From: an uncultured Gammaproteobacteria bacterium
GTDB lineage: Bacteria > Patescibacteriota > Microgenomatia > UBA8517
Direction: 5' to 3'
Length of the DNA: 55,933 nucleotides
Assembly: GCA_964494885.1 (NCBI GenBank)
Contig: CAZBTH010000006.1
Coordinates: forward strand, 1-55,933
Program-made: the position numbers and the translations under genes
Notes under the pieces: model-generated
What the model was told of the DNA's origin: nothing
Database searches by the model: none
The model's input: only the letters and a program-made list of their open reading frames with translations
Shown here: positions 1 to 55,933 of the stretch, one piece after another
How positions within the stretch are numbered: the stretch's first letter is position 1
Layout: every line of letters begins with the position of its first letter

Positions 1-55
1 GATCTTAAAAACCTTTATCCATAATTAGCATACTAAAAAGGGAAAGTCAGGAAAG
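1..55. repeat. 55-bp sequence, exact inverted copy of 55879..55933 (probable end of a repeated/mobile element at a contig break)
   Basis: gatcttaaaa...gtcaggaaag is the exact reverse complement of the last 55 nt; identity stops at base 56. Confidence 0.9.
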
Positions 56-57
56 TT

Positions 58-204
58 TATATATTGGTTTATTTTGAGGTGACAACTGATGTAAAAAGCG
101 CTTTGGAACGGGAAAAACAGCTGAAAAAGTGGAACAGGCAATGGAAGATTGATCTAATCGAAAAAATGAATAATGATTGGAAGGATTTATATTCTAAATT
201 GTAA
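58..204 (+). pseudogene. C-terminal half of a GIY-YIG (YhbQ-like) nuclease, truncated by the terminal repeat
   Basis: Frame 1 reads ILVYFEVTTDVKSALEREKQLKKWNRQWKIDLIEKMNNDWKDL*; upstream the frame runs into stop codons inside the 55-bp repeat. Confidence 0.8.
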
Positions 205-250
205 TCTTGTCACCGTCGCGAAACGCTGCCTTTCCCAACCGATGTTCTCT

Positions 251-314
251 CTGTCATCCCCGACTGGATCGGGGATCCATATCGTATAGATTCCCGCGTA
301 CGCGGGAATGACAG
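251..314. repeat. REP-like double-hairpin element (GTCATYCCCG...GGGAATGAC family), copy 1
   Basis: ctgtcatccccgactggatcggggatcca...tagattcccgcgtacgcgggaatgacag; nested inverted repeats. Confidence 0.8.
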
Positions 315-350
315 GTAACCACACGCTTCGTAAATATGCCATTAAAATGT

Positions 351-405
351 GTCATTCCCTCGAAAGAGGGAATCTATATAAATAGTTTCCCGATCAAATC
401 GGTAA
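351..405. repeat. REP-like element, degenerate copy 2
   Basis: gtcattccctcgaaagagggaatcta...tttcccgatcaaatcgg. Confidence 0.6.
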
Positions 406-497
406 AGATCTTTCTATCCAATAAAAAACCTGGACTCGATTCGTGTTTGGGGAATCTGCTCCAGGTTTTTGCGCGGTGTGTAATCTGTTTTTAAAGT

Positions 498-737
498 CTA
501 GACTTTTTTGGCGACGACACCATTCAACAAGTGGGCAATTGCCTCGGCGTCCAAGCCTTCAAAAAGGTGTGGAACGTTGTGCAAACCTTCTGGTTGCGCC
601 GGATATGATTCTATCCACTTATTTGCTTCCAACAGTCGTCCGTCAGGGTCAGGAAGGATGATTCTTCCCAGTTCAAACGCTTTCGCCTCGACAGTATACA
701 TTTGACCTTCGAACTCGAACGTGATTTCAGGATCCAT
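498..737 (-). CDS. hypothetical protein (79 aa)
   Basis: ORF with strong SD (aaaggag) upstream of the ATG. Confidence 0.7.
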   Translation of the reverse strand: MDPEITFEFEGQMYTVEAKAFELGRIILPDPDGRLLEANKWIESYPAQPEGLHNVPHLFEGLDAEAIAHLLNGVVAKKV

Positions 738-933
738 GATATACTTCTCCTTTCAGGATTGATTTCAAAAGGTGCTAACTCTAGGCCAGAGTCTACCACC
801 ACCACATATAAAAGTCAAACATTACAGGGTACTTTCGTTTGAAGAACCAAATTGGAAAGATTGTACTATTGTAACGTTACGGTGGTACATAATTAGGAAT
901 TGACACGATTTAGTAATAGATTATCATTAATTG

Positions 934-1158
934 ATGACAGGTATTAAAGAAGAAAAACTGGGTGAATATTTTGCTGAGGCATTTAGAGAGGTTGTTTTGC
1001 CGGCGCTTGAAGATATGGAAGAAAGGTTGGCCTCGAAAAAGGACATTTTTAGGTTAGAAGAAAAGTTGGAAAAAGTAACCGAAAGACAAGACAGGCAGGG
1101 TAAATCGCAGGAGGATCTTCAGAAAAAAGTCGGGATTTTAGAATCAGCTATTGCCTGA
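934..1158 (+). CDS. small coiled-coil hypothetical protein
   Basis: TTGACA...TATCAT promoter just upstream of ATG; LASKKDIFRLEEKL coiled-coil pattern. Confidence 0.7.
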   Translation: MTGIKEEKLGEYFAEAFREVVLPALEDMEERLASKKDIFRLEEKLEKVTERQDRQGKSQEDLQKKVGILESAIA

Positions 1159-1794
1159 GTCTTCAATAATACCAACGCTTAAGTCTGTTCCATCGTAGTT
1201 AAAAACGAAAGTAATCGGGTTTTCTTTATTGTTGACTATATAAAGATTTTGGCGGGAACTGTTGGCAAAAGCTCCGGGCATGAAACGGATTGAAACCCCG
1301 TACTCCTTGGGAACATCATTAATTTTGGCAAAATCGTGGCTGGCGAGTGAGAGAGATTCAAGTCCAGCATCCTTGGCTACCCAATATATAAATGAGGCTA
1401 AATGGCAGACGCCGTCCCCAACCAAGTACCCGTCAGATTTAAAACCGTCATCTGAGTTAAAATGAGCATTGGTAGTTTTGACCACGCTTTTGGAATATTC
1501 AGGCAGGATTTGATCATGAAAGGCAAAACCCTCTCCGGGTTTAAGTGTAAACTGGGTTTGGAACGGTTTTCCGACTTCTGGCCAGGAAATATCCTCTTTG
1601 TTCTTTACGTCACCGTCCATATACCTGAGGGTTAAAAGAATGTTGTCCTTAAAGACCTCGTTTACTGAGGCTACATTGTACCTATTTTCCATGGAATAGC
1701 TACGGGATGCCAGTTCCATGCTGGAGGCTCCAGACACACGGGGGGTGTGCGGGTTAGAAACTAAGGCCATTATTAGCAATAAGTCGGTAAACAT
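1144..1794 (-). CDS. VanW-family protein
   Basis: GDGVCHLASFIY motif resembles VanW GGGVCQ; N-terminal hydrophobic segment. Confidence 0.7.
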   Translation of the reverse strand: MFTDLLLIMALVSNPHTPRVSGASSMELASRSYSMENRYNVASVNEVFKDNILLTLRYMDGDVKNKEDISWPEVGKPFQTQFTLKPGEGFAFHDQILPEYSKSVVKTTNAHFNSDDGFKSDGYLVGDGVCHLASFIYWVAKDAGLESLSLASHDFAKINDVPKEYGVSIRFMPGAFANSSRQNLYIVNNKENPITFVFNYDGTDLSVGIIEDSGNS

Positions 1795-1909
1795 ACGTAA
1801 AAAAACCCGAAGCAAGTTCAGGTGAGTGTGAATTTTATCATACTATGGGCCAGAAGTCAACTTTGGTGGGTGTGCTTTACATCAGTCAAAGAATGCTTTA
1901 ATCTGAAAT

Positions 1910-2566
1910 ATGACTAGAAAAAAGTTAACTAAAAAAAACAACTGGTTTAATTTCGCACTTTTTTTCCTAGCTTCGGTAGTCGGAATTTTCGTTCTTCAAA
2001 AGTCAGTTATTGATACAACTTGTGCGAATACTGGTAATTGTAAGGAAAGCCTTAGTCTTAAAGTCGAAAACGGGGCAGTGGCTACGTTTAATGGTCAAAA
2101 AATAGTACCTCCTCAAATCGATCTTGCAAAGAAGAAGGTTCCAACAAAAGTATTAGGTGAGGCGGCTCTTAGCGGAGAAAAACATATTTATGTGGACTTA
2201 TCTACACAAACCCTTTCGGCTTACCAGGGGGATACGTTGTTTATGCAAACCCTTATTTCCTCCGGGAAATCGTTTCCGACGCCAACAGGTGAATTTACAA
2301 TTTGGGAAATGTTGCGCGCCACACGCATGTCTGGTGGTTCGGGTGCGAATGCCTACAACCTCCCCAATGTTCCTTATGTGATGTTTTATTCCGGGAGTGG
2401 AATTGCCGCGGGGCGGGGTTTTAGTCTTCATGGAACTTATTGGCATAATAATTTTGGCCATCCCATGAGCCACGGCTGTGTAAACATGAGAACAATAGAT
2501 GCTGAAAAGATTTTTTATTGGGCCGAGATCGGAACTAAAATAACAGTATATGGACAAGCACCATAA
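1910..2566 (+). CDS. L,D-transpeptidase (YkuD family)
   Basis: HGTYWHNNFGHPMSHGCVN catalytic motif, TPTGEF motif, N-terminal TM anchor. Confidence 0.92.
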   Translation: MTRKKLTKKNNWFNFALFFLASVVGIFVLQKSVIDTTCANTGNCKESLSLKVENGAVATFNGQKIVPPQIDLAKKKVPTKVLGEAALSGEKHIYVDLSTQTLSAYQGDTLFMQTLISSGKSFPTPTGEFTIWEMLRATRMSGGSGANAYNLPNVPYVMFYSGSGIAAGRGFSLHGTYWHNNFGHPMSHGCVNMRTIDAEKIFYWAEIGTKITVYGQAP

Positions 2567-3155
2567 TTTTTTTATAGTTGCCTTTATTTTTGCCGCGTTT
2601 GGCGTATTTTTGGTTGTGCAATCGGGCAAAACTCAGAAGCCGGATGTTCCGACGTATGTCCAGTCGATTTTGCCGACCCCAACCCCCACACTTTCTGAGA
2701 TTGTCGACGTTTTATCTCCCGACGGTAAAAAAGTTTTAACTATGAAGGAGGAAAAAGGGAAAGAAACGGTGACTCACACGTTTTTAATTTCAAATCAAAC
2801 TGACAAAGTTCAAAAAATGATATTTACAAAATCTATACCTTCAGACATAGCACTTTCAATTCCTTATAATACATTTTCTCCGGACGGTAAGTTTATTTTC
2901 TTAAAAGAAATGGGTTCCAGGCAACCTTCGTATTTTGTTTTGTCCACTCAAGAATCACAAACCCAGTCAGTCTACAATATTTCGGATCTGTTCTATAGGG
3001 AATATCAGGATTACAAAATTACCGATGTTACAGGATGGGGCGGAATAGGGCTTGTGGTTGTAAATACGGACATGGCAGCTGGAGGAATCGGCCCGTCTTT
3101 TTGGTTTGACGTATCAAACGCTTCTTTCATAAAGCTTTCAACTAGGTTTAACTAA
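2550..3155 (+). CDS. membrane-anchored hypothetical protein
   Basis: N-terminal TM, PTPTP linker, two SPDGK motifs. Confidence 0.75.
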   Translation: MDKHHNFFIVAFIFAAFGVFLVVQSGKTQKPDVPTYVQSILPTPTPTLSEIVDVLSPDGKKVLTMKEEKGKETVTHTFLISNQTDKVQKMIFTKSIPSDIALSIPYNTFSPDGKFIFLKEMGSRQPSYFVLSTQESQTQSVYNISDLFYREYQDYKITDVTGWGGIGLVVVNTDMAAGGIGPSFWFDVSNASFIKLSTRFN

Positions 3156-4030
3156 AGAATAGTTGCTCCCTGATATTGCCAACTAAAACGTACTCTGCCG
3201 TTTGGATAAAAAATTATCTGACGGATTTTCTCGGGATCAACATCTAACGTTAGGGTGTTAGTGAGGCATATATTTTGATTTGAAACATCGTAAATTGCGG
3301 CACTGTGACCAGATAATAAAAGTCTCTTCCCATTTTCTTCCAAATGGTTTCGGATTTTACCAAATTGAGAATCAGTTAAAAGATGAGATTCTGTCCAAAG
3401 TCCTATTTCCGGGTTTTCACTTTCATTTGGTTTCGCAATCTTCCTAAGTGTTAATTGTTCAACGGCCAAGCCTTTGGAAAACTCGATCATTTTGCCCGTT
3501 TTTTCGGCATTATCTATACCCCCATTAAACATTGTGACCGAGAAGCGAACAGAAAAGCCTATTTGGTGGAGTTTATCAACCAATCTGGGAAGCTCGATAT
3601 AATTATTGGAATGAGGGGTATAAATTTTTCGGTTTTCCTCAGGTTCGTAATGGACGACAGAAAGTGCTACAAACGCTAAACCTTTATCGTACCATTTACG
3701 AAGTTCGGGATCGTACAGCCCACTCTTCCTGTCCAGATTTATTCCGTTGGTCTGTAAATCTATTAATGGAAAATTATATTTTTCCAAATGAGAAAGATAT
3801 TCCGTTACTTGATCCGGGAAAAGAGTTGGTTCACCCTTTCCTGTGATTACAACACTTCCTACCCGATAATCTTTTGCAATCTGCGCGGCTTTCTCGAAAT
3901 TGCGCCAATTAATAGGTTGAGGTTTAGTTCCTATTTCGGCAATTCCAGTCATCTTTGAAACACAAAAAGGACATTCCGCGTTACATGACCCGGTTCCTGC
4001 GATAATGCTAAAATTTTCAGCGGTAGGCAT
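3152..4030 (-). CDS. radical SAM protein
   Basis: CxxxCxxC (CNAECPFC), TGKGEPTL and TNG motifs. Confidence 0.9.
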   Translation of the reverse strand: MPTAENFSIIAGTGSCNAECPFCVSKMTGIAEIGTKPQPINWRNFEKAAQIAKDYRVGSVVITGKGEPTLFPDQVTEYLSHLEKYNFPLIDLQTNGINLDRKSGLYDPELRKWYDKGLAFVALSVVHYEPEENRKIYTPHSNNYIELPRLVDKLHQIGFSVRFSVTMFNGGIDNAEKTGKMIEFSKGLAVEQLTLRKIAKPNESENPEIGLWTESHLLTDSQFGKIRNHLEENGKRLLLSGHSAAIYDVSNQNICLTNTLTLDVDPEKIRQIIFYPNGRVRFSWQYQGATIL

Positions 4031-4031
4031 T

Positions 4032-4972
4032 TTAAACGTGCCCCCTTTCTTTTTTTAGGAAATACGGAGTTAAACAAAAACGGAAATTATGTTTTCGGGA
4101 ATAACTTTCGAAACCCGGTGGAATTGTGCCTTTTTTGCGTTTCCAAGAAGAACTGCCTGGCTTGGGTCTACCTGAATTCCAAGCTCTTCTTCCATTTTTC
4201 GTATGGCATCGTCCTGAAAAGCGCGATATTTGTCGACGAGTTGGGTTTCGCCGATATTGTTCAAAACATCTTTTGCGATTCTTAGAGAAAGGATATTTTT
4301 AAACCACTTATTTACTTCCAGTGTCTTCATTTCAAATCGGGTAAAGGTAAATCCGATTCGGTAATAGTAAAGTCCGAAGGGTTTACTTAGGGAAGTGATG
4401 ACTACCAATATATTTTCGTGCTCCAAATCAAAATGATAGGGATTTGTGAGGCCTACATAAGTTGCGTCGTAAACAATTTTATGTCCGGCATTACATGCCG
4501 CAATAATTCCCTCGTTTTGAATGATATTTCCATCCCGAGCGGATGGGTTTGAGATAAATATTATTCCAGGTTCAGTCCTTAGAAAATCAGAAGGCTCTCT
4601 GATGGTCTGAAAATTTAAACCTAAATTTGCGCCATAACCTGCATAACCTTCATATTCTCCCTCAAGTACATATAGCGGTTTTTTAGTTTGCTCTGCAGCA
4701 ATCCTTGAAAGGATGTGGAAAATTCCTTCGCTGGCTCCCCCTGTAACATATTGAAACGGAAACTTTTTTAGGTCTGGCAACTGATGCTCAAAATGTCTCA
4801 AATAACTTTCTATTACAGGACGGTGGTAATCATCGAGTCCGGGTTTGACTGACTTAAGAAAGGTTTCGTGAGGGTAGTCGGCTACGATTTTATCAATCAC
4901 TTCCCTTACTTCCGGAAAATAGTACGCATAAACAGCTTTCAACGGCATTGTTTTTTCGGATTCTTGCGACAT
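4032..4972 (-). CDS. PLP-dependent aminotransferase class I/II-like enzyme; frameshifted near the 3' end (ORF track 4070..4972)
   Basis: GGASEGI, SNPS, YDATY and SLSKPFGL..RIG motifs. Adding one A in the A6 run (4131..4136) restores ...RFCLTPYFLKKERGHV*, which ends 1 nt before the radical SAM ATG. Confidence 0.8.
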
Positions 4973-6541
4973 TTAATCGGTTCTATAATGGCATCCTGCG
5001 CTTTGAGTGTTTTCCCAGGCAGCATTTGCTATCAGGCTTCCGACGAGTACCAAGTTTCTAAGTCCGATTAACGACTCGTTTATTTTTTTCTCTCGATAAA
5101 AGTTTTCTATGCGATGAGTGAGGTAGGAAAGATCTGCAATTGCCCTACTCAAACGTTCTTTGTTTCTTACAAGGCCAACGCAATTCCACATTATTTGCTT
5201 GATCAAATTTGTATCTTGATTTATTAATGCAGGGTCGGGATCTTCTTTACCTTGATCAACCCAACGGGGGATTTGGGTTGGATTCGGAACTTGTGTATTT
5301 TTTGTTTGATTTATATCGTGGGCAGCGATATATCCCCAAGTAAGTCCTTCAAGAAGGGAAGTTGACGCAAGACGGTTTGCTCCATGTAGACCCGTACAAG
5401 CAACTTCACCCACCGCATATAATTTTTTTATGGTAGTTGCTCCATTCTCGTCTACCCAAAGCCCCCCGCAATGATAATGCGCGGCAGGGACCACAGGAAC
5501 CAAGTCGCGGGTTAAATCGATGCCGTATTTTAAACATTCTTTATAGATGTTAGGGAAATGGGTCAGTATCCTTTCCTTTGAAATATAACTTTTTAGGTCC
5601 AGATAGACATTTGTTTTTCCTCCTTCCAACATTTCTGTATAAATTGCGCGGGACACAATGTCACGCGGAGCAAGGTCTTTCCACTCTTTATTGTATTTAT
5701 CCATGAAAGGAACGCCATTTAAATTTGTTAGGCGTGCCCCGTCACCCCTTATTGCCTCGGTAAGCAGAAAACGCGGTGCATCTTTGTGGTAAAAAGCGGT
5801 TGGGTGGAACTGAACATACTCCATATTAATTATGCGTGCGCCGGCCCTCTGGGCCATAGCAATTCCGTCCCCACGAGCTCCATCAGGATTTGTGGAATAT
5901 AAGTAAACATTTCCAAGTCCGCCGGTTGCTAAAATTACATTTTTCGCGAGAATCCTTACAACTCTTTTGTCTTTGGGGTTAAAGAAATAAGCTCCGAGAC
6001 AAGACACGGGATTATAAATTGCCAGTTTATTTGAGGAGTTATGAGACGAGGTGATTAGGTCAATAGCGGAAAGATTTGCAATGAGTTTAATTCTTTTGTC
6101 GTTTCTAATTTTTTCGATTAAAGCATTTTCTATCGATTTACCTGTAGCGTCGGCCTGATGAATTATACGGGCAATACCATGTCCTCCTTCTTTGGCCAAA
6201 GACAACTGCTCGTTTTCCTTGTCGAAGATGACCCCTACTGTATCAATTAGAAATTTTTTGACTAAAGATGGCCCAACTTTAGTTAAAATATTTACCGCTT
6301 TTGGGTTTGACAGATTAACACCTGCGTTGAAAATGTCATTTGCCAAGAGGGACGGGGAGTCACCTTTACCTTTATAAATAATTCCCCCTTGGGCGTAATA
6401 AGTATTTGACTCCTCCGGTTTTTTATTCTTGGTAATAAGAATTACCTTATGTCCCAAGTGTGAAAGTTCCAAAGCGCAAGTAGCGCCGGCAATTCCGCTT
6501 CCAATAATTAATGTATCTATAGTAATTAATTCTTTTTGCAT
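4973..6541 (-). CDS. nadB: L-aspartate oxidase
   Basis: GSGIAG FAD motif, AQGGI, QFHPT, LAPRDIVSR, HYHCGG, HGANRLASTSLLEG. Confidence 0.95.
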   Translation of the reverse strand: MQKELITIDTLIIGSGIAGATCALELSHLGHKVILITKNKKPEESNTYYAQGGIIYKGKGDSPSLLANDIFNAGVNLSNPKAVNILTKVGPSLVKKFLIDTVGVIFDKENEQLSLAKEGGHGIARIIHQADATGKSIENALIEKIRNDKRIKLIANLSAIDLITSSHNSSNKLAIYNPVSCLGAYFFNPKDKRVVRILAKNVILATGGLGNVYLYSTNPDGARGDGIAMAQRAGARIINMEYVQFHPTAFYHKDAPRFLLTEAIRGDGARLTNLNGVPFMDKYNKEWKDLAPRDIVSRAIYTEMLEGGKTNVYLDLKSYISKERILTHFPNIYKECLKYGIDLTRDLVPVVPAAHYHCGGLWVDENGATTIKKLYAVGEVACTGLHGANRLASTSLLEGLTWGYIAAHDINQTKNTQVPNPTQIPRWVDQGKEDPDPALINQDTNLIKQIMWNCVGLVRNKERLSRAIADLSYLTHRIENFYREKKINESLIGLRNLVLVGSLIANAAWENTQSAGCHYRTD

Positions 6542-7629
6542 TAACTTATGGCCATCATTCTTCTAACCGAAAGTTCTGCGGGACGCCTAATTTCTTCCGG
6601 AATGTTCACTTCATATTGATCAAATTTAAGTGCATCGAGAGTTTGTTCCAACGTGATGGTATGCATAAACTTGCAGCGAATGTTGCACATCCGGATTAGG
6701 TTATCGTTAAGCTCCGGGTGGGTGGCAACAATGTTGTCTGCCATGGAACACTCTGTAAGTAGGGCAATTTTTTTATCTGCTCCATTTTCGGTAACCCATT
6801 TTGTCATCGCCGAGGTACTACCCGAAAAGTCCGACTTTGCAATTACGTTGGGTGGACATTCGGGGTGGGCCAGTACAACAGCTCCCGGGTAATCTTTTCT
6901 TATGTCATCGACAAGTTGGGGAGTGTATTGTTCGTGAACATAGCAGCGGGCACCCCATCCGATTATTGTCGGTTTTTGGGTAACTTCTGCTTCACTTTTG
7001 ACAGAATCTTTTGTCGGGAAATATAAATCCATTTTTAGATCATTCGCAACATTGCCGGCCATATATTTGTCCGGAAGAAATATAACTGATGGCACGTTAA
7101 AATACTTTTTGGCCCAGGCAATTACCTGGTTAACATTTCCTGAAGTACAGCAAACATCGGTCAAAGCCTTAACATCAGCAGTAGTATTGATATAACTTAC
7201 AATTGGGAGATTGGGATATTTTTCGCGGAGCCAAACGAGATTTGCTGGTCTAATTCCCTCTGCCAAGGAACAGCCGGCTTCGAGCGAGGGAATAAGGACT
7301 TTTTTGCTGGGATTCAAGATTTTCGCGGTTTCTGCCATAAAGTGTACACCGCAAAAAACAATTGTATCTGCATTGGTTTCCGCCGCCCGTTTGGAAAGTT
7401 CCAGCGAATCCCCTTTAAAGTCTGGGACGGTGTGAAACAGAACCGGCTCCATGTAGTTATGTCCCAAAATTACGGCATTTTTCTGTTTTTTTAGCGCCAT
7501 AATTTGGCTGACGAGATCTGCTTTATACTCAAGTTCAAAATCCGGAACAACGCTCTCAGGAATTGATTTTCTGAGTTCAACTTTTAATCTTTCGTAAACT
7601 TCGGCCGATGACTCTTGTCTTTCTATCAT
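6541..7629 (-). CDS. nadA: quinolinate synthase
   Basis: HNY, GDSLELS, CGVHFMAET, AGCSLA, CYVH, AHPEC, CKFM (three cluster Cys). Confidence 0.95.
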   Translation of the reverse strand: MIERQESSAEVYERLKVELRKSIPESVVPDFELEYKADLVSQIMALKKQKNAVILGHNYMEPVLFHTVPDFKGDSLELSKRAAETNADTIVFCGVHFMAETAKILNPSKKVLIPSLEAGCSLAEGIRPANLVWLREKYPNLPIVSYINTTADVKALTDVCCTSGNVNQVIAWAKKYFNVPSVIFLPDKYMAGNVANDLKMDLYFPTKDSVKSEAEVTQKPTIIGWGARCYVHEQYTPQLVDDIRKDYPGAVVLAHPECPPNVIAKSDFSGSTSAMTKWVTENGADKKIALLTECSMADNIVATHPELNDNLIRMCNIRCKFMHTITLEQTLDALKFDQYEVNIPEEIRRPAELSVRRMMAIS

Positions 7630-8465
7630 GTTTTTATTTCTAAACTAATATCCATTACTTTTACAGAATGTGTCAGGGCTCCTACTGAAATGTGAGTTAC
7701 ACCAGTTTCTGCAATATTTTTTACTGTCTGAAGATTGACGTTTCCGGAGGCCTCAAGTGAAACGCGACCGTTGGTAATACTAACGGCCTCGCGCATTGTT
7801 TCAAGACTCATGTTGTCCAGTAAAATTCTGTTGACAGGGAATTTTAATGCTTCAGTAAGCTCTTCAATATTTTTTACTTCCACCTCGACGGGGAGGTTTA
7901 AGGAGTTCGCTGTCAAAATTTTTTCCAATGTTGCGCCTACTGTTCCCACCGCCGCAATGTGATTATCTTTTATCAGGATCGCGTCGCTTAAGCTATAACG
8001 GTGATTTTGTCCGCCGCCAGCAGATACGGCAATCCTGTCCAGAGGTCTTAGCCCGGGCGCTGTTTTTCTGGTATCCAGAATTATCGTTGAAAAAGGCTCA
8101 ACTGCCTTTACGAATTGATGTGTTAAGGTTGCAATCCCGCTCATTCGTTGAAGAAAATTCAAGGCAACTCTTTCGGCTATCAACATGCTTCTGGTTTTAC
8201 CAAAAACAGTTGCGGGAATATCTCCTTTTTTTACTTCTGTTCCGTCGGGGATAAGAAGTTTAAATTCAATATTTGGGTCAAAAGTTTCAAAAGTAATCCT
8301 CGCTATATTTAGCCCCGCAACAATACCCTCGCTTTTTACAAGAAATTCTGCGGTGGACTCGGCCCAGTCGGGGATACAGAGATCGGTGGTCACATCTCCG
8401 TTAATACCAATGTCTTCGGCAAGCGCTCCTTTTACAATTTGTCTGATTCTTTCGTTTTCTACCAT
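7626..8465 (-). CDS. nadC: nicotinate-nucleotide pyrophosphorylase (quinolinate phosphoribosyltransferase)
   Basis: ERVALNFLQRMSGIAT, DTRKTAPGLR, HR, IKDNH, EVE, LLDNM, EASG motifs. Confidence 0.95.
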   Translation of the reverse strand: MVENERIRQIVKGALAEDIGINGDVTTDLCIPDWAESTAEFLVKSEGIVAGLNIARITFETFDPNIEFKLLIPDGTEVKKGDIPATVFGKTRSMLIAERVALNFLQRMSGIATLTHQFVKAVEPFSTIILDTRKTAPGLRPLDRIAVSAGGGQNHRYSLSDAILIKDNHIAAVGTVGATLEKILTANSLNLPVEVEVKNIEELTEALKFPVNRILLDNMSLETMREAVSITNGRVSLEASGNVNLQTVKNIAETGVTHISVGALTHSVKVMDISLEIKT

Positions 8466-8491
8466 TTGTGTATGAATTACACTTTCTAATG

Positions 8492-8522
8492 GAAGTGTAT
8501 TCCTTACACTAACTATTGTCAA
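8492..8522 (-). promoter_or_regulatory. sigma70 promoter of the nad operon overlapped by a putative NrtR operator (8492..8512)
   Basis: Minus strand reads TTGACA-17 bp-TACACT; the operator TTAGTGT-AAGGAAT-ACACTTC has the GT-N7-AC core. Confidence 0.75.
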
Positions 8523-8561
8523 GTGTCATTTTGAATTGAAATAACGATATAATTAAAATTA

Positions 8562-11500
8562 ATGACAGAACCAGAACCTGGAAATAAGCATGAACTTTTG
8601 TGGCATGAAGGGGCAAACCTCACAGAAGAGGTTGTGACGTTTGCTATTAATTCAAAGGGGCAAGTTCGTGTTGTAAACATCAAAAGGGAAGACTCGGATT
8701 CGGATGTCAATTCAATTCCTGGTGGCTTTGTCGAAAGTGGCGAGGTATGGGGGTCAGGTCACACAGCAAGGAGAGAAGCTGGCGAAGAGACAAAACAAGA
8801 AATAGGTCACAATAAGTTGCAAAGTTTGGGTTCTTGGAAATGTGACGATCCAAGAAATTCAGAAAAAAGATGGATAGAAACGCATGCATTTTTAATAGTT
8901 GAATTTAAGGACGACCTCGAATTAGAAGCCGGCGATGATGCCGATGCCGTGAATTTTCCCCTGCTTGATTCATCTTGTATGGAAGGTAAATTCTACGCAG
9001 ATCACAAAAAAACCGTATTGGAGGCAACAAAAAAACTTCAAGAAATAACCGGTATGACTATTGATGAGGACGGTTTTTTGAAAATGGAAATTCCGGAAGG
9101 GCCGTTTTCCTTCGAGGCAATTGTAGACAAATATGCTGGTAATTGGGAAAATACAGGTCCAAAAACTTTACGAAGAATTTGGGAAAGTTCCGGTGGGGAC
9201 GCGGATAAAGTTGGGCTTGAGATCGCCAAGAGAGAACTTGCTGCAGATGAGCTGGCAAGATCAGAAAAACCGCTTGAAGAATTTTTGGATAATTTTGAAA
9301 AATATTCGAACCTCCTTGATTTTTTAGCAGATGGCACCCAAGGTCCTTTTGGCAGGTTTATCAGGTCCGAACTTTCTCCGCTTGGCCTTTATGTAAGGGC
9401 CACTCCGGACACCTTAACTACACAGGACTATTCTTCGCTTTTTGATAAAGCGGTAATAAGGGTGAGTAAGAATTTAAGTGGAATTGAATTGAATTCAAAA
9501 GAGGAAACCCGTGCCTTCAGGACGGCTGTGCTTTGTTTGGACATTGCCAAGGCGGGAAATGTTGAAGACAGGAAGAGTTGGGAAGGAATAAATACGTATG
9601 TTCACAATGCTGCAAGTGCAGAACTCTTAAGAAGAAACAATGTTTTAAAAGAATTGACGGGGAATGAGCTTTTAGCCGAGTTTTTTATCAAAATGGTTGA
9701 ATACCACGGCTATACTGGCCAAATTTCTCGGGGAGAAGTTACGGAAAGTGTGTTAACAGGGTTAACAGAATGGCTCAAGGAGAATGCTGAAAAGTTGGGG
9801 ATCGACAACCTCCCCACTTTTGCCAGCGAAATTTATTATCAAGTTAATGTTATCGATACCAAATCGGTCCGAGACGGGCTTTTTACAGAAAAACTTGATT
9901 CGGAATTTAAACATCTCAGGGACAAGATGGAGCAGGTTTTGAAAGGCGAAGCGGATTGGTCAAGTGAAAAAATTGAGAATGTTGATAAGAAAAGAGAACT
10001 TCTGGCGGATCGGCTTACAAGACTTAGGGGTGGAAAGGATTATGAGGAAGTTCTGGGTACCTTCTTGGAGCTTGACGATGAAAAAGTCAAACAGATTTTT
10101 GATATTTTAGAACATGCTCAACTTTGGTATGTGGAAAGCGCCACCGCAGGCCTATCTCCGGAAAATCAACTTAAGCTCCTTGTCCTTGCCTCAAAAATAG
10201 CTAAGGAAAAAGGTGTAGATAAATTCGGAAACTTTGATGTTAATTTTGCGGAACTGGTAAATATGCTTAAAACCAAAAAGGTCGAAGACAAAGCCCTTAC
10301 TAAAATTTTGGACACAGCTCTTTACAATTTGAGTTGGGAAAATGTTTTTTCGTCAGAACCGAAATCAGATTCTTCGATAATTTCTATAGCCGGTTTCAGA
10401 ATTCAATTGAGCGGAGAGGGTGGAATCAACGGAATAAAATGCGAACTAAAACCGGAATTTAAAGAGGCGGTTGATTTAATCAATATATATTATTTGGGCG
10501 ATGGGGTTAGAACAAAAGAAGAGTACAAAAAATACCAAAGTGCCTTAAACATTTTAGAAGATGCCGTCGGGATGAAGTTAGACGCATGGGACCGTGGCAT
10601 AGTTGATCAAAAATCTTATGAGGAAGCGATGAATGCCACCGTGGACAGAAAAACGGCCCCTCTTATACCGGAAGTCAAAAGACTTATGAAAGAAAAAGAT
10701 TCCGTAACTGTTGTAGAAATCGCGTCGGGTACCGGAAGAGCAGGATGGATTCTCGCTAACAACATGAGAAGGAGCGATAAAGTTATAGTAACCGATGTTA
10801 GCCGTGTTATGTATGAAGGTTTAAAGAAACTGTCGCGGGTCAACAAAGCCCAGAGATATATTGATCCAGAGGCACAAATTGCCGAGATAATCGCTTTCAA
10901 TTTAGACGCCAGAAATTTGACCCCTGAGAATTTGGGTACTAGTAATATAGATATGATAACTGCTTCTTCTGTTGATCACGAAATTGATAGTTACATAGAT
11001 AAGACATCTGGTCACGGGCAGGCCCTTCGTAGTATTTATAAATCAGCCTTGGGCCTACTGAACGAACCCGGGCAAGTGTTTTGTGACCGTGATTTTATTC
11101 AAGATGACAACCCTCAACAAAAAGTTAATTTTAGAATCGGTACAGAGAATGATGGTGATAAACCCCCGCTTCAATTTTTTAGGGACTTTGTTAAAACATT
11201 TGAATTGTTTACCAAGAGCGAGATGGAAGAAATTGCTAGCTTGCCAGAGGTTGTAAGTGTGGGACAGACGTTATTACTGTCAAAATCTTTAATTTCAGAA
11301 ATATTGAGTCACTATAGTTGGATGAAAGATGGTGGAAGTCTCAAAGAGATGGATGAAAGACATACCAGAGACGATAGGGAAGGACGCAGAAAATTTGTTA
11401 TGGATATTGCCACAGAAATGGGTATAAAGATTGAGGTAAGTTTTGACATGGAGGACCCCGAGTATGCAAAATTTAACATCGGAGAATTTGAAGTTTTAGA

Positions 11501-11567
11501 TGCTGCCGGCAATCCCACAAGATATCCATTTTGGATGGGGACAATGAAAGTTAAGATTATGGGGTAA
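8562..11567 (+). CDS. fusion protein: NUDIX (ADP-ribose pyrophosphatase-like) + HD-like helical domain + class I SAM methyltransferase
   Basis: PGGFVESGE...RREAGEET Nudix box, DDPRN and AGDDA motifs; LDIAK..VHNAASA..HG; VEIASGTG SAM motif, HE and RD motifs. Confidence 0.75.
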   Translation: MTEPEPGNKHELLWHEGANLTEEVVTFAINSKGQVRVVNIKREDSDSDVNSIPGGFVESGEVWGSGHTARREAGEETKQEIGHNKLQSLGSWKCDDPRNSEKRWIETHAFLIVEFKDDLELEAGDDADAVNFPLLDSSCMEGKFYADHKKTVLEATKKLQEITGMTIDEDGFLKMEIPEGPFSFEAIVDKYAGNWENTGPKTLRRIWESSGGDADKVGLEIAKRELAADELARSEKPLEEFLDNFEKYSNLLDFLADGTQGPFGRFIRSELSPLGLYVRATPDTLTTQDYSSLFDKAVIRVSKNLSGIELNSKEETRAFRTAVLCLDIAKAGNVEDRKSWEGINTYVHNAASAELLRRNNVLKELTGNELLAEFFIKMVEYHGYTGQISRGEVTESVLTGLTEWLKENAEKLGIDNLPTFASEIYYQVNVIDTKSVRDGLFTEKLDSEFKHLRDKMEQVLKGEADWSSEKIENVDKKRELLADRLTRLRGGKDYEEVLGTFLELDDEKVKQIFDILEHAQLWYVESATAGLSPENQLKLLVLASKIAKEKGVDKFGNFDVNFAELVNMLKTKKVEDKALTKILDTALYNLSWENVFSSEPKSDSSIISIAGFRIQLSGEGGINGIKCELKPEFKEAVDLINIYYLGDGVRTKEEYKKYQSALNILEDAVGMKLDAWDRGIVDQKSYEEAMNATVDRKTAPLIPEVKRLMKEKDSVTVVEIASGTGRAGWILANNMRRSDKVIVTDVSRVMYEGLKKLSRVNKAQRYIDPEAQIAEIIAFNLDARNLTPENLGTSNIDMITASSVDHEIDSYIDKTSGHGQALRSIYKSALGLLNEPGQVFCDRDFIQDDNPQQKVNFRIGTENDGDKPPLQFFRDFVKTFELFTKSEMEEIASLPEVVSVGQTLLLSKSLISEILSHYSWMKDGGSLKEMDERHTRDDREGRRKFVMDIATEMGIKIEVSFDMEDPEYAKFNIGEFEVLDAAGNPTRYPFWMGTMKVKIMG

Positions 11568-11632
11568 ATTTATTTGAGATGACAGACATCGATGCTAATT
11601 AGGGTGTCGTGCAAATTTGATTTTGCGGCTGG

Positions 11633-11914
11633 CTACATTCTGTTTTTTTGCTGCTCAGAAGAAGATATCTTATTAAGAACTTCTTCGAACTCTTGAAGCT
11701 TGAAATATTGAGGAGATCCATTTTCTACACGATCTGGCTTAATTTTCGAAGGATTTTTGGCCAATCCATCGACGATCAAAGACAGATCTTTCAAAAAAAT
11801 TTGTCTAAAAATCTCTGAACTTGGGTAGAGTTCTGGGTTATCCAACATATTTTGATCAAACGAATGTTTACCGGTAGATATTTGGGACGGATATAAATCT
11901 CTGTTTTCTGACAT
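11633..11914 (-). CDS. hypothetical protein
   Basis: 93-aa ORF with TATAAT just upstream of the ATG. Confidence 0.6.
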   Translation of the reverse strand: MSENRDLYPSQISTGKHSFDQNMLDNPELYPSSEIFRQIFLKDLSLIVDGLAKNPSKIKPDRVENGSPQYFKLQEFEEVLNKISSSEQQKNRM

Positions 11915-11969
11915 TTACCCATTATAACAATTTCTAAACTTACAATTTTGTCGGTTATCTTCTTGAAAG

Positions 11970-12042
11970 TGACCCCATTGGGACTCGAACCCAAGTTACT
12001 AGAATGAGAATCTAGTGTCCTAGACCGCTAGACGATGGGGCC
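11970..12042 (-). tRNA. tRNA-Glu(CTC)
   Basis: GGCCCCA/TGGGGTC acceptor stem, anticodon arm ctaga-ttCTCat-tctag, GTTCGAG T-loop; CCA not encoded. Confidence 0.95.
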
Positions 12043-12415
12043 TCGTCGAAATCAGCTTCACTTTGCGCAAATCGCTTCGCTTTTTGCTCATCGTTTCACT
12101 GTTTCTCCTCTCAAAATTCCAAAGGAATTTTGTAAAGGAACAAGGCTGCACGTGTTATTTTAACAGAAATTGGTGCATTTAACAGAGGAAGAAACCCTAT
12201 AATCTTGACTTTTGGGTGTGTGTCGTGTATACTACTCTTCCATCTGTTAAGAGCCATATATGGTTTGATGCAGATAGAAGTATTGACACGGCTTTATCAG
12301 GGTTATACAATCACCCTCATCAGCCTTAATACAATGGAATTAAGTCCCTCTATTTGTTATTTTAATACCCCTATTATTAAGGGTCATTAACTTTGGAGAG
12401 ATATTAATATCGAGG

Positions 12416-12449
12416 TCCCTCCAAAAAACAAATCAGGAGGGATTTTTTT
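12416..12449 (+). terminator. intrinsic terminator-like hairpin in the greA leader
   Basis: TCCCTCC...GGAGGGA stem followed by T7, 11 nt upstream of the greA ATG. Confidence 0.55.
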
Positions 12450-12460
12450 AGTACTAGAAT

Positions 12461-12925
12461 ATGAATAAAAATCTAAAACTTACAAAACAAGGGCTCGAGA
12501 CTCTGAAGGCAGAGTTTACTGAACTCGTGGAAGTTAAACGTCCCAAGCTTGTAGACAGGCTTTCTAATGCCAGGTCGCAAGGGGATCTCTCTGAAAACTC
12601 TGATTATCAGTCAGCAAAAGAGGAGCTTGAATTCCTTGATGGCAGAATTGACGAACTCGATGAGGTGCTTAAAAATTCCACCGTTGTCGTCACAAACCGA
12701 AAAAGCAATTCCGGTGTCGGTATTGGCACTAAAGTTACTGTTAAAGTTAACGGCAAAGAAATTGTGTTTGATATAGTGGGTGAGTGGGAAGCGGACCCTG
12801 TCAACAAAAAAATTTCTCACGATTCCCCGCTTGGTATGGCGCTTCTTGGTAAAAATGCGGGCGACAAAGCTGAAGTAGAGGCACCGGCCGGAAAAATTCA
12901 GTACGAGATTCTTGCAGTTGAATAA
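12461..12925 (+). CDS. greA: transcription elongation factor GreA
   Basis: GDLSENSDY, EADP, ISHDSPLG, APAG motifs. Confidence 0.97.
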   Translation: MNKNLKLTKQGLETLKAEFTELVEVKRPKLVDRLSNARSQGDLSENSDYQSAKEELEFLDGRIDELDEVLKNSTVVVTNRKSNSGVGIGTKVTVKVNGKEIVFDIVGEWEADPVNKKISHDSPLGMALLGKNAGDKAEVEAPAGKIQYEILAVE

Positions 12926-12955
12926 AAACTGGCTTCAAGCTAAAATTAGCTTCAT

Positions 12956-15280
12956 ATGCACTGGGCAGACAAAGTAGCGCAAGACATTATTGCATCAAAC
13001 AAATATAAACCTTATTGGGTGGATGATATGAAGACCCCATCGGGATTTGCCCATATTGGGTCAATGCTTGGGCCTGTTATCCATAGCGCGGTTTATCGCG
13101 CGCTAAAGGATGCCCAAGTAGACGCAACACTTACATATGTTTTTAATGATTTTGATACAGCAGATGAATTTCCGGCTCAGTTTAAAGAACTTTTAACAGG
13201 TAACGAAGGAAAAGTTCTTAAGATGGTTCCATCTCCCGATTCAAACTACGAAAACTTTGCAGATTACATTGCCGATGATCTCAAAAAATCTATTGAGTAT
13301 TTAGGCTTTGAGGCAAGATATATTTCTTCTTGGGAACTTTACCATCAGGGTAAATTTGATGACGTTATTAAAATGTCGTTGGATAATGCCGAAAAGATTC
13401 AGGATATTTACGAGAGAATCTCGGGCAGCAAAAAGAAGGAATCCGGCTGGTTGCCTTTCCAGGTAATATGTCCGAATTGTGGAAAACTTGGCACAACAAA
13501 AGTTTTTGCATGGGACGGGAAAGAAGTTTCCTATAAATGCGAAGAAAATCTGGTGACCTGGGCCAAGGGATGTGGACATGAGGGGAAAACGTCCCCTTTT
13601 GGTGGAACTGGAAAGTTGCCTTGGAAAGTTGATTGGGCAGCGCACTGGAAAGTTATCGGTGTAACAATTGAGGGGGCCGGCAAAGATCACGCCTCAGCAG
13701 GAGGAAGCTATGATATTGCGATGGCCATTTGTAAGGAAGTTTTTGGATATCCCGAACCCTATAAATTGCCATACGAATTTTTACTTATTGGCGGACACAA
13801 AATGTCATCTTCAAAAGGGGTTGGTCTAAAGGCTCATGATTTGGTTAAAATCCTACCCGCCGCGGTTGCCAGATTTCTGTTTATAAACAATGACATAAAA
13901 TCGCAAGGTAATTTTGACCCAAATGGAACGATGGCGATTCCCGACCTCTTTGATAAATATGATGAAGCTTGGGAGGCGTACGATAAGCAAAGCTTGCCAT
14001 CGAATGGTAAAAATGGTGACGAAAAACTGAGCAGGACTTATGTTTTGTCTCAAATTAGAGAGGTTCCGGCTAAGGAAAAAGGATTTTTTGCCCTAAGGTT
14101 TCGGGACATTGCAAATTATTTGTCACAGGGACTTTCCGAAAAAGAGGTGTTGGAAAAGATGGAAAAAGCAAAAGGTGGGAAGATAGATGAAAGTGAAATC
14201 GAAATTCTTCATGAGAGAATTAAGTACGCAAAAGTTTGGCTGCAAGATTATGCTCCTAACGAATACAGATTCGAAATGACAGAAGAGGTCCCCGAAGCGG
14301 CCAAGAAATTGTCAGAGGAGCAAAAAAAATACCTAAGTGAAGTTGTAAAACTTTTCGATAACGAAGTTACTGCAGAATCTTTGCAAATCGCACTCTACGA
14401 ACTTTCAAAACAGGTTGGGCTTTCTCCTAAAGATGCTTTTTCTGCAATTTATACAGTTTTTATAGATAAAACTCATGGTCCCCGAGCCGGCATGCTTTTG
14501 ACGAATTTTGGAAAAGAGAAAGTTATTCAAAGAATAGCGGATGTTGTGAATGAGCGATTTGTTTCAACAGCCGAAAATACAGTTAATTTATTAGAGATTC
14601 CGAATTATTTTGTTATTGATGATGGAGTTCGCGCAAAATTCCCATCCGTTTCTGTTGGTGTCGCCTTAATCAAAAATGTTGTTGTTTCGAAAAAAGGTAA
14701 AGATTTACAAAACGAGATAGATCAATTTTCGGCTGAGCATCGGGACCTTACAACTGAAGTTCTTGGGCAATATCCGGAAATAGCAAGCTATCGGAAACTT
14801 TATAAAGAAATGGGTGTCGATTGGCACTCAAAACGTCCGGGACCTGAAGAACTCCTAAGAAGAATTGCCTTAAAGAAAGATTTGTACAGCATTAATGATT
14901 GTGTGGATGCCTATAATTTAACAGTGATGAAAAATCATGTTTCTGTTGGCGCGTTCGATGCTGACCAAATTAGTTTTCCGGCAAGGCTTCAATTTGGAAC
15001 CGAAGGGGGTGAAGTTCTGTTGATCGGTAACAAAGAACCAGTTACATTTACCTCTAAGGAATTGGTATATTATGATCAAAAGGGCCCTTATAATCTTGAT
15101 TTTAATTATAGAGATTCTCAAAGAACTATGGTTACAGAAAAAACAAAAAACATATTAATCAATGTCGATGGAATATTTGACGCAACTCCAGAAAAAGTCC
15201 AGAAAACCTTAGATGAGGCAGTAGAAAAAATAATTAAATATTGCGGTGGAACACTGGAGTTCGGTGGTGTTGTAAAATAG
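12956..15280 (+). CDS. lysS: class I lysyl-tRNA synthetase with C-terminal B3/B4 domain
   Basis: MHWAD start, TPSG.AHIG, KLPWKVDWAAHW, GKDH, KMSSSKG; the last ~220 aa carry B3/4 motifs (E.LLRR, IN..VD.YN, GAFD). Confidence 0.93.
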   Translation: MHWADKVAQDIIASNKYKPYWVDDMKTPSGFAHIGSMLGPVIHSAVYRALKDAQVDATLTYVFNDFDTADEFPAQFKELLTGNEGKVLKMVPSPDSNYENFADYIADDLKKSIEYLGFEARYISSWELYHQGKFDDVIKMSLDNAEKIQDIYERISGSKKKESGWLPFQVICPNCGKLGTTKVFAWDGKEVSYKCEENLVTWAKGCGHEGKTSPFGGTGKLPWKVDWAAHWKVIGVTIEGAGKDHASAGGSYDIAMAICKEVFGYPEPYKLPYEFLLIGGHKMSSSKGVGLKAHDLVKILPAAVARFLFINNDIKSQGNFDPNGTMAIPDLFDKYDEAWEAYDKQSLPSNGKNGDEKLSRTYVLSQIREVPAKEKGFFALRFRDIANYLSQGLSEKEVLEKMEKAKGGKIDESEIEILHERIKYAKVWLQDYAPNEYRFEMTEEVPEAAKKLSEEQKKYLSEVVKLFDNEVTAESLQIALYELSKQVGLSPKDAFSAIYTVFIDKTHGPRAGMLLTNFGKEKVIQRIADVVNERFVSTAENTVNLLEIPNYFVIDDGVRAKFPSVSVGVALIKNVVVSKKGKDLQNEIDQFSAEHRDLTTEVLGQYPEIASYRKLYKEMGVDWHSKRPGPEELLRRIALKKDLYSINDCVDAYNLTVMKNHVSVGAFDADQISFPARLQFGTEGGEVLLIGNKEPVTFTSKELVYYDQKGPYNLDFNYRDSQRTMVTEKTKNILINVDGIFDATPEKVQKTLDEAVEKIIKYCGGTLEFGGVVK

Positions 15281-15290
15281 TTGTGAGTAT

Positions 15291-15659
15291 ATGTTCTATG
15301 TTTATGTTTTGAAGAGTCTGAAGGATGGAAAGTTTTATACTGGATCGACAAATAATTTAAAACGTAGATTTCAAGAACACTGCCTCGGTGAAGAAAAGTC
15401 GACTAGATATCGAAGGCCGTTTGAATTAATATACTATGAATCATGTCTAAATAGACGCGATTCTTTAAGGAGAGAGATATATCTAAAGACTAGCTGGGGG
15501 AAAAGATATATCAAGAACAGATTGAAATATTTTATGTTAAGTTCTAAAAAAGAAAATAGCTTGGTATCGGGGGAGAGTCCCAGAGAGATAGCGCAAAGCG
15601 CATCTCACGGGACCCCGTTTGATGCCAAAGGCTATCAAACTGGGGGTGATATTTTATGA
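15291..15659 (+). CDS. GIY-YIG nuclease family protein
   Basis: YVYVLKS..FYTGST.NLKRR..EH, YYE, RREIYLK. Confidence 0.88.
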   Translation: MFYVYVLKSLKDGKFYTGSTNNLKRRFQEHCLGEEKSTRYRRPFELIYYESCLNRRDSLRREIYLKTSWGKRYIKNRLKYFMLSSKKENSLVSGESPREIAQSASHGTPFDAKGYQTGGDIL

Positions 15660-15964
15660 TGAATGAAGACATGAAGTGGATGAAAATGAAGTGGATGCAC
15701 AAAGGAGTTCAGACAGACTTTTTGATGTCTATTTCCTTTTCTGTTTTTGGAATGCTTCTTATTTTTGGACTAGGTTTTGTTTTCCCGACAATTAATCCTT
15801 ATGTAGTAATTAAATGGATTATTATTGTGGCCGGAGTAGTCTTTGCTTTTTCATTTCTTAAATACTTGGTATATATGGGTATGAATATGAGGATGATGAG
15901 AATGATGAAAAAAGAGATGGGTACAATGTCAGAAACAAAGACTAAGAAAGGATCAAAGAAATGA
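15656..15964 (+). CDS. Met-rich small membrane protein
   Basis: Two TM helices flanked by Met-rich tails; ATGA overlaps with both neighbours. Confidence 0.7.
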   Translation: MMNEDMKWMKMKWMHKGVQTDFLMSISFSVFGMLLIFGLGFVFPTINPYVVIKWIIIVAGVVFAFSFLKYLVYMGMNMRMMRMMKKEMGTMSETKTKKGSKK

Positions 15965-16524
15965 TCTCAAAAGAGAAAGCTTTGGAATTACTGCACTCGA
16001 AAATGCAATCTGTTAATTTACGGAAGCATTGTTATTCTGTGGGTGCAGTAATGAAAGCTTTGGCTAAACATTTTAATGAAGATGAAAATCGTTATGAAAT
16101 AGTTGGTCTTCTCCATGATGGCGATTATGAATTTACTAAGGATGACCACGGTAATCATGCCAAGCTCATGGCAAATTGGGTCAGGGAAACAGGAGAAACC
16201 GACGAAGAGCTTCTAACCGGTATTGAATCGCATGGTTGGTTCCATCAGGGTAAAAAGCCGGAGACGAAAATGCAGTGGGCTCTTTTTTGTTGTGATGAAC
16301 TGACAGGTTTAATAATTGCCGTAACTTTAATCCGTCCGGATCGTAAACTCGCAACTGTTACGGTCGATAATGTTCTTTCAAAATGGAATCAAAAAAGTTT
16401 TGCAGCAGGAGTTAAGAGAGAGGATATCGAAAACTGCAAAAAAGAATTGGAAATTCCACTTAAAGATTTTATTGGTATTGCATTAAAAGCGATGCAAGGA
16501 ATTTCAGGAGAATTGGGATTATAA
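15961..16524 (+). CDS. HD/HDIG-domain phosphohydrolase
   Basis: LRKH, GLLHDGDYE, DELTGLI, FAAGVKRE motifs. Confidence 0.88.
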   Translation: MISKEKALELLHSKMQSVNLRKHCYSVGAVMKALAKHFNEDENRYEIVGLLHDGDYEFTKDDHGNHAKLMANWVRETGETDEELLTGIESHGWFHQGKKPETKMQWALFCCDELTGLIIAVTLIRPDRKLATVTVDNVLSKWNQKSFAAGVKREDIENCKKELEIPLKDFIGIALKAMQGISGELGL

Positions 16525-17355
16525 ATGGATAAACTACCGAGTGATCAAATAAGCACTACGAGATATCTTGTAGATGAATTGAAAGTTGATCCCAAAGCAA
16601 CAATTCTCAATTTTGAACCTGGTGTCGACGGGAGAGATGAGTTTGGAAATCGAGTATTTTCTTCACACCTAAGTTATTTAGACAGACAAGACCGAAAAGT
16701 TAAGGCAGCCTTGCTTGTGTCTCGCGAAGGAGAGTTTTTTATACGGGAAAATAAGGGAGTAGTTCGTGACATCGATCTTGGAATAAACTCTTTTGCTAAA
16801 AAGATGATCTCTGACGATTTGGTTTTAGATCAATTGCGCGGTCAAAGTATCGAAATTACACCTGATCGAACGATGACGATGCTTGATTCAGGGGGGCAAT
16901 CTGCGGTATTTATTTTAGACGTGTCTGGCCCCGTTATTGGTAAATATATTATTAAAACTGGTAAATTACTTACGGCTGAATATTCAAAAATGGGACAGCC
17001 ATATATTAATGAAATGTTGCAAGTTCAGACTCTGAATAAAATTTTTGGTGATAAATTTAAAATGGCAGGATTTAGGCTTCCGCAATTTTTGTTTGCTTCC
17101 GGACACGTTTCGTGTAGTTTGTACGAAGGGAATTTTGGAAATATCAATATGGATGACTATAAAAATTTTCGTAAAAACCGAAAATTAAATAGGGAGTTAA
17201 GAAGTTTTATAGCTGCTCGTCACAGAGAGGGAGATTTATTGTGGGATGGTGTGGATTTTGATTTGACCGGAAATAGCAAGTTCCTCCCATTGTCAAACAT
17301 GGTTAGTAAAGGAAATTTGGCTGTGTGGGTGGACCCATTTATATATACTAAATGA
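16525..17355 (+). CDS. hypothetical protein (possible kinase-like fold)
   Basis: 276-aa ORF; SGGQSAVF, IK, N and DP motifs weakly kinase-like. Confidence 0.65.
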   Translation: MDKLPSDQISTTRYLVDELKVDPKATILNFEPGVDGRDEFGNRVFSSHLSYLDRQDRKVKAALLVSREGEFFIRENKGVVRDIDLGINSFAKKMISDDLVLDQLRGQSIEITPDRTMTMLDSGGQSAVFILDVSGPVIGKYIIKTGKLLTAEYSKMGQPYINEMLQVQTLNKIFGDKFKMAGFRLPQFLFASGHVSCSLYEGNFGNINMDDYKNFRKNRKLNRELRSFIAARHREGDLLWDGVDFDLTGNSKFLPLSNMVSKGNLAVWVDPFIYTK

Positions 17356-17381
17356 GTTAAATTGAACCAAGAAACGTGTAT

Positions 17382-17439
17382 TATCCAAATTGCTTTGAGC
17401 ACCATACAGACAATTTCAGGAGAATTGGGACTATAAATG
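17382..17439 (+). repeat. displaced duplicate of the HD gene 3' end
   Basis: 17412..17439 matches 16500..16527 at 27/28 nt; encodes IQIALSTIQTISGELGL* versus IGIALKAMQGISGELGL*. Confidence 0.8.
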
Positions 17440-17453
17440 AAAGGATGTAGTCG

Positions 17454-17996
17454 TCAAATTTGTTTCTCTCTGCCTTTTGTTGAAGCCCTGCCGCCTTGCC
17501 ATTGCCCACGATACGCATGGACCGGTTTTCCTTTTACCTCGTGGAAATAGACGGAAACATATCTTGCTCCCATTTCAATTTTAACGGGGATTGCGCTTTC
17601 GTTAATTACTCCAAAATAGAGCGGTCCGTGATAGCCGGGACTCCCGACTCCGGTCCTGACCATAAGTCCAGATCTAAAGGTTGTTGTACGTGGTTTAAAA
17701 ACTGCTGCAATATTATCCGGCAAATTAACTTCTTCTATTGTTTTAGTTAAATAATATTTTCCCGGTTTAAAAATAAAAGTAGATTTCTTTTTTGGGTCAA
17801 AAGAAGCTTTTTCAACTAAATCAGGAGTTTCTCTTTCATCAATCCCTAAAAAAGCCTTTCCTTTCAGTGAATAAATTTTCTCAATTCTCAAATCTAAGAC
17901 ACATCCTTCAGGATCTTTCATTTCCCTCTCGGCAAGGTTTGTAACAAGGTTAGTTTTTTTTATTAATTTTTTGAGTTCACTATGCCCAAGAATCAT
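17454..17996 (-). CDS. dcd: dCTP deaminase / trimeric dUTPase family
   Basis: DLR, PRTTTFRSG, PGYHG, YRGQWQG motifs. Confidence 0.78.
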   Translation of the reverse strand: MILGHSELKKLIKKTNLVTNLAEREMKDPEGCVLDLRIEKIYSLKGKAFLGIDERETPDLVEKASFDPKKKSTFIFKPGKYYLTKTIEEVNLPDNIAAVFKPRTTTFRSGLMVRTGVGSPGYHGPLYFGVINESAIPVKIEMGARYVSVYFHEVKGKPVHAYRGQWQGGRASTKGREKQI

Positions 17997-18017
17997 TTAA
18001 CGATTATATATCAATTT

Positions 18018-18626
18018 TTATCTTCTCTTTTCTGTCCAGATATTTTTCCACCAATCGGTCGGGTTTTGTTTTAAAATTTCATTGGCCAGTTTTTTTCCGG
18101 ACTTTGTTTTCAAAAGCTGGAACTGCTTGTTTCCCTTTTCGTTTCTTTTTCCCCCAAGCCAAATTTCAGCTTCCTTATTTCCCATTACAACATACTCTTT
18201 AAGAAGTAAAATTTGATCGATCAAATCGGCATCTTTCGCAACCAACGCTTCTTTGGTTTTTCTCCCTTCGTATTCTTTTAGAATCTCGGACAATTCTCTA
18301 TCTATTGGTAAATCGTTGACTTGATCTGCCGCAATTTCTTTTTCGAATACCTTTATATATCTTTTGTGAACCCAGCTTTGGTCGCCGCTTCTGGCTTCGG
18401 ATATATCATGGGCAAGACACATTTTAATAGCCTTTTCGACATTTGCTTTTTCTTCTTTTGCGAGAATCCATCCAATCCAGGTCACACGGTAGGAATGAGA
18501 CGCTATATTGTCGCTAAGGTCATCTGTTAGGAGTGTTTGCCTGTGAGCCCTGGCAATTTTTCGCATAGTGCCGACTTCATATAGAAAAGAAGCGGCTTTT
18601 TTTAATTGAGACTTTTTTGAAGACAT
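18018..18626 (-). CDS. HD-domain hydrolase (YfbR/HDDC2-like 5'-deoxynucleotidase)
   Basis: IASHSYRV, AHDISEARSGD, KDADLID motifs. Confidence 0.85.
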   Translation of the reverse strand: MSSKKSQLKKAASFLYEVGTMRKIARAHRQTLLTDDLSDNIASHSYRVTWIGWILAKEEKANVEKAIKMCLAHDISEARSGDQSWVHKRYIKVFEKEIAADQVNDLPIDRELSEILKEYEGRKTKEALVAKDADLIDQILLLKEYVVMGNKEAEIWLGGKRNEKGNKQFQLLKTKSGKKLANEILKQNPTDWWKNIWTEKRR

Positions 18627-18673
18627 CGGAAGTTAACTAATATCACTAAGTTGAAAATGATTCAAGAGAAAGA

Positions 18674-19138
18674 TTAAAGTTGCGCGTAAAGTTTCATCGC
18701 TCCCAGTTTCAGGTCGGAAACAGTGCCAGAAGATTCGATGAGCTTAGTAACTCGTACGAGATCGTCCATTACGATAATATTATCTTTGTCAATTCCTTGG
18801 CCAATATTGTATTTAGCTCTGGCCATTAAAACCATGGCTTTTGCCATTGGGGCGTCAAACTCTTCATTTAAATCAAATGCGGCAATAATATTCTCTGGAA
18901 TATGACCCCTCGGTTCTTCAGGAAACAACTTTGTAACGAGTATTTTTCCGTATCCTTTCAGGACAATTGATGCTAATCCAATTCCTCCCCAGTTGTCAGT
19001 TTTCACAAATTTGCCGACTGCCGTTATTGGATCGCTTTGAGTTAAAGATGCGTAAAATTCAACAAATCCTTCCGGCAGACTCCGACCATATACACCAACA
19101 GCTGTTTTTGTAATTGCATCTAAGCGAACTCTTTCCAT
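18674..19138 (-). CDS. hypothetical protein
   Basis: ORF preceded by TTGAAA/TTGACT...TACAAT promoter elements. Confidence 0.65.
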   Translation of the reverse strand: MERVRLDAITKTAVGVYGRSLPEGFVEFYASLTQSDPITAVGKFVKTDNWGGIGLASIVLKGYGKILVTKLFPEEPRGHIPENIIAAFDLNEEFDAPMAKAMVLMARAKYNIGQGIDKDNIIVMDDLVRVTKLIESSGTVSDLKLGAMKLYAQL

Positions 19139-19257
19139 GGCGGAATTGTAATCCCAAAGAGCTTTCAAGTCAACTATAGGGCAATTGATACCGATCTTTT
19201 GTTATTTCTCTTTTGTGGGTTTATGTACTATTGTACTAGTACGATAGTACACTTAAT

Positions 19258-20058
19258 CTATTTGTTTTTGGCTTCTCGTACCAGCCAAATCTTTATCCGT
19301 TCTTGTTCATCGCGAAGTATTCTGGCGAACCTTTCTGGTACTTGGGGGGTGATTGTGTTTATTGCGGCGTCGCATCTTTTTGCCCCGAATTTACTTTCGT
19401 AGTAATACGGCAAACTCCCCATAAAAGCGTTTAAAACTTCTTGTGAATCTCTATGGTCAAGCAACCACTGTAAACCACTGTCAAAATCTTGGTTGAATAC
19501 TCCGCCCAATACTAAACCAGCATAACTCGTTCCGTAAGTTTTCAGGATTTGATTCCAAAAAGAAAGCGGTTCTTTCGTTTCGAATCCTACGAACATCTGT
19601 AAAGCCCGCATATGCAGTGAAACAGTATTTTCTGGTGTTAGTTGGGTGACTATGGAGCGTGTACTGTCATTTGCGATAATTTTTTTAAGATTTTCGAGTA
19701 TCTGTGGCCGGGCCTCGGAATCGGATCCAAAAACCTCGTGAAGAATAAGCAACAGTTCATCGGCGGAGTTGGGGCTCATTGAGTTTTTAGGATCTGCTAC
19801 AGCCGAGTCTAATAAAGCCAGCGTTGCCTGTTGAAATGCTTTTTGAGAAACTGGTGGCAGTTTTTTATAAACCCATTCTAGATAAAAAGACGGACAATCG
19901 AATTCACGGCTGAGAGACATCCCTTCATCGCCAAAGTCCAAAGTTTGCCTAATTCTTTTTTGCAGTTTATCTTTGTCGGACGAAAAGTGATGGACAATTT
20001 CTTGTATTTCCCTGGTTCTATCCGGCAGTTTGCAGATGACTTGTTCAGGTTCCTTCAT
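19258..20058 (-). CDS. hypothetical protein (helical)
   Basis: 266-aa ORF. Confidence 0.7.
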   Translation of the reverse strand: MKEPEQVICKLPDRTREIQEIVHHFSSDKDKLQKRIRQTLDFGDEGMSLSREFDCPSFYLEWVYKKLPPVSQKAFQQATLALLDSAVADPKNSMSPNSADELLLILHEVFGSDSEARPQILENLKKIIANDSTRSIVTQLTPENTVSLHMRALQMFVGFETKEPLSFWNQILKTYGTSYAGLVLGGVFNQDFDSGLQWLLDHRDSQEVLNAFMGSLPYYYESKFGAKRCDAAINTITPQVPERFARILRDEQERIKIWLVREAKNK

Positions 20059-20134
20059 AATTATGTATGGCGATTATAACAGCATTCAAGAAAACCTCGC
20101 AACTTGTTGCGAGGATGAATTGAACGCCGATATG

Positions 20135-21352
20135 TCATCCTCCCTTGGGGGGAACCTCGCTTTTAAATGCGAGGAGGATGTCATAATACTTTTTCCCCTG
20201 GAGTTTCTCGGGAAGCAAGGACTCTTTTGTATATTTGTCATATCCACCTCCATATCCAACACCCTTCATTAATTTTGTAACTGGGTTTCTGATCTTTAAA
20301 GGAACCGGAAGATTTCCAAATTGGTTTACATCATTTAATGCTTCCATATAGGCGGTGTAAGCAGAGCGATCTTTTTTGGTAGTTGATAAGTACACCGCAC
20401 CTGCTGCTAGATTTTCCTGACATTCAGGATATCCCACAGTTTCACAAGCCCGAAAGACTGCGTTGGCTACAACTAAAGCGGTTGGGCTAGCAACGTCCTC
20501 CGACGCAAAAACTACCATCCGTCTTGCAATATAAAGTGGATCTTGCCCGGCTGCCACCATCCTGGCAAGATAGTAAAGCGCTGCGTCAGTATCGCTTGCG
20601 CGCATCGACTTAATGAAAGCGGAAATAACATCGTAAAATTGATCGCCGTTTTTATCAAAGGTATATTGGCGTCTTTGAAGGGCGGTTTCAATATCTGAGA
20701 GTGAAAGAGTATAAGAGCGTGAGAGCTGGGACGCAATTTCCAAAACATTGAGCATTACTCGCGCGTCCCCATTTGAAGCTTCGAGCAAAAATTTTTCCGC
20801 TTCCTTATCAATTTTTTTCTTGAGATGTTTCAAAGCTCTATTCTCTATACTCTTCAATTCCTTTTCTTTTAGTTGTTCTAGTATTAAGACTCGACAACGG
20901 GATAAAAGCGGCCCTATCACTTCAAATGACGGGTTTTCAGTTGTAGCACCAATCAAAACTATGTCACCGCGTTCAACGTGAGGAAGAAGTTTATCCTGCT
21001 GAGCTTTGTTAAATCTGTGAATTTCATCGACGAAGATAATCGGCGATGCCCCTCGAAGGGCCGGCGTTGTGGGGCTAGCTATTTTGACAATTTCCTTTGC
21101 AGAAGTATTAACCGCGGAGAATTCATAAAAATCTCTTTTTAAAGTGTTAGCAATAATTCTGGCCAGTGTTGTTTTGCCAGTTCCGGGCGGTCCCCAGAAT
21201 ATTAGCGATGGAAATCCAACTTCGCTCTTCGAGCTTCGCTGGGCGAGAAAAAGCTTTGAAATTATCCCGTTTGTCCCAACCAGATTTTCTTGACCGACGA
21301 AATCTTTCAGGGTGGCGGGCCTTAGTAATTCTGGAAGAGGTATGTTTCCCAT
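20135..21352 (-). CDS. rarA: replication-associated recombination protein A (MgsA/RarA AAA+ ATPase)
   Basis: WGPPGTGKTT, DEIHRFNKAQQD, GATTENPSFEV, SAFIKSMR, ASED motifs. Confidence 0.93.
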   Translation of the reverse strand: MGNIPLPELLRPATLKDFVGQENLVGTNGIISKLFLAQRSSKSEVGFPSLIFWGPPGTGKTTLARIIANTLKRDFYEFSAVNTSAKEIVKIASPTTPALRGASPIIFVDEIHRFNKAQQDKLLPHVERGDIVLIGATTENPSFEVIGPLLSRCRVLILEQLKEKELKSIENRALKHLKKKIDKEAEKFLLEASNGDARVMLNVLEIASQLSRSYTLSLSDIETALQRRQYTFDKNGDQFYDVISAFIKSMRASDTDAALYYLARMVAAGQDPLYIARRMVVFASEDVASPTALVVANAVFRACETVGYPECQENLAAGAVYLSTTKKDRSAYTAYMEALNDVNQFGNLPVPLKIRNPVTKLMKGVGYGGGYDKYTKESLLPEKLQGKKYYDILLAFKSEVPPKGG

Positions 21353-21501
21353 TGTTTTATTTTCTATTTTCAATTATTGATTATATATCCATACCATATA
21401 AAACCCAAATAGCGTTAACTGTCACTATATTGATATATATCAATATAGTGTAGAGTTTGACAACTTCGTATTTTGATTCGAATTGGCTATATAATATTGG
21501 T

Positions 21502-22425
21502 ATGAATGGAATTAAAAAAGGGATGGACTCGTTTAAGGAAATAATATTTAATCTCAAACGGATGCTCACCCTTTCCTGGCAAACCGACAAGTTTTTGACT
21601 TTGGGTTATTACGGATCTTCCGGACTCGCCGCCATATTACCCATAATCGCGAGTTATATATTTAAACTGTTTATCGATAATACAATTGTCAATTTGGGGA
21701 TTAAACCAACAGTTCCTTTGATTTTAGTGGCAATTCTGGCTGCCAGATATATTTCCAGTTGGATATGGGACGTGGTTTCTTGGGTATTTAAAGAAACTTA
21801 TTTTGATTATTTGGTGCGATACAAATTGCAAAACAAATTTAATAATCTTTTTTGCGACAAGATCTCCCACCTGGACATCCAACATTTGGAAAATTCAGAA
21901 ACCCAAGATCTTATCAATAAAGCAAAAGACACAATGACTTGGAGGCCTCCCGATTTTTTGAGGGCTTTTTCGTATCTTTTTACAAATCTTGTGGCGCTCA
22001 TTTCTTCCTTCTTGCTTTTGGGTCAATACAATTGGTATTTACCCTTTATTATTCTTCTATTTGGTTTGCCACGCCTTTACCTAAGAGCCAAAATGGGAGC
22101 AATCCAGTGGTCGGTTTGGGGAAGCAGTACTCCGGAATCTCGGAAAATGTGGTACCTGCAGTCCCTTCTAACCCAGAAAAATGCAATTATTGAATCAAAA
22201 ATTTTTCAATCTACAGACTCTTTAATTAAGAAAAGTATAGATATTCAAACCGATCTTTATGAAAAGAATAAAAAACCTGTCCAGAGTTTTATTAAAGTCG
22301 GTTCCATACCGCAGTTTTTTGAAATGTTTGTTGTATTTGGTTTTGCATTGGCCCGTTTACCGTTGGTACTAAACGGACAAATGTCCGTCGGAGATTTTTC
22401 ATTTTTTTATAGACATGTTGGATAG
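21502..22425 (+). CDS. ABC transporter, transmembrane half (frameshifted from the following NBD)
   Basis: Multiple TM helices of exporter type; T7 run at 22402..22408 shifts the frame. Confidence 0.8.
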   Translation: MNGIKKGMDSFKEIIFNLKRMLTLSWQTDKFLTLGYYGSSGLAAILPIIASYIFKLFIDNTIVNLGIKPTVPLILVAILAARYISSWIWDVVSWVFKETYFDYLVRYKLQNKFNNLFCDKISHLDIQHLENSETQDLINKAKDTMTWRPPDFLRAFSYLFTNLVALISSFLLLGQYNWYLPFIILLFGLPRLYLRAKMGAIQWSVWGSSTPESRKMWYLQSLLTQKNAIIESKIFQSTDSLIKKSIDIQTDLYEKNKKPVQSFIKVGSIPQFFEMFVVFGFALARLPLVLNGQMSVGDFSFFYRHVG

Positions 22426-23323
22426 GGTCTTAAATTCAGTAGCGGGGACAGTGGGGAACTTGGGGTGGATGTATGAAAATAATTTATATGTAAATCACTT
22501 TTTTGAAGTAATGAATTTGCCCAAAGTCGTTCATGAATCGGCTAATCCAATTGCGATCAACCCATTGGTCAATCCACCGGAAATTGAATTTAAAAATGTC
22601 TCTTTCGCATACCCAAATTCTAAAAAGAGAGTTTTGAAGAATTTAAACTTTAAAATTAAATCGGGAGAAAATGTTGCTCTGGTTGGGAAAAACGGTGCCG
22701 GTAAAACTACAATAGTGAAACTTTTGTGCAGATTTTACGATGTAACCGGGGGAGAAATACTTATTAACGGGATCAATATAAAAGATGTAGATTTAAAAGA
22801 CTGGTATCGGTATTTAGGTACGCTTTTCCAGGAATTTATTAAATATGATTTTACAGTTAAGGAAAACATTACTTTAGGAAAAACTGAAAATTTCGATCAG
22901 GAAAAAATGATTTTTGCTGCCAAGCAAAGCGGGGCAGATAAATTTATAAATGAACTTCCCAAGAAATATGATCAGATATTAGGCAAACAATTTGAGGGGG
23001 GTAAAGAACTTTCCATTGGGCAATGGCAAAAAATAGCAATTGCCAGGGCTTTTTACGAAGGGGATCCGATTTTAATTTTGGATGAACCAACCAGTGCAAT
23101 AGACGCAGAAACTGAATATTCGATTTTTAAAAACCTTGACAGGGAATATAAAAATAAAAGTTTACTTTTGATTTCCCACAGGTTTTCTACAGTCAGAAAT
23201 GCCGACAGAATATTGGTAATCGATAATGGAGAAATAATTGAAGAAGGAACCCATGAAAAATTGATTGCCAAAAAAGGAGAATATTCCACAATGTTTAACA
23301 AACAGGCGATAGGGTACAAGTAA
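22415..23323 (+). CDS. ABC transporter ATP-binding half (same gene as the previous ORF if one T is removed)
   Basis: GKNGAGKT, LSIGQWQK, ILDEPT, SHR motifs. Confidence 0.88.
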   Translation: MLDRVLNSVAGTVGNLGWMYENNLYVNHFFEVMNLPKVVHESANPIAINPLVNPPEIEFKNVSFAYPNSKKRVLKNLNFKIKSGENVALVGKNGAGKTTIVKLLCRFYDVTGGEILINGINIKDVDLKDWYRYLGTLFQEFIKYDFTVKENITLGKTENFDQEKMIFAAKQSGADKFINELPKKYDQILGKQFEGGKELSIGQWQKIAIARAFYEGDPILILDEPTSAIDAETEYSIFKNLDREYKNKSLLLISHRFSTVRNADRILVIDNGEIIEEGTHEKLIAKKGEYSTMFNKQAIGYK

Positions 23324-23325
23324 AT

Positions 23326-23718
23326 CTATATAGCGATTGGACAACCTTGAATACTAGCCTCGCCGTATCTTGCAGACCTGGTCAAGCCTTCACGAAGGTC
23401 GGAATATTCCTTTCTCATTTGCGGGTCGCTTTCGTGTCCTTCTATTTTTGCCATAAGCTCCTTCCATCTTTCGCGATTGTCTAGGGGTCTGGTCTTAAGT
23501 ATGCAATATTCGGCATACAGTTTCATTCGATCTGCCTTATCGGGGTCGTCTGCCCGGTAATAATCACCCAGAAGTGTAAAATATTCGGACGCAATCTTGC
23601 CGGGAAGAAAATGTCTTTTATCTTCTTCTCTTGCTGGACCACTGAAATATTGTTTTGCGTTATGATAGACTGCTTCGAGTCTCCCTTCATAATCTGCTTC
23701 AGGTTTTGTTTCACTCAT
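23326..23718 (-). CDS. hypothetical protein
   Basis: ORF starting MSETKPE. Confidence 0.6.
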   Translation of the reverse strand: MSETKPEADYEGRLEAVYHNAKQYFSGPAREEDKRHFLPGKIASEYFTLLGDYYRADDPDKADRMKLYAEYCILKTRPLDNRERWKELMAKIEGHESDPQMRKEYSDLREGLTRSARYGEASIQGCPIAI

Positions 23719-23759
23719 TTGGATATATTTATACCAGTTTTTGATAATATAATCAAAGA

Positions 23760-24404
23760 ATGTTTGGAACAAAAATTTTGGAAGAGCGAAAATCTAAATT
23801 TAATGGGGATGTCCGTGTGGTTAAAACTTTTGGAATGGGAATTTATATCACTTCTCAAGGTCTTACACAGTCAGGAGGAATAGTCGAAGACATGTGGAGA
23901 TCGACCTTGAGAAAAATCAAAAATCAAAAATCAAAAATCAAAAGTTGTTTGGTACTGGGACTGGGAGGGGGGACTGTGGCGAAATTAGTTAGAAAAAACT
24001 GGCCGGAAACAAAAATAACCGGTGTGGACATAGACCCCTTAATGATTGAGCTAGGTAAAAAGTATTTAAATTTAGATAAATACGAAGTTAATACAATCGT
24101 AGCAGATGCCTCAAATTTGTCCAATCTGCCGAATCTGTCAAATTGGCCAAAAGCCAAATTCGATTTGGTAATTATAGATTTATATCAAGGTGACCAGTTC
24201 CCTAAGAAGTTTGAAAATTCTTCCTTTTTAGCCTCTGTAAGGCGAGGCCTTGCGGAAGTTGGAGGGATTGCGGTGTTTAACAGACTTTATTACAAAGAGA
24301 AAAAGGTGGACGCAGAGGAGTTTGGGAAAAAACTTAAAAAAGTCTTTAAAAATGTTGAGTCCTTCCGACCCGTTTCTAACATAATGTACTTATGCAACAA
24401 TTAA
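23760..24404 (+). CDS. SAM-dependent methyltransferase, spermidine-synthase-like
   Basis: LVLGLGGG, GVDIDP, DLVIIDLY motifs. Confidence 0.82.
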   Translation: MFGTKILEERKSKFNGDVRVVKTFGMGIYITSQGLTQSGGIVEDMWRSTLRKIKNQKSKIKSCLVLGLGGGTVAKLVRKNWPETKITGVDIDPLMIELGKKYLNLDKYEVNTIVADASNLSNLPNLSNWPKAKFDLVIIDLYQGDQFPKKFENSSFLASVRRGLAEVGGIAVFNRLYYKEKKVDAEEFGKKLKKVFKNVESFRPVSNIMYLCNN

Positions 24405-25840
24405 TACTTGGCCCGGCGCTGTTTTATGATTTGCCTGAATATTTGAATATTGTTTCAAGCCACCCATTTTTCCAGGTCTTTTCGCTTGGCCATTTTCCTA
24501 TCCACCCGGTGTTTGTGGCCATTTTGTGGCTTTTGACAAGGGGCCCCCTTGTCAAAGCTCCTATTCCTATCAATGTGATAGCGATGGTTTTTGGAATAAT
24601 TTCAATTTTTGTATTTAATAAAATATCAAAATTAATTTTCAAAAACGGACACTTTTGGTTGGCAACTATTATTTTTACGCTCTTTCCGGCAGTTTGGTTA
24701 ATAAATACTAATTTGATGGTTGAGTCGGTGACTTTAACCCTTTATCTTGCGGGACTTTATTTCTTTTTAACGAAAAAAGCGATGCAATTTTTTATTAGTT
24801 TATTTTTAATGACCGGAACCCACCTGCAGTCTATTTTTTGGATCCCGGCATTATTTCTTGCTCCCTATATTTTTGAGGTAAATTTCAAAAAGGAGGATGT
24901 TATCAAATTTATAAAAATCGCTTTGGCCGGAATATCAATGTCCATTGTTTTTTACATTCTCTTATATTATTGTTCCGGCAGAATTCCGGGGGGTACAACT
25001 GAGCAACTCTCAACATATTTATCTTCGGGAATATTACGAATGATTAGAAACATTTGGCTTTCTTTTATCCGTAATTTTGGGACGCTTACACCATTTGTTT
25101 TGGCTTTAGTTTTGATCAGAAAAATTAAGTCGAAAAAGGTATTAATAGCCTGGATAATGTTTCTGGTTCTAGTCGCGACAATAGGCGCCAACTGGCAAGG
25201 GGACTTTATGGGTAGGAGAATTATTTTTTCGGGGGTAATTTTAGCACTTGGTCTTTATAAATATTTACAGAAATGGTCCGTCTTTTTCATTTTGTATTTA
25301 TTACCGATCGTCGCAGCAAATGTGATTTTGTATTCAAACTCCAGTCCGTTCATAACTCCAAATATCCCCAAAGGTCAGGTGTTAATTGAAACGCACTACC
25401 TGAAACCTTTTACAAAATATAACGGAACAATTCTTTGGATTGGCGAAAGTGACCTTGGTGTTATCGACAATTATTTAAAAAATGGAACAAGAGTATTTTT
25501 AACCGAACAAGCTATCACGGCTCCATATTTACTCTTAGTCGGACAAAATTACCATATCACTTCACTGGGGAGGGTTGGTGATTCGGAATCAAGATTTCTG
25601 TTCAAAAATTACACAGTTGAACAGTATAACGATAGCTTCGAGTTAAAAATGTTCAATGGAGTAGTTTCCGGTGAGGCGGGGAGTCCGGTAATTTACTACG
25701 ATCAAAGCTTTTGGGGGAGACTCGCGCGCCGAAGAATCGACTACGGAGATATTGGAACTTGGCTTTGGGCAATCACGGTAAACCACCGCGACCCGATCGG
25801 CTGGATTTACAAAGACGCGAGAGGTATGGTTGCCTATTGA
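24392..25840 (+). CDS. polytopic membrane protein, GT-C glycosyltransferase-like
   Basis: About 10 TM helices, D..EY loop, HP motif, C-terminal soluble domain. Confidence 0.6.
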   Translation: MQQLILGPALFYDLPEYLNIVSSHPFFQVFSLGHFPIHPVFVAILWLLTRGPLVKAPIPINVIAMVFGIISIFVFNKISKLIFKNGHFWLATIIFTLFPAVWLINTNLMVESVTLTLYLAGLYFFLTKKAMQFFISLFLMTGTHLQSIFWIPALFLAPYIFEVNFKKEDVIKFIKIALAGISMSIVFYILLYYCSGRIPGGTTEQLSTYLSSGILRMIRNIWLSFIRNFGTLTPFVLALVLIRKIKSKKVLIAWIMFLVLVATIGANWQGDFMGRRIIFSGVILALGLYKYLQKWSVFFILYLLPIVAANVILYSNSSPFITPNIPKGQVLIETHYLKPFTKYNGTILWIGESDLGVIDNYLKNGTRVFLTEQAITAPYLLLVGQNYHITSLGRVGDSESRFLFKNYTVEQYNDSFELKMFNGVVSGEAGSPVIYYDQSFWGRLARRRIDYGDIGTWLWAITVNHRDPIGWIYKDARGMVAY

Positions 25841-25853
25841 CAACATATACTAG

Positions 25854-25874
25854 TTAGTGTATATACTACAATTA
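25854..25874 (+). promoter_or_regulatory. putative NrtR operator overlapping the nrtR promoter
   Basis: TTAGTGT-ATATACT-ACAATTA downstream of TTGACA (25837). Confidence 0.7.
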
Positions 25875-25876
25875 GT

Positions 25877-26533
25877 ATGAAGGATTCAAAAACATTTGCA
25901 GTATTAGCCACAGACGTTGCGGTTTTGACTATCGACGAAGGTGTTCTTAAGGTTCTTTTAACCCAAGCGACATCAAAAAACTTTAAGGGAATGTTAACCT
26001 TGCCCGGAGGTTTAGTCGGCCATGAAGAACGGACGGAAGAAGCCGTCGTAAGGATTCTGGAAGAAATAATGACCAAGACGGATTATTACAATGAGCAACT
26101 TTATACGTTTGACGATCCGGGTAGGGACCCCGAAGGTAGGGTGGTAACGGTTGCTTACTTGATGTTGGTTTCGGGGGATGAGGCTAAAAGAATAACTAGA
26201 AAGGACGCTTCGTGGCACGCTGTGAAAACTTTGCCAAAACTGGCCTACGATCATAACGAGGTCGTAAAGACCGCCGCAAAAAGGCTAGCAGGGAAATTGA
26301 CCTACACAAATATTGTTTATGCCCTAATGCCATTAGAATTTACCCTGTCCGACTTGCAAAAAACTTATGAAACCGCACTGGAACTCTCTTTGGATAAAAG
26401 GAACTTTATTAAAAAAATAAAAAGCTTGAATCTTATCGAAAAGACTACCCATAAGGTTGAGGGTAGTGCACACCGCCCGGCAACCCTTTACAGGTTCAGG
26501 GAGCGAAAATATAAGAGGGTTGACTTATTTTGA
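25877..26533 (+). CDS. nrtR: NrtR-family transcriptional regulator (degenerate NUDIX + wHTH)
   Basis: LPGG, EQLYTF..P.RDP.GRVV.VAY, LAYDH, FTLSDLQ..YE, DKRNF, HRPA.LYRF motifs. Confidence 0.9.
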   Translation: MKDSKTFAVLATDVAVLTIDEGVLKVLLTQATSKNFKGMLTLPGGLVGHEERTEEAVVRILEEIMTKTDYYNEQLYTFDDPGRDPEGRVVTVAYLMLVSGDEAKRITRKDASWHAVKTLPKLAYDHNEVVKTAAKRLAGKLTYTNIVYALMPLEFTLSDLQKTYETALELSLDKRNFIKKIKSLNLIEKTTHKVEGSAHRPATLYRFRERKYKRVDLF

Positions 26534-26576
26534 AAAATACCTATAATACGAAGTTGATGATTTTTGAGCACTTTAG

Positions 26577-26597
26577 TTAGTGTAAAACACACATTTT
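26577..26597 (+). promoter_or_regulatory. putative NrtR operator upstream of the vWA operon
   Basis: TTAGTGT-AAAACAC-ACATTTT; shares TAGTTAGTGTA with the other two sites. Confidence 0.65.
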
Positions 26598-26737
26598 CAG
26601 GATTGAAATGAAGGTTTTTCAGAAAAATCTTCTGACAATTTTTAATTTGTACTTTAACAAGTGAAGAGTATTAAGAAAATAGCCATGGGCGGTTGTTTTC
26701 CACATTCCATATCAAAGATTCAATAAAGGAGAATCAT

Positions 26738-27850
26738 ATGGGCGATCATAAACATACTAAACAGTTTGATGCAGGTGCATATCGGTCGACAGTTAGAGCG
26801 ATGCGTGCCGCTAACGAGGACGTATTCGCAGAGGCACAAAAGGTTCAAGATGAAACCGGCAGGCTTCACCCCAACGTTGACATTCAGGGTAAACCATCTC
26901 GGTTTAGCCACAACGCTTTGGAGCCAGGGGATGATGGCAAGTTTGTTTTGAGTCAGGGGATCTCCCTGCCGATCCTGAGTGAGTTTGATACTACGGGTAG
27001 CACGGCTCATTGGTTGGAGGACTTTTTCCACACAGCCGAGAGGCAATATATGCTCTTGGATGGGGTGCGAACTCGTTACAACCCTCAGTTGTCAACCGGG
27101 GCTGTTTGTGACACCTACAATGTTCGTCAGAGTGGAATCCCCGTTGTTCAGTGTTCGCAATTTGAATCGAACAACGAAAGCGCGAATCAGGTTCGTTTGA
27201 TCCTTCCTGCCAGTATGGGCAACGATACTTCCACCGAAGACTATCAACTTGCGCTGTACTATGCCACGCTCATCAACGCTGACTTTTGGCAACTCTACAA
27301 GTTGAAAGGTTATCTTACCTTGGCACTTGACGAAATCGGCCGTGAACCTGTCACGAGATCAGATATCAAACAATATCTTGGTCAGGAAGGCGATTTTCCG
27401 GAATTGGATGTGAAAGGAATCAGCGAAAAGCTACTCGAACACTGGCATTTCTTTATTCTCCAGGTCCCTACAGGTGGTTATGGAGGAATGCTGAAAGAAA
27501 CCACTCAATGGTGGACGCGCCGTGTTGGACAGGGTCGGGTAATTCAGGTTGAAGAACCGCGGCTTTTGGCGGATGTTCGTGCGGCATTAATCTACGCAAC
27601 AGAAGCGGTCAAACCGACTTTCAAGGGTTATACCCAATTCATGAGAGCCGGTCGCGATATCAAGCTTAATGCGGCTGATCTCAATCTGGTTTGGCGCATG
27701 ATTCAGCCGGCTGAGGAACATTTCAGCGCCCAGGCAAACTTGCCGGGTTACGATGAAATTCCGCTTCCGGGCGACAAATTTGCTCACTACCGCCACGCAT
27801 GGCCGATTGACCATCCGCGCGCGAGTGAAAACGTTACACCCGTCAAGTAA
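26738..27850 (+). CDS. divergent vWA-domain protein
   Basis: MIDAS-like FDTTGS, GN...EDYQLALYYA, KGYL....DE motifs; SD aaggag. Confidence 0.7.
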   Translation: MGDHKHTKQFDAGAYRSTVRAMRAANEDVFAEAQKVQDETGRLHPNVDIQGKPSRFSHNALEPGDDGKFVLSQGISLPILSEFDTTGSTAHWLEDFFHTAERQYMLLDGVRTRYNPQLSTGAVCDTYNVRQSGIPVVQCSQFESNNESANQVRLILPASMGNDTSTEDYQLALYYATLINADFWQLYKLKGYLTLALDEIGREPVTRSDIKQYLGQEGDFPELDVKGISEKLLEHWHFFILQVPTGGYGGMLKETTQWWTRRVGQGRVIQVEEPRLLADVRAALIYATEAVKPTFKGYTQFMRAGRDIKLNAADLNLVWRMIQPAEEHFSAQANLPGYDEIPLPGDKFAHYRHAWPIDHPRASENVTPVK

Positions 27851-27888
27851 TCCTATTTCAAAACATAAAGATATGAAGGAGAAACAAA

Positions 27889-28887
27889 ATGAACGATGAA
27901 CTGAAAGCTGAACTTAAAAGTCTTGGTTTGACAGACGAACAGATTACCGCGATCGGGGAAAACCTTGGTGTGGTCTCCCGTGAGGACATGACGTTCGTTA
28001 CTGTCGAAATGCTGACGGAACTCAAGCTGAAGCCGATTGCGGCTGCCAAAGTGGTCCGTCATTTCAAGACCTCCGATGTCGCAACCACCGCGCCACTCGG
28101 CGAGAAGCCTTCCAAGGCAGACGTCGAGTCCTACGCCAAGAACATTGGGATGGATTCAGGAATGCTTATGGCATTCATGTTCGCGAACGCAGGCAGTGGT
28201 GCCGGGCTTGAAATGGACCTGAGTTCATTTATGCCTCTGGGCCCCATTGTGGCAGGCTATAGCCCCAAGCGCCGCGACATGAGCCTCATGGTCATGGGCC
28301 AGATCGAACGCCGCCTGGAAACTCCCATTGTTATCATCAACGCCGACGGCTCCGTAAATGCTGCCCTGACCGAAAAGTACATCCTCTCCCTGGAGGAAGG
28401 CTTTGATCCGGCAGAGGACGCTGTTTTCTACGATGAAGATGGCTCACCCTACGAGGTGGTTCGCGTTGGTGTGGATGCCCAGGGCATTTACGACGCCGAC
28501 CCGATTGACTCAACCCGTGCGCTTCAGCAAAACGGAATGGGCATCGGCCGCATCAACTGGCACAGTGTGCCTTTGGAGGTGCGTCAGGTGGCCTATTTCG
28601 CGACCCGCTCCGGCGAACTTTCGGCTGGTGATGAATCGAAGCTTCAGTGGCTTCGCACGAACATCAAGCCCGAAACCAAACGACTGGACCTGCGTAGCGA
28701 GTTCCCCAAAGCGATCGGCATGTTCAATGAAGCCAACCGCACGGGCTCTCTGCCTACACTGCGCGTTACGCTTGGTCGTGGCCCCCGCCGCAAGGAAGTT
28801 ATGCCTCGGCGCCGGCTCAATAGTGGTCCTCGTGACCTGTCCGGTCTCAAACGCATCGTTGGCGATCCCGGCGATCCCGATCAGTAA
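27889..28887 (+). CDS. hypothetical protein with N-terminal SAM/HhH-like helical domain
   Basis: LKSLGL...LGV....D...VT.EMLTELKLKPIAA.K pattern; strong SD. Confidence 0.75.
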   Translation: MNDELKAELKSLGLTDEQITAIGENLGVVSREDMTFVTVEMLTELKLKPIAAAKVVRHFKTSDVATTAPLGEKPSKADVESYAKNIGMDSGMLMAFMFANAGSGAGLEMDLSSFMPLGPIVAGYSPKRRDMSLMVMGQIERRLETPIVIINADGSVNAALTEKYILSLEEGFDPAEDAVFYDEDGSPYEVVRVGVDAQGIYDADPIDSTRALQQNGMGIGRINWHSVPLEVRQVAYFATRSGELSAGDESKLQWLRTNIKPETKRLDLRSEFPKAIGMFNEANRTGSLPTLRVTLGRGPRRKEVMPRRRLNSGPRDLSGLKRIVGDPGDPDQ

Positions 28888-28900
28888 TACTCTTCACCTC

Positions 28901-28991
28901 GCTCACTAAAGTGAGCAAACGAGCAGATTGAGCTTACGCTCCGGTTTGCGGGAGAATTTATTTTTTTAAATTCCCCGCAAACCGCTGCTCG
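28901..28991 (+). other. structured RNA: hairpin plus three-way junction
   Basis: GCTCACT/AGTGAGC; CGAGCAG/CTGCTCG enclosing GAGC/GCTC and CGGTTTGCGGG/CCCGCAAACCG stems. Confidence 0.7.
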
Positions 28992-29061
28992 AAACCTATA
29001 TGGATTAAATCCACACTGACGAGTTCTGTTTAAACTCAGTTTAAAAAAGAACGAAAGGTTT
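28992..29061 (+). ncRNA. type III hammerhead ribozyme
   Basis: Stem III AAACCT/AGGTTT, CUA cleavage site (after 28998), stem I TATGGAT/ATCCACA, CUGACGA core, stem II GTTCT/AGAAC, GAAA. Confidence 0.85.
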
Positions 29062-30501
29062 ATGAAAGAAAATGAAAAACATTTTGGAATTGTTAACGGT
29101 ATCGGAATTGGAGAAGAAACAAAAGGTAATACCGTTCAAGCATTGGTTCGTGAGTTAAACGCCCACACTGTCTGGCGATCCGGTAGTTGGGTGGGAGGGC
29201 ACCATATAACTCACGATGATGACCGTGAAGCTGTACTCAATCACTTCGGGGCGGGGGTGTTTGAGGGTGCAGATACATACCTAAAACACATGGTGGTTAA
29301 CCCTGTGGTACTTTTTCAGGAAGCCCTGAGACTTGAGAGTCTGGGTATCCTAAGCCCACTTCAACGTATAAAAATTGATGAAAGTTGTATTGCTTCAACA
29401 CCATTTCATAGCGCAATAAGCCGAGCCAGGGAAATTCTTCGTGGAGAAAACAAGAAAGGTACCATTGGACAGGGTGTTGGTGAGGCCATTAAAGATTCTA
29501 TTGAATCCGAACTTACTGTCAGGGCTGGAGAATTTTCGGACAGGCAAATTATCCTCATGAAAGTAGAAAACATCAGATTGGCAAAACTTAAAATAGTCGA
29601 GCAATTAATTGCCGATCATAAAGGTTCAGTGCCGGAGGAGGTCTATGCCGAGGTAGAAGTGTTGAAAGACAATGATTTAGTTGGGGTTGTGGTTGATAGC
29701 TTTCAATACATTTCAAGCCTGGTTAAAGTGGTTGATAGTCGCTATTTAAATACATTGTTGAGTAGGGGTGGCTCAATTGTAAATGAAGTTTCGCATGGGG
29801 CTCTCCATCATCCAAGATATGGATTTTTACCTCACATTACCCAAATAGATCCGACTTCCCAGGACGTTTTAGCTACGGTTAGGGCCAATAATTATAATGG
29901 CAAAATTATGCGTATCGGAGTAGTCAGAAGTTATCTGACCAGACATGGCGCGGGGCCACTAGTGAGCTTTGATCAAAAGTTAACAGACTCTCTTATATCA
30001 GTAGAAAAAGACAATAACGGGGCAAATGAATGGCTGGGCGCGTTTAGAATTGGGTATTTCGATGTTGTTGCACTGAGATATGCATTATCAATAAGTGGTG
30101 GAAGCAAGGCGTTTGGTGGAATATTTGTGAGTTATTTGGATATTCTTTCCAAGAGAAAAAATTGGCCAGTTGTTGAAGCTTATGAGTACGATGGCAAAGA
30201 AAACGGTTTGGATGATTTCTTTATTATTGAAGGTAGTAAAATCACAGGGATTAAGCTTCACCCCGATATGAATAAAAGTGAACACACGGCTCATCAAATT
30301 CAACTAACAAAACTCCTAAATGAGTGTTCTCCTATCACCACCACCTTGACTCCGACGGAAGAAAAAACACTTGAGCAAGTATTCTTACGATATGTTGAAA
30401 ATAATCTTGGTGTGCCTGTTATTGGAACCGGTTACGGACCTAAAGTAACGGACAGGCATTTTATCCCTCAGTGGCAAAATAATTTAAGACAAGTCGGGTA
30501 A
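29062..30501 (+). CDS. divergent adenylosuccinate synthetase (PurA)-like protein
   Basis: GEETKG P-loop, GHH, GTIGQGVG, YLTRHGAGP, RIGYFD, LDIL, GYGP motifs. Confidence 0.85.
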   Translation: MKENEKHFGIVNGIGIGEETKGNTVQALVRELNAHTVWRSGSWVGGHHITHDDDREAVLNHFGAGVFEGADTYLKHMVVNPVVLFQEALRLESLGILSPLQRIKIDESCIASTPFHSAISRAREILRGENKKGTIGQGVGEAIKDSIESELTVRAGEFSDRQIILMKVENIRLAKLKIVEQLIADHKGSVPEEVYAEVEVLKDNDLVGVVVDSFQYISSLVKVVDSRYLNTLLSRGGSIVNEVSHGALHHPRYGFLPHITQIDPTSQDVLATVRANNYNGKIMRIGVVRSYLTRHGAGPLVSFDQKLTDSLISVEKDNNGANEWLGAFRIGYFDVVALRYALSISGGSKAFGGIFVSYLDILSKRKNWPVVEAYEYDGKENGLDDFFIIEGSKITGIKLHPDMNKSEHTAHQIQLTKLLNECSPITTTLTPTEEKTLEQVFLRYVENNLGVPVIGTGYGPKVTDRHFIPQWQNNLRQVG

Positions 30502-32322
30502 AAAGACCCTGCTTAAGAATAATTTTGTAGCCACCCTTCTATAGCCAGGATCCCAATAATCGCTTTTCCAGTCTATTAAATCTGAGTTTTTTGTATTTAG
30601 CCTGACGATACGTGGGTAAAATTTTCTATATCCCTTATGCATTAATCGATACTGTAGGACATCAAGCTCCAACTGTCCGAGAAGTTGACCTCTAATTTCT
30701 TGTTTTCTTTCCTCGTCATAAGGCAAATATAGATATTTTGTAAGAGTGTCACTGCGAATCTTCTTAAAATCAAGGCCGTGTCCTATCCAAATTCCACCCA
30801 TAAGAAAGTGGTTCTGATTATCTCCAACAATGGTTCTGGTAATTTCCTTAGGTACCTTAAATCCAAATTTTTCATTTTCCTGTGTTACCCAAAACTCAAG
30901 GAATTTGTGAATTTTGGCAAGTTCTGGGAAATCTTTGCCTAAAATTTCCAGGGCTTTTTGTCTATCTTCAAACTTTGCTTCAGGTCTAAAGAATATTGCC
31001 GCGTCAAAATCAGCGTCCGAATCAGCATAAAGTTTTATGCGTGATCCAAACAGCAAGAAACTGGGATATAGAATTTTTGATAGAAGCGGGTGATTTTCTA
31101 TCTTTTTTGCGGCATTTGATAAAATTTCTGTTTCTTCGGATATATACTTATTGTCGAAGATGTCAGAAGAGGTTAAATCTGTTAAATTTATTTTGAGTTT
31201 TTGTAAGAATTCCTTTTCAACTATTCCAAATCTGACCCATCTGTTTAAACCTCCGATCACGCAATTCTTTACTTTTGGATCATTCAAGGCAAATATAGCC
31301 TGAACCATGTCTTTAATGTCCAAAGCAAATTCTTTTGCTTTTTTAGGATTGGTTTTAGCAAGGAATTCTCCGGTTTCTATAACTCCCAGTACAACCACTT
31401 CGGGCCTGCCTTTATTGGCTAGTTCGTGTGGATCTAGGCCAGCAACAATCTTTTTTGACAATACTTCTGCCTCTTTTTCGTTTGTTGATTCCTCCGCTAG
31501 CGATCTTAACCACGCAGCTCTATGCGTACTTATTTTTGTCGAAGTAGGATCGTCCCAATATTTTTCTCTCGTGGTCGAAGTGTTTGTCATTTTCCCAAAT
31601 TTTTTCTCAATTACAGCATTGATTTTACCTAAATAGTTCTTATCAATAAGGCCCCTATCGATCGAGACAATTGCTCCTTCAGCCACGGATTTTAGAAATA
31701 GCTTATTTTTTATTGATTCTAGGAGCGTGTAAATATCCCTTTCTGTAATGATTCCTAAAGCAATTAGCTCTGGGGTAAGATGTCCTGCTTTGCTGATTCT
31801 TTCAGGTTCAGGCAGTCCTGGTTCTAATATGTCCCCGTCTACGAAATTTGCTCTAGGTTCGTGTTGAAAGAGAAGCTCTATCCAATGTTTTCGGTATAAA
31901 TCTGCCAGCCTCTGACCTGAAGCGGACAAATGATCGGAGGGAGATTCGTGTTTATGTATGTTTGGCAGTATTTCGAAAGGCAGATAAAGAAGAATTCTTG
32001 CATTGTTTTCGTCCCGTTCCAGGAAATCAGATATGCCGCTCCATAATTCTGCCACATCAGATTCTGTTACCAGTCCTCTTTTCATAGCTTCCTCTATATC
32101 GAGTTCAGGATCTGGGGAGGTTTCAAATATACGATCGCAGAGGTTGTAAAGGTTTCTTCTTTCTTCAGCCTGTTCGATCACTTTTGAGTTTGAGACGACC
32201 TCTTTGGGTAGATTATGATTACCTTCTTTTCTGGCCATAAAGAGTTCGATAGAAATTGGGGGTAAAACATTGGGGGACATAGAGTCTCTCTCTATTTTTT
32301 TGTCAGGGTGAATTTTTTCCAT
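30484..32322 (-). CDS. large protein with a C-terminal Pol-beta-type nucleotidyltransferase domain
   Basis: LFGSRIKLYADSDADFDAAIF (GS...DxD) plus a downstream acidic residue. Confidence 0.65.
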   Translation of the reverse strand: MEKIHPDKKIERDSMSPNVLPPISIELFMARKEGNHNLPKEVVSNSKVIEQAEERRNLYNLCDRIFETSPDPELDIEEAMKRGLVTESDVAELWSGISDFLERDENNARILLYLPFEILPNIHKHESPSDHLSASGQRLADLYRKHWIELLFQHEPRANFVDGDILEPGLPEPERISKAGHLTPELIALGIITERDIYTLLESIKNKLFLKSVAEGAIVSIDRGLIDKNYLGKINAVIEKKFGKMTNTSTTREKYWDDPTSTKISTHRAAWLRSLAEESTNEKEAEVLSKKIVAGLDPHELANKGRPEVVVLGVIETGEFLAKTNPKKAKEFALDIKDMVQAIFALNDPKVKNCVIGGLNRWVRFGIVEKEFLQKLKINLTDLTSSDIFDNKYISEETEILSNAAKKIENHPLLSKILYPSFLLFGSRIKLYADSDADFDAAIFFRPEAKFEDRQKALEILGKDFPELAKIHKFLEFWVTQENEKFGFKVPKEITRTIVGDNQNHFLMGGIWIGHGLDFKKIRSDTLTKYLYLPYDEERKQEIRGQLLGQLELDVLQYRLMHKGYRKFYPRIVRLNTKNSDLIDWKSDYWDPGYRRVATKLFLSRVFLPDLS

Positions 32323-32577
32323 GGCCAGGGATTTTAACACAAACGAGGCCGAAAGTCAAGGCTATAGGTCTACTTTGATTATTTGTCCGATGAAGCCGGC
32401 TGGTTAACGCTTTTTTTGAAAAAATTCTATCGGGAGGCCCATAAAAGTGGTAAATTTAGCCTCGCTTGAGCCTTTTAACAACTTCGCGACCCCTTGATTT
32501 ACAGTCTCCATAATCTGTTCAGCAGTTTTTTCGAGGAATATACTCCTCTTACTCGAGTTTGCAACTCTCGCAAGAGA

Positions 32578-33099
32578 TTATATACTCGAAATTTTTGTTT
32601 GCTGGTGCAAACTCAAGTTTCTTGAGTATATGTGTGAGCTGTATTCGTTTGCTAGTAAAGCGTTTCTGTATTCTCCGGGCTTGTAGTAGTTGGTGTATCT
32701 CAAAATAAAGATTCCGTCATCTTCAAAATCTTTGGTGTTTTTAATATTTCCATTTGTCGTAAATATTGGTTTTTTGTTTTTCAATTCGTATGTGAAATAA
32801 GTTGTTGGAAAGTTTCTTCTATAGATTGTTATGGCTCCATCCGACTTAAGAACTGCGTCGCCATCGACTTGCGAGTGTGCTAGAAGCAATCCTGTCCTTT
32901 TTTCACGCAATAAGAACATTAAGTCGTCATGTTTTACCAGTCTTTTGAGTGTTTGATCTATAAATATTTGCCTGGCCAATTCAGCTTCATTCTTTTGTTT
33001 TTCTCTGTTGACATCTTCGCCGGTAGTCACGAATTTGGCATCAACAGGGATTGCTTTTAATTTAGATCTAAGGGCATCAAATTGTTGGTTAATTTCCAT
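32578..33099 (-). CDS. hypothetical protein (possibly truncated)
   Basis: Promoter TTGACT-17-TATTAT 6 nt before the ATG; frame stays open for about 57 codons past the stop. Confidence 0.55.
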   Translation of the reverse strand: MEINQQFDALRSKLKAIPVDAKFVTTGEDVNREKQKNEAELARQIFIDQTLKRLVKHDDLMFLLREKRTGLLLAHSQVDGDAVLKSDGAITIYRRNFPTTYFTYELKNKKPIFTTNGNIKNTKDFEDDGIFILRYTNYYKPGEYRNALLANEYSSHIYSRNLSLHQQTKISSI

Positions 33100-33224
33100 G
33101 CGGGCATAATACAGCATTTTCCCTCAAAAGTCAAGGCTATAGGCTACTATAAGCTTTGCTTATGAGGGTATTGTATAATGGCAAGTTCTCTTCTTTTGTG
33201 CCTAAAAAAGAGTACACTAAAGGT

Positions 33225-34154
33225 ATGGCAGAAAGAATTGTAAAAACTCTCGAAGAAAGATCACCTGAAGGTCAGAAGATATACGAGACCAGTATGGAAC
33301 TAAGCGCGGGAGATAAAGAGAGGATAAGACCTTTTATAAACTCTGATGGAGATATTCTTGATTTAGGAGCTGGAGCCGGACCAATTACACAAAGATTAAG
33401 AATTTGGTTTCCAGACAGTCATGTAGTTGCCCTTGATCAGTCGGGGTATATGATTAAAAGGCTCAGTCAACGTTTTGCAGGCGACCCGAATGTGGAGGTT
33501 GTTCAAGCCGATGCCAGAGAATTTAGGCGTCCAAAACCGTTTAGTACGATAGTGGCAATATCATTTTTTCACGAAGTGTTTTCTGGAAGTAATTATAATC
33601 ATGAGGCTGTGATTGAGACGATAAAAAACGCTGAATCTATGTTAGAAAAAGAAGGCCGCCTGATTATACGTGACGGCGTTCAGCCGGAGCATGAAGAATT
33701 ATACCTAAGACCCATAACACAATTCGCAGTCGATAGATTTCAAAAATTTGTAGCAGGATTTGGTAAAGTGCGACCGGTAAACTATACGATTGGCAATTTC
33801 CACTCAGATGTTTTTGTCCAAAGAGGAAGGGCTTTTCAAAGTGATGATGTTGGTAAGTCGTTAATCGAGATTTCATCACAATCTGCCAGTGAGATGTTTT
33901 CTAAATATTTTTATGCAGAAGAAAACTTGCCGGTAGAACTTTCAGAACAGTTTGGAATTTGGACCCTCAGGGAATACCAGAAAATACTTTTAGAATGTGG
34001 TTTTGCTATTGTACACGCAGAAACCTATGCTCTTCCTTGGCTAATAGAAAATCACTACTCCAAAGATTGGGAAGTATTCCATTTGAAAGATGGGGTTTTG
34101 AGTAATGCTCCATATCCACCAAGTACAATGCTTCTGGTTGGAGAAAAACAATAA
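33225..34154 (+). CDS. class I SAM-dependent methyltransferase
   Basis: ILDLGAGAG, FFHEVFS, LIIRDG motifs; same subfamily as the C-terminal domain of 8562..11567. Confidence 0.88.
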   Translation: MAERIVKTLEERSPEGQKIYETSMELSAGDKERIRPFINSDGDILDLGAGAGPITQRLRIWFPDSHVVALDQSGYMIKRLSQRFAGDPNVEVVQADAREFRRPKPFSTIVAISFFHEVFSGSNYNHEAVIETIKNAESMLEKEGRLIIRDGVQPEHEELYLRPITQFAVDRFQKFVAGFGKVRPVNYTIGNFHSDVFVQRGRAFQSDDVGKSLIEISSQSASEMFSKYFYAEENLPVELSEQFGIWTLREYQKILLECGFAIVHAETYALPWLIENHYSKDWEVFHLKDGVLSNAPYPPSTMLLVGEKQ

Positions 34155-34238
34155 ATTCCGAAACGATAAAAAAATCATTCCGGTAATGAAACCGTACCTA
34201 CAAACCGGTATTTTAGTAAATTTGGTACAATAATTTTG

Positions 34239-34451
34239 ATGCGTTTTAAACTTTCCAAAACCCAAACTCTGGAACTTTCTAAATATTGGTTTGATTTGTC
34301 GAAGCTTTCTTTTGGTTCGCTAATTCTAAAACTATTTGAGCCTGGAGCGCCGAATTTTACCCCCTTGTCTTTTGGAATAATATTTTGGGGGTTAGCGTTG
34401 ACAATAATATTTGCTATGATAGGATTACAGTTTTCAAGAAAGATCAAATAA
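34239..34451 (+). CDS. small membrane protein
   Basis: Two hydrophobic helices; ELSKYWFDLSKL pattern. Confidence 0.6.
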   Translation: MRFKLSKTQTLELSKYWFDLSKLSFGSLILKLFEPGAPNFTPLSFGIIFWGLALTIIFAMIGLQFSRKIK

Positions 34452-34586
34452 TGTTGACCAATATCGATCAAGGACTACTTCTTTTCTACGCTGCTGGTGG
34501 AATTTTGGCCATTGCAGGAATTCTTCTTTACATTGCTTCTAAAAAATAAATCGCTTTCGAGGTATAATTAGGATCGAATCAAAAAT

Positions 34587-37307
34587 ATGTTAAACATTTT
34601 TTCCAAACTTCTTGATCTCAATGCACGCGAAGTCGACCGGCTTAAAAAAATTGTAGATAAAATAAATGGATTTGAAAATAAATATAAAAAATTTAATGAT
34701 GCTGATTTTAAAAAAGAAACCGATCGATTTAAAAAACTAATAGCTAATGGCTATCAACTAGACACTGTTCTTCCCGAAGCATTCGCTTTGGTTCGGGAGG
34801 CCGCTTGGAGAGTTCTTGGACAGCGTTCTTTTGATGTTCAGTTGGTAGCAGGAATAGCTCTTTTTGAAGGAAGGGTCGCCGAACAGCGTACAGGTGAGGG
34901 AAAAACTCTTTCTGCTGTGGCGCCACTATATCTTCGGGCTTTGACCGGTCGAGGAGTTCACTTGGTTACAGTAAATGATTATTTAGCCAGGATCGGGGCC
35001 GGGTGGATGGGTCCTGTTTATAATTTTCTAGGACTATCTACGGGAGTAATAATTCAGGAAACAAAGTCATTTGTATATGACCCAAAATTTAGTGACACAA
35101 GTCACGGTGATGAAAGACTCTCGCATCTAAAACTTGTTGAAAGGAAGATTGCATACCAGAGTGATATTTTGTATGGAACGAATAATGAATTTGGTTTTGA
35201 TTATTTGCGCGATAATATGGTTTCATCTCTGCCCGAAATGGTTCAGCGCGGACATTATTTTGCAATTGTAGACGAAGTCGACTCAATTTTGATCGACGAA
35301 GCCCGTACCCCCTTAATTATTTCGGCGCCGGATACGGAACCTACAAAAAAATATTACGAATTTGCTTCGCTTGTTGAGAAATTAAATCCGGACACAGATT
35401 TTAAGATTGATGAAAAAGCCAAGAGCGCAACCTTAACGGAGACAGGAATTACTCGAGTAGAAAAAATACTCGGAATAGACAATCTTTATGAGAAAGATTT
35501 TGACTCAATACACCACATTGAGAACGCACTTAGGGCCAAAACACTTTATCTTCGCGATAAAGATTATGTAGTCAAGGATAATCAAGTCACAATCGTCGAT
35601 GAATTTACCGGACGCCTTATGGTGGGTAGGCGCTGGAGCGATGGACTTCACCAAGCAGTTGAGGCAAAAGAGAACGTTACGATTCAACAAGAAAGTAAAA
35701 CTTTGGCAACTATTTCCTTCCAGAATTACTTCAGAATGTATGAATATCTAAGCGGTATGACGGGAACCGCATCAACCGAGGCGGAGGAGTTTAGGAAGAT
35801 TTACAAACTGGAAGTTATAGCCATACCCACACATATGCCTATGGTAAGGCGTGATAAGCCCGACCAGATTTATAAGACACTGCGTGGAAAATATGGAGCC
35901 ATGGTTGAAGAAATTTCTGAATGTTATAAAAATGGCCAGCCGGTTCTTGTGGGAACCACTTCAATCGAGAAAAACGAAGTTATTTCAGAATATTTAAAAA
36001 GGAAAAAGATTCCACATAACGTTTTAAACGCTAAAAATCACGAGAAGGAGGCAGAAATTATTGCGGAAGCAGGTAAACTTAGTGCTGTAACCGTTGCCAC
36101 AAATATGGCGGGACGTGGGGTTGATATTATTCTTGGGGGGGCAACCCCCGAAAGAAAGTCGGGACTAACGAGTGAAAAATTTTATAAATCAACTGAGTTT
36201 AAGAAATGGCAGGAATCGCACGACAAAGTAATTAGTGCGGGAGGTTTGCATGTAATAGGAACAGAACGACATGAAGCGAGGCGTGTGGACAATCAGTTGC
36301 GAGGCCGTGCCGGACGCCAGGGAGACCCTGGTTCATCACGTTTTTATCTTTCTTTGGAGGACGACCTTATGCGTATTTTTGGCGGCGAACAAATTTCCGG
36401 AATCATGGACCGGCTTAATCTTCCCGAGGATCAGCCGATTGAAAATTCATTAATTGGCCGCGCCATTGAACAAGCTCAGGTAAAAGTTGAGGGATTCCAT
36501 TTCGATATCCGTAAACGTCTTGTTGAATACGATGATGTTGCCAATCAGCAAAGAGAAATTGTATACAAACTCAGGCGGAGAATTTTGGATTCTTCTGATG
36601 TCAAAGAAGAGGTGGTGGAAAAGTTAAATCATCAGATAGAAAAAACGGTTCTTTTGTCAACTGACCCGGATCAACTGGCAGTTGGCTTAGCTGAAATGAT
36701 TCCTTTTGACGATGCCTCGTTAAAAAACATCAAAAATCAAATATCCCGCCTGCATGCGCCTGAGCGCAGCGATGGCGGGCAGGCAAAAATCAATGAGTTT
36801 ATGCTTCAGATTTTAACGGATGTTTATGGAAAAAGAGAAAAAGACCTTGGAGAAAAAGTTATGCGTGAGGTAGAAAAATATGCCTACCTCGGTGCTATCG
36901 ATCACCTGTGGATGGACCACATCGATCATATCGATGATCTTAGGGAAGGCGTGACCCTCCGAGCTTACGGTCAGCGTGATCCTTTAGTCGAGTTTAAAAA
37001 TGAAGCCTTCAATCTATTTGAAAGATTAATCGATAGGGTAGATGAAGAGCTTTCACATAGAATTTTCAGAATTGGCGTTGCCCAACCCCAGTCCGAAATT
37101 CCGCTTAATTTGGCGAGAGAAAATATTGATAAAAGTGATTCAACTGGTCTAACCGGAAACGCAGACCAAACTTCTAAATTTGGTGCTCCTGCTTTCCAGC
37201 CACCAGTAAGCAGTAAACAGTCAACAGGGAAGATTAGCCGCAATGATCCATGCTGGTGTAATTCTGGTAAAAAGTGGAAGCGTTGCCACTATCCCCAGTT
37301 GGGGTAA
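34587..37307 (+). CDS. secA: protein translocase subunit SecA
   Basis: TGEGKTL, DEVDSILIDEARTPLIIS, ATNMAGRG, QLRGRAGRQGDPG, SEC-C motif CWC.SGKKWKRCH. Confidence 0.98.
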   Translation: MLNIFSKLLDLNAREVDRLKKIVDKINGFENKYKKFNDADFKKETDRFKKLIANGYQLDTVLPEAFALVREAAWRVLGQRSFDVQLVAGIALFEGRVAEQRTGEGKTLSAVAPLYLRALTGRGVHLVTVNDYLARIGAGWMGPVYNFLGLSTGVIIQETKSFVYDPKFSDTSHGDERLSHLKLVERKIAYQSDILYGTNNEFGFDYLRDNMVSSLPEMVQRGHYFAIVDEVDSILIDEARTPLIISAPDTEPTKKYYEFASLVEKLNPDTDFKIDEKAKSATLTETGITRVEKILGIDNLYEKDFDSIHHIENALRAKTLYLRDKDYVVKDNQVTIVDEFTGRLMVGRRWSDGLHQAVEAKENVTIQQESKTLATISFQNYFRMYEYLSGMTGTASTEAEEFRKIYKLEVIAIPTHMPMVRRDKPDQIYKTLRGKYGAMVEEISECYKNGQPVLVGTTSIEKNEVISEYLKRKKIPHNVLNAKNHEKEAEIIAEAGKLSAVTVATNMAGRGVDIILGGATPERKSGLTSEKFYKSTEFKKWQESHDKVISAGGLHVIGTERHEARRVDNQLRGRAGRQGDPGSSRFYLSLEDDLMRIFGGEQISGIMDRLNLPEDQPIENSLIGRAIEQAQVKVEGFHFDIRKRLVEYDDVANQQREIVYKLRRRILDSSDVKEEVVEKLNHQIEKTVLLSTDPDQLAVGLAEMIPFDDASLKNIKNQISRLHAPERSDGGQAKINEFMLQILTDVYGKREKDLGEKVMREVEKYAYLGAIDHLWMDHIDHIDDLREGVTLRAYGQRDPLVEFKNEAFNLFERLIDRVDEELSHRIFRIGVAQPQSEIPLNLARENIDKSDSTGLTGNADQTSKFGAPAFQPPVSSKQSTGKISRNDPCWCNSGKKWKRCHYPQLG

Positions 37308-37350
37308 AAGTGCTGACATCCTGAGCAAAGTCGAATGGATGGAAAAAGTG

Positions 37351-38026
37351 TCAATATCCTCTATACTCCAATATCTTGTCAAGGTCGTTCCCCATAACCA
37401 TTTCTTTCTCTAGGTGTTTGTATTTTTCTGGAAACTCAAATTTTTTGCCAAACATCCAGGTATAGAAGACGGCGGTTGCTTTGACGTTGTTTTCGACTGT
37501 CTCTTTTGCAGGTTCACCACCAGCTTTGTGCACATCTCCAAAGTCGCCGATAAAATATGTAGTAATGCGAAGATCTCTTGGGTTGATTGCTATGAAAAAT
37601 GACTTATTTGTTAATATAAAAATATCAGTACCATTACTTTCTTTCAAAACAGGAATACAGGCCAATTCGCAGGCCTTCACCAGGTCTTTTCTAATTTGCG
37701 ACAAGACATTAGGTGGAATTCTTGATACGACATCTTTATACTCGTTTGAGTTTATTTCGCTGGCGTCCATGCTGTACACCCAAACATTTCCGTTTTCTGT
37801 CAGATCAGACAAAGCCATCCAAAGCTTATTTTCTTCGTCTTCAAAAATAAATGCTTCTTGTGGCGTGTTAACGCCGCATTCTTTTTAAGAAGAATTTCCC
37901 CACGTATCCATTCTCATCGTACAAATCTGCCATAAACTTGGGACCCTCTGTGCCCACATTCACCGTTTCTTTTACGTTAATTCTAAATACTTGGTTCTCA
38001 TCCTTGGGATTGTTAGTCGTTTCCAT
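37351..38026 (-). pseudogene. hypothetical protein split by a one-base insertion (ORF track 37351..37818 is the 3' part)
   Basis: ORF from ATG 38026 (METTNNPK...) joins 37818 if one A is removed from the run at 37882..37886. Confidence 0.6.
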
Positions 38027-38140
38027 TTTTTAAATATTCAAACCACTTGTGATTATAATGCAAACGAGTCGTTGTTTGTTTAGCTCGAAATTTAAGAATC
38101 CCAACACTTCTTGCTTGGATAATATATGATTTAGTTTGGT

Positions 38141-39589
38141 ATGGAACAGCACACAGAAGAATTTCCAATAGAAAGACCAACTACCCCAGGTACAGGTTAT
38201 TTGAGGCAAAAATATTTTGACGCAATTCATTCTGCAGAGAATATACCCGATGTATTAAAAGAGAGAAAAGCCTTTGCCTGCGTGGAAGAAAAACTTGATG
38301 TTATAAAGGAAGATCTAAAAGGCACCAATGACGCGCGCTCCACGCTTGAAGTAATTGGCCGTTTACTAACTGCTGAACCAAAAGATATCAGGTTGTTTGC
38401 AGCAGGCCTTGTAGATGAAAATTTTGCAAATCTAACAAAGAGAGTTAACACGGAGGGTTTTAAAGACTTAAATGCGATAGGAGAAACACCTCTCACAATA
38501 ACAACTCTGGCAAGGACTTTAGAAATTTTAGGGAATGCCGACCCAAGATCAGAAAAATATTTGGAATTTCTTGAGGATAACAAAGATGCGATAGTAGCTC
38601 TGTTTAGGCAGGGTAATGCGGGGGTGGGGGAAGCTTTGGCAATAACATTATTTAACATCCGCGGACGCGGGGATAAGGAAGCGCAAGCAGCAACAGATGC
38701 TCTGATTTGCGATTTGTTATTTGCAGAAGATGTTCAAGAACATAGAGTTCGTAAGTTTTTTGACAAATTGCAGGATTTTGAACCCAATTTAGCAAGTGTT
38801 TTTTTCAAAAAGACACTGGGAAAATATTTTAAAGATCAATCTGTCATAGATGATTTAGTAGATTCTTACCAAGTAAGAACTGATTATTCACCGGAATTAA
38901 GCAGCATTGAGGTTTATAAGACTCTAAAAATTTGTGAGGGGATAGACAAAATCATTCCCGGTGGAAGTGAAAGAATCAATAAATTATTTGGGATTACACA
39001 TTTTGCCCGTTATTCGGGGGAAATGCTTATTGCGCAGTTGAGGGATTGGGACAGTGGGGACAAAACACCCTACGGCGTATATGTTGGTTCTTGGAATGAT
39101 TGGAATCGTAACATCAGTGGTAGTGATAATGAAGCGATTTTTGGAAAAGTTAAAAAACTTGGTTTTAAGTTCAGGGTAATAGAAGCTAGAGACAAAGAAG
39201 AGTTTGTAATGAGGCAGGTGGCACTAAGTCAGCAGTTTAATGGAGCGGATAAATTTCACTTTTTGATTATCAATGCCCACGGGTCTCCAAGAGGTTTTTA
39301 TTTAGGTAGAAATAACGAGGGGTTTGTCGGAATTGGCGACATACAATTGTTAAAAAAGGATCTGGCGGCACTTTACATGTTTTCAATGCAAACACTTTTT
39401 CGGTCGTGTTCTACAGGAGTTGAGGATGGTTTTGCCGAAAACTGGGCCGATTCCGGAATTGAATCGATTGGCCCTAAACGTGACGGGGATTTGGCGGGTA
39501 TAGAACCGTTTTTAAGGCCGGGAGGACTTATCGGTTTTCGCGTAATTGACGGCAAAGTAGGAATGAACAGGTATCCAAGGTTGAAGTGA
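38141..39589 (+). CDS. hypothetical protein with C-terminal caspase/CHAT-like His-Cys domain
   Basis: IINAHGS ... LFRSCSTG dyad pattern. Confidence 0.6.
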   Translation: MEQHTEEFPIERPTTPGTGYLRQKYFDAIHSAENIPDVLKERKAFACVEEKLDVIKEDLKGTNDARSTLEVIGRLLTAEPKDIRLFAAGLVDENFANLTKRVNTEGFKDLNAIGETPLTITTLARTLEILGNADPRSEKYLEFLEDNKDAIVALFRQGNAGVGEALAITLFNIRGRGDKEAQAATDALICDLLFAEDVQEHRVRKFFDKLQDFEPNLASVFFKKTLGKYFKDQSVIDDLVDSYQVRTDYSPELSSIEVYKTLKICEGIDKIIPGGSERINKLFGITHFARYSGEMLIAQLRDWDSGDKTPYGVYVGSWNDWNRNISGSDNEAIFGKVKKLGFKFRVIEARDKEEFVMRQVALSQQFNGADKFHFLIINAHGSPRGFYLGRNNEGFVGIGDIQLLKKDLAALYMFSMQTLFRSCSTGVEDGFAENWADSGIESIGPKRDGDLAGIEPFLRPGGLIGFRVIDGKVGMNRYPRLK

Positions 39590-39602
39590 GTATTGGTAAC
39601 TG

Positions 39603-40400
39603 TTAGACTAATTTTCCCGCATTAATCGCTCTCATTCCGATTCTATTTATTCGAACCACAATTTCTCGGTTTTTAAATTCCCTTTCGTTTATGGGTCCAT
39701 TTATCTCGCGAATAAAATAATGACCTTTTTTGCCCTGGCGCAAAATACAATTACCTACTTTGAAATTACTTCCCTCTTTGTCAATTTCTTTCCACGCGTC
39801 TTCCGGCAACGAAGCAAACATATACATAGTTTCAAACAATCTGCCTTCGTGTTTTTGACGAAACTCTTCCGCGAGCATAAAGTGGTCCTTGTAATCGGCT
39901 ATGAATTTTTCAAAGTGAAGAGTTTTTGATGTATTGCCTACTCCAAGCACCATTTCAGCTTTATAGAAAGCGTCTACAAAACTAAAACCGTCCTGTTCAT
40001 AATAATAACGGCTCCAATCGTTGCCATACCTCTTCTTGTGATTCTCAAGACTGTTTTCATTGGGCTCAGTATCAACCTCTATGTTTTGAATTCCATAAAT
40101 AGACATAATGTTTTCGGCTTTTAAAAAATGCGGTAAAAGCGCGTTGGACCAATCGTGAAGCGGGAGGGCAATACTTAGTTTTCCAACAGCGTTTCTATCC
40201 GTCAAAAAAGCACGGTCAGCGTTTTCAGGGGTACGTGCGGTCCATTCAATGTTTTTCATTGAGAGAGCGAACATATCCCTGATCTCTTCAACGCTAAATT
40301 GCCGCTTCCAACCCTCTACGTTTACAGTGAATTCCTGTTTGGCAGACATGGAACTAGTTTTTAGGGAGGCATTCATTTCTTGGTAATTAACCGGCGACAT
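39603..40400 (-). CDS. hypothetical protein
   Basis: 265-aa ORF with TATACT just upstream. Confidence 0.65.
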   Translation of the reverse strand: MSPVNYQEMNASLKTSSMSAKQEFTVNVEGWKRQFSVEEIRDMFALSMKNIEWTARTPENADRAFLTDRNAVGKLSIALPLHDWSNALLPHFLKAENIMSIYGIQNIEVDTEPNENSLENHKKRYGNDWSRYYYEQDGFSFVDAFYKAEMVLGVGNTSKTLHFEKFIADYKDHFMLAEEFRQKHEGRLFETMYMFASLPEDAWKEIDKEGSNFKVGNCILRQGKKGHYFIREINGPINEREFKNREIVVRINRIGMRAINAGKLV

Positions 40401-40492
40401 GCTGACAGTATAACAAATGTCACAGTTTTAGCCTCCAAATACTGTTACTGCAAAATCAAGAAACAGGACATCATTATATTTATATGTTTAAT

Positions 40493-40587
40493 TATCCGAA
40501 TAATCGATTAATCGGATAAAAACAAAACTTGATCAGCCGGACTGTCATTTCAAAATGTGCCACTACCCAAAACTGTCTGGCGACTAA
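40493..40587 (+). repeat. inter-cassette repeat 1: palindrome plus secA-3'-end-like tail
   Basis: TATCCGAATAATCGATTAATCGGATA...CATTTCAAAATGTGCCACTACCCAAAA (reads HFKMCHYPKL). Confidence 0.8.
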
Positions 40588-40634
40588 TCTTATAGTTTGT
40601 AAAATTCTCCACAATCTATTATAATCCTCCATCT

Positions 40635-41339
40635 ATGACAGCTGAAATATTACATCATAACCTGGCTCCCAATTTTGGGTTACGTCTGGCCACACAGAAA
40701 AAATTTGAGGAAATACGCCGAAGCAGGGGCGACCGTGAATATACATACCTGAACGGTGAATATAGTGAATCGCTAGTAAACTATATCCAGTCTCTTGCCA
40801 AAGAGCTCCTCCAGGCCAAGAGACTTGTAATTTTATTAGACATTGGCGGCGGTAAGGGAAAAAGTTGGGGAAGAATCGCTGAAGGGTTTAAAACCGAAAT
40901 TCAGGAAAGCAGAATAGCCTTTGTTGTTAGTAGCATTGATCTTCCCAAAAAACCAGAACAATGGATTCACCATGTTGTCGGTTTTTTTTCTGAACTTCCA
41001 GACAAGACGATTATATTACCTTCCGGAGTAGTCGTACCCTTACTAAAAAATGTAAATGTAATGCACGAAAGCTGTTCATTAACTTCCTGGAGTCTGATTC
41101 CTGAGACAGACATCATGAATATTGGAATACTGGCTTCTTCCAATTCCACATATTTAGTACCAAAAATCGATACGATTCGCTTTAACGGCGATTTAGTAGA
41201 AGAAGATCGGCATATACGGGAAGGTGTGGAGATTGCCCATCGGAAACTTCAGGACAAATTTGGTTTTACAAAGACCGAAAATCAAAATATAAATACGATT
41301 CAATTTCCCGAAATGCCGTACTTGATATTTAGTAGATAA
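40635..41339 (+). CDS. methyltransferase-fold hypothetical protein
   Basis: LLDIGGGKG glycine loop. Confidence 0.55.
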   Translation: MTAEILHHNLAPNFGLRLATQKKFEEIRRSRGDREYTYLNGEYSESLVNYIQSLAKELLQAKRLVILLDIGGGKGKSWGRIAEGFKTEIQESRIAFVVSSIDLPKKPEQWIHHVVGFFSELPDKTIILPSGVVVPLLKNVNVMHESCSLTSWSLIPETDIMNIGILASSNSTYLVPKIDTIRFNGDLVEEDRHIREGVEIAHRKLQDKFGFTKTENQNINTIQFPEMPYLIFSR

Positions 41340-41382
41340 GCCCAGCGAAGCCATCGTTAAATGTTTTTGTTATCATATACAG

Positions 41383-42654
41383 ATGGATATGGAAAAGCCG
41401 CCAATTTTAACTTCAGTAGAAAGACCAATTGAGGAAGGAGACTTTGTTCTTGTGTTGGAATCTGCAGTTCTACCCGCCACCAAACCAGACATATCTACTA
41501 CCCAGGCTTTAATATCTCAGGTTCGTCAAAAGTATCACGGACAAGACAAGGTGATTTTGGCAGAGCCCGGAGAAAATATAAACACAAGTATTCCTGAAGG
41601 GTCCACGACTGGTTATATTAGGACTTCAATGCTTGTTCCGTTTAGAGTAGAAGCAGACGAAACTTTTAAATCATCGGATGAAGAAATAGAAAAAGGAGAA
41701 CCGGTGAGTATTAGGATAGGGAAAAAAGATGGTTCTGCATATATAGTTGATGGAATTTGTAGAGGATATGATTGGCATATAGATGGCTACAGAGTATCTG
41801 TTAAAAACGAGGAAGGACTTGAAGCTTTACTGCAAATTAACAAGGAGAATATTGAAATCAGGGTTGATTCCACTATCGAAGACTTCTCAAAATTTTGGAG
41901 AGAATTCATACAGATGGATCCATTTCCAGGTATATATGATACTTCTCAGGTTACGCAGATCGTCTGTCGCGAGCCGGAACTTATAAAGAAATACCTACCG
42001 TTGATTGAAAAAACTGAAAATGTTTATAAAATTTTGCAAATAATCGACAATAATCCGATGATTGCCTACAAGCTATTTAACATTTTTACGGAGGTGCCGG
42101 AATTGATAGATGTCTATGCTAAATTTGCTCTGCGTGTGCCTTACTTGTATCAAGATGCGGAAGAGGGTAGGGAATACCGTTCGGAACCAACTAGAATATC
42201 ATCATCTCCCGACCCTGAATTTATAAGACATAAACTTAATCAGATTAAAGAAATTGAAAATAAGTTGGAAACTTATTTGGAAGGTAGGGAATATGCAATT
42301 ATTGCCGAACCCCTGGATGGTCTAGCCTTTGTCAGTATTGTTCCTATAAAAAGTAGATCGGGTATAGACGGGATTTCTATATTGATAGCGCCGGGGAAGG
42401 GAAATGATTTTGTGTCAGTAGTAATTCGAGTTTTTTCTAACGGCACCGTTGATTCGGGTCTAAAGTATAATGATTGGTACGATCTGGGTTATATGTTTAA
42501 AGAGAACCCGGCAATCGACGAAGAGGAGTTTTTAAATGCTCTGGTTAATAATGTTCCAATGTCAGATGAAATGAATCTGGCTTTGGAAAAAAGTGGCAGG
42601 TCAAATGGTAAACACGGTAAATTCGAAAGACTTGTTTTGCAGAGCGAAGAATAA
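41383..42654 (+). CDS. hypothetical protein
   Basis: 423-aa acidic ORF. Confidence 0.7.
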   Translation: MDMEKPPILTSVERPIEEGDFVLVLESAVLPATKPDISTTQALISQVRQKYHGQDKVILAEPGENINTSIPEGSTTGYIRTSMLVPFRVEADETFKSSDEEIEKGEPVSIRIGKKDGSAYIVDGICRGYDWHIDGYRVSVKNEEGLEALLQINKENIEIRVDSTIEDFSKFWREFIQMDPFPGIYDTSQVTQIVCREPELIKKYLPLIEKTENVYKILQIIDNNPMIAYKLFNIFTEVPELIDVYAKFALRVPYLYQDAEEGREYRSEPTRISSSPDPEFIRHKLNQIKEIENKLETYLEGREYAIIAEPLDGLAFVSIVPIKSRSGIDGISILIAPGKGNDFVSVVIRVFSNGTVDSGLKYNDWYDLGYMFKENPAIDEEEFLNALVNNVPMSDEMNLALEKSGRSNGKHGKFERLVLQSEE

Positions 42655-42660
42655 ATACAC

Positions 42661-42740
42661 TATCCGAATAATCGATTAATCGGATAAAAAGAAAACTCGA
42701 CCGGCCGGACTGTCATTTCAAAACATACCACTACCTAAAA
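42661..42740 (+). repeat. inter-cassette repeat 2
   Basis: Near-identical to 40493..40572. Confidence 0.85.
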
Positions 42741-42789
42741 AGTTGCTTCTTAAGCAAATGCAGTTAACCTTCTAATGTATAATGAAGCT

Positions 42790-43509
42790 ATGGAACATAT
42801 AGATAGCATAGAAGTTCGCGTTTCTGAGTTACAGCGGAGGGTTTCTGGATATTTATCCATGAAAGATAACGAAATGTTAAAGGAGTTACTTCCCTGGATC
42901 GAGAAAAACGTCACAAAAGAAGTAGTCGACAGAATGACGAATATTAAATTTCAACGTAAGTTGGAAGATGCCACGACTAAAGTGGCCGATACGCCTCTGG
43001 ATATTGCAGACTCCAAAGATGGTGGGAAGTTGGTTATGCCCATTAAGGAAGGATATACGGTAGTTGCCGTAGATGAGAAAGGGTTGCCCATAGGTTGTGT
43101 ACATAAACCCGTTTCGGCATATGAAGGGTTTAATGTAGTTGGGGTTGCATATGAGAAAGCTCTTTTGTTAAAAATTCTAGAAGATGAAGGCAAAACTGGA
43201 GGTTTAAGAGACGGGGATAATATGAGATCTGTTCAGAAAAGGGGTTTTACAAGACATTGGGGTTCTGCAAATAAGTTAGCAAAAGTAGAGGATGTTGGTA
43301 AAGTTGCGTTGGGTGCAAGTGGGGTAGGACAGGGAGACGAAGAGAACATGCGACTGCTTGACGGTGGCATTCCATCTACTTATACAAATGCTGGACTATT
43401 CGACACTTTTATGGCTGATCAAACAAGAATTGCGCTAGAAAATCCCGATATTCCCGCGATGCCATCGCTCGAACCGGACTGGTTCGAACCGGAACTAAGT
43501 AAACATTAG
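42790..43509 (+). CDS. hypothetical protein, GlcG/HbpS-like fold possible
   Basis: VVAVDEKG, VAYEKA and ALGASG motifs. Confidence 0.55.
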   Translation: MEHIDSIEVRVSELQRRVSGYLSMKDNEMLKELLPWIEKNVTKEVVDRMTNIKFQRKLEDATTKVADTPLDIADSKDGGKLVMPIKEGYTVVAVDEKGLPIGCVHKPVSAYEGFNVVGVAYEKALLLKILEDEGKTGGLRDGDNMRSVQKRGFTRHWGSANKLAKVEDVGKVALGASGVGQGDEENMRLLDGGIPSTYTNAGLFDTFMADQTRIALENPDIPAMPSLEPDWFEPELSKH

Positions 43510-43524
43510 ATGTGAGGGGGATAG

Positions 43525-43565
43525 CCTATTTAGCCAGCATTTCAAAAAGTGCCCATCCCCAAGAA
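43525..43565 (+). repeat. inter-cassette repeat 3
   Basis: CCTATTTAGCCAG-CATTTCAAAAAGTGCCCATCCCC. Confidence 0.7.
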
Positions 43566-43667
43566 AATTCGTAAATACGAATAAGACCTTACTTCTTACA
43601 ATCACCCATAACCAAATAGGGTTCGAGATTGTTTAGTACGACACCACATACTATACTACTTATTGTT

Positions 43668-44717
43668 ATGAACCTAACTCGCAATAATGTGTTTTATCCA
43701 AAAACAGAGACCCCTCTTTCAGATAGTGAACGATTATCTTTGCGTGACCGCTATGATCGATTTAATGCAGAAGTTGAACTAGCAAAGATTTGCGAATTTG
43801 TTTTTCGTCAAAAACCAAAATCTTTTTTTAAAATAATTGCATGGGGGTTAGATCACATTCTCTACGATGTCACCTTGAGTGATAAAAGGATTGTTGTTCG
43901 TATTAATCAAACTACAGTAGAAGATGACTATTTCGAGGCAGAAGAGTACATTTATAAAAAACTAATAGAACTTAATATACAAAAGTGTTCTGTGTATCAT
44001 GTTGAAAAGAGGGGTAGTAGTTTCTTATACGATTTTATTATTTTGGATAAACTAATGATAGGTGATTTTGAAAAACTTCTACAGGAGGGAGAATATAAAA
44101 CTGATCAAGAAACAATTTTGGTAAAAAAGTCTGGTGAGTTCCTTAGGAAAATACATTCTATTAAAACTTCAAAATACGGTTTTTTTGACAGATCACAATT
44201 AACTAGTGGTTTAATTGGTACAAAAGATACCTGGGTTGATTATTATTTAACTGCATTTGATATAAATTTGTCTACTCTCATAGAATTAGATTATATAAAT
44301 GAAGAAAAAGAAAAACAAATTAAGGATGTTGTGGAAAATAACAAGAGTTTGTTAATTTGTGAAAATCCAGTCCTTCTACATGGTGACTATTGTGATCACA
44401 ATATAATTAGTGATATGAATGGTATAACAGGTGCCATTGATTGGACAGATGCTATGAGTGGGGATCCACTTCACGATATTGCTTTTTGGTCATCGTTTTA
44501 TCCAATAGAAAGATTGGATATTTTTCTAGACGGATACTACGGCTCAGAAATAAAACCCGCTACTTTTTGGGATACTCTAAATTTATCCCTTCTACGTATA
44601 AATGTTTCAAAGGCTGTTTTACGTCATAAATATGGCATTCCTGAGAGAGTTCCTCTTGCTATTAAAAAAATCAATGAAAGTTTAGATTATTTTAATAAAG
44701 GAAAATATGTTGTGTGA
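43668..44717 (+). CDS. aminoglycoside phosphotransferase/choline kinase-family protein
   Basis: LLHGDYCDHNI, IDWTDA, GDPLHD motifs. Confidence 0.85.
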   Translation: MNLTRNNVFYPKTETPLSDSERLSLRDRYDRFNAEVELAKICEFVFRQKPKSFFKIIAWGLDHILYDVTLSDKRIVVRINQTTVEDDYFEAEEYIYKKLIELNIQKCSVYHVEKRGSSFLYDFIILDKLMIGDFEKLLQEGEYKTDQETILVKKSGEFLRKIHSIKTSKYGFFDRSQLTSGLIGTKDTWVDYYLTAFDINLSTLIELDYINEEKEKQIKDVVENNKSLLICENPVLLHGDYCDHNIISDMNGITGAIDWTDAMSGDPLHDIAFWSSFYPIERLDIFLDGYYGSEIKPATFWDTLNLSLLRINVSKAVLRHKYGIPERVPLAIKKINESLDYFNKGKYVV

Positions 44718-44720
44718 TAT

Positions 44721-44772
44721 CCTATTTAACTAGCATTTCAAACAATGCCATTACCCAAAACCTCCAAACTAA
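44721..44772 (+). repeat. inter-cassette repeat 4
   Basis: CCTATTTAACTAG-CATTTCAAACAATGCCATTACCCAAAA (reads HFKQCHYPKPPN*). Confidence 0.8.
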
Positions 44773-44811
44773 GTTCTTGACTTCGGTAAATATTCGGTTT
44801 AAATTAAAATT

Positions 44812-45624
44812 GTGACAGACACTCAAATTGCATTATTTAGAAATAAAGGAATAAGAAAAACAATTTATAACGGAGATTGGTATTTTGTGATTATTGATAT
44901 TGTCTCCGCCCTTACCAATTCGGTTCAGCCCTCAGGATATATAAAGGATATGAGGAGACGTGATCCGGAGCTCTCTAAAGGGTGGGGGCAAATTGCCACC
45001 CCCCTTTTGATAAATACGTCAGGAGGCGCGCAAAAAATCAACTGCGCATCGACTGAGGGTGTGTTGAGAATTATTCAATCGATTCCGTCACCAAAAGCTG
45101 AACCAATGAAAAAGTGGCTGGCTAGGGTTGGGTTTGAAAGAATCCAGGAAATTGAAGACCCGGAACTTGCAACAAGACGTACAAGATTTCTATACAAAGC
45201 AAAAGGTTATCCTGATTCCTGGATCGAAAAAAGAATGCGTGGAATAGCAATTCGTGAAGAACTTACTGATGAGTGGCAAAAACGGGGGGCGGAAAAAGAT
45301 CTGGATTATAAAATTTTAACCGCAGAAATTTCGAAAGCAACTTTTGGCATAACTCCAACACAATACAAAAAATTAAAAGGATTAAAACGCCAAAATCTTA
45401 GGGATCACATGGATGATTTTGAATTAATTTTTACTATGCTTGGGGAACGTTCGACAACAGAAATCCACAAAGTGGAAAATTCAAAAGGGACGAAAAAGCT
45501 CAAAAAAGACGCGGAAGAAGGTGGTGAGATCGCCGGAGTTGCAAGAAGAAAATTGGAAAAGAAACTAAAAAAGTCGATAGTAACGAAACAAAACTTTCTT
45601 TTAAAAAGGAAACATATAGAATAG
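44812..45624 (+). CDS. BRO-N domain (phage antirepressor-like) protein
   Basis: IRK....WYF.IIDIV, RIIQSIPSPKAEP.K.WLA.VG.ER, LRDHM motifs. Confidence 0.85.
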   Translation: MTDTQIALFRNKGIRKTIYNGDWYFVIIDIVSALTNSVQPSGYIKDMRRRDPELSKGWGQIATPLLINTSGGAQKINCASTEGVLRIIQSIPSPKAEPMKKWLARVGFERIQEIEDPELATRRTRFLYKAKGYPDSWIEKRMRGIAIREELTDEWQKRGAEKDLDYKILTAEISKATFGITPTQYKKLKGLKRQNLRDHMDDFELIFTMLGERSTTEIHKVENSKGTKKLKKDAEEGGEIAGVARRKLEKKLKKSIVTKQNFLLKRKHIE

Positions 45625-45726
45625 AATAACTTCATAACCTTGCATATTCCGAAAATCCAGCGATTAATCGGATAGTTGTCAACAAACTTCTTTAAACTTT
45701 CTTCGATAACTCATATACTTCAGATA

Positions 45727-46929
45727 ATGAACATCAAAATCGAGAAGAAAAGTTTGAACGGAGGCATTTATCTTTTGATCTCTGCCGTCATTTACGGTTT
45801 ATATGGGGTTTACTCAAGATTTTTGGGTGCAAGTTTTGGTTCTTTTTCCCAAAGTTGGGTTAGGTCATTTATTGTTTTGGTGATTTTGTGCGTTTTGTTG
45901 TTGGCAAAGAAATTTGAATGGACGAGGATAGAGAGAAAAGATATAAAGTGGTTTTTGATTTGGATTCTACCCGCCTCGATTCAACCGGTAATTACATTTA
46001 TTGCCTTTAACCATCTACCGTTAGCGACGGCTTACTTCTTGATCTATTCAACCATGATTTTGGGCGGAGTAATGTCTGGGAAAATATTTTTTTCTGAAAA
46101 ATTTACTTTTATGAAAATAATATCGCTCTTGTCTGTTTTTACAGGTCTATTACTTATCTATGGTACTGATATCGGTTTGGTTTCAAACATCTACGTTGTC
46201 CTCGCGCTAGTATCAGGTCTCCTTGTTGGTTTTTGGAACACTCTCACTAAAAAAGTTTCCGGGAAATACTCCGAATTTCAGATGATGACTCTGGATCAAT
46301 TGGTGACAATGATTGTTTGCGGGATTGGGGCATTTTTCTTCAAAGAGTCTCTGCCGCCCCCATCAAATATGAATGGCTGGTTTTGGATTTTTGTTTTTGC
46401 GGTTTCAGGAGTAATCACGGTGTTTCTTTTGATAAGAGGATTCAAATATGTGGAGGCGCAAGTCGGTAGTCTTATTCTCCCCATGGAAATTGTTTTTGCT
46501 TCAATTTTTGGACTAAAGGTTTCTATTCCGAATTCGGTCGTATCAAAATTTGCTTCGAAATATTTAATAGTGTTCTTTCCCACTTTTTCCACAATCTCTC
46601 CTTGGTTTGTGGAATCGCTTCCAATTTGCACTACGAGGGTTGGAGTAGTCCCTTCAAACTTCAGCCCAACCGGTTTGACACCGGTAAGTTTTTCGCAGAT
46701 ATTCAAAAGATTTTTACATTCCATGATGCGACTTGGCAATTCTTTCTGGTCGCCGTCGAGAACTTCTAACTTTAAGTATTCTTCTCTTCTTTTTTCACCG
46801 ATTTCATTCCACCACCGATTAAATTCTTTTTGCCTGTGGGCTTGTGTTTTTTCTGTTTTTCTGCCTAATTCCTGGGTTGATCGGGTTTTTTCTTCTTTCA
46901 TAGCCGTATTAAACAACTTTGGGACATAA
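45727..46929 (+). pseudogene. DMT/EamA transporter truncated at about 46512 and reading on into the antisense of the next gene
   Basis: EamA-type TM pattern up to EIVFASIFG, then sequence that is the antisense of the 46901 ORF. Confidence 0.7.
46296..46901 (-). pseudogene. hypothetical protein truncated at about 46515 and reading on into the DMT antisense
   Basis: Protein-like charged N-terminal ~130 aa, then antisense of DMT codons. Confidence 0.55.
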
Positions 46930-47000
46930 ATATCAAATTTCTGGAGCCCTTTTCAAACTCCTTTAAATTTCCAAAAATTCAAACTATACTTCAACTAAAT

Positions 47001-47339
47001 ATGAAATACATAAACAAGACTCTTTCCAAAATTGATATACAAGGGATCAAAAAAGAATTTGGGGATTACGTAAAGATAACGGCGGATCTAGAAAATAAAA
47101 AAATCGTAGTTGGATGCGAACTTCATGCAGATGGGGAAAAAATTCTTCTCGAAAAGGGTGGAAAACAGGGCAATATTTGGGGTGGGGGATTAAACCTAGA
47201 AGACAAAATCATCGATACAGCAGCTGTATTAAATATTCGCTCAAGACTTGGAAACGATAGTATGGAAATATTAGATGCGCAAAACAGGGAAAAATTTGTT
47301 AGTATTGTAAAAGAATATTTTGAAAACTTATGGCATTAA
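47001..47339 (+). CDS. DUF5674-like protein
   Basis: ELHADGE..LL..G..Q.NIWGG, NIR...N.SMEI.D motifs. Confidence 0.75.
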   Translation: MKYINKTLSKIDIQGIKKEFGDYVKITADLENKKIVVGCELHADGEKILLEKGGKQGNIWGGGLNLEDKIIDTAAVLNIRSRLGNDSMEILDAQNREKFVSIVKEYFENLWH

Positions 47340-47554
47340 ATAAATTTTCTCAAACATCAGATAAAGTGGCTAATCTTTACCGGGCGGCATTTTATCTTGC
47401 CAAAGGGTCAAACAAAGTAGGTTTGGAATTTTTAGACAAATCTGGTGTATCATTTGAAGATCTTAGAATCGATAGTCAAGTCAGTAGACTTTATTGGGCA
47501 GAAAAAATTTTGGACGAATATTTAAAATTAAAACACAATGGAAAACAAAAATAA
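47330..47554 (+). CDS. small hypothetical protein
   Basis: Overlaps both neighbours in an operon-like arrangement. Confidence 0.65.
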   Translation: MALNKFSQTSDKVANLYRAAFYLAKGSNKVGLEFLDKSGVSFEDLRIDSQVSRLYWAEKILDEYLKLKHNGKQK

Positions 47555-48047
47555 CTTATACATTATAATTTTTGTAGCGATACTGGCTATTGTCGGCGGA
47601 ATTTATATTTTTGCAACGAAAAAACCAACCGATAATCAACCCTTGGCAACGGCTATACCATCCGCTACAATTGAGCCTTCGGCCGAGCCGGTCGCGACAA
47701 GCTCAGCTAATCCAAAAATGGAAAACAAATTAATAATAGTAGACGAAGTAATAGGAACAGGTGCGGAAGCAATTAGCGGTAAAAAGATAACTGTGAATTA
47801 TTCCGGAACCCTCATAGACGGAACAAAATTTGACAGTTCCTACGATCGCGGAACTCCGTTTTCATTCAATTTGGGAGCGGGAGAAGTAATCAAAGGCTGG
47901 GATCAAGGATTTGCCGGCATGAAGGTCGGCGGGAAAAGAAAATTAACAATTCCCTCGGACTTAGCCTACGGCCCAAATGGCATCCCCGGTGCAATTCCCG
48001 GCGGCGCCACTTTGATTTTTGAGGTAGAACTCCTTAAAGTGGAATAG
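47538..48047 (+). CDS. FKBP-type peptidyl-prolyl cis-trans isomerase, membrane anchored
   Basis: VNYSGTL.DGTKFDSSYDR, VIKGWDQG, LAYG, LIFEVELL. Confidence 0.95.
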   Translation: MENKNNLYIIIFVAILAIVGGIYIFATKKPTDNQPLATAIPSATIEPSAEPVATSSANPKMENKLIIVDEVIGTGAEAISGKKITVNYSGTLIDGTKFDSSYDRGTPFSFNLGAGEVIKGWDQGFAGMKVGGKRKLTIPSDLAYGPNGIPGAIPGGATLIFEVELLKVE

Positions 48048-48574
48048 TGAAACACACTAAAGTTTGGGGAATATTAATTGCTGTATTAATATCCCTTTTA
48101 ATTTTTACCTTCCGGGACAGCCTTGCAGGCCTTCAGGCTTACGGCCTCTTGGGTCTGTTTTTACTAAACATTGTTGGAAGCGCCACGCTGTTTTTGCCCA
48201 CTCCGCTTTTTTTGTCCGCTTTTGTTGCCGGTTCAATTTATAATCCTATTCTGGTTGCCGTTGTCGCATCTGCCGGATCGGCCCTTGGGGAACTCACAGG
48301 ATATTTGGCCGGGTATGGGGCGGAAGATATTTTGGAAAAAGACCCTAAAATCCAAAAGATTAGAGGCTGGATGAAAAAGCGGGGTTTTTTGACACTTTTT
48401 TTGTTGGCTGCCATCCCAAATCCAATATTTGACATGGCAGGGTTTGTGGCCGGAGCGACCGAAGTTTCGGTTAAGAGGTATCTAATCGCTGTCTGGTTAG
48501 GCAAACTTATTAAATTTCTCGTAATCGCGTATCTTGGAGCCGGTTCGCTCAATTACCTAACAAATTCGTGGTAG
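48047..48574 (+). CDS. VTT/DedA (SNARE-associated) family membrane protein
   Basis: GSALGELTGYLAG, AIPNPIFD.AG motifs. Confidence 0.85.
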   Translation: MKHTKVWGILIAVLISLLIFTFRDSLAGLQAYGLLGLFLLNIVGSATLFLPTPLFLSAFVAGSIYNPILVAVVASAGSALGELTGYLAGYGAEDILEKDPKIQKIRGWMKKRGFLTLFLLAAIPNPIFDMAGFVAGATEVSVKRYLIAVWLGKLIKFLVIAYLGAGSLNYLTNSW

Positions 48575-48583
48575 AATGGCCTC

Positions 48584-49666
48584 GTGTCAAGAAAATACTT
48601 TAAATCGCGCAATGGAAAAATTCCCCTTCCTGTATTTTTTCCGGATGCAACACGCGCATTCGTAAAAACTTTGGACTCAATTGATATTATCGGCACCAAA
48701 ACTCCCGGGATTTTGGTAAATACCTATCACCTTTGGCGCGAACTCAACCTAGGTGTGTTAAAATTTGAAGGAATTAGAGAGTTTATGAATTTTCGAGGTG
48801 CTGCAATTTCCGACTCGGGAGGGTTTCAGGTAATGTCTGTGATAAAAAAGGGGATTATCAAAGGAAAAATTACAGACGAAGGAATAGTGTTTTACCCCGC
48901 AAGAAACAAAAGGGCGGTATTTAGCCCCGAAGATTCGATTAGATTCCAAATGAATCTAAAAACAGATATGGTAGTAGTGCTTGATGATTTTACCGACCCT
49001 AAATCAAATCACGATGAGGCTAAAGTTTCAGTGGAGAGGACACTGGATTGGGCCAGGCGGAGTAAAAAAGAATTTGAAAAAATTTGCCGCATAAAGCATA
49101 TTGCAAAAAGCAAACAACCTTATTTGTTGGGAGTTGCCCAGGGGGGAGAGTTTATGGATCTTAGGGAAAAGTGTACCAAAGAATTGGTCAAAATAGGCTT
49201 TGACGGTATAGGTTGGGGTGGTTGGCCGTTTGAAAATGGGAAAATTAGCTTTAAAAGTGCCGAAGTAATCGCAAAAAATACACCTTCGGATTATTTACTT
49301 TACGGTTTGGGAATTGGTAAACCCGAAGACATAATCAAGTGCGTTGATTTGGGGTTTACAATTTTTGACTGTGTTCTCCCTACCCGTGACGGCAGGCATG
49401 GGAGGTTGTACGTTTTTGATGCGGATTCTATAAACAAAATTAATATTAAAAGCAAAGATTTTTACCATTTTTACGATGCAAAAAAACAAGTCCACATGAC
49501 AGACGATTCAAAAATAACTAAATATTGTGATTGCGTTTTGTGTAAGAATTATTCCAAAAGTTATCTTTCTTATCTCTTTAAACTTGGTGATACCGTCGCT
49601 ATGCGTTTGGCCTCAATCCACAACCTTCGCTTCTACTCCATTCTGATGGAGAAGTTTAGGTCGTAA
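48584..49666 (+). CDS. tgt: tRNA-guanine transglycosylase
   Basis: NTYHL, DSGGFQV, FDCVLPTR, CDC..C...HN zinc site. Confidence 0.93.
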   Translation: MSRKYFKSRNGKIPLPVFFPDATRAFVKTLDSIDIIGTKTPGILVNTYHLWRELNLGVLKFEGIREFMNFRGAAISDSGGFQVMSVIKKGIIKGKITDEGIVFYPARNKRAVFSPEDSIRFQMNLKTDMVVVLDDFTDPKSNHDEAKVSVERTLDWARRSKKEFEKICRIKHIAKSKQPYLLGVAQGGEFMDLREKCTKELVKIGFDGIGWGGWPFENGKISFKSAEVIAKNTPSDYLLYGLGIGKPEDIIKCVDLGFTIFDCVLPTRDGRHGRLYVFDADSINKINIKSKDFYHFYDAKKQVHMTDDSKITKYCDCVLCKNYSKSYLSYLFKLGDTVAMRLASIHNLRFYSILMEKFRS

Positions 49667-49688
49667 CGGAAAGTTATCTTTGATTTAC

Positions 49689-49746
49689 GTCATTCCCGAC
49701 TCGATCGGGAATCTATTTAAATAGTCCCCGCATTCGCGAGGATGAC
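49689..49746. repeat. REP-like double-hairpin element, copy 3
   Basis: gtcattcccgactcgatcgggaatcta...tccccgcattcgcgaggatgac. Confidence 0.8.
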
Positions 49747-49833
49747 ACATTTTGTTTTTTTTCATCTATCGCTTGACATCTTGCGATATATACGTTTATA
49801 CTGGCGCACTTACGACAGCAGTCGCAAAAAAAT

Positions 49834-50517
49834 ATGGAAGACGGTCAAAATACAGAAAATAGTCAGGTTCAAGCCCCACCTCAGGAAACTTTATCTCCGA
49901 ATGTATCCTTTCCCACCGTAGGCCAACCCCAAAAGGGTGGCGGAGCCAAAACTCTTTTGGTTATAGGTATTTTGGTATTGGTGGCAATTTTGGGTTTTGT
50001 GATTTATAAAAGCGCAACCAGTAAAGGTGAGGCTTTAGCCGAGCCAACTCCGATCGAAAACCAAATCTTAGGAGAAGAGAATGTAAACGTGACCACACCA
50101 GCTCCAACAGCCACTGCCAAACCCATCGATAAAACTCAGGTTTCTATTCAGGTTCAGAATGGCACAGGCATAACAGGAGAAGCTGCATATCTCCAGACTG
50201 TTCTTAAAGATTTGGGATATACAGACGTTAAGGTGGGTAACGCTGGGGATCAGACAGCTTCGGTCACAGTTGTTACTTTTAGTAGCTCTCTTGATTCGGC
50301 AGCCGTCAGCGAGCTAACTTTAAAACTCAATTCTATTTATCAAAATGTCACTGTCAAAACCTCAAGCACACAGACATTCGATGTGGTAGTTGTTACAGGA
50401 CTAAGGAAAGGTGCAACAGTAAAACCTTCGGCTACTCCTTCTCCTAAAGCGAGTGCCACCCCCAGTGCTTCCCCGAGCGCTACACCCAAAGCTTCCCCAA
50501 CCTCGACCCCTATTTAG
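49834..50517 (+). CDS. LytR C-terminal domain membrane protein
   Basis: VQNGTGITGEA, VGNA, DVVVVTG motifs; TM helix and P/S/T-rich tail. Confidence 0.82.
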   Translation: MEDGQNTENSQVQAPPQETLSPNVSFPTVGQPQKGGGAKTLLVIGILVLVAILGFVIYKSATSKGEALAEPTPIENQILGEENVNVTTPAPTATAKPIDKTQVSIQVQNGTGITGEAAYLQTVLKDLGYTDVKVGNAGDQTASVTVVTFSSSLDSAAVSELTLKLNSIYQNVTVKTSSTQTFDVVVVTGLRKGATVKPSATPSPKASATPSASPSATPKASPTSTPI

Positions 50518-50673
50518 TTTTTCACACAGTTCCACAACCCCCTTTGCTCAAGCTACGGTGGGTCAAAGGCTTGTGAAAAACCGCGTGAAATAAGCTTTGG
50601 AAGCGAAGTCCTCCGAAGCAAAATTTCTTGCGAAGGAGGATCTATTATTAACTTGTGATAATATTATTTTGTC

Positions 50674-51144
50674 ATGCAGCAATTTTCTCAAGTCTTAAGT
50701 TTTATCAGCCGAAGTTTTATATTGAATCTTGGCAAGTTTTCTATCCCTGTAACTTATTGGGAGGTGGGCGCAATAATTTTTCTTATCTTCCTTTTGATTT
50801 TAAGCATGGCCCAGTTCAGGCGCCATTATGTGGATTGGGGTTTCAAAGGTGCCCTCTTTGGCATATTTTTTGGCTTCCTTTTGGCCTTACTTCTGGAAGG
50901 ATTTTTGATTGTCGGGGGCAAAACCGCCTTAACTGAGTTTTTAGGTTGGAAAAACGCCCCGAAGCCCTTGCAGGTAGCCTTGGATGCCGGCAAAACCCAG
51001 CTTATTCAGGTATTGGGAGTAGATACTGCAATTCCTTCATCTTTGGCTAAAGATAGTTCTACATTCCAAGGCGCCTTGGAAAATATTCAGACTCTAAGCC
51101 CCGCGGACCTTAAAAAGGTCAAAAGCCTCATTTGCCAACCTTGA
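50674..51144 (+). CDS. membrane hypothetical protein
   Basis: Two TM helices. Confidence 0.7.
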   Translation: MQQFSQVLSFISRSFILNLGKFSIPVTYWEVGAIIFLIFLLILSMAQFRRHYVDWGFKGALFGIFFGFLLALLLEGFLIVGGKTALTEFLGWKNAPKPLQVALDAGKTQLIQVLGVDTAIPSSLAKDSSTFQGALENIQTLSPADLKKVKSLICQP

Positions 51145-51175
51145 CAAGATTGTATTGGTAAGATACAATCTTTGT

Positions 51176-51535
51176 ATGAACAAGACGATTAACATTTCTC
51201 TTCCAAAATCTATGTATGAGGACGCCCGCGAGCTTGTCAAAGAGAAAAGATTTGCGTCTATAAGTGAGCTTATTAGGCACGCCTTGAGGGGTGTTTTATA
51301 CCCTGGTGGCCTGACTGTAAACGGTTTTACGCCTGAGTTTGAAGATATGGTTTTGGAAGCCGAAAAAGAACCTTTGGAAAATGATTTAGTTTGGGAAACT
51401 GAGGCTGATATTGACAATTATTTTCGAAAGTTAAAGAATGAAATTATCCATGATAAAAATAAAAAGGGTAGGAGAATTCAATCTTCAGTTAAACGAGTTG
51501 GTCCACAAAAACGTTCGGATTTTGCCTCTTATTAA
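51176..51535 (+). CDS. ribbon-helix-helix (CopG/ParD-like) antitoxin
   Basis: TINISLP...FASISELIRHALR. Confidence 0.78.
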   Translation: MNKTINISLPKSMYEDARELVKEKRFASISELIRHALRGVLYPGGLTVNGFTPEFEDMVLEAEKEPLENDLVWETEADIDNYFRKLKNEIIHDKNKKGRRIQSSVKRVGPQKRSDFASY

Positions 51536-51728
51536 CCAGCGAATTCGATTTTTTCAAAATAATTCGGAAGATACAAGGCTCCGAAATCATGCTTTGACGA
51601 AAAGAATGAAAGGCAAGTATGCCTTTAGCATAACCGACGACATCAGAATTATTTATAAATATCTTGGTAAAAATACGGTCCGTTTTTTGGCAATTGGTAG
51701 CCATAAAGAGGTGTACGGTCGTTTTTAG
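51450..51728 (+). CDS. RelE/YafQ-family mRNA interferase toxin
   Basis: LRNHAL, FSITDDIRIIY, IGSHKEVY motifs. Confidence 0.87.
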   Translation: MIKIKRVGEFNLQLNELVHKNVRILPLINQRIRFFQNNSEDTRLRNHALTKRMKGKYAFSITDDIRIIYKYLGKNTVRFLAIGSHKEVYGRF

Positions 51729-51789
51729 CCTCAATTTTTGTCTCCATTCTTGATTCAAGATTCGAGATTCCAGTTCTATCCCATAGCCC

Positions 51790-51817
51790 TTGACTTTTTG
51801 TTTTTTTCTGGTATACT
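51790..51817 (+). promoter_or_regulatory. sigma70 promoter of the 52029..55662 operon
   Basis: TTGACT-16 bp-TATACT followed by a ~210-nt hairpin-rich leader. Confidence 0.6.
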
Positions 51818-52028
51818 TGCCTCACGTCTTTTGACTGGGTGCCAGTCATTTTTTTTGCGACTGGGTTTTCAGTGTAAAAAGTGGACATTAACATCTTCAA
51901 GAATATTAACAAAAAGGTAAAACTTTTTTCTCCTAAATTGATGCCGATGCAAGAGACTACCTAAATCTTTTAACTAGGCGGTTTCTTCTAATCGGCATCA
52001 ACCATTCAATTTGAAAGGAGATTTTGAT

Positions 52029-53996
52029 ATGAAGAATCGAAAGAAGAATTTAGTTGTCGTTTTGTTGGCAATTGGTGTCTTAATGCTTGTTTCACTGGCC
52101 TGCGGCTCTACCGCACCATCACAAACAGCACCCCCAATTGCTGGCACAAACACGGGGGATCAGGTGCACTACACTGTGCAAGAGCTCTACAGCGAGGCAC
52201 AGCAAATCACTGAGACTAACGTTACGAGTCGCATGCACATGCGTGCCTGGCTTTGGTTCTTTGCGTTGGTTTTGTTTGTGATCGATGTGGGTATTATTTT
52301 TGGAGTCGAGGGAGCCGGGTGGTGGTCCGCCGCTGTTGTGGTGGCAATTCTGCTTGGTTCACTTGGCGCTGTAATAAACAATTCTCAAATCCCCGGAAAA
52401 GTTGACCGAATCGGCCATGATCTGGCGGATAAGGCGATCACTCAAGGTGTTGATTTGGCTCAGCGCGCGCAGGCTACGAACTATCAGTATATTCATGCGG
52501 TGATCTCACAGATCGGTGTCGAATCGGAACCTTGTCAACGGACAGTGAATCATCATGACTTCTGTTCAAGCAACACGAACTACTATACCCATCGCGAGAT
52601 CAACTCGCATCAAGTGTGTACGACTTCGACAGACTCGGATGGTAATACGACTGAAAGTTGTCATGAGGAGCACGACGACGAGTATACCCCGTGGTTTACT
52701 AACGTTGTGCGGTATTACATCATACCCGACACTCGCGCCAAGTATTTGAGTGAACAGATTTATCACCAGCTTTGTCTGGCTGACTCTGGCGCTTTTGAAC
52801 CCTGCACGAAGGACGAGAACGGCAACGTCAACGACAAGCGGAAACCAGTTGTTTATGCGAACACGGATTGGCGTGCCCCGCAGAATGCTATGAATCACCT
52901 CTATTGTGAAACAGGCATCTTCGGAACGTCCTGCGAGCGACCTCGTGATTCTTATAACGAGCACGTCCCTGACGCGTACATGACAGTGAAGAAGGCCAAA
53001 GAAAATGGAGGCCCGGTTGTGGATGCTACGTTTGTAGGACCCTATTTCAACTGGGGTTTTGCGGCCGACAGTCCACTTTACGATGTCTACGACGGTGACT
53101 ACAACAACCTCAAAGGCGTGATGAACTTACCTGGTCCCAGTGGTGTCAAATTCACGATCAATGACGCATACGGCAACCCTGCGACTTTACCCACCCAGCT
53201 GGTTGCTACGGACGGCGACTTGGCGATCGGTTTCAATCCGATCTTCGTCATCGGCAGTTGTATTTCCCAGGAACAACTTCAGGGTTATGCAGAATATGCC
53301 ATGACTGTCCAAGGGGACTTCGGTCCTACAAAGCAGGGTTCGCTTCGCTGGTTCCTGGTTTGCGATTCGATTGTTACTCGTCTCGGCGGAATGCCCTACA
53401 CTGTTTCTGCAGTGAAGGCGTACCTCCGTGACTCGGGCGTGTGGAGCTTGTTTTCAATGCCCAAAAACCTCGTGATTTCTGTGACCTCCATCAGCGATGA
53501 CGGAACACGGATTACCGGCCGCGGTCTGGAAACAGGCATGCCTACCGGCAATGATGTACTCATCAGTCACGTAACGGCAAGTGTTCGTGCGGGCGATAAT
53601 TTGTTCTTGACCAAGGAAAACCTCTTTGGTTCATTCTCGGCAAGTTATGTCGCTTCGCAGGCGGACAAATTCCAATACCAGTTTTCTGACCTGACTCAGG
53701 CCGGCAGTGTTGTGGGGCTTCTCTACGAGACAGATCCCAACTACACCCCTCCCGACCCATCGGATCCTGCTTGTAATCAAGCCAAGGCTGACCATGTTGG
53801 CTTTGTGCGGTACTCGACTTGCAACACCGATTACCTCAAGACGACCATCGAGGTCAACGAGGACGGTCGGTTCCTGATCATGAACATGGTTACGGCCGGG
53901 GCAATTGCTTCTACACCCGTTTGGGGTGCGTGGGTTGTTCTCGTCTTAGCCATAATTTGTCTGTTCCTCGCCGGTTCGGTGCGGAGTCAGATGTAG
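52029..53996 (+). CDS. Cys-rich lipoprotein-signal membrane protein
   Basis: Lipobox SLAC, two TM helices, large Cys-rich soluble region, C-terminal TM; SD gaaaggag. Confidence 0.8.
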   Translation: MKNRKKNLVVVLLAIGVLMLVSLACGSTAPSQTAPPIAGTNTGDQVHYTVQELYSEAQQITETNVTSRMHMRAWLWFFALVLFVIDVGIIFGVEGAGWWSAAVVVAILLGSLGAVINNSQIPGKVDRIGHDLADKAITQGVDLAQRAQATNYQYIHAVISQIGVESEPCQRTVNHHDFCSSNTNYYTHREINSHQVCTTSTDSDGNTTESCHEEHDDEYTPWFTNVVRYYIIPDTRAKYLSEQIYHQLCLADSGAFEPCTKDENGNVNDKRKPVVYANTDWRAPQNAMNHLYCETGIFGTSCERPRDSYNEHVPDAYMTVKKAKENGGPVVDATFVGPYFNWGFAADSPLYDVYDGDYNNLKGVMNLPGPSGVKFTINDAYGNPATLPTQLVATDGDLAIGFNPIFVIGSCISQEQLQGYAEYAMTVQGDFGPTKQGSLRWFLVCDSIVTRLGGMPYTVSAVKAYLRDSGVWSLFSMPKNLVISVTSISDDGTRITGRGLETGMPTGNDVLISHVTASVRAGDNLFLTKENLFGSFSASYVASQADKFQYQFSDLTQAGSVVGLLYETDPNYTPPDPSDPACNQAKADHVGFVRYSTCNTDYLKTTIEVNEDGRFLIMNMVTAGAIASTPVWGAWVVLVLAIICLFLAGSVRSQM

Positions 53997-54023
53997 ATAC
54001 ATTTCAACAAAGGAGAAAAACCA

Positions 54024-54944
54024 ATGAACGTCACTAAAAGGATCGTTTCCCTGTTTTTGCTAACAATGTACGTTCTATCCGCGTGCGGAACCAAGGCTTC
54101 TCAAGACACGGTCCCGGCTCTGCCGAAACTTGATCCTGTTGCGATTTTGTCCCAGGCGCGGACCTACTACAAGGGTGGCGTTGATCGTGAGACCAACATC
54201 ACCGTTCTGTGGCGAAAGTATGAACTTTCGATGAACACGTTCCGTCTCGGTGCGAAGGATTTGATCGGTGCGGCCAACGCATGCTCTACGAGCGTCGCCT
54301 CGACTGAGTCAACGATCGGCAATGCAGTTACCGGTAATATGGATGGCGATGCCATTTTCTCGGCGCTTGTCACGAACAGCGTCTCCGGCGAACAGGCCAC
54401 GACCGAATGTACGCAGATTTTCCGTCAGCTTGCCGATTACATCGTCGCTAACCGCGCCGCTGTACAGAATGCCAATCTCATGGCGTTTGAGGCCGCTACG
54501 GACTACATGAACTACACCAGTTCCTTCCCAGAGGTCGATTTTATGAATGATCTCATGCAAACCTACGGCGATACCACGCTGGTCTACCAGAAATTGGCAG
54601 ACAATGGCGTCGGTGTTTCCGATTGGAGCTGGCTCCCGACAGCGAACCTGTGGGTCAGCCATCAGGATAAGAACTTGTGTCAGTACTACATCAGTGGCGA
54701 GTTTATGCAGAACATCTCTTACTCGTCCAAACTGAAGTTCACCGGACATGAATCAGCGCTTGCCCGTCTTTACGAGAGCACCTGGAATCCTGCGGCCAAC
54801 GGTGGCAACGGCGAATGTCGTATGACCCGCTATGCGGCCCTTGAGTACATGACCCGCAGTATTGTGGGCGCTGATACTCAGCAGATCATCGAATCTGGTC
54901 AGGACCAGGGACTTTTCCCTGCCACTCCGACAGCGACGCCTTAA
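54024..54944 (+). CDS. lipoprotein, possibly LemA-like helical bundle
   Basis: Lipobox LSAC; helical region resembling LemA-like proteins; SD aaggag. Confidence 0.75.
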   Translation: MNVTKRIVSLFLLTMYVLSACGTKASQDTVPALPKLDPVAILSQARTYYKGGVDRETNITVLWRKYELSMNTFRLGAKDLIGAANACSTSVASTESTIGNAVTGNMDGDAIFSALVTNSVSGEQATTECTQIFRQLADYIVANRAAVQNANLMAFEAATDYMNYTSSFPEVDFMNDLMQTYGDTTLVYQKLADNGVGVSDWSWLPTANLWVSHQDKNLCQYYISGEFMQNISYSSKLKFTGHESALARLYESTWNPAANGGNGECRMTRYAALEYMTRSIVGADTQQIIESGQDQGLFPATPTATP

Positions 54945-54957
54945 TTGGAGAGACGAG

Positions 54958-55662
54958 ATGAACATTTTGAATTTCGTTTTCTACCCTGTTTTGGTAATCC
55001 TGTTCAGCCTGGCCGCGGCGTTTTCGTTTCTGAGCAAGAACAACAAAGACGCTCTGCTTTCGTCCAATCGTGACGGTCGCGATCTTCTGGTAATTGGCCT
55101 CGGGCTTGCGCTCTTGGGCGTGCTTGTCTCATTCCTGGACTACACTGCGGCACGTATGCTCGTAGGTATTGGTTTTACCTTTGTCGCCTTCGGAACCGTC
55201 ATCCTGGTTGACGACTATTACACCGATCGGTTATTCCAACCAGTTTTTGGTGTTGTGTATACCGTTTTGGCGTTTCTGGTCTACCGCGCAGGTTCTCTGG
55301 GCACTCAGGTTTACAATCCTCACGCGCTTGTTACCCTCGCTGTTCCCGTTGCCATGGCCACCCTGTTGGCGACCCTCTCGGCTCTCGCATTTGCGTCGGC
55401 TGATTTCAAGGATCGTCTCGATCAGCAAAATGGCGGATGGCTTTTCATCGTCCTGGGTTTGGCGGCTGCGATACTTTCGCCCTTTACTAATAACCCGGCT
55501 CTGATCATTGCCACAGCCAGTATCGGCGGCCTACTCTTTACTTTGGGCCTCTTGATCGCGGTTGACCAGAAGGATGCTCTCGGCGCTTTGAACAAGGCAA
55601 AGATGCCTGTATACGTGCTGATTGCAGTGCTTTTGCTCGTAGGCGCTCGCCTGTTTTTCTAG
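54958..55662 (+). CDS. polytopic membrane protein
   Basis: About 8 TM helices with internal repetition; SD ggag. Confidence 0.8.
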   Translation: MNILNFVFYPVLVILFSLAAAFSFLSKNNKDALLSSNRDGRDLLVIGLGLALLGVLVSFLDYTAARMLVGIGFTFVAFGTVILVDDYYTDRLFQPVFGVVYTVLAFLVYRAGSLGTQVYNPHALVTLAVPVAMATLLATLSALAFASADFKDRLDQQNGGWLFIVLGLAAAILSPFTNNPALIIATASIGGLLFTLGLLIAVDQKDALGALNKAKMPVYVLIAVLLLVGARLFF

Positions 55663-55700
55663 GCTCTGGCCAAATATTCTTGAAGTTAGGTTCTAAAATA

Positions 55701-55754
55701 GGGATCGGAAGGTCAAATGTTGGTTAACTCCAGCCTCTTTGATCTTCCGATCCC
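55701..55754 (+). other. long stable hairpin
   Basis: GGGATCGGAAGGTCAAA pairs with TTTGATCTTCCGATCCC; no U-tract. Confidence 0.8.
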
Positions 55755-55756
55755 TT

Positions 55757-55808
55757 GCAATCTGCAAATAAATTTTTGCACTGATGAGTCCAATAAGGAC
55801 GAAATTGC
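55757..55808 (+). ncRNA. type III hammerhead ribozyme
   Basis: Stem III GCAAT/ATTGC, AUC cleavage site (after 55762), stem I TGCAAA/TTTGCA, CUGAUGA core, stem II GTCC-AATAA-GGAC, GAAA. Confidence 0.9.
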
Positions 55809-55814
55809 TCCAAT

Positions 55815-55853
55815 AAAAAATCCCCGTTGTGGTTTTTGACCGACGAACGGGGA
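55815..55853 (-). terminator. terminator-like hairpin (U-tract on the minus strand)
   Basis: AAAAAA-TCCCCGTT...AACGGGGA. Confidence 0.5.
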
Positions 55854-55878
55854 CTGCTACACTTACAATTATTACTCT

Positions 55879-55933
55879 CTTTCCTGACTTTCCCTTTTTA
55901 GTATGCTAATTATGGATAAAGGTTTTTAAGATC
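55879..55933. repeat. 55-bp inverted copy of 1..55
   Basis: Exact reverse complement of the window start. Confidence 0.9.

Follow-up and report, generated by a model that had tools for sequence, protein, structure and literature searches.

A candidate NrtR regulon of Patescibacteria type joining NAD-precursor genes to a rare vWA/PurA-like module

On balance, the sequence comparisons and structure models favour one NrtR regulon of the Patescibacteria type, which would comprise the NAD-precursor genes, nrtR itself and a rare vWA/PurA-like module. In three regions NrtR would bind operators of the type (T)AGTGT-N7-ACACT(A): tandem boxes over the nadC promoter and 5' UTR would control nadC-nadA-nadB together with the PLP-like and radical SAM genes, a box at its own promoter would provide autoregulation, and a weaker box in the vWA leader would bring the vWA unit under NrtR control. 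This third target would be an accessory module of a vWA protein, a SAM-like protein, a PurA-superfamily ligase and a convergent Pol-beta nucleotidyltransferase. By analogy with NrtR proteins already characterised, we infer that ADP-ribose, a cleavage product of NAD, would release NrtR. Most likely the module would make or modify a nucleotide during NAD breakdown, in answer to stress or conflict or for NAD/adenylate supply.

The window, the whole stretch of 55,933 nucleotides analysed here, belongs to genome G000; other G numbers denote related genomes and L numbers related cluster loci. The host is a small groundwater bacterium.

Table 1 Features of the window discussed in the text.
Feature	Position	Strand	Description
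Radical SAM protein (292 aa)	3152..4030	-	Pfam Radical_SAM E 3.4e-11; last gene of the nad unit
Short PLP-fold aminotransferase-like protein (300 aa)	4070..4972	-	Pfam Aminotran_1_2 23.2 bits, residues 134-213 only
nadB, L-aspartate oxidase	4973..6541	-	FAD_binding_2 E 1.9e-81 plus Succ_DH_flav_C
nadA, quinolinate synthase	6541..7629	-	Pfam NadA E 2.7e-96
nadC, quinolinate phosphoribosyltransferase	7626..8465	-	QRPTase_C and QRPTase_N
NrtR box A2	8465..8485 (core 8468-8482)	.	Perfect GTGTA-N5-TACAC; PWM 21.0 bits; abuts nadC start codon
NrtR box A1	8492..8512 (core 8495-8509)	.	Perfect palindrome; carries 11-mer; over spacer and -10 of nadC promoter
nadC promoter	8522..8494	-	TTGACA-17-TACACT; 11-mer in spacer and -10
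Promoter-like site, divergent 1001-aa gene	8531-8559		TTGAAT-17-TAAAAT
Divergent Nudix...class I methyltransferase protein (1001 aa)	8562..11567	+	NUDIX residues 24-150; Methyltransf_16 662-803
NrtR box, nrtR promoter	25854..25874 (core 25857-25871)	.	1 mismatch; read as autoregulatory
nrtR (218 aa)	25877..26533	+	NrtR_WHD E 3.4e-22; NUDIX E 4.1e-9; Nudix plus winged-helix repressor
Promoter-like site, vWA unit	26520-26547	+	TTGACT-16-TATAAT, 11/12; vWA box ~30 nt downstream
Candidate NrtR box, vWA leader	26577..26597	.	Left half exact, right half degenerate
vWA-fold protein (370 aa)	26738..27850	+	ATG at 26738; invariant DxTxS MIDAS-like motif
SAM-like (sterile-alpha-motif-like) protein (332 aa)	27889..28887	+	SAM-like domain N-terminal, R-rich tail
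Long stable hairpin in spacer	28920..28992	+	From folding of spacer 28888-29061
Predicted type III hammerhead-like ribozyme	28993..29060	+	Abuts PurA-like start codon
PurA-superfamily ligase (479 aa)	29062..30501	+	PF00709 at 138 bits; lacks aspartate loop
Convergent nucleotidyltransferase (618 aa)	30484..32340	-	Novel helical N-terminal part; C-terminal Pol-beta-type nucleotidyltransferase

NrtR operators and the NAD genes

The 11-mer TAGTTAGTGTA has exactly three exact copies in the window, at 8505-8515 (-), 25851-25861 (+) and 26574-26584 (+). Each copy supplies the left half of one 21-bp GT-N7-AC site, and these sites lie at the promoters of nadC and nrtR and in the vWA leader. These sites, correctly placed by the earlier note at 8492-8512, 25854-25874 and 26577-26597, follow the rule published for the NrtR family (PMC2330246), a palindrome of 21 bp around a GT-N7-AC core, and the nadC site does overlie the promoter spacer and -10, as had been claimed. 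With at most one mismatch to the 11-mer, the window holds four matches against 0.57 expected, a number reached by none of 100 shuffles. The whole 1.14-Mb genome contains a single extra exact copy (C3:92890), within coding sequence and lacking a GT-N7-AC partner, and one-mismatch copies are not enriched genome-wide (20 matches against 27 in the reversed control).

Compared with GTGTA-N5-TACAC, the nadC, nrtR and vWA sites carry zero, one and two mismatches. The only perfect copies in the genome are the two nadC boxes, A1 and A2, which stand in tandem; A2 had been overlooked by the earlier note. At two mismatches or fewer, 312 sites are found genome-wide, and therefore the palindrome alone gives the vWA site no significance. 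In the genome scan the nrtR promoter box has the highest PWM score (22.5 bits). The vWA box ranked 11th and 39th with two smaller PWMs, the latter built solely from sites of other genomes. An independent PWM was made from 19 boxes beside nrtR or classical NAD genes, with cluster sites excluded. It gives the vWA box 14.6 bits; among 2000 random windows of 300 nt, only 0.9% contained a site of at least 13 bits. TTGACA-N17-TATATA was read by eye as the nrtR promoter and was not listed in a promoter scan of 25700-29100.

Domain matches uphold the nrtR assignment of the earlier note: the product combines true Nudix and NrtR winged-helix domains. It reaches 108.6 bits against the NCBIfam NrtR model, below its equivalog cut-off of 400. 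NrtR is present in 20 of 400 genomes of the phylum sample. The operator consensus is (T)AGTGT-N7-ACACT(A), and in 18 related NrtR-bearing genomes AGTGT-N7-ACACT occurs 40 times (7 in the reversed control) and adjoins nrtR in 13 of the 18. These and the other genome counts given here overstate significance, because genomes with common ancestry are not independent. The same operator stands upstream of pnuC (G086, G245), nadE (G245), nadC-nadA (G245) and nadK (G086), and nrtR of L008 is preceded by the same box type as that of the window. A second NrtR paralogue in G000 has a distinct operator, (A)CGT-N7-ACG(T).

The likely start of nadC is the in-frame ATG at 8465 rather than the upstream TTG of the mechanical ORF, and the G245 NadC alignment begins at residue 7 of the resulting product. 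The 300-aa PLP-fold protein has HisC/CobD-like matches far under cut-off, and the 292-aa radical SAM protein just weak MoaA/viperin-like core matches, also far under cut-offs. Both had been taken as partners of the nad genes. However, the radical SAM family counts 603 relatives and is widespread in Patescibacteria and small archaea, and therefore has no specific NAD tie, and the single related nadC-nadA locus examined contains neither gene. The divergent 1001-aa protein is PRK06922-like (73.9 bits against a cut-off of 602); the HD domain formerly assigned to it gave no match even at E <= 1. NrtR might also control this divergent gene.

A conserved but rare gene cluster beside nrtR

Although rare, the cluster of vWA, SAM-like, PurA-like and nucleotidyltransferase genes is conserved. 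Six loci show synteny of the vWA, PurA-like and nucleotidyltransferase genes. Among 400 sampled genomes, vWA-like and strong PurA-like matches (E <= 7e-47, the next-best PurA match being 1e-24) occur in the same four, which belong to four different families. Gene content varies between the loci. The convergent 618-aa nucleotidyltransferase is a fourth conserved member, which that note had overlooked.

The relatives of the vWA protein begin at the ATG at 26738, and D84, T86 and S88 are invariant in 27/27 sequences. Its AlphaFold2 model (pLDDT 89.9) matches integrin beta-I/vWA folds at E 4e-7, which upholds the original vWA assignment. At least 146 relatives of the SAM-like protein were found, all of them hypothetical proteins from Patescibacteria; Pfam SAM_TNK is matched by two of these (P0066 and P0073) and not by the window's own protein. 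In the nucleotidyltransferase, G432, S433, D444 and D446 are invariant. A profile match to the MNT nucleotidyltransferase HI0073 (E 8.7e-5) was obtained, and the AlphaFold2 model (pLDDT 88) found no PDB fold match at E <= 0.001.

Boxes of 14.6-26.2 bits with the independent PWM lie upstream of five of nine clusters (window, L008, L010, G389 and G015), and none was found at L007, L009, G086 and G311. The vWA site is strengthened by the strong boxes that stand ahead of homologous clusters in three distant genomes; the L008 box is weaker than those. NrtR is present in three of the four other cluster genomes, against the 20 of 400 in the phylum sample, and was not found in G311. Is the third site fortuitous, with the vWA cluster merely lying beside nrtR and NrtR acting only on nadCAB and itself? 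The poor right half-site of the vWA box, its rank of 39 with other genomes' sites and the four clusters without a box would fit such a reading, but we regard it as quite unlikely: the exact 11-mer is common to two strong sites and the L010 cluster box, strong boxes stand before the G389 and G015 clusters, whose vWA proteins are only 23-28% identical to the window's, and nrtR adjoins the cluster in three loci (window, L008 and G389). Read-through from nrtR would in any case couple both units.

The PurA-like ligase, its predicted partner and the spacer RNA

The PurA-like protein is the sole PF00709 match in G000 and reaches 110 bits against NCBIfam purA (cut-off 402), below the equivalog cut-offs. 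It shares with E. coli PurA (1ade, 1cg4) the PF00709 fold family, the P-loop Gly-x-x-x-Lys-Gly, the equivalent of catalytic His41, the TRHGAGP motif and the guanine-binding Asp. In contrast, the window's protein has E in place of D13 and other residues at the positions of N38, T129, R143 and Q224, and a C-terminal extension of ~100 aa and a predicted vWA partner are added. The TTGRxRR aspartate loop is missing in all eight family members. Residue mapping and the family alignment thus sustain the earlier description of a non-canonical PurA. Its genomic setting also differs from the normal one, as Lyase_1/PurB was found neither in G000 nor in five other genomes tested. Since the aspartate-binding loop is lost and the genome has no PurB, the ligase would not make AMP by the normal route. 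With its P-loop lysine and catalytic histidine, it may instead couple a different amine to an activated oxo-nucleotide, and the N-terminal helix of the vWA protein would hold it meanwhile.

The predicted vWA:PurA-like complex passes its controls, with an ipSAE of 0.76 against 0.00 for the best of three controls. Of 80 solved complexes 58 attained the ipSAE mark used, compared with 2 of 110 mismatched pairs. Contact agreement between the model runs was at least 67%, and partner pLDDT at least 79.

Folding of the spacer that separates the SAM-like gene from the PurA-like gene (28888-29061) gives -66 kcal/mol, with z = -8.0, a stability matched by 0/200 shuffles. Its predicted hammerhead-like element is a full-length match to Rfam RF00008 at 18.9 bits (E 0.18; gathering 48.5), and occupies the same position in L007, L009 (35 bits) and L010; L008 lacks it. 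The alignment has 93.8% of cells paired and 9 of 16 pairs compensatory, values reached by 0/500 shuffles. As in type III hammerheads, the CUGANGA and GAAA cores and three stems are present; of these, I and II are closed, and each of the three shows compensatory changes. Unlike the Rfam set, every copy (18.9-39.2 bits) scores below gathering, and the element lies inside a bacterial gene cluster, with the 3' strand of stem III over the ribosome-binding region of the next gene. The predicted ribozyme may cut the PurA-like mRNA free of the upstream genes. The vWA operon of the earlier note is conserved as a cluster but is not a plain three-gene operon, because this folded spacer and the hammerhead-like element part the SAM-like and PurA-like genes. 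The interpretation given in that note is thus partly supported: it is borne out for NrtR, the operator, the vWA protein, the PurA-like protein and the conserved cluster, and is not supported for the NAD tie of the radical SAM enzyme, the HD domain and the plain operon. The ADP-ribose signal and the conflict or modified-nucleotide role proposed there are hypotheses.

Possible functions and relation to known systems

Two further readings concern what the module does, and we hold both to be unlikely. The module could be a metabolic add-on of NAD/adenylate supply, its ligase and nucleotidyltransferase filling a missing step such as amidation of NaMN/NaAD in place of NadE, or direct amination of IMP to AMP without PurB; its sharing of the NAD operator would then be accounted for. 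Consistent with this, G000 has nadB, nadA, nadC and a weak NadM-type NMN adenylyltransferase-like gene but no match to NadE, NadK or PnuC, although the assembly, 95.6% complete in 34 contigs, may simply lack NadE or NadK. Of the 16 other genomes of the sample with NadA, at least 13 also have NadE, yet NadE is rare in the phylum anyway (27/340). The absence of PurB from the cluster genomes tested, the operator shared with pnuC, nadE and nadK of relatives, and a uridine-kinase/PRK-family kinase and pyruvate-kinase-barrel-like enzyme in the G086 cluster point the same way. However, NadA was found in none of the four other cluster genomes, and therefore the module has no fixed link with the de novo route to NAD; in G086 the cluster coexists with NadE. 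In addition, the group activated in PurA chemistry is a ring carbonyl rather than a carboxylate, and vWA proteins, kinases and a sporadic distribution are atypical of a core pathway.

The other reading, a transferred TerY-P-like conflict system against phages or other bacteria, seems to us no less improbable. Under NrtR control it would then simply come on upon NAD destruction and a rise of ADP-ribose, as during infection, with the ligase and nucleotidyltransferase as effectors or signal makers. The patchy occurrence in four families, the differing gene content, the GC of 0.49-0.58 in the SAM-like gene stretch (genome 0.40), the MNT-like nucleotidyltransferase domain and the vWA/kinase/PP2C theme, given the anti-phage role stated for TerY-P-like modules in PMC11090510, are in line with it. 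Against it, PADLOC recognised none of the vWA, SAM-like, PurA-like and nucleotidyltransferase proteins, nor the relatives' vWA and PP2C proteins, and gave only generic kinase matches; no recognisable toxin or nuclease effector is present; the kinase and phosphatase were not detected in G000 with the queries used; and the nucleotidyltransferase family is large (512 representatives) and may therefore be housekeeping in the phylum.

The NrtR regulon that we favour can be set beside further known systems. According to PMC11090510, TerY-P joins a vWA protein with a PP2C phosphatase and a zinc-ribbon-fused kinase, and its like are stand-alone anti-phage systems. The module resembles such a vWA/kinase/phosphatase switch, because kinases or kinase-like proteins occur in the modules of other lineages and PP2C/kinase pairs stand under the same operator. 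The shared features are a stand-alone vWA protein with a MIDAS-like motif, Pkinase genes inside the G086 and G311 clusters, and PP2C and kinase/zinc-ribbon pairs sharing the operator in six related genomes: a box-preceded PP2C gene in all six, followed by the kinase/zinc-ribbon gene in five (the contig of G088 ends). No PP2C or kinase/zinc-ribbon homologue was detected in G000 with a single query set, and therefore the analogy is incomplete here. The window module also differs in having no PADLOC match and in its constant partners, the PurA-like ligase and the Pol-beta nucleotidyltransferase.

Phage PurZ of the 2-aminoadenine pathway is likewise a divergent PurA paralogue outside purine housekeeping, and the ligase matches phrog_1211 at 152 bits, a score close to that of the plain PurA Pfam model and therefore non-discriminating. 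Unlike PurZ, its gene sits in a cellular context without phage genes.

No paper on NrtR in Patescibacteria came up in a full-text literature search. The NrtR regulons of Rodionov et al. 2008 (PMC2330246, as far as available) share the Nudix plus winged-helix repressor, the 21-bp GT-N7-AC operator, autoregulation and NAD targets, here nadABC, with pnuC, nadE and nadK in relatives. In contrast to the regulons described there, the host is a member of the Patescibacteria, and the vWA/PurA-like/nucleotidyltransferase module and the PP2C/kinase pairs would be additional NrtR targets.

NrtR and its operators

The nrtR gene of the window encodes a Nudix domain (E 4.1e-9) and a C-terminal NrtR_WHD winged helix (E 3.4e-22), the domain pair that defines an NrtR factor; with the NCBIfam equivalog model the protein scores 108.6 bits against a cut-off of 400. 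Homologues carry the names Daviesbacteria, Roizmanbacteria and Sungbacteria, among others; taken with the size of the genome, these names assign it to Patescibacteria. The earlier note put one 11-mer inside 21-bp GT-N7-AC sites at three promoters, and all three exact copies of TAGTTAGTGTA in the window, read in context, form the left half of such a site, confirming the placement. With up to one mismatch allowed, four matches were found in the window against 0.57 expected, a count reached in none of 100 shuffles. The nadC-strand site TTAGTGTAAGGAATACACTTC (AGTGTA-N5-TACACT) is an inverted repeat without mismatch around a GT-N7-AC core; one mismatch sits in the right arm of the nrtR site, and the vWA site has two mismatches with the GT-N7-AC core unbroken. 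The proposed nadC site was thus borne out, and it is accompanied by a second perfect box that had not been described, 27 bp off at the same promoter and adjoining the likely nadC start codon. In a consensus promoter scan, box A1 covers the spacer and -10 element of TTGACA-17-TACACT, and the vWA box lies about 30 nt downstream of TTGACT-16-TATAAT; the nrtR promoter was assigned by eye.

Positions of the features discussed (window coordinates unless another contig of the same genome is named)
Feature	Position	Strand	Remark
11-mer, nadC copy	8505-8515	-	exact
11-mer, nrtR copy	25851-25861	+	exact
11-mer, vWA copy	26574-26584	+	exact
Box A1, nadC	8492-8512		
Box A2, nadC	8465-8485		perfect repeat at 8468-8482
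nadC start codon	8465	-	likely
Nudix/methyltransferase gene	8562-11567	+	1001 aa
Lysyl-tRNA synthetase gene	12956-15280	+	774 aa
nrtR box	25854-25874		
vWA box	26577-26597		
Leader motif	26640-26680		
vWA gene	26738-27850	+	370 aa
GC-rich stretch	27001-28800		end of vWA gene and SAM-like gene
SAM-like gene	27889-28887	+	332 aa
Stable hairpin	28920-28992		no T-run
Hammerhead-like element	28993-29060		18.9 bits
PurA-like gene	29062-30501	+	479 aa
Nucleotidyltransferase gene	30484-32340	-	618 aa
Second hammerhead-like copy	55755-55810	+	39.2 bits
Third hammerhead-like copy	C16, near 9526	-	
Second NrtR gene	C12, 17289-17948		locus L015, 3290-3949

Across the assembly (1,141,168 bases in 34 contigs, 39.9% GC, 95.6% complete), no perfect GTGTA-N5-TACAC sequence exists apart from the two nadC boxes; 16 sites were found at one mismatch and 312 at up to two. 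Four further candidates in the genome were dropped. A fourth exact 11-mer (contig C3, 92890) lies in coding sequence without GT-N7-AC, and three high-scoring sites were located within an ORF (C13, 12199), between PolX and LysM genes (C1, 60493) and next to genes for a TagD-like cytidylyltransferase and a zinc-ribbon protein (C10, 20047).

The NrtR winged helix occurs in 20 of 400 sampled Patescibacteria genomes. In 18 of these 20, AGTGT-N7-ACACT was counted 40 times versus 7 for the reversed control, and it adjoins nrtR in 13 of the 18. Boxes were also found upstream of pnuC in two sampled genomes, G086 (two tandem boxes) and G245, upstream of nadE and of nadC-nadA in G245, and upstream of nadK in G086. 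These NAD-gene boxes agree with the NrtR regulons and operator rule described in PMC2330246, and the operator assignment is therefore sound: a 21-bp palindrome with a GT-N7-AC core is found beside NAD genes and beside the gene of the regulator itself. Collectively, the regulatory reading of the earlier note is largely supported for nadCAB and nrtR, where NrtR control is predicted from these operators. Furthermore, contig C12 of the same genome encodes a second protein with Nudix and NrtR_WHD domains, whose upstream boxes are of another type, (A)CGT-N7-ACG(T), and whose next gene is yceG-like; this suggests that a single genome of 1.14 Mb holds a pair of NrtR proteins, each with an operator type of its own.

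Downstream of nadC, nadA and nadB on the minus strand come two more genes, the first for a short PLP-fold protein and the second for a radical SAM protein; gene ends in this row overlap or nearly abut. The last two had been counted as parts of one system; comparison with relatives indicates that they are probably operon passengers only. The gene divergent from nadC encodes a Nudix/methyltransferase protein, and the HD domain once assigned to it found no match in a profile search even at E <= 1. Elsewhere in the window, a class I lysyl-tRNA synthetase carries a fused C-terminal B3_4 domain, an unusual architecture.

A conserved module probably under NrtR control

Four genes lie downstream of nrtR, encoding a vWA-fold protein, a SAM-like protein, a PurA homologue and, convergently, a protein with an invariant GS...DxD Pol-beta nucleotidyltransferase motif. 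The vWA-fold protein has no Pfam family. Its AlphaFold2 model (pLDDT 89.9) matches integrin beta-I/vWA structures at E 4e-7, and its DxTxS motif stands unchanged in each of 27 relatives. A sterile-alpha-motif-like Pfam domain is present in some relatives of the second protein. For the nucleotidyltransferase, Foldseek returned no match to the model at E <= 0.001, and the ESM Atlas offered nothing useful for it (hypothetical proteins, with a best score of 0.87) or for the SAM-like protein. GC content is high in the vWA and SAM-like genes (0.49-0.58 versus 0.40 for the genome), which suggests a foreign origin of this stretch.

Gene order was followed by tblastn. The order vWA, middle gene, PurA-like, convergent nucleotidyltransferase is kept in the window and in the homologous loci L008, L009 and L010; the L007 contig stops within the PurA-like gene, and the nucleotidyltransferase position lies beyond. 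A second layout, in genomes G389 and G015, reads X, vWA, PurA-like, Y and then the convergent nucleotidyltransferase, where Y shares an N-terminal SAM-like part with the middle protein of the window. X resembles a kinase only in motifs read by eye; casein kinase II entries in the PDB matched at no better than E 0.4-0.9, and Pfam gave nothing. In G086 and G311, true Ser/Thr kinase genes and a pyruvate-kinase-barrel-like gene adjoin the vWA and PurA-like genes, and the G086 cluster also has a uridine-kinase-family gene. The earlier note had proposed an analysis of co-occurrence, and vWA-like and strong PurA-like matches (E <= 7e-47) indeed fall in exactly the same 4 of 400 genomes, from four families; no other PurA match in the sample is better than 1e-24. 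The vWA family comprises just 32 clusters among 5.8 billion proteins, against 512 representatives for the far larger nucleotidyltransferase family.

Control of this unit by NrtR was assessed with a PWM built on 19 boxes adjoining nrtR or NAD genes, with no cluster site included. The vWA site of the window scores 14.6 bits; among 2000 random 300-nt windows, just 0.9% hold a site of at least 13 bits. Two smaller PWMs place the vWA site 11th and 39th genome-wide, and taken alone it would be only a moderate operator. The comparative evidence is stronger than the site itself. Upstream of homologous clusters, boxes score 26.2 bits in the Daviesbacteria contig L010, which has the identical 11-mer, 21.1 in G389, 15.2 in L008 and 14.9 in G015; the 19-box PWM found none upstream of the clusters in L007, L009, G086 and G311, and the box is thus present at five of nine clusters. 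The nrtR gene adjoins the cluster in the window, L008 and G389, and NrtR is encoded in three of the four other cluster-bearing genomes of the sample versus 5% of the phylum sample. A conserved leader motif of about 20 nt, ACTTTAACAAGTGAAGAGTG and variants, is also found upstream of the vWA gene in the window and in L007, L008, L009 and L010, 70-210 nt ahead of the start in all five loci; a MAFFT alignment of the leaders left it unaligned. It may be an RNA element, a further operator or part of a promoter. Given the operator in relatives and the boxes at homologous clusters, NrtR control of the vWA unit is reasonably supported.

A literature search over main texts found no published description of the vWA/PurA-like/nucleotidyltransferase module and no paper on NrtR or on a hammerhead ribozyme in Patescibacteria. 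No paper was found for "adenylosuccinate synthetase-like" together with vWA, and the main text of Kaur et al. 2020 mentions neither PurA nor adenylosuccinate. Among public sequencing runs, the sequence was found in no RNA run and in four DNA runs, all of one groundwater study and possibly its source.

The PurA-like protein and the hammerhead-like element

The PurA-like protein was aligned to E. coli PurA, in which TTGRxRR is the aspartate-binding loop, and was compared over eight family members. The P-loop glycine and lysine, the catalytic histidine, the TRHGAGP motif and the guanine-binding aspartate are kept, whereas the equivalents of N38, T129, R143 and Q224 are altered. TTGRxRR is gone in all eight members, and NEWLGAFR stands in its place in the window. 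The protein scores 138 bits with PF00709 (cut-off 27) and 110.4 bits with the best NCBIfam purA model (cut-off 402), in keeping with the earlier reading of a non-canonical PurA. This is the only PF00709 gene of the genome, and no PurB-family lyase (PF00206) was found there or in five other genomes in a search whose control matched 14 of 14 known genomes. The lost loop, the single PF00709 gene and the lack of a PurB match argue that the PurA-like protein cannot serve the usual IMP-to-AMP route.

A complex of the vWA and PurA-like proteins was predicted with an ipSAE of 0.76 (best of three controls, 0.00); 58 of 80 solved complexes attain this mark, as do 2 of 110 mismatched pairs. At least 67% of contacts are shared between runs, the partner has a pLDDT of at least 79, and the predicted contacts join vWA residues 9-26 to PurA-like residues 81-121 and 193-220. 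The model supports binding of the vWA protein to the PurA-like protein.

The 174-nt spacer ahead of the PurA-like gene has a folding energy of -66 kcal/mol (z = -8.0). RNAalifold gave a poor consensus for the whole spacer, and the element in its 3' part was recognized by reading the alignment: a full-length match to the Rfam type III hammerhead, with intact CUGANGA and GAAA cores. An Rfam scan at the gathering threshold (48.5 bits) returned no hammerhead. The element recurs at the equal position in L007, L009 (35.0 bits, E 3.7e-4) and L010 and is not in L008. Two further type III hammerhead-like copies lie in the genome; the one near the end of the window (E 2.9e-7 in a 334-nt search) was passed over by the default scan because it scores below gathering. 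In an alignment of five copies, 93.8% of cells are paired and compensatory changes occur in 9 of 16 pairs, values reached by none of 500 shuffles; slid controls were 26-49% paired. With the conserved core and three compensated helices of the type III class, the spacer element is a candidate hammerhead-like ribozyme, predicted to be self-cleaving. Its stem III overlaps the ribosome-binding region of the PurA-like gene, which makes it a candidate natural case of a ribozyme that processes a bacterial polycistronic mRNA. Directly upstream stands a long, very stable hairpin, uncalled in a terminator scan.

Possible functions and comparison with TerY-P

The genome has nadB, nadA, nadC and a protein weakly resembling NadM-type NMN adenylyltransferases; searches of this 95.6% complete assembly gave no match for NadE, NadK (PF01513) or PnuC. 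These steps and PurB may either fall in assembly gaps or be filled by other enzymes. NadA turned up in 16 of 400 sampled genomes, NadE in 27 of 340; both are present in at least 13 of the 16 with NadA (the remaining three possibly lie outside the 340-genome sample). The genome thus looks like an exception, though its assembly is incomplete. Among the other four cluster genomes, none has NadA and only G086 has a true NadE; with this pattern and the incomplete assembly, replacement of NadE by the module would be a tentative possibility. A bolder reading is a new enzymatic route, in which a vWA-docked PurA-family ligase would supply the amination or amidation step absent from a NadA+/NadE-/PurB- genome and could complete NAD or adenylate synthesis, with its mRNA freed from the polycistron by the in-operon hammerhead and everything placed under one ADP-ribose-sensing repressor; we consider this unlikely.

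On present sequence evidence, a better description of the system is a conserved vWA/PurA-like/nucleotidyltransferase module that has relatives with kinases and phosphatases, contains a hammerhead-like element and entered the NrtR regulon in several lineages of Patescibacteria. NrtR regulons are known for NAD supply, and here, in ultra-small, cell-dependent groundwater bacteria, the same operator also stands over a PurA paralogue seemingly unable to act as PurA, its predicted vWA partner and a new nucleotidyltransferase family. With its regulator, for which a ligand is likely, its defined operators and its few proteins, the module may provide a handle on nucleotide chemistry in this phylum.

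The kinase and phosphatase relatives are best seen in six genomes (G086, G245, G393, G185, G148 and G088; loci L018, L028, L035, L037, L038 and L040) in which a PP2C phosphatase gene has an NrtR box upstream. A gene of about 614 aa with kinase-like, zinc-ribbon and beta-rich parts follows in five of the six, and the G088 contig ends there. Together the two genes look like a recurrent part of the NrtR regulon without relation to NAD synthesis. The regulon as a whole points towards a connection of NAD breakdown with vWA/kinase signaling modules, which elsewhere are implicated in phage defence. The window holds no adjacent PP2C and Ser/Thr kinase/zinc-ribbon genes, and tblastn with one Patescibacteria query set found no homologues of either in its genome. 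PADLOC returned no match for the module proteins and generic kinase matches only for the relatives' kinases. The TerY-P triad, as given in PMC11090510, consists of a vWA protein, a PP2C phosphatase and a Ser/Thr kinase with a zinc ribbon. The vWA protein of the window has the fold but carries an invariant DxTxS instead of the DxSxS MIDAS and is without a PADLOC match; the PP2C and kinase/zinc-ribbon genes of the relatives, together with a vWA protein, have the composition of the triad in that source.

What the first reader, a model, noticed from the sequence alone, without database searches (positions are those of the whole stretch)
26738..55808. Recurrent module: GC-rich SD-led gene block, strong hairpin, type III hammerhead
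The two visibly GC-rich gene blocks (26738..28887 and 52029..55662) are unrelated in protein sequence. Both have long leaders and strong SD sites in a window of mostly leaderless genes. Both are followed by a long hairpin without a U-tract, immediately 5' of a hammerhead. Cleavage would leave the mRNA ending 7-8 nt after a protective stem. The two ribozymes differ in all stems, so this is conserved architecture and not a recent duplication. Inference: ribozyme-based mRNA 3'-end formation or operon segmentation for highly expressed or acquired operons.
Basis: partly seen in the sequence, partly recalled or inferred. Interest (0 to 1): 0.8.

Follow-up and report, generated by a model that had tools for sequence, protein, structure and literature searches.

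The report
Hammerhead ribozymes capping accessory operons
Two small self-cutting RNA motifs (type III hammerhead ribozymes) sit right after a strong hairpin at the ends of two GC-rich accessory gene blocks in a tiny-genome bacterium, a layout that recurs in its relatives and probably trims these messages, an idea already proposed for bacterial hammerheads.

Summary
Both GC-rich blocks, their Shine-Dalgarno sites, long leaders, 3' hairpins and both type III hammerheads are at the stated places. Cleavage sites are after 28998 and 55762.

Both hammerheads score below Rfam's cut-off. A descriptor finds 3 in the genome against 0.08-0.4 expected. A family model built without HH1 finds it at E 3.6e-7. 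A sister genome has a hammerhead at the same slot.

The layout recurs. The model hits 26 of 125 family genomes and 20 of 151 sampled across the phylum. DNA upstream of the sites is GC-elevated (19 of 33, against 3 of 32 downstream). Upstream genes are SD-led (15 of 28, against 13 of 206 controls).

Relatives with the same cassettes keep the hairpin but lack the hammerhead. The hairpin is therefore the constant 3' element and the ribozyme a facultative add-on.

The cassettes are patchy, yet sit in the same slots in another genus, so "recently acquired" is not shown.

Most likely function: cis-cleavage that sets a hairpin-protected 3' end and uncouples downstream RNA. This is untested, and was proposed for bacterial hammerheads in 2011.

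Earlier notes of this scan report the same hairpin-plus-hammerhead layout in other Patescibacteria genomes.

The parts
26520..26547 (+). Promoter-like site TTGACT-16-TATAAT ahead of block 1
   Evidence: 11 of 12 matches. The region is 91% identical in G002.
26548..26737 (+). Long leader of block 1 (about 185 nt). It holds a hairpin plus U-rich tract at 26610-26648, a boxA-like GTACTTTAACAAG near 26650, and SD AAGGAG at 26726-26731.
Evidence: Sequence. Conserved in G002 although the cargo differs.
26738..27850 (+). Block 1 gene a: 370-aa cytoplasmic protein with a vWA-like fold, GC 0.49
   Evidence: No Pfam match. AlphaFold2 model pLDDT 88.4. Foldseek matches vWA/integrin I-like domains at E about 1e-6, TM about 0.4. 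32 homologues; the few that carry a name include Daviesbacteria, Paceibacterota and one Pseudomonadota MAG.
27889..28887 (+). Block 1 gene b: 332-aa protein of unknown family, GC 0.57, SD GAAGGAGA
   Evidence: No Pfam, PHROG, PADLOC or NCBIfam match. Found in 2 of 125 family genomes.
28888..28991 (+). Structured 3' UTR: small hairpin 28901-28916, then a domain closed by CGAGCAG/CUGCUCG (28920-28991) that holds the long hairpin 28942-28984. No U-tract.
   Evidence: z -9.75. The outer helix and long hairpin are kept in G077, which has no hammerhead.
28992..29061 (+). HH1, type III hammerhead. Stem III AAACC(U)/(A)GGUUU; cleavage after A28998; stem I with one A.C mismatch; extended stem II; core CUGACGA...GAAA.
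   Evidence: Found by the family model R1, built without it, at 33.8 bits, E 3.6e-7. A hammerhead sits in the same slot in G002.
29062..30501 (+). Divergent adenylosuccinate-synthetase-like gene. Its ATG directly follows stem III of HH1.
   Evidence: Pfam PF00709, E 4.7e-40. Below the NCBIfam equivalog cut-offs.
51790..51817 (+). Promoter-like site TTGACT-16-TATACT (TG-extended) ahead of block 2
   Evidence: 92-93% identical in G001 and G002.
51832..51856 (+). Terminator-like hairpin plus U8 just after the presumed start of the block 2 leader (possible attenuator)
   Evidence: Kept in G002 with changed stem letters.
52029..53996 (+). Block 2 gene a: 655-aa predicted lipoprotein with a C-terminal membrane helix, GC 0.51, SD AAAGGAGA
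   Evidence: Found in 5 of 125 family genomes.
54024..54944 (+). Block 2 gene b: 306-aa predicted lipoprotein, GC 0.53, SD AAAGGAGA
54955..55662 (+). Block 2 gene c: 235-aa multi-pass membrane protein
55700..55755 (+). 18-bp hairpin in the 3' UTR of block 2, no U-tract
   Evidence: z -6.1. Kept with compensatory changes in G001 and G014.
55757..55808 (+). HH2, type III hammerhead. Stem III GCAA(U)/(A)UUGC; cleavage after C55762; stem I 6 bp; stem II GUCC/GGAC; core CUGAUGA...GAAA.
   Evidence: 39.2 bits; 70.3 bits with R1, of which it is a seed.
55814..55852 (-). Intrinsic terminator of the convergent gene on the minus strand (hairpin 55822-55852, then U-tract read on the minus strand)
   Evidence: Sequence. 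Conserved in G001 and G014. Contig C18 continues the locus with a minus-strand gene.

Best explanation
Both elements are genuine type III hammerhead self-cleaving ribozymes. They belong to a family that is widespread but sporadic in Patescibacteria (the genome is Woesebacteria-like according to an earlier scan note).

Each is transcribed as the last part of an accessory operon that is SD-led and GC-rich. Each sits directly after the strong hairpin domain of that operon's 3' UTR.

Proposed mechanism (inferred). Co-transcriptional self-cleavage cuts the RNA 7 nt after the hairpin. The operon mRNA then ends in a hairpin plus a short tail with a 2',3'-cyclic phosphate, which would resist 3' exonucleases. 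Everything downstream begins with a 5'-OH and is physically uncoupled. For HH1 the downstream RNA is the purA-like message. For HH2 it is read-through antisense to a convergent gene. With RNase J encoded in the genome, that downstream RNA is probably degraded or handled separately.

Shown here: the motif, its fold, its covariation, its recurrence and its placement.

Inferred: cleavage in vivo, the protective role of the hairpin, and the fate of the downstream RNA.

The hairpin is the older, constant 3' element of the cassettes. The ribozyme is an optional add-on gained in some lineages.
For: Motif beyond chance. A descriptor finds exactly 3 sites in the genome, both strands. Forty order-2 Markov genomes give a mean of 0.375 (loose rules) or 0.075 (the stem lengths all three real sites meet).

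Model R1, built from 7 sequences without HH1, finds HH1 at 33.8 bits, E 3.6e-7 in 440 kb.

G002, of the same genus, has a 56.7-bit hammerhead in the same slot, 6 nt before its purA-like ATG and after a different GC-rich cargo.

Covariation. On the 36 matches aligned to R1, 95.9% of cells pair and 170 cells carry double changes; 0 of 500 shuffles reach this. A15.1-U16.1 is kept in 35 of 36 and G10.1-C11.1 in 34 of 36 (the alignment is fitted to the model).

HH1 shares loop 1 (UUAAA) and an extended stem II with four other matches.

In-context MFE folds form both the hairpin and the hammerhead, 0-1 nt apart.

Placement. At 33 family sites, the upstream 1.5 kb exceeds local GC by at least 0.04 in 19 of 33, against 3 of 32 downstream. 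A strong SD stands at the first start of the upstream ORF in 15 of 28, against 13 of 206 control genes (Fisher OR 17, p 4e-9). A helix of at least 6 bp ends within 5 nt of stem III in 20 of 33, against 395 of 970 random positions (p 0.017).

A 45-nt hairpin-plus-hammerhead composite is conserved with covariation in 8 sequences from 6 genomes, including this genome's contig C16 upstream of rpsO (12 pairs with double changes).

The common denominator is the upstream gene. By my ORF listing, some sites are followed by a same-strand gene within 2-25 nt and others by a convergent gene within 0-17 nt.

RNase J and Rho score above their cut-offs; an RNase Y-like match scores 451 against a cut-off of 454.

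Published precedent. Bacterial hammerheads flank genes, and three tandem arrangements from C. scindens, A. caulinodans and A. tumefaciens cleaved about 2-kb polycistronic RNAs during in vitro transcription (PMC3088659, passages). A role in 3' UTR and polycistronic processing has been suggested but remains unresolved (PMC6765202, passages).
Against: No cleavage or expression data were available.

Both motifs are below Rfam's gathering score (39.2 and 18.9, against 48.5).

HH1 and HH2 lack the loop pair shared by 17 of 36 family matches (loop 1 UGUGUN, loop 2 AAAA). Fast cleavage at cellular Mg2+ is therefore uncertain. HH1 has an A.C mismatch in stem I.

The ribozyme is dispensable. G001 (block 2 at 89% identity), G014 (block 2) and G077 (block 1) keep the hairpin but have no hammerhead, even with filters off.

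Only 26 of 125 family genomes have any match.

The hairpin-adjacency enrichment is modest (p 0.017). For helices of at least 10 bp it is 10 of 33 against 19.5% (p 0.09). The sites are related, so all p-values overstate.

Rho is present, so a substitute for termination is not obviously needed.

The descriptor's tolerance of one stem I mismatch was set after seeing HH1.
Confidence: 0.55

Rival explanations
1. The hammerheads are small mobile or phage-derived passengers. They land in AU-rich spacers at the ends of transcription units and persist without a host function. The link with GC-rich, SD-led genes would then reflect where such insertions are tolerated, or a shared mobile origin.
For: Sporadic distribution: 26 of 125 family genomes and 20 of 151 phylum genomes.

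Presence or absence differs between close relatives at identical slots. The G000 hammerhead replaces a spacer that is alike in G001 and G014.

Near-identical stem I and loop 1 occur at unrelated loci in different genomes, for example this genome's C16 site and G002's purA slot.

The core-plus-stem-II word CTGAWGAGTCCNAAAGGACGAAA occurs in 83 viral contig stretches.

Bacterial hammerheads are often near integrases and prophages (PMC3088659).
Against: None of the 54 window ORFs scanned against Pfam hits an integrase, transposase or phage structural family.

The cargo proteins have no match in phage records or viral contigs.

The cores are kept and the stems covary, which implies selection for the fold.

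Stem III differs between copies, so no fixed element ends are visible.

Placement is directional: always downstream of, and on the same strand as, an SD-led gene.
Confidence: 0.2
2. The ribozymes serve the downstream gene. They create a defined 5'-OH end, or free the start region, for purA-like, rpsO, prfB-like and rho-like genes. They would then be 5' UTR processing devices, not 3' end formers.
For: The 3' strand of HH1's stem III ends 1 nt before the purA-like ATG. In G002 the gap is 6 nt.

Other sites lie 12-76 nt before same-strand genes: G124, G089 (a prfB-like N-terminus, read by eye), G014a, G077a, and C16 before rpsO.

After cleavage, the short AU-rich stem III would open and expose GAAAGG plus the AUG (inference).
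Against: HH2 has no same-strand gene downstream. A convergent terminator starts 6 nt after it.

At least six other sites are followed within 0-60 nt by a convergent ORF: G014b, G077b, G114, G127, G113b, G131.

The features that recur, namely GC, SD and the hairpin, are all upstream.
Confidence: 0.15
3. One or both motifs are inactive look-alikes: chance matches or decayed copies with no cleavage.
For: Rfam scores are below the cut-off.

Variant cores exist in the family. CUUGAAGA occurs in G014a and G077a, and CCGAUGA in G002 and G025; 7 of 36 are non-canonical.

HH1 has a stem I mismatch.
Against: Both window motifs have fully canonical cores, and their MFE folds form the junction.

Three motifs are found against 0.075-0.375 expected.

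HH1 is recovered independently by R1, and G002 has a hammerhead in the same slot.
Confidence: 0.07

Closest known systems
Type III hammerhead ribozyme (Rfam RF00008, clan CL00010)
   Same: Three helices around the core CUGANGA / GAAA. A15.1-U16.1 and G10.1-C11.1 pairs. Cleavage after H17. Open stem III.
   Different: Minimal, AU-rich stems. Scores are below Rfam's gathering threshold. Chromosomal location in a Patescibacteria genome. A strong hairpin abuts stem III on the 5' side.
Clustered hammerheads flanking genes in bacterial prophage regions (Perreault et al. 2011, PMC3088659; passages read)
   Same: Intergenic ribozymes on the coding strand, proposed to cut long transcripts into operon-length or gene-length mRNAs.
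   Different: Here there is a single ribozyme at the 3' edge of each block, not a flanking pair. No integrase or phage genes lie nearby. The host genome is largely SD-less, yet the ribozymes follow SD-led, GC-rich genes. A hairpin partner is conserved.
Ribozymes acting in bacterial 3' UTRs (twister reporter work, as summarised in PMC6765202; passages read)
   Same: A self-cleaving RNA downstream of a coding region that can change mRNA fate.
   Different: A different ribozyme class. That work used engineered reporters, whereas here the placement is natural. No twister-P1 match was found in this genome.
glmS ribozyme with RNase J1 decay of the 5'-OH product in Bacillus subtilis (recalled, not read here)
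   Same: Cleavage leaves a 5'-OH RNA in an organism that encodes RNase J. This gives a route to removing the downstream RNA.
   Different: glmS lies in a 5' UTR and is metabolite-dependent. No ligand or regulation is indicated here.
RiboJ synthetic insulator, a hammerhead plus a hairpin (recalled; an earlier scan note also cites it)
   Same: A hammerhead paired with a neighbouring hairpin to uncouple adjacent genetic parts.
   Different: RiboJ is engineered and sits in a 5' UTR with its hairpin downstream. Here the pairing is natural, in a 3' UTR, with the hairpin upstream.

Membership tests
Hammerhead ribozyme, type III | Conserved core C3 U4 G5 A6 N7 G8 A9 ... G12 A13 A14, with H17 (not G) at the cleavage site | tested here: met
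   HH1 has CUGACGA...GAAA with A17. HH2 has CUGAUGA...GAAA with C17.
Hammerhead ribozyme, type III | Three helices with A15.1-U16.1 and G10.1-C11.1 closing pairs, and stem III open-ended | tested here: met
   The MFE folds form the junction both alone and in context. The descriptor gives stems I/II/III of 6/5/6 and 6/4/5 bp. Covariation across 36 family matches.
Hammerhead ribozyme, type III | Score at or above Rfam RF00008's gathering threshold (48.5 bits) | tested here: not met
   39.2 bits for HH2 and 18.9 bits for HH1. No family genome reaches the cut-off. The lineage-specific model R1 gives 70.3 bits (HH2, a seed) and 33.8 bits (HH1, not a seed).
Hammerhead ribozyme, type III | Loop-loop or other tertiary contact between stems I and II | tested here: inconclusive
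   17 of 36 family matches share loop 1 UGUGUN and loop 2 AAAA. HH2 has neither. HH1 belongs to a second subclass with loop 1 UUAAA and an extended stem II. No 3D test was possible.
Hammerhead ribozyme, type III | Site-specific self-cleavage that gives 2',3'-cyclic phosphate and 5'-OH ends | not testable with these tools
   No RNA holder was listed for this DNA. A biochemical assay is needed.
Prophage-type clustered hammerheads (Perreault 2011) | Several ribozymes flanking genes within prophage or integrase-bearing regions | tested here: not met
   One ribozyme per block. None of the 54 ORFs scanned hits an integrase or phage family. The cargo has no phage or viral contig relatives.
Intrinsic (Rho-independent) terminator | GC-rich hairpin followed directly by a U-tract on the transcribed strand | tested here: not met
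   Both hairpins are followed by stem III of the hammerhead, not by a U run. The scan reports no terminator-like site there on the + strand.
Integron-type gene cassette junction (attC) | Integron integrase nearby, plus imperfect inverted repeats with conserved R'/R'' core sites at each cassette end | tested here: not met
   No integrase among the ORFs scanned. The hairpins differ in sequence and change by compensatory substitutions, as RNA stems do. The core sites were judged by eye only.

The most novel reading that the evidence does not exclude
In these largely leaderless, SD-poor genomes, the hairpin plus hammerhead may act as a ribozyme-based end-of-operon device for a special class of operons. 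These operons are SD-led and GC-rich, and are read from strong promoters through long leaders that carry attenuator-like hairpins. Cleavage would make the stable 3' end. The 5'-OH product would give RNase J an entry point to chase and remove read-through RNA, and perhaps the polymerase, torpedo-style. This would protect the neighbouring leaderless or convergent genes. A bolder corollary: the ribozyme spreads as a roughly 50-70 nt unit whose stem III is matched to the few bases that follow each cassette hairpin. In HH-less relatives, those bases (AAAC..., GCAAU) already stand at both loci.
Probability: 0.12. Interest if true: 0.8.

Novelty: new variant of a known kind. Interest (0 to 1): 0.5.

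Why it matters
What bacterial hammerheads do is still an open question; the 2019 review PMC6765202 says so in the passages read.

This lineage offers a clean natural test bed:
- 1-3 ribozymes per 1-Mb genome;
- a directional link to SD-led, GC-rich accessory operons in a genome that otherwise rarely uses SD sites;
- a hairpin partner that covaries;
- sister genomes that carry the same cassette and hairpin with and without the ribozyme.

Comparing mRNA ends and half-lives across these natural plus/minus pairs would test directly whether such ribozymes form 3' ends or insulate neighbouring genes.

Three searches of the held library found no paper on hammerheads in these bacteria. Lists in the supplements of hammerhead surveys could not be seen.

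Tried and rejected
RNA evidence: no RNA holder was listed for 52000-55933.

Cargo identity:
- No Pfam, PADLOC or NCBIfam match for the five block proteins. PHROGs gave only two weak matches: phrog_2971 (unknown function) for gene 1a and phrog_1242 (E 0.002) for gene 2c.
- tblastn of block 1 genes a and b against phages found nothing.
- Viral contig scans with the gene 1a alignment and with gene 2a found no relative.
- The protein atlas gave no usable hit for the 332-aa protein.
- The PDB profile search gave only E of 0.09 or worse.

Other ribozyme classes in this genome: Hammerhead_II and twister-P1 gave none. Hammerhead_1 gave one 18-bit match at 7502-7541, taken as chance.

Leaders as mobile modules: rejected. 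They recur only at the same slots within the genus. The two leaders are not alike.

boxA-type antitermination: leader 1 has GTACTTTAACAAG, which matches 10 of 12 letters of the E. coli consensus as I recall it. Nothing similar lies in the 800 nt before this genome's 16S gene. Inconclusive, not claimed.

The weak R1 match at C18:16-80 is not a ribozyme. C18 bases 53-152 repeat window 55783-55882 exactly, so it is an assembly overlap.

Recent horizontal acquisition of the blocks: not supported as stated. They sit in the same slots in genus g13, at 72.5-74% identity against 64-70% for the flanks.

Cassette boundary at the cleavage site: megablast homology to G001 stops at 55761. This is because G000 carries the ribozyme where G001 and G014 have an AU-rich spacer. 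It is not evidence of recombination at that site.

One search timed out and was rerun.

Full report
WHAT THE WINDOW IS. The window is the whole contig C6 of a 1.14-Mb, 34-contig genome that is 95.6% complete. Mean GC of 1-kb windows is 0.399. The genes around the finding are ordinary chromosomal ones, including nadABC, greA, lysS, secA, tgt and an NrtR-type regulator. None of the 54 ORFs scanned hits an integrase or phage structural family.

CHECK OF THE OBSERVATION.

- GC. The two blocks stand out. Bins read 0.486 and 0.564, and 0.491, 0.526 and 0.519. Genome-wide, block 1 has the highest 1-kb peak (0.567) and block 2 is the longest island at or above 0.48.
- Proteins. The five encoded proteins are unrelated to one another.
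- Translation signals. Most genes in the window have a TATAAT-like box a few bases before the ATG and no Shine-Dalgarno site. All five block genes have AGGAG/GGAGA-type sites.
- Leaders. Promoter-like sites at 26520-26547 and 51790-51817 would give leaders of about 185 and 205 nt.
- Hairpins. Each block is followed by a very stable structure without a U-tract: 28888-28998 at -51.6 kcal/mol (z -9.75) and 55663-55762 at -39.8 kcal/mol (z -6.1).
- Hammerheads. Stem III of a type III hammerhead starts 0-1 nt after each structure. HH1 is 28992-29061, cut after A28998. HH2 is 55757-55808, cut after C55762. The tail left on the upstream RNA is 7 nt in both.
- One refinement. At HH1, the helix that abuts the ribozyme is a 7-bp helix (28920-28991) that closes a two-hairpin domain.

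ARE THE HAMMERHEADS MORE THAN CHANCE? Rfam alone would not call them. HH2 scores 39.2 bits and HH1 18.9 bits, against a cut-off of 48.5. Four other lines settle it.

(1) A simple descriptor finds exactly three sites in the genome: the two here and one on contig C16. It requires the core, stems of at least 4 bp, and allows one mismatch in stem I. Forty order-2 Markov genomes give a mean of 0.375 sites. They give 0.075 at the stem lengths that all three real sites meet.

(2) I built a covariance model (R1) from seven sequences, without HH1. It finds HH1 at 33.8 bits, E 3.6e-7 in 440 kb.

(3) G002, of the same genus, has a 56.7-bit hammerhead in the same slot. It sits after a different GC-rich cargo and 6 nt before its purA-like ATG. 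Its core reads CCGAUGA.

(4) The 36 matches aligned to R1 show strong covariation in all three stems. 95.9% of cells pair, 170 cells carry double changes, and 0 of 500 shuffles reach this. The hallmark pairs A15.1-U16.1 (35 of 36) and G10.1-C11.1 (34 of 36) are kept. The alignment is fitted to the model.

HH1 also shares its loop 1 (UUAAA) and extended stem II with four other matches.

HOW FAR THE LAYOUT RECURS. R1 matches 26 of 125 genomes of the family at E of 0.01 or better (36 matches). It matches 20 of 151 genomes drawn evenly from the phylum at E of 1e-4 or better. Both counts include this genome.

I analysed 33 family sites with wider context. I dropped the C18 overlap artefact and three sites that I had not fetched widely (G117:C46, G104, G025). 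I added HH1.

- GC. The upstream 1.5 kb exceeds local GC by at least 0.04 at 19 of 33 sites, against 3 of 32 downstream (mean +0.046 against -0.006).
- SD. At 28 sites an ORF ends within 400 nt upstream. That ORF has a strong SD at its first start in 15 of 28, against 13 of 206 control genes from the same loci (odds ratio 17, p 4e-9).
- Hairpin. A helix of at least 6 bp ends within 5 nt of stem III at 20 of 33 sites, against 395 of 970 random positions (p 0.017). For helices of at least 10 bp it is 10 of 33 against 19.5% (p 0.09).

The sites are related, so these p-values overstate. ORFs were called crudely.

One subfamily shows that the hairpin and ribozyme can evolve as a unit. A 45-nt hairpin (GGUGCU...AGCACC around an inner stem) directly joined to the hammerhead is conserved in 8 sequences from 6 genomes, in different gene contexts. 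One is this genome's C16 site, upstream of rpsO. It has 12 pairs with compensatory changes.

In 11 phylum-wide loci the same tendencies are seen, but more weakly.

WHAT THE BLOCKS ARE. Gene 1a folds as a vWA-like domain (pLDDT 88; Foldseek E about 1e-6, TM about 0.4). It has only 32 homologues. Most carry no name; the few named ones include Daviesbacteria, Paceibacterota and one Pseudomonadota MAG. Block 2 encodes two predicted lipoproteins and a membrane protein.

The cargo is patchy. Gene 2a occurs in 5 of 125 family genomes and gene 1b in 2 of 125. Within the genus, the same two slots hold different GC-rich cargo behind the same conserved promoter and leader (91-93% identity).

However, another genus carries block 1 (G077) and block 2 (G014) in the same slots. 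They are GC-rich there too, at 72.5-74% identity against 64-70% for the flanking genes. The blocks are therefore accessory cassettes at fixed slots. Recent foreign acquisition is not shown.

THE KEY COMPARATIVE RESULT. G001 carries block 2 at 89% identity. G014 carries block 2, and G077 carries block 1. All three keep the 3' UTR hairpin, with compensatory changes or a conserved outer helix. None has a hammerhead, even with all filters off.

In G001 and G014, an AU-rich spacer lies between the hairpin and the convergent terminator. By eye the two spacers look alike; the three-way alignment is too rough to show it. In G000 the ribozyme occupies that place. The hairpin is therefore the constant 3' element of the cassette, and the ribozyme is a facultative add-on, probably gained in the G000 lineage.

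This also explains why megablast homology to G001 stops at 55761.

MECHANISM. Shown: motif, fold, covariation, strand and placement. Inferred: everything about function.

The most economical reading is cis-cleavage at the end of the operon transcript. The upstream mRNA would end in a strong hairpin plus 7 nt with a cyclic phosphate. The downstream RNA would start with a 5'-OH and be uncoupled.

The common denominator across sites is the upstream gene. Some sites are followed at 2-25 nt by a same-strand gene (HH1, G002, G124, G089). Others are followed at 0-17 nt by a convergent gene (G014b, G077b, G114, G127, G113b), and HH2 by a convergent terminator.

The genome encodes PNPase (read by eye on C16), RNase J and Rho above their cut-offs, and an RNase Y-like protein just below its cut-off. 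A 5'-OH product could therefore be removed as in the glmS/RNase J1 case, which I recall and did not read here.

The direct abutment of the hairpin on the short AU-rich stem III may also help the ribozyme fold and then release its 5' product. This too is inference.

Against a necessary role: the ribozyme is absent from close relatives with the same cassette. HH1 and HH2 lack the loop pair shared by 17 of 36 relatives. Rho is present.

COMPARISON WITH WHAT IS KNOWN. Perreault et al. 2011 found hundreds of bacterial hammerheads, many near integrases and prophages and often flanking genes. They showed cleavage of about 2-kb polycistronic RNAs during in vitro transcription for three tandem arrangements (C. 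scindens, A. caulinodans, A. tumefaciens). They proposed processing into operon-length or gene-length mRNAs (PMC3088659, passages). A 2019 review repeats that 3' UTR and polycistronic processing roles are suggested but unresolved (PMC6765202, passages).

What is new relative to these texts:
- the host lineage;
- the directional link to SD-led, GC-rich accessory operons in an SD-poor genome;
- the hairpin partner that covaries;
- the natural plus/minus pairs.

Searches for hammerhead together with Patescibacteria, candidate phyla radiation or Microgenomates gave 0, 3 (none about ribozymes, by title and abstract) and 0 papers. Supplements were closed, so earlier catalogues may list such sequences. 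The core-plus-stem-II word of the family also occurs in 83 viral contig stretches, which fits the known phage link.

Earlier AI notes of this scan describe the same hairpin-plus-hammerhead layout in other Patescibacteria genomes. They include a hammerhead abutting a PurA-like start, and a GC-rich lipoprotein gene bounded by a hammerhead. They agree with my results, but they are not independent evidence.

VERDICT. These are real, canonical-core type III hammerheads. They form a lineage-typical variant in which a hairpin-plus-ribozyme caps accessory operons. Function is untested and the ribozyme is evidently dispensable.

Noticed in passing
G000 contig C16:9500-9612 (-), locus L013: A third hammerhead in this genome. 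It is joined to a conserved 45-nt hairpin (GGUGCU...AGCACC with an inner stem, and invariant GGG/CCC that could form a pseudoknot). It lies between a small membrane-protein gene and rpsO-pnp. The composite recurs in 6 genomes with covariation.
   Followed up: yes
window 55783-55933 and G000 contig C18:1-152: C18 bases 53-152 are identical to window 55783-55882, so C18 continues this locus with a convergent gene. The unique ends of both contigs carry the same 12-nt word in inverted orientation. This looks like an assembly fork or artefact placed inside HH2.
   Followed up: partly
window 51832-51856 and 26610-26648: Both block leaders carry a terminator-like hairpin with a U run soon after the presumed transcription start, and G002 keeps them. 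They may be attenuators. Leader 1 also has a boxA-like word near 26650.
   Followed up: partly
window 51155-51728: A ribbon-helix-helix and RelE-like toxin-antitoxin pair lies just upstream of the block 2 promoter. This stretch has no DNA match in G001.
   Followed up: no
loci L068 (G064), L061 (G061), L010 (G013), L060 (G102): A second group of hammerhead sites has no adjacent hairpin. Instead they have a long CU-rich tract just upstream. In G064 it reads CACCUCCUUUCU, like the 3' end of 16S rRNA (the anti-SD). Unexplained.
   Followed up: no
L011:2854-2909 (G014), L051:4574-4629 (G077), L023:6079-6133 (G002), L047 (G025): Natural core variants. CUUGAAGA (an extra U) occurs in the first copy of a tandem pair of small-membrane-protein cassettes. 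CCGAUGA (C at core position 4) occurs in two genomes. Their activity is unknown.
   Followed up: no
window, many gene starts (e.g. 8562, 11914, 17996, 20058, 21373, 23760, 40635): A TATAAT-like box lies 6-10 nt before the start codon and no SD is present, which is the pattern of leaderless mRNAs. TANNNT lies within -16..-4 for 84 of 206 control genes in the family loci.
   Followed up: partly
window 28992-28996 and 55757-55761 compared with L177 and L017: At both loci, HH-less relatives have part or all of the 5' strand of stem III right after the hairpin. AAAC of AAACC is shared by G077, and all of GCAAU by G001. It is unclear how the ribozyme came to match it.
   Followed up: partly
G000 contig C14:21110-22663: The 16S rRNA gene starts here and runs off the contig. 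Model positions 9-546 span 1395 nt, which implies an insertion of about 850 nt (possibly an intron).
   Followed up: no
window 29062-30501: The adenylosuccinate-synthetase-like protein is very divergent: 479 aa, 110 bits against an equivalog cut-off of 402. It is syntenic in G002 and G077. It may not be a true PurA.
   Followed up: no
window 11970-12042 (-), 44812-45624 (+): The tRNA gene is the only Rfam match above the cut-off in the window. Further along lies a Bro-N domain protein, a family often seen in phages and viruses.
   Followed up: no
L024 (G001:C4:265000-279000), 5174-9562 (-): In G001, the block 1 slot holds a different GC-elevated set of four ORFs. One is a 622-aa protein with a weak match to a Ser/Thr kinase family; the other three have no clear match (one has a faint nicotinamidase-like hit). 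The purA-like gene is absent from the locus.
   Followed up: no

Follow-up and report, generated by a model that had tools for sequence, protein, structure and literature searches.

A type III hammerhead ribozyme motif at the start of a divergent PurA-family gene in a groundwater member of the Patescibacteria

What role might a hammerhead ribozyme motif have when it lies between the cistrons of a bacterial gene cluster and ends at the very base before a start codon? The question is raised by positions 28992-29061 of the forward strand of contig CAZBTH010000006.1 (assembly GCA_964494885.1), all 55,933 nucleotides of which form the window analysed here. The host is an ultra-small groundwater bacterium. 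Genes associated with bacterial hammerhead and twister ribozymes were reportedly listed by Roth in 2014 and by Weinberg in 2015. With a probability of a little over one half (about 0.55), we consider the element to be a functional type III hammerhead that serves as the intercistronic processing ribozyme of an accessory operon.

The hammerhead motif and its fold

The predicted ribozyme begins with the 5' strand of stem III (AAACCU, 28992-28997), followed by a predicted cleavage site between A28998 and U28999, such that position 17 (H17) is A28998 and not a G. Stem I (28999-29015) comprises seven positions, one of them an A.C mismatch at 1.2-2.2, and is closed by the loop UAA. The core segments CUGACGA (29016-29022) and GAA (29053-29055) enclose stem II (29023-29052), which includes the G10.1-C11.1 pair and a long A/U-rich insert. 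The 3' strand of stem III (AGGUUU, 29056-29061) runs without a gap into the ATG of the PurA-like gene at 29062, and its first base, A29056, pairs with U28997 to form A15.1-U16.1. In the textbook numbering of the hammerhead core, the conserved positions C3-U4-G5-A6-N7-G8-A9 and G12-A13-A14 are all found in the window. The core-adjacent pairs U1.1-A2.1, G10.1-C11.1 and A15.1-U16.1 are standard, with no mispair beside the core; an intact invariant core together with these three pairs is what the accessible text of Perreault 2011 (PMC3088659) gives as grounds for accepting a hammerhead.

Minimum free energy (MFE) folding of 28992-29064 returned exactly the three-way junction (-14.7 kcal/mol, z -2.25), and 3 of 200 shuffled sequences folded as stably. 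MFE and centroid folds agree on three helices around the core, of which stem III is open and the other two end in loops. A preliminary description of this DNA had named a hammerhead with CUGACGA, GAAA, a CUA site and three stems, the last of which directly abuts the ATG at 29062; every one of its coordinates proved right. Across the family, GUGU loops on stem I recur with AAAA loops on stem II, while a UAA loop on stem I goes together with either an extended stem II or one with a 5-nt loop (the window, L006, L022, L023 and L038; L007 is the exception). These combinations are suggestive of co-variation between the two loops, whose tertiary contact is needed for fast cleavage at cellular Mg2+.

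A strict descriptor scan gave 3 matches in the 1.14-Mb genome, including the window copy, versus 1 in total over ten shuffled genomes. Our own covariance model (R1), built with the window sequence left out, scored the window copy at 31.7 bits (E 5.5e-8, 235 kb searched) and, with filters off, at 21.1 bits (E 1.5e-5, 10 kb searched). The 31.7 bits make it the weakest of the family, the others scoring 34.8 (a degenerate copy, L026) and 37.9-81 bits. An Rfam scan of the whole window at the gathering score missed the hammerhead and had a tRNA as its sole match. RF00008 is the best ribozyme match of the element, at 18.9 bits versus a gathering score of 48.5 (E 0.12 on 241 bases); other Rfam matches around the site at relaxed E-values were miRNA and snoRNA noise and were discarded. 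The cut-off of 48.5 was reached neither here nor in any related locus tested (18.9-39.2 bits in all), the canonical relatives also falling short of it at 35-39 bits. The sub-threshold score is thus a limit of the model and not the sign of a missing core feature, and standard annotation consequently misses these hammerheads. The core elements, the fold, the covariance model, the descriptor scan and the conservation described below confirm 28992-29061 as a genuine hammerhead motif, for which self-cleavage is predicted.

Conservation, gene cluster and upstream structures

Of 28 evaluable related loci, 24 have a homologous hammerhead immediately before their PurA-like gene (23 fully parsed and one, L026, degenerate); the PurA-like proteins there are 41-63% identical to that of the window. 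The remaining four loci (L008, L018, L032 and L033) have no hammerhead at this gene, hence the element is dispensable in some lineages. In an ungapped MAFFT alignment of 17 sequences, 95.2% of cells pair versus 83.4% in shuffles, and double-sided changes occur in 8 of the 16 pairs; the covariation score was reached by 0 of 500 shuffles, a control whose outcome kinship among the sequences can inflate. A model-fitted alignment of 35 sequences, which by construction leans towards the structure, gave 95.8% pairing cells and double changes in 13 of 16 pairs, with 29-58% pairing in slid controls. Some copies have damaged cores: U4 is changed to C in a locus of the same genus (L013) and in the upstream copy of L017, and a copy in L019 has a U.U at 10.1-11.1. 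Two hammerheads bracket the upstream cistrons in L010, L017, L018, L019, L026 and L027, while other hammerheads of the genome and its relatives are located in intergenic leaders or before terminators. This hammerhead lineage was present in 22 of 151 relatives' genomes and in 18 of 151 genomes across the phylum (~12-15% of sampled Patescibacteria).

The cluster has a recurrent order in Patescibacteria: a VWA-like gene, sometimes a gene for a 332-aa protein, the hammerhead, the PurA-like gene and a gene for a nucleotidyltransferase-like protein. In the window it is preceded on the + strand by an NrtR-like Nudix and winged-helix regulator (25877-26533), assigned by family-profile matches and with an upstream homologue in L013 and L008. 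A promoter-like TTGACT-16-TATAAT at 26520-26547 (+), an 11/12 match to consensus and nothing further, is the likely start of the cluster transcript. Scanning of the + strand from 26548 to 29062 found no promoter-like site, hence none before the PurA-like gene, and the scan of the cluster found no + strand terminator-like site. The VWA-like gene ('unk385', 26739-27850, +) was listed as an open reading frame from TTG 26693, with the true start likely at ATG 26739 behind AAGGAG. It is identified by synteny in most loci, by a D-G-T-G-S motif that is invariant among homologues, and by a structure model (pLDDT 89.5) for which Foldseek returned integrin beta I-like/VWA domains (E ~1e-6, TM ~0.38). 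The 332-aa protein (27889-28887, +) is encoded at 56% G+C compared with ~40% for the genome, and has homologues only in L008, L009, L018 and L026. Pfam and NCBIfam searches gave no family for the 385-aa and 332-aa proteins, and PDB sequence searches returned nothing for the 385-aa and 618-aa proteins.

The gene downstream of the hammerhead (29062-30501, +) encodes a divergent 479-aa protein with PF00709 and NCBIfam profile matches, and its N-terminus aligns with homologues from residue 1. PF00709 scores 138 bits over profile positions 1-348 of 416, and the PurA equivalog cut-offs are missed (TIGR00184, 95.4 versus 395.55 bits; NF002223, 110.4 versus 402), so that by sequence the protein is a member of the adenylosuccinate-synthetase family and not a PurA equivalog. 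Because this open reading frame is also the only PF00709 match in the genome, the earlier wording 'PurA paralog' is loose. P0001 as a lone query at E 1e-20 returned nothing, and a profile gave matches; the closest PurA-like relatives (P0002-P0005) are 67-75% identical. In all, roughly 88 close PurA-like homologues were identified, most of them in Logan contigs. On the opposite strand, a convergent gene (30484-32340, -) encodes a helical protein of 618 aa whose C-terminal part has a nucleotidyltransferase motif of the Pol-beta type, assigned from weak MntA/Polbeta matches at residues 429-464, a conserved GSRxKG...SDxDxA and synteny. Foldseek on its model gave helical-repeat noise and no informative whole-chain match. 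In L034 the nucleotidyltransferase-like and PurA-like proteins occupy one 1102-aa frame, open from inside the hammerhead; this shared frame and the synteny indicate that the 618-aa protein is functionally tied to the PurA-like gene. PADLOC reported nothing on the cluster beyond a weak Nudix match on the regulator.

Immediately 5' of the hammerhead lies a strongly structured region on the + strand. A small hairpin (GCUCAC-UAAA-GUGAGC, 28901-28916), similar in L006, L007, L022 and L037, precedes a large branched hairpin (28920-28991) that ends at the base adjoining stem III; the 90 nt upstream of the hammerhead fold at -46.5 kcal/mol (z -8.0), with a gap of 0 to the hammerhead. A strong hairpin 0-11 nt 5' of the hammerhead was present in all 22 non-redundant parsed loci with 90 nt of upstream sequence, the window included. 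L036, a near-duplicate of L034, has it as well. L007, L028 and L030 have shorter upstream sequence and stand outside this count; L007 has the hairpin in a separate comparison of upstream regions. We rejected the hairpin as an intrinsic terminator, there being no U-tract after it.

Directly after the upstream stop codon lies a 13-nt segment, UAAUACUCUUCAC (28885-28897, +), a conserved single-stranded motif with the family consensus AACACUCUUCAC. It also forms the 3' arm of a potential long-range helix: it is complementary at 13 of 13 positions (duplex -18.2 kcal/mol) to GUGAAGAGUAUUA at 26661-26673 (+), the 5' arm, in the 5' UTR of the VWA-like gene. Arms of 10-14 nt, with the partner in the 5' UTR ~2.2 kb away and duplex energies of -14 to -23 kcal/mol, are found across loci, and homologues at the corresponding positions, compensating in sequence, are present in L006, L009, L013, L016, L017, L022, L023, L025, L027 and L034. 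Inverted matches of at least 12 nt were present in 7 of 16 loci versus 0 of 16 for direct-repeat controls. The arm sequence differs by lineage yet stays complementary in L016, L025 and L027 and in the unk332 units of L018 and L019. We therefore disfavour the arms as terminal repeats of a mobile element or as operator sites, given the replaced but complementary sequences of L016, L025 and L027; an element acting as DNA is further disfavoured because a hammerhead precedes the 5' arm in L027 and L017, which places that arm within transcribed sequence.

Proposed processing of the cluster transcript and rival explanations

If the element is a processing ribozyme, the operon would run from the promoter near 26520, which rests on the consensus scan only, through the VWA-like gene, the 332-aa gene and the hammerhead to the PurA-like gene. 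Motif, fold, conservation, covariation, synteny, hairpin and arm complementarity are observed; cleavage, co-transcription, the fate of the products and an effect on translation are inferred, and a search for sequencing runs listed no RNA run that contains this stretch. Once transcribed, the hammerhead would cut its own RNA between A28998 and U28999. The upstream mRNA would then have the 3' end ...AAACCUA, bearing a 2',3'-cyclic phosphate and lying 7 nt downstream of a very stable hairpin, and the 3' trailer of this mRNA (28885-28897) could pair with its own 5' UTR (26661-26673). The PurA-like mRNA would begin with a 5'-OH at U28999 and carry a 63-nt leader made up of what remains of the ribozyme, stems I and II, and then GAAAGGUUU before the AUG. 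Because the stem III duplex is short (~-5 kcal/mol), it should dissociate once the RNA is cut, so that the 9 nt directly before the AUG become single-stranded; such duplexes are weak across loci, with a mean of -4.7 kcal/mol. The main effect would be to uncouple the PurA-like cistron from the upstream cistrons in stability and translation, exposure of the start region being a secondary consequence. The fate of a 5'-OH PurA-like mRNA is unpredictable; RNase J is encoded in the genome. In Bacillus, RNase J1 reportedly degrades the product with a 5'-OH that the glmS ribozyme leaves. That cleavage would detach the PurA-like cistron from those upstream had been proposed before, and this part of the preliminary description is supported. 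In favour of processing are the intact core and fold, the conservation, the operon context, the hairpin and long-range arms, the paired hammerheads of several loci, the weak stem III duplexes and the placement of other hammerheads; against it are the low R1 score of the window copy, its sub-threshold Rfam score, and the damaged cores and absences in some related loci. Processing of polycistronic RNA is also the role proposed for clustered bacterial hammerheads in the accessible portions of PMC3088659 and of a review (PMC6765202).

The preliminary description went further in suggesting that cleavage exposes the initiation region and that self-cleavage may thereby gate translation: the 3' strand of stem III and the GAAA would form a Shine-Dalgarno (SD) or landing site, freed by cleavage, and only processed mRNA would be translated. 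We regard such a gate as possible but doubtful. As it claimed, no SD-like sequence other than GAAAGG is found near the start, and GAAAGG is complementary to CCUUUC in the 16S tail (16S 3' end ...CACCUCCUUUCU (...CCUCCUUUCU)). The distance from stem III to the ATG is at most 8 nt in 19 of 24 non-redundant loci, with no other SD-like sequence between, and the last GG (or GAG) ends 3-8 nt from the ATG in 18 of 24. The 3' strand of stem III is purine-biased (60 G to 3 C, versus 25 G to 19 C in other hammerheads) and contains GG in 23 of 24 PurA-linked hammerheads versus 4 of 23 other hammerheads of relatives, the GG being kept despite register shifts (AAGGC, AAGGA, ACGGG); since the PurA-linked copies are orthologues, these counts are not independent. 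Moreover, AGG is shared by cluster hammerheads that 54-307 nt separate from the next open reading frame, which makes it a lineage trait. Canonical SDs are used by genes of the cluster, with AAGGAG before the first gene in most of 20 loci, and in L032 and L018, which lack the hammerhead, the PurA-like gene is preceded at the corresponding position by AAGGAG or AAGGA. Genome-wide, however, SD use is weak (94 of 878 genes, 10.7%, versus 64 of 878, 7.3%, in a control window), and the spacing from GG to ATG is 3 nt in the window and L010 and 1 nt in L009, whereas AAGG in the genome peaks at 8-10 nt. Gaps of 15-20 nt occur in 5 of 24 loci without another SD. Thermodynamic modelling, which covers secondary structure and ignores tertiary stabilisation, predicts that the unpaired probability of the 3' strand would rise on cleavage (window, 0.15 to 0.47; mean, 0.26 to 0.47), but that of -12..+3 would barely move (window, 0.41 to 0.50; mean, 0.52 to 0.57), and stem II would still close 10 nt before the AUG. 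A gate gains from the SD-like GAAAGG and the short gaps and loses by the 3-nt spacing, the long gaps and the modest unmasking. Synthetic E. coli devices that hide the SD in a hammerhead stem do work in this way, according to the accessible text of PMC7445771. We saw no sign that cleavage is conditional, so that the gate would be a constitutive licensing step at most.

Alternatively, the window copy could be a decaying relic within a real family: it would no longer cleave efficiently, and expression of the gene would depend on read-through or uncleaved RNA. No family member scores lower under R1, and the copy has the A.C mismatch at 1.2-2.2, an A at position 17 and a stem II extended by A/U-rich sequence; G+C breaks sharply at exactly the hairpin/hammerhead boundary, suggesting recombination there. 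L008, whose upstream genes are the most similar (73-78% identity), has lost the hammerhead and kept the hairpin, and a same-genus relative has the U4-to-C core change. Yet the invariant core positions and all three core-adjacent pairs are intact and the MFE fold is the active fold, while the UAA loop and extended stem II are common to L006, L022 and L023, which marks them as a natural subtype and not as damage; we consider decay quite unlikely. Still less probable is a regulated ribozyme, in which 28885-28991 would be a sensor or protein platform that switches the hammerhead, or in which the long-range helix would compete with an anti-core pairing. It is true that hammerheads of two different contexts share a conserved motif, AACACYCUUCAY, at a distance of 35-142 nt on their 5' side. 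Where the hammerhead is not PurA-linked, this motif has a local pairing partner, UGAUGAGAAG, which mimics the ribozyme core; by eye, ACUCUUCA is partly complementary to the core UGAnGAGU. In PurA-linked copies N7 is U or C, which places a mismatch at the centre of the motif-core pairing, and pairing with the 5' UTR arm is far stronger; on these two grounds we set aside the ACUCUUCA-core pairing as an off switch. The region matches neither a known riboswitch nor any other Rfam family, and the arms of L027 and L016 have been replaced wholesale with complementarity kept, pointing to a plain helix rather than a specific sensor. The chance that hammerhead-bounded units are mobile or circular RNAs, their ends joined by the arms and ligated as in retrozymes and viroid-like RNAs, seems next to negligible. 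Same-strand hammerhead pairs do bracket a unit with complementary arms in L027, L017, L019 and L018, and inner stem III pairs CCU/AGG are common to cluster hammerheads, but the window's cluster has a single hammerhead, RtcB was not found in the 95.6%-complete genome, and the units are not repeats but protein-coding mRNAs of 2 kb whose chromosomal synteny is conserved. In the accessible text of Perreault 2011 (PMC3088659), clustered bacterial hammerheads gave no circular or spliced products when these were sought.

Processing by the hammerhead could also be part of a more general arrangement, which we put forward as a rather improbable extension: modular 'closed' mRNA units in Patescibacteria, each composed of a leader with a 5' arm, one or two cistrons, a 3' arm complementary to the first, a hairpin acting as a clamp, and a type III hammerhead that makes the 3' end. 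The hammerhead would here replace a terminator or protein RNase and, in the PurA case, GAAA and stem III would be the ribosome-binding site, such that self-cleavage licenses translation of the PurA-like gene. If true, this would give chromosomal bacterial hammerheads a defined biological role and supply the first natural counterpart of synthetic hammerhead ribosome-binding-site (RBS) and RiboJ designs. The RiboJ insulator is an engineered type I hammerhead in a bacterial 5' leader, where it removes upstream context.

Comparison with known ribozymes

Our literature search returned no paper on hammerheads in Patescibacteria, the candidate phyla radiation or Microgenomates, although Roth 2014, Weinberg 2015 or the supplements of Perreault 2011 may list the gene association. 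The element shares with type III hammerheads of RF00008 (clan CL00010) the full core, G10.1-C11.1, A15.1-U16.1, H17 and an open stem III, but differs in its hosts, here Patescibacteria, and in its cleavage triplet, CUH here and usually GUC. As described in the accessible parts of PMC3088659, clustered hammerheads of prophages are similar in that several bracket single genes or short blocks; the role proposed for them is the cutting of long transcripts to gene-length mRNAs, and cleavage was demonstrated for comparable arrays (Perreault 2011). The genes flanked in prophages 'are not constant', whereas here a single orthologous position is retained among proteins only 41-63% identical, and the window element abuts a start codon and has a 5' hairpin and long-range arms. 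The same source describes a natural hammerhead 13 nt 5' of a helicase start codon (HHphage, in haloviruses HF1/HF2); it differs in belonging to an archaeal virus, in its variant hammerhead structure and in its single gene context, and SD overlap and operon context are absent from the portion of the description at hand.

Among engineered RNAs, hammerhead RBS aptazymes resemble the element in that cleavage of a leader hammerhead releases the ribosome-binding region or makes it uniform, and strips off upstream context. They are, in the accessible account (PMC7445771), type I, with the SD in an extended stem I, and often ligand-controlled, whereas the window element is natural and type III, its GAAAGG spans core and stem III, and a ligand domain is not evident. 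The glmS ribozyme is likewise a self-cleaving 5' leader RNA in which the stability of the 5'-OH product sets expression, but its fold is another one and it depends on a metabolite (PMC6765202, as far as its accessible text goes), whereas the window element gives no sign of a cofactor.

The locus offers a rare, well-defined case for testing the role of bacterial hammerheads. It is a constrained natural example, with one orthologous position held across deep divergence, a fixed hairpin, covarying arms and, in most members, a stem III that ends 0-8 nt before a start codon; each feature yields a simple falsifiable prediction. Annotation at Rfam thresholds misses a hammerhead lineage. The locus also draws attention to an uncharacterised accessory module made up of a VWA-like protein, a PurA-like ligase and a nucleotidyltransferase-like protein, the latter two of which are joined in a single frame in one lineage.

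Hammerhead at the PurA-like start codon

The preliminary description held that all core elements of a hammerhead ribozyme are present at 28992-29064 and that the 3' strand of stem III directly abuts the ATG at 29062; the sequence bears out both points, reading AAACCU-A/UAUGGAU-UAA-AUCCACA CUGACGA GUUC...GAAC GAA AGGUUU AUG. Hammerhead cores are numbered by a standard scheme (C3-U4-G5 and so on), and every invariant position is found here (C3-U4-G5-A6-N7-G8-A9, G12-A13-A14, A15.1-U16.1 and H17 = A), with standard core-adjacent pairs. The acceptance criteria were those in a portion of Perreault 2011 (PMC3088659). A type III three-way junction is both the minimum-free-energy and the centroid fold of 28992-29064 (-14.7 kcal/mol, z -2.25), and within a 216-nt context it is retained beside a very stable upstream structure (z -7.5).

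With the Rfam type III model, RF00008, the site reaches 18.9 bits, short of the 48.5-bit gathering score, and a scan of the whole window at that score returned tRNA only and no hammerhead; Rfam alone therefore misses it. Our own covariance model R1, built from relatives only, scored the site at 31.7 bits (E 5.5e-8), or 21.1 bits (E 1.5e-5) with filters off, a setting in which 24000-34000 held no further match at E ≤1. A strict descriptor scan found three sites in the real 1.14-Mb genome versus one in ten shuffled genomes. Taken together, these counts and scores exclude chance as the origin of the match at 28992-29061.

For comparison across species, 48 PurA-like homologues were aligned and loci were gathered from genome contigs (15) and metagenome contigs (19), without the closest PurA-like relatives (67-75% identity); starts were taken as the first in-frame ATG 3' of the ribozyme. 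Removal of duplicates (L035, L036), loci lacking upstream sequence (L011, L020, L029) and a spurious fragment (L039) left 28 evaluable loci. A fully parsed type III hammerhead ends 0-20 nt 5' of the PurA-like ATG in 23/28, the copy in L026 is degenerate (34.8 bits), and four (L008, L018, L032, L033) have no hammerhead 5' of the PurA-like gene. The helices of the PurA-linked hammerheads covary. In an ungapped alignment of 17 sequences, the paired share of cells is 95.2% versus 83.4% in shuffles, a test inflated by kinship among the sequences, and 8/16 pairs show both-sided changes. A 35-hit model-fitted alignment, biased towards the structure, gives both-sided changes in 13/16 pairs and 95.8% pairing versus 29-58% in slid controls. 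Not all copies look active from their sequences, since U4 is changed to C in L013 (same genus) and in the upstream copy of L017, and L019 has U.U at 10.1-11.1.

Gene module and host genome

The window is a complete contig of a 1.14-Mb genome (95.6% complete) whose proteins have relatives labelled Patescibacteria (Daviesbacteria, Woesebacteria, Roizmanbacteria, Shapirobacteria). The ORF at 29062-30501 encodes a divergent PurA-family protein (PF00709, 138 bits, far under the NCBIfam equivalog cut-offs) and is the genome's only PF00709 match; the gene is sporadic, occurring in 2/61 genomes sampled among relatives. By tblastn it belongs to a conserved module comprising a 385-aa protein, a 332-aa protein of unassigned family (four loci), the hammerhead, the PurA-like gene and a usually convergent gene for a 618-aa protein with a Pol-beta-type nucleotidyltransferase motif. 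A D-G-T-G-S motif is invariant in the 385-aa protein, for which a confident structure prediction (pLDDT 89.5) resembles VWA/integrin beta I-like domains at E ~1e-6 with a modest TM of ~0.38; the true start of its gene is probably the ATG at 26739, 3' of AAGGAG. A consensus scan of 25800-30700 placed a strong promoter-like site at 26520-26547, detected none in front of the PurA-like gene itself and gave no terminator-like site on the + strand, so the 385-aa, 332-aa and PurA-like genes are probably co-transcribed.

The module varies in its arrangement. PurA-like and 618-aa homologues form a single 1102-aa open frame in L034 (2881-6189, +) and also in L036, the ORF finder's start in L034 falling inside the hammerhead; the two genes are co-directional in L012 and L016, and ~700-aa homologues exist (P0052, P0057). 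G+C content is 49-56% over 27000-29000 versus ~40% in the remaining contig, breaking exactly at the hairpin/hammerhead boundary, and the closest match is L008 (73-78% protein identity). Acquisition or exchange may account for the 332-aa gene and for the 3' portion of the 385-aa gene.

Proposed intercistronic processing and translation gate

A strong hairpin lies 0-11 nt 5' of stem III in 21/21 loci with 90 nt of upstream sequence, among 24 non-redundant parsed loci; in the window it occupies 28920-28991 and abuts stem III (fold z -8.0). Upstream sequence was too short for the 90-nt fold in L007, L028 and L030, and L007 has a hairpin of this type, seen separately. Directly 3' of the upstream stop codon, related loci share a conserved single-stranded motif, AACACUCUUCAC, whose window form UAAUACUCUUCAC lies at 28885-28897. 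Its exact complement (13/13, with 2211 nt between) is found at 26661-26673, within the first gene's 5' UTR. The VWA-like (385-aa) and 332-aa genes thus lie between two arms, one in the 5' UTR and the other in the trailer immediately preceding the hammerhead hairpins.

At least 10 related loci have corresponding arm pairs, in which the sequence is compensated or entirely different. Complementarity at homologous positions spans 10 nt in L006, 12 in L009 and L013, 13 in L022, 14 in L025 and L034, 13/14 in L023 and, counted by eye, 12 with one G.U in L017; L016 and L027 differ in arm sequence and keep complementarity, and a further, distinct pair occurs in the 332-aa units of L018 and L019. Duplex energies range from -14 to -23 kcal/mol. 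According to our own scripts, inverted matches of at least 12 nt are present in 7/16 loci, versus direct repeats in 0/16, reversed strings in 2/16 and complement-only strings in 0/16. Pairing as RNA is favoured over a DNA-level repeat because the 5' arm is transcribed in L027 and L017, where it lies 3' of an upstream hammerhead. The complementarity suggests a closed-loop mRNA unit. Directly 5' of the 5' arm, irrespective of its sequence, is a conserved GNACWUUAACAA (window 26649-26660; L006 262-273, L018 423-434, L022 408-419, L023 454-465, L027 675-686), which could be a transcription start, processing site or protein site.

The best reading of the window hammerhead is a constitutive intercistronic processing ribozyme. 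Predicted cleavage after A28998 would release an upstream VWA/332-aa mRNA with a hairpin-capped 3' end that the arms could link to the 5' UTR of the same molecule. The second product would be a PurA-like mRNA with a 5'-OH and a leader of stems I and II, then GAAAGGUUU-AUG. Given the weakness of stem III duplexes (-5.0 kcal/mol in the window, mean -4.7), the halves should separate, and each part would then have a stability and translation independent of the other's, as parts of PMC3088659 and PMC6765202 propose generally for bacterial hammerhead arrays. The genome encodes RNase J. A 5'-OH can protect an mRNA or target it for decay, the latter as for glmS in Bacillus, and the effect on the PurA-like mRNA could run either way.

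The preliminary description instead proposed a gate, in which stem III hides the PurA-like start region until self-cleavage frees it. Several observations speak for such a gate: GAAAGG is complementary to the 16S tail, the stem III-ATG gap is ≤8 nt in 19/24 loci, and the 3' strand of stem III shows a bias towards purines (60 G to 3 C, versus 25 to 19 elsewhere). GG occurs in 23/24 PurA-linked hammerheads versus 4/23 others and is retained where the register shifts, although Fisher tests overstate the case because the PurA-linked copies are orthologues. AAGGAG-type Shine-Dalgarno (SD) sequences are used by cluster genes and by two hammerhead-less PurA-like genes, and synthetic devices with the same logic function, as an excerpt of PMC7445771 describes. 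However, the window's 3-nt spacing departs from the genome's AAGG peak at 8-10 nt, a 4-mer SD precedes only 94/878 genes versus 64/878 in a control window, five loci have gaps of 15-20 nt, and the predicted unmasking of -12..+3 is small. AGG also occurs in hammerheads of the cluster that have no ORF nearer than 54-307 nt, which makes it a lineage mark. Weighing these points together, we consider gating unlikely as the main function and plausible as a secondary effect of processing.

Hammerheads are a known class, and passages of Perreault 2011 (PMC3088659) describe clustered bacterial examples and one start-proximal hammerhead of an archaeal virus. A search of a limited body of literature returned no paper linking hammerheads with Patescibacteria, the candidate phyla radiation or Microgenomates. 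It also returned no relevant paper linking them with adenylosuccinate synthetase, although Roth 2014 and Weinberg 2015 may list gene associations relevant to this point. What appears new is that this hammerhead is conserved between orthologous loci and embedded in an operon, together with a clamp hairpin, 5'/3' arms that covary and a stem III that abuts the start codon.

Other hammerheads in the genome and its relatives

A second hammerhead brackets the upstream cistrons in six loci, and the genome itself has two more. The more canonical type III copy at window 55757-55808 (+; RF00008 39.2 bits, R1 43.1 bits) lies 3' of the last ORF (54862-55662), between a 17-bp-class hairpin (z -9.1) and one at the contig end, with no gene downstream within the contig. 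The third, L040 (contig C16 9500-9550, -; R1 76.7 bits), is ~100 nt upstream of rpsO and abutted by a hairpin, GGUGCU-AAUACCC-UUCAUCAA...UUGAUGAG-A-AGCACC, with a 3' arm resembling the ribozyme core; hairpins of this type also stand beside the hammerheads of L045, L049, L050, L053, L059 and L065.

R1 matched 22/151 relatives and 18/151 genomes sampled across the phylum, usually once or twice a genome; with strict filters, both are lower bounds. Outside the PurA cluster, relatives' hammerheads lie 13-386 nt 5' of the next listed ORF ≥60 aa, four lack one within 400 nt, four have a terminator-like hairpin directly 3', and in several a local hairpin (GGUGCU-AAYACCC-UUCAUC...GAUGAG-A-AGCACC) adjoins stem III. 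Hammerheads preceding 332-aa-type genes are followed by a conserved TGnTATAATATAGG-like box and UUCAUACUAUCRAU, the 5' arm of that unit (L019 1361-1500, L026 969-1100, L018 4995-5150), a hint of internal promoters behind some hammerheads.

Same-strand pairs ~390 nt apart occur in genomes G014 (contig C5 2856-2907 and 3249-3299, L065/L050) and G111 (contig C11 4576-4627 and 4967-5017), the first of each with an unusual core, CUUGAAGAG; the G014 pair encloses an 86-aa ORF that looks hydrophobic and the G111 pair a different 61-aa frame. In L052 and L061 the hammerhead lies 25-27 nt 5' of a putative peptide chain release factor 2 ORF, named from N-terminal sequence likeness.

Follow-up and report, generated by a model that had tools for sequence, protein, structure and literature searches.

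Composite SCCmec/SCC islands occupy rlmH (orfX), where their recombinases are CcrAB or CcrC. In Dehalococcoides, ssrA-specific genomic islands lie in tandem downstream of a single-copy essential gene (McMurdie et al. 2011, PMC3146451). In the part of that account drawn on here, the islands are bounded by a direct repeat of the 3′ end of the gene, with a conserved extra motif just upstream of each repeat; beside attL, the reverse strand encodes a serine recombinase of ∼540 aa, and some islands without the integration module are proposed to be cis-mobilizable. CIME accretion, as set out in the sections used here of a 2017 paper (PMC5704250), concerns elements without integration genes but with att sites, lying in tandem to functional elements and subject to composite excision. 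These three are the closest systems to the array described here, which lies downstream of secA and is not an integron.

The window (the whole stretch of DNA analysed, 55,933 nucleotides) comes from the genome of a small groundwater bacterium (1.14 Mb; assembly 95.6% complete). We consider it quite probable that positions 37278 to ∼45640 are a tandem set of integrase-less islets, accreted at the attachment site of large serine recombinase (LSR) elements whose target in Microgenomatia, which are candidate-phyla bacteria, is the last codons of secA. The features of the locus are as follows.

34587-37307, + strand: secA, the target gene (Pfam SecA_DEAD, P-loop_SecA, SecA_SW, SecA_PP_bind, SEC-C)
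37275-37307, + strand: present secA end; TGG 37275-37277, AA 37278-37279, then G CGT TGC CAC TAT CCC CAG TTG GGG TAA
37320-37335, + strand: copy of a dispersed hairpin repeat (CCTGAGCnnnGTCGAA), between the present secA tail and R0
37340-37359, + strand: R0, fifth displaced tail, decayed; TGG AAA AAG TGT CAA TAT CC (W K K C Q Y P)
37351-40400, no single strand: first-unit cargo; ORFs 37351-37818 (-) (or 37481-37888 (+)), 38141-39589 (+) and 39603-40400 (-)
40493-40587, + strand: R1; palindrome 40493-40518, variant P arm to CATTTC 40546-40551, AA 40552-40553
40635-42654, + strand: second-unit cargo; 234-aa and 423-aa ORFs, no assigned function
42661-42745, + strand: R2; palindrome 42661-42686, P arm to CATTTC 42714-42719, AA 42720-42721, degenerate tail
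42775-43509, + strand: third-unit cargo; 244-aa ORF, no family match (Pfam, NCBIfam, PHROGs, PADLOC)
43515-43574, + strand: R3; near-canonical P arm GATAGCCTATTTAGCCAG CATTTC (CATTTC 43538-43543), AA 43544-43545
43629-44717, + strand: fourth-unit cargo; APH-family phosphotransferase-like kinase (Pfam APH, E 2.3e-19)
44705-44772, + strand: R4, best-preserved attR-type junction; P arm GATATCCTATTTAACTAG CATTTC (44734-44739), AA 44740-44741
44812-45624, + strand: BRO-N/PDC-S13-like gene (Pfam Bro-N; PADLOC PDC-S13, E 4e-104; phrog_15286)
45645-46929, + strand: ancestral right flank; degenerate palindrome copy 45645-45674 and an EamA transporter gene

The first-pass annotation had reported four repeats downstream of secA. 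These are real, with correct positions and translations, and a fifth copy (37340-37359), which it missed, brings the window to five displaced tail copies (R0-R4) in tandem units without a recombinase. The four are copies of CATTTCAAA, direct repeats at 40546, 42714, 43538 and 44734, all intergenic and on the + strand. The motif itself occurs six times in the window (2.29 expected; six were reached in 1 of 100 shuffles) and 27 times genome-wide, and its TGCCA..CC continuation is found only in the four array copies. The whole 1.14 Mb genome was also searched with an independent profile, made from 24 homologous sites in other genomes and none in the window. The profile found only R4 (E 1.3e-11), R3 (8.6e-5) and R1 (2.3e-3), followed by the tail of secA (0.16); R2 was too degenerate to be recovered in that search.

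The repeats form two pairs, R1/R2 (90% identity over 80 nt) and R3/R4 (81% over 43 nt); R1 and R2 have a deviant P arm and both include a palindrome found genome-wide. Displaced tails can be read as ..K M C H Y P K L S G D stop in R1 (ending at 40587), as K Q C H Y P K P P N stop in R4 and, apart from a 2-nt deletion, as C H Y P Q E N S stop in R3. R0 (TGGAAAAAGTGTCAATATCC), 32 nt past the secA stop, matches the secA tail of the congener G001 at 18 of 20 bases, is a weak match to the site profile and has a degenerate counterpart in the congener G002. Judged on sequence, R1-R4 are attR-type junctions, in which the conserved P arm of an element, ending in CATTTC, is joined to a displaced B′-type secA tail (K-x-C-H-Y-P...stop). 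The suggestion that the repeats were once coding tails of secA is borne out from the AA onward and fails for CATTTC (the ‘HF’ of the translations), which is the inner end of the P arm; CATTTC is conserved class-wide and in most cases follows an in-frame stop.

Since repeat homology extends leftward, the units are composed of genes followed by a repeat, and not of a repeat, a promoter and a gene as first proposed. Promoters had been placed after each repeat, and consensus matches follow only R1 (40597-40625) and R4 (44777-44805); promoter-like sites are not enriched (26 found, 25.7 expected). R1-R4 were folded on the + strand, and R1 and R4 on the - strand as well, and no fold was better than those of shuffles (z-scores of -1.41, 1.58, -0.60 and 0.62, and of -0.17 and -0.13, respectively).

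In the window, secA ends in ...KKWKRCHYPQLG and a stop, with the SEC-C zinc motif CWCNSGKKWKRCH and the tail YPQLG. The AA at 37278-37279 would be the crossover dinucleotide, a position taken from the dyad centre of attP. The present tail (K-R-C-H...) is probably element-supplied, because it has AAG CGT (KR) where the congeners G001 and G002 have AAA AAG or AAA AAA (KK), and because the 11-mer AAGCGTTGCCA after the W codon is shared with the junction of G011, whose secA tail is non-native. G034 and G214 offer similar cases. The gene ends once again in an attB-like, native-looking tail. The hairpin repeat CCTGAGCnnnGTCGAA just beyond it has 14 copies in the genome, and G034 shows the same layout 3′ of secA.

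The first-pass annotation had proposed site-specific integration into the SEC-C codons of secA, with replacement of the tail and displacement of the old one downstream. This core of the proposal holds: the recombinase gene, attL, attR and free attP found in relatives all fit it. In eight genomes (G013, G014, G024 and five more) an LSR gene of 520-545 aa is convergent to the 3′ end of secA, secA continues beyond CH into element-encoded codons, and a 13-17 kb island is closed by the same repeat. The LSRs of G014 and G024 (522 and 544 aa, 50% identical to each other) have Resolvase, Recombinase and Zn_ribbon_recom domains, and their stop codons lie 3-9 nt from that of the extended secA; G013 is alike. 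Seven genome_contigs loci, two of them on the contigs of G014 and G024, have an LSR with 48% identity or more; in all seven secA is convergent and the tblastn matches end ∼90-115 nt apart, while two distant LSR matches in Clostridia (26-27% identity) have no secA there. The closest solved structures to the secA-type LSR are those of SPbeta YokA (E 5e-19), TP901-1 and A118.

Nine attL junctions were compared: those of the seven LSR loci, that of G013, and that of G011, which is LSR-less. In eight of them ...W/Y-K-K-C-H runs on into I/L/M-N-..., and most of these carry AAATAGGGWACC, an inverted copy of the P arm that is backed by reverse-strand profile matches; the G011 junction reads K-R-C-H-MFSD... 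and is without AAATAGGGWACC. At attR, 28 aligned sites share ..GTGGTACCCTATTTnnCTAG CAYTTC AA RAARTGYCAYTAYCC ahead of varied native-like tails, and uninterrupted attB, a native secA tail reading CH-YP.., is found in 29 of the 33 relatives in which the motif was located. Free attP is 50 bp long, with inverted arms GGTACCCTATTT... and ...AAATAGGGTACC around CATTTC-AA-GAAGTGTCAT. Among 12 metagenome loci matching the inverted-arm pattern, two (L120 and L128; inverted arms 14/16) contain GGTACCCTATTTGAATAGCATTTCAAGAAGTGTCATTTGAATAGGGTACC, with an LSR 66% identical to that of G014 ∼100 nt from attP and no secA within 2 kb. The dyad of attP is centred on the AA after CATTTC, at bases 25-26 of 50, and this AA falls within the 12-14 nt interval permitted by comparing attL with attR. 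On this basis we infer that strand exchange takes place at the AA of the Lys codon following the W/F of the SEC-C motif. A crossover there would oblige the element to supply new codons for Cys and His, the last two zinc ligands, and in the LSR-bearing relatives it does bring new K-K-C-H codons.

Across the class, a pattern scan of 401 genomes gave 23 sites, in 19 of the genomes, and a single match for a reversed control; most of the sites flank small LSR-less cassettes. With G000 and G024 set aside, 20 sites remain, 19 of them outside any long ORF and 16 immediately preceded by a stop codon. Twelve genomes offer enough context, and in 11 of these secA is found 0.7-13 kb upstream in the same orientation. 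Units in the window and 10 other genomes measure 0.7-3.3 kb and hold one to three genes, mini-units of 65-90 nt (a new tail and a short arm only) occur in G000, G034 and G039, and G366, G193, G049 and G252 each have two sites, with no LSR in those stretches. The inverted outer motif of the P′ arm was found in none of 20 LSR-less units (null frequency ≤0.05), and in the LSR-bearing G014 it matches at 13 of 18 positions at +15, a score reached by 0 of 200 null windows. Lacking a P′ arm, the LSR-less units are attB-cargo-attR units, as accretion needs. Native-like secA tails end 11 of the 15 LSR-less arrays, that of the window included, and non-native tails the other four (G011, G049, G129 and G214). 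As the first-pass annotation had anticipated, what lies downstream of secA differs in gene content even between members of the genus, and tail copies are present: secA leads almost straight to an EamA remnant and DUF5674 in G001, to other genes in G002 and to FKBP in G010. The ancestral flank of the window was defined from G001 (secA, palindrome, EamA remnants, DUF5674) and G002, which has EamA; downstream of EamA the window continues with DUF5674, FKBP, VTT and TGT.

Accessory genes make up the cargo of the array, namely those for an APH-like kinase and a BRO/PDC-S13-like protein, together with orphans. The labels APH (43629-44717) and BRO (BRO-N, 44812-45624) have Pfam support, and ‘methyltransferase-like’ (40635-41339) and ‘GlcG-like’ (42775-43509) have none in Pfam or NCBIfam. 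For the kinase, every specific NCBIfam resistance model was far under its cut-off. The first-unit ORFs gave no Pfam, PHROGs or PADLOC match, only sub-threshold NCBIfam matches and weak leads in an Atlas search, and there is no recombinase among them. A homologue of the 423-aa gene, 76% identical, occupies the same locus in G002; the 244-aa ORF is rare in relatives, with one weak homologue among 120 other family genomes. The BRO-N gene, which sits between R4 and the ancestral flank and is missing from G001 and G002, represents older cargo or else an insertion with a lost site. LSR islands of relatives contain genes for defence, or else primase, LexA-like and methylase genes, with no recognisable phage, and part of the ‘cargo’ in relatives resembles housekeeping genes (for S26 signal peptidase, Mur ligase, CCA-adding enzyme), so parts of such arrays may be old and fixed.

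The description of the array as integrase-less stands: Pfam, NCBIfam, PHROGs, PADLOC and recombinase searches found no recombinase gene within it. A search of the genome for a recombinase had been suggested, and no secA-type LSR was found in the 95.6%-complete assembly. Its two LSRs, at C2:77531-79162 beside ychF and at the end of C22, are at most ∼27-30% identical to the secA type, and Phage_integrase matches occur only at C2:50951 and C22:8730 (two tyrosine recombinases, on contigs other than that of the array). The assembled contigs, which give no direct sign of excision, circles or empty sites, are unbroken across the array, and a second study yielded identical pieces in an identical arrangement.

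Under accretion, the units would be B′...P segments, i.e. cis-mobilizable elements. A helper LSR element would integrate at secA, upstream of such units; excision with a distal attR would carry units away, and excision with the proximal attR would leave them behind together with the tail of an earlier host. Every round would add one displaced tail, and the newest unit would lie closest to secA. The units of the window were probably moved in trans, a step that we infer, and the array may have been assembled by repeated events in this genome or imported as blocks. Canonical LSRs catalyse only attP × attB and attL × attR. These rules count against the model, which also presupposes a first B′...P unit, as do the missing secA-type LSR and lack of excision signs, the deviant P arms of R1 and R2, and the four non-native tails, which simple drop-off does not predict. 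The housekeeping-like cargo weighs on the same side, and no composite LSR element with an internal attR was present among the sequence stretches examined.

The small units, the mini-units and a present secA tail that looks element-supplied yet native-like would also suit an integron-like process, in which every unit exists independently as a circle with an att site of its own and no integrase, and is inserted into secA by a trans-acting recombinase; the right arm would give a full native-like tail, regenerating the target, and serial single insertions would build the array. However, such a circle would have a P|B′ (attR-type) site. The outer P′ motif is absent from all 20 LSR-less units, and attR-type × attB-type is no known LSR reaction; in the portion of the literature consulted, the integrase is inactive on product sites. 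Circles were also not seen in the assembled contigs, and we regard this process as a minority possibility. Slightly less probable again is that the units are immobile in-situ remnants of complete LSR elements whose recombinase was deleted, the repeats being fossils. The scrambled tail of R2, the deletion in R3 and the decay of R0 agree with this, as do the arrangement common to the two studies and the 423-aa gene shared with G002 at about the divergence of flanking core genes. Deletion of the LSR, however, would leave a non-native attL tail (IN.../LN...) on secA, whereas most LSR-less arrays have native-like tails and attB-type left ends, and new integration requires an attB that a decayed attL does not offer. 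We give very little credence to an origin without any mobile element, by local duplication of the secA 3′ end or as a regulatory or terminator motif for downstream genes. The consensus promoters after R1 and R4 and the palindrome in R1 and R2 would fit it, but the left half of the repeat is non-secA and class-conserved, and forms an inverted-repeat attP by an LSR gene on secA-free contigs; no folding is seen at the sites (z from -1.4 to +1.6), the gene content of the locus varies, and the LSR-secA loci, the attR alignment and the free attP contradict it.

As far as the ssrA account consulted goes, the two systems are alike in tandem arrangement, repeat, upstream motif, recombinase position and module-less units. 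They differ in target, a protein-coding zinc-finger tail (SEC-C of secA, in Microgenomatia) here and tmRNA in Dehalococcoides, so that the element must restore codons. Many secA-array units, unlike those islands, are single genes of 0.7-2 kb, and a non-systematic look beside the secA LSR noticed neither the six-gene integration module nor the second small recombinase described there. As in CIME accretion, in the sections cited, integrase-less att-bearing elements lie in tandem and would be movable by composite excision (PMC5704250); that model, so far as those sections go, involves mainly tyrosine recombinases and an identical att core, whereas the secA units have LSR half-sites, attB-type at the left and attR-type at the right end. 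Relatives of the bacterium share with SCCmec an LSR that inserts at the 3′ end of a conserved housekeeping gene with the reading frame kept, and target direct repeats bound tandem elements, including, in SCC, recombinase-less pseudo-SCC elements. The target gene and host phylum are different, there is no resistance island here, and the enzyme, one full-length LSR, shows no more than 28% identity to phage integrases. Phage and ICE large serine integrases (SPbeta SprA/YokA, TP901-1, A118) have the same domain architecture and an attP of ∼50 bp with inverted arms, but low sequence identity to the secA LSR, and the secA islands contain no recognisable phage.

An integron built on an essential gene had been the analogy first offered. 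The array does resemble one in its fixed platform and promoter-proximal series of small, mostly single-gene, recombinase-less cassettes, each ending in a recombination site. It differs in that no IntI lies by the array, the enzyme of the relatives is a serine recombinase of the LSR family and not an integron integrase, the sites are not imperfect palindromes that fold like attC, and an essential gene provides the platform with its coding end. SCCmec and the ssrA islands with their cis-mobilizable elements would be better analogies. From its sequence, then, the row of foreign genes behind secA, separated by left-over secA tail codons, is to be read as the footprints of LSR elements.

Downstream of secA (34587-37307, plus strand), which has all SecA domains and the C-terminal SEC-C motif and ends in CWCNSGKKWKRCHYPQLG before the stop, the window carries an array of repeats and small cargo units. 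In the layout below, P and P' are the arms of the element site attP, and B and B' the halves of the secA site attB; an integrated element is flanked by attL (B+P') and attR (P+B').

Features of the secA locus in the window
37275-37277, plus strand: TGG codon of secA, B arm
37278-37279, plus strand: AA, putative crossover
to 37307, plus strand: new secA tail, K-R-C-H-Y-P-Q-L-G and stop
37320-37335: hairpin repeat, a dispersed repeat
37340-37359: R0, fifth displaced tail
37351-40400: three orphan ORFs, unit 1 cargo
40493-40587: R1
40635-42654: ORFs of 234 and 423 aa, unit 2 cargo
42661-42745: R2, degenerate
42775-43509: ORF of 244 aa, unit 3 cargo
43515-43574: R3
43629-44717: APH-like kinase, unit 4 cargo
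44705-44772: R4, best preserved
44812-45624: BRO/PDC-S13-like gene
45645-46929: palindrome and EamA, ancestral flank

The four repeats reported by the first-pass annotation (R1-R4, with CATTTC at 40546, 42714, 43538 and 44734) were all recovered, on the plus strand and in intergenic DNA. R1 and R2 are 90% identical across 80 nt, and R3 and R4 81% across 43 nt. The motif CATTTCAAA by itself is not rare, with six occurrences in the window (2.3 expected) and 27 genome-wide; the extended repeat motif is confined to the secA locus within the 1.14 Mb assembly. When the whole assembly was searched with a site profile made solely from 24 homologous sites in other genomes, the matches were R4 (E 1.3e-11), R3 (8.6e-5), R1 (2.3e-3) and then the secA tail (0.16); R2, too decayed, was missed in this search of all 1.14 Mb. 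A fifth copy, R0 (TGGAAAAAGTGTCAATATCC), starts 32 nt past the secA stop and is identical at 18 of 20 bases to the secA tail of the congener G001. R1-R4 are attR-like and the end of secA is attB-like.

Homology between the repeats runs leftward, so that each unit sits to the left of its repeat, the reverse of the original proposal that each repeat is followed by its accessory gene. Promoters were not enriched downstream of the repeats. No array ORF matched a recombinase in Pfam, NCBIfam, PHROGs or PADLOC, and the last three contributed only BRO/PDC-S13 and generic APH assignments for the window cargo. For the ORFs of 482 and 423 aa, Atlas look-ups yielded weak leads or none, and a homologue search for the 244-aa gene in 120 other genomes of the family gave one weak match. 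The BRO-N gene (44822-45623) has a contig depth 3-5x that of its neighbours in all four runs; many partial BRO-N matches come from other organisms, the domain being common in the community.

Two small repeats also occur in the array. The 26-nt palindrome TATCCGAATAATCGATTAATCGGATA, which makes up the left portion of R1 and R2, is found at window positions 40493-40518, 42661-42686 and 45645-45674 and elsewhere in the host genome at C4:15512, C12:9131, C32:23 and C32:531 (seven genome copies, counted via a 14-nt core). It also lies downstream of secA in G001, between TTGACA-like hexamers, and could represent either an operator or a dispersed repeat of small size. The hairpin repeat CCTGAGCGAAGTCGAAGG has 14 copies in the host genome, 13 of them outside 37320-37335; the copy between the secA stop and R0 has the same layout in G034, a member of another family.

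The host genome (G000; 1.14 Mb, 40% G+C, 34 contigs, 95.6% complete) differs from its congeners at this locus. In G001, secA is followed by 40 nt, the palindrome, EamA remnants and DUF5674-FKBP-VTT-TGT, leaving the window with a surplus of ∼8.3 kb (37308 to ∼45640); the ancestral right flank begins at the degenerate palindrome (45645-45674) and EamA. The G001 EamA gene itself is mostly lost (L032, reverse strand, ∼1030-1130 nt into the stretch), and short flanking remnants alone align, to window 45661-45719 and 46456-46497. The second congener, G002, has different genes, YdjM and a homologue of the window 423-aa ORF, between secA and EamA, and in G010 FKBP comes after secA. Two window stretches, 27001-29000 and 52001-55000, have 49-56% G+C compared with 40% for the genome; Rfam found no rRNA in them, and the ORFs at 52011-53996 and 54024-54944 had no Pfam match and are 91-96% conserved in G001.

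The recombinase was found in relatives. In two Microgenomatia genomes, G014 and G024, secA continues for 31-33 codons beyond CH (INREPQ..., INSVPQ...) instead of stopping after CH-YP, and directly behind it lies a convergent ORF of 522 or 544 aa with Resolvase, Recombinase and Zn_ribbon_recom domains. On this domain content, the ORFs are large serine recombinases (LSRs). They are 50% identical to each other; a third, in G013, is 76% identical to that of G014. The repeat (CATTTCAAAnnnTGYCA-TTTTCC/TTATCC) recurs 17 and 13 kb further on, and the islands carry GmrSD, SMODS, an Eco57I-like methylase and a PLD-helicase in one set and a primase-helicase, a LexA-like repressor and a C5 methylase in the other. 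Scanning one genome per species revealed nine LSR loci. At all seven with ≥48% identity (Woesebacteria, Roizmanbacteria and Microgenomates MAGs, with the G014 and G024 contigs among them) secA lies convergent beside the LSR; it does not in the two distant Clostridia matches. The closest solved recombinase structures are those of SPbeta YokA, TP901-1 and A118, and identity to phage integrases is ≤28%.

Both junctions and the free site could be aligned. Nine attL junctions were compared (the seven LSR loci, G013 and the LSR-less G011). In eight the reading is W/Y-K-K-C-H then I/L/M-N..., most of these also carrying AAATAGGGWACC; that of G011 reads K-R-C-H-MFSD..., without AAATAGGGWACC. At the other end, the attR sites of 28 places share the alignment ..GTGGTACCCTATTTnnCTAG-CAYTTC-AA-RAARTGYCAYTAYCC, after which come varied native-like tails (such as YPN, YPQLPT or YPQIG, then stop). 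Since AAATAGGGTACC is an inverted copy of GGTACCCTATTT, a palindromic attP was predicted. A gapped search of metagenome contigs with the two arms gave 12 loci, two of which (L120 and L128) contain GGTACCCTATTTGAATAGCATTTCAAGAAGTGTCATTTGAATAGGGTACC, with an LSR 66% identical to that of G014 ∼100 nt from the site and no secA within 2 kb; these loci represent the unintegrated element. The attP pattern had no match in viral_contigs. The central claim of the first-pass annotation, site-specific integration into the SEC-C codons of secA with displacement of the old tail, is thus upheld by the LSR, attL, attR and free attP of relatives, and these same observations (the LSR convergent to secA at seven loci, the 28-site attR alignment and the free attP) contradict a non-mobile origin.

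Comparison of attL with attR places the exchange somewhere between the W/F codon and CAY but no more precisely; the dyad centre of attP falls on the AA of the Lys codon that comes next, which we infer to be the exchange position. The AA after CATTTC forms bases 25-26 of the 50-bp attP. CATTTC is therefore element-derived, and with exchange at the AA displaced secA would begin only there. The P' arm reads K-K-C-H-L-N-R-V-P in the secA frame, so the element carries codons that replace those of the last two zinc ligands. The present secA tail of the window was probably supplied by an element, since it has AAG CGT (K-R) where both congeners have K-K, its AAGCGTTGCCA also lies 3' of the W codon in G011, and K-R tails of a related kind are found in G034 and G214.

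Across the class, the pattern CATTTCAAANNNTGYCAYTWYCC with ≤1 mismatch was found at 23 places in 19 of 401 genomes, compared with one place for the reversed control. A stop codon lies directly upstream of CAY at 16 of the 20 sites checked outside G000 and G024; the site in G345, inside a 342-codon ORF, was rejected as a chance match. Fetching up to 20 kb upstream placed secA 0.7-13 kb upstream on the same strand in 11 of 12 genomes, and no secA-type LSR was present in these upstream stretches. Two sites each occur in G366, G193, G049 and G252. Among 39 secA-downstream stretches of relatives, sites were found in G000, G011, G014, G018, G024 and G027, always on the strand of secA, with a truncated site in G013; of the 33 relatives in which the motif could be located, 29 have the native tail CH-YP... 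Array cargo in relatives is diverse, with homing-endonuclease-repeat proteins, Fic, S26 and C39 peptidases, TspO, DUF2177, DUF1295, sugar-metabolism genes, an MNT-HepT pair, a radical-SAM enzyme, a Mur ligase, an AAA_14 ATPase, ABC-F and a CCA-adding enzyme.

Other arrangements were seen behind secA. Opposite-strand genes lie directly behind it in G309 (L109:17001-17600), G245 (L111:475-1137) and G193 (L112:14509-14814); the first two are HNH_repeat, homing-endonuclease-like genes, and the third has no Pfam match and is HNH-like only by eye. After the G309 gene comes a tail copy whose left arm is of the secA type (AAGTACAAA...). The same conserved secA codons may also serve a second kind of mobile gene. 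Within the first 300 nt past secA, G034 (L076) and G039 (L081) have mini-units of ∼65-90 nt, made up solely of a new K-R-C-H-Y-P tail, a TGACATC string and a short arm, with the displaced tail after them; in G034 a run of N separates two identical copies.

G000 has two LSRs away from the array, neither more than ∼30% identical to the secA type, and two tyrosine recombinases, both on contigs other than that of the array. One LSR (C2:76471-79162, 543 aa, ∼27-30% identical) overlaps the start of ychF and may mark another island, at the 5' end of this essential GTPase gene. The second resolvase-domain ORF (C22:14833-16529, open frame 580 aa) runs off its contig end; a tyrosine recombinase lies at C22:8730-9209.

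The inverted outer P' motif at unit left ends is clear only in the LSR-bearing G014 (13/18 at +15; 0/200 null windows). None of 20 LSR-less units has it at a null frequency of ≤0.05, which identifies these units as B'...P segments; a displaced P' arm further out was ruled out by the null test. LSRs are known to recombine attP with attB and, with a directionality factor, attL with attR. On these rules accretion is favoured; its rivals are the direct insertion of integrase-less circles, the integron-like model first proposed, and the in-situ decay of complete elements. Under accretion, a helper LSR element would integrate at attB, upstream of resident units; excision using the distal attR would take the units to a new host, where integration followed by excision at the proximal attR would leave the units and the former host's tail. 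Accretion would explain why tails are native-like yet mutually different, why the recombinase is missing and why one array mixes P-arm types. It accounts neither for the origin of the first unit nor for the non-native tails of four of 15 LSR-less arrays (G011, G049, G129 and G214).

Assembled contigs from six runs of two studies were compared over 36000-48000. Contigs from X1 and X3, probably the source runs, span the array unbroken; X5 and X6 gave identical short pieces. A single joint, 40518 to 42656 (X3; shorter side 28 nt), lies on the R1/R2 repeat and for this reason is read as an assembly effect.

An integron proper was rejected, as the array has no IntI beside it and its sites lack attC-like folding; the enzyme class is corrected to the LSR of relatives, and the integron analogy holds only loosely. 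The nearest described system is the ssrA islands of Dehalococcoides, which lie in tandem behind a single-copy essential gene. Its 3' end recurs as 20-bp repeats, every repeat is preceded by a conserved 15-bp motif, and a CcrB-like recombinase of 540 aa is encoded on the reverse strand at attL; islands lacking the recombinase were proposed to be cis-mobilizable (PMC3146451). SCCmec at rlmH, also mentioned in PMC3146451, and CIME accretion, as outlined in PMC5704250, operate alike. The secA arrays belong to a kind already known, tandem islands that an LSR drives into the 3' end of an essential gene; notable here are the target (the zinc-ligand codons of secA), the hosts and how abundant very small recombinase-less units are. 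The literature searched yielded no paper that treats secA as a recombinase target or reports such islands in candidate-phyla bacteria; supplements, such as the target-gene tables of island databases, could hold secA. To our knowledge, few mobile systems have been described in these bacteria.

The arrays provide a concrete mobile-DNA system in Patescibacteria, with a recombinase family, a 50-bp attP, an essential-gene target and the footprints left behind, and account for a variable hotspot of accessory and defence genes in ∼4-5% of the sampled class genomes. They show how an element can reside in the zinc-finger codons of secA, by bringing replacement ligand codons, and a serine integrase with predicted attP and attB is raw material for genome-engineering tool sets. 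A wider reading, which we hold tentatively and consider somewhat doubtful, is that secA in Microgenomatia is an integron-like platform run by serine recombinases: helper LSR elements, choosing among alternative attR sites, would move recombinase-less units (B'...P) of one or a few genes between hosts, and LSR half-site specificity (RAARTGYCAYTAYCC = K-C-H-Y-P) would guarantee that the SecA zinc finger is rebuilt at each event. If true, candidate-phyla bacteria would possess here a general route for exchanging genes.
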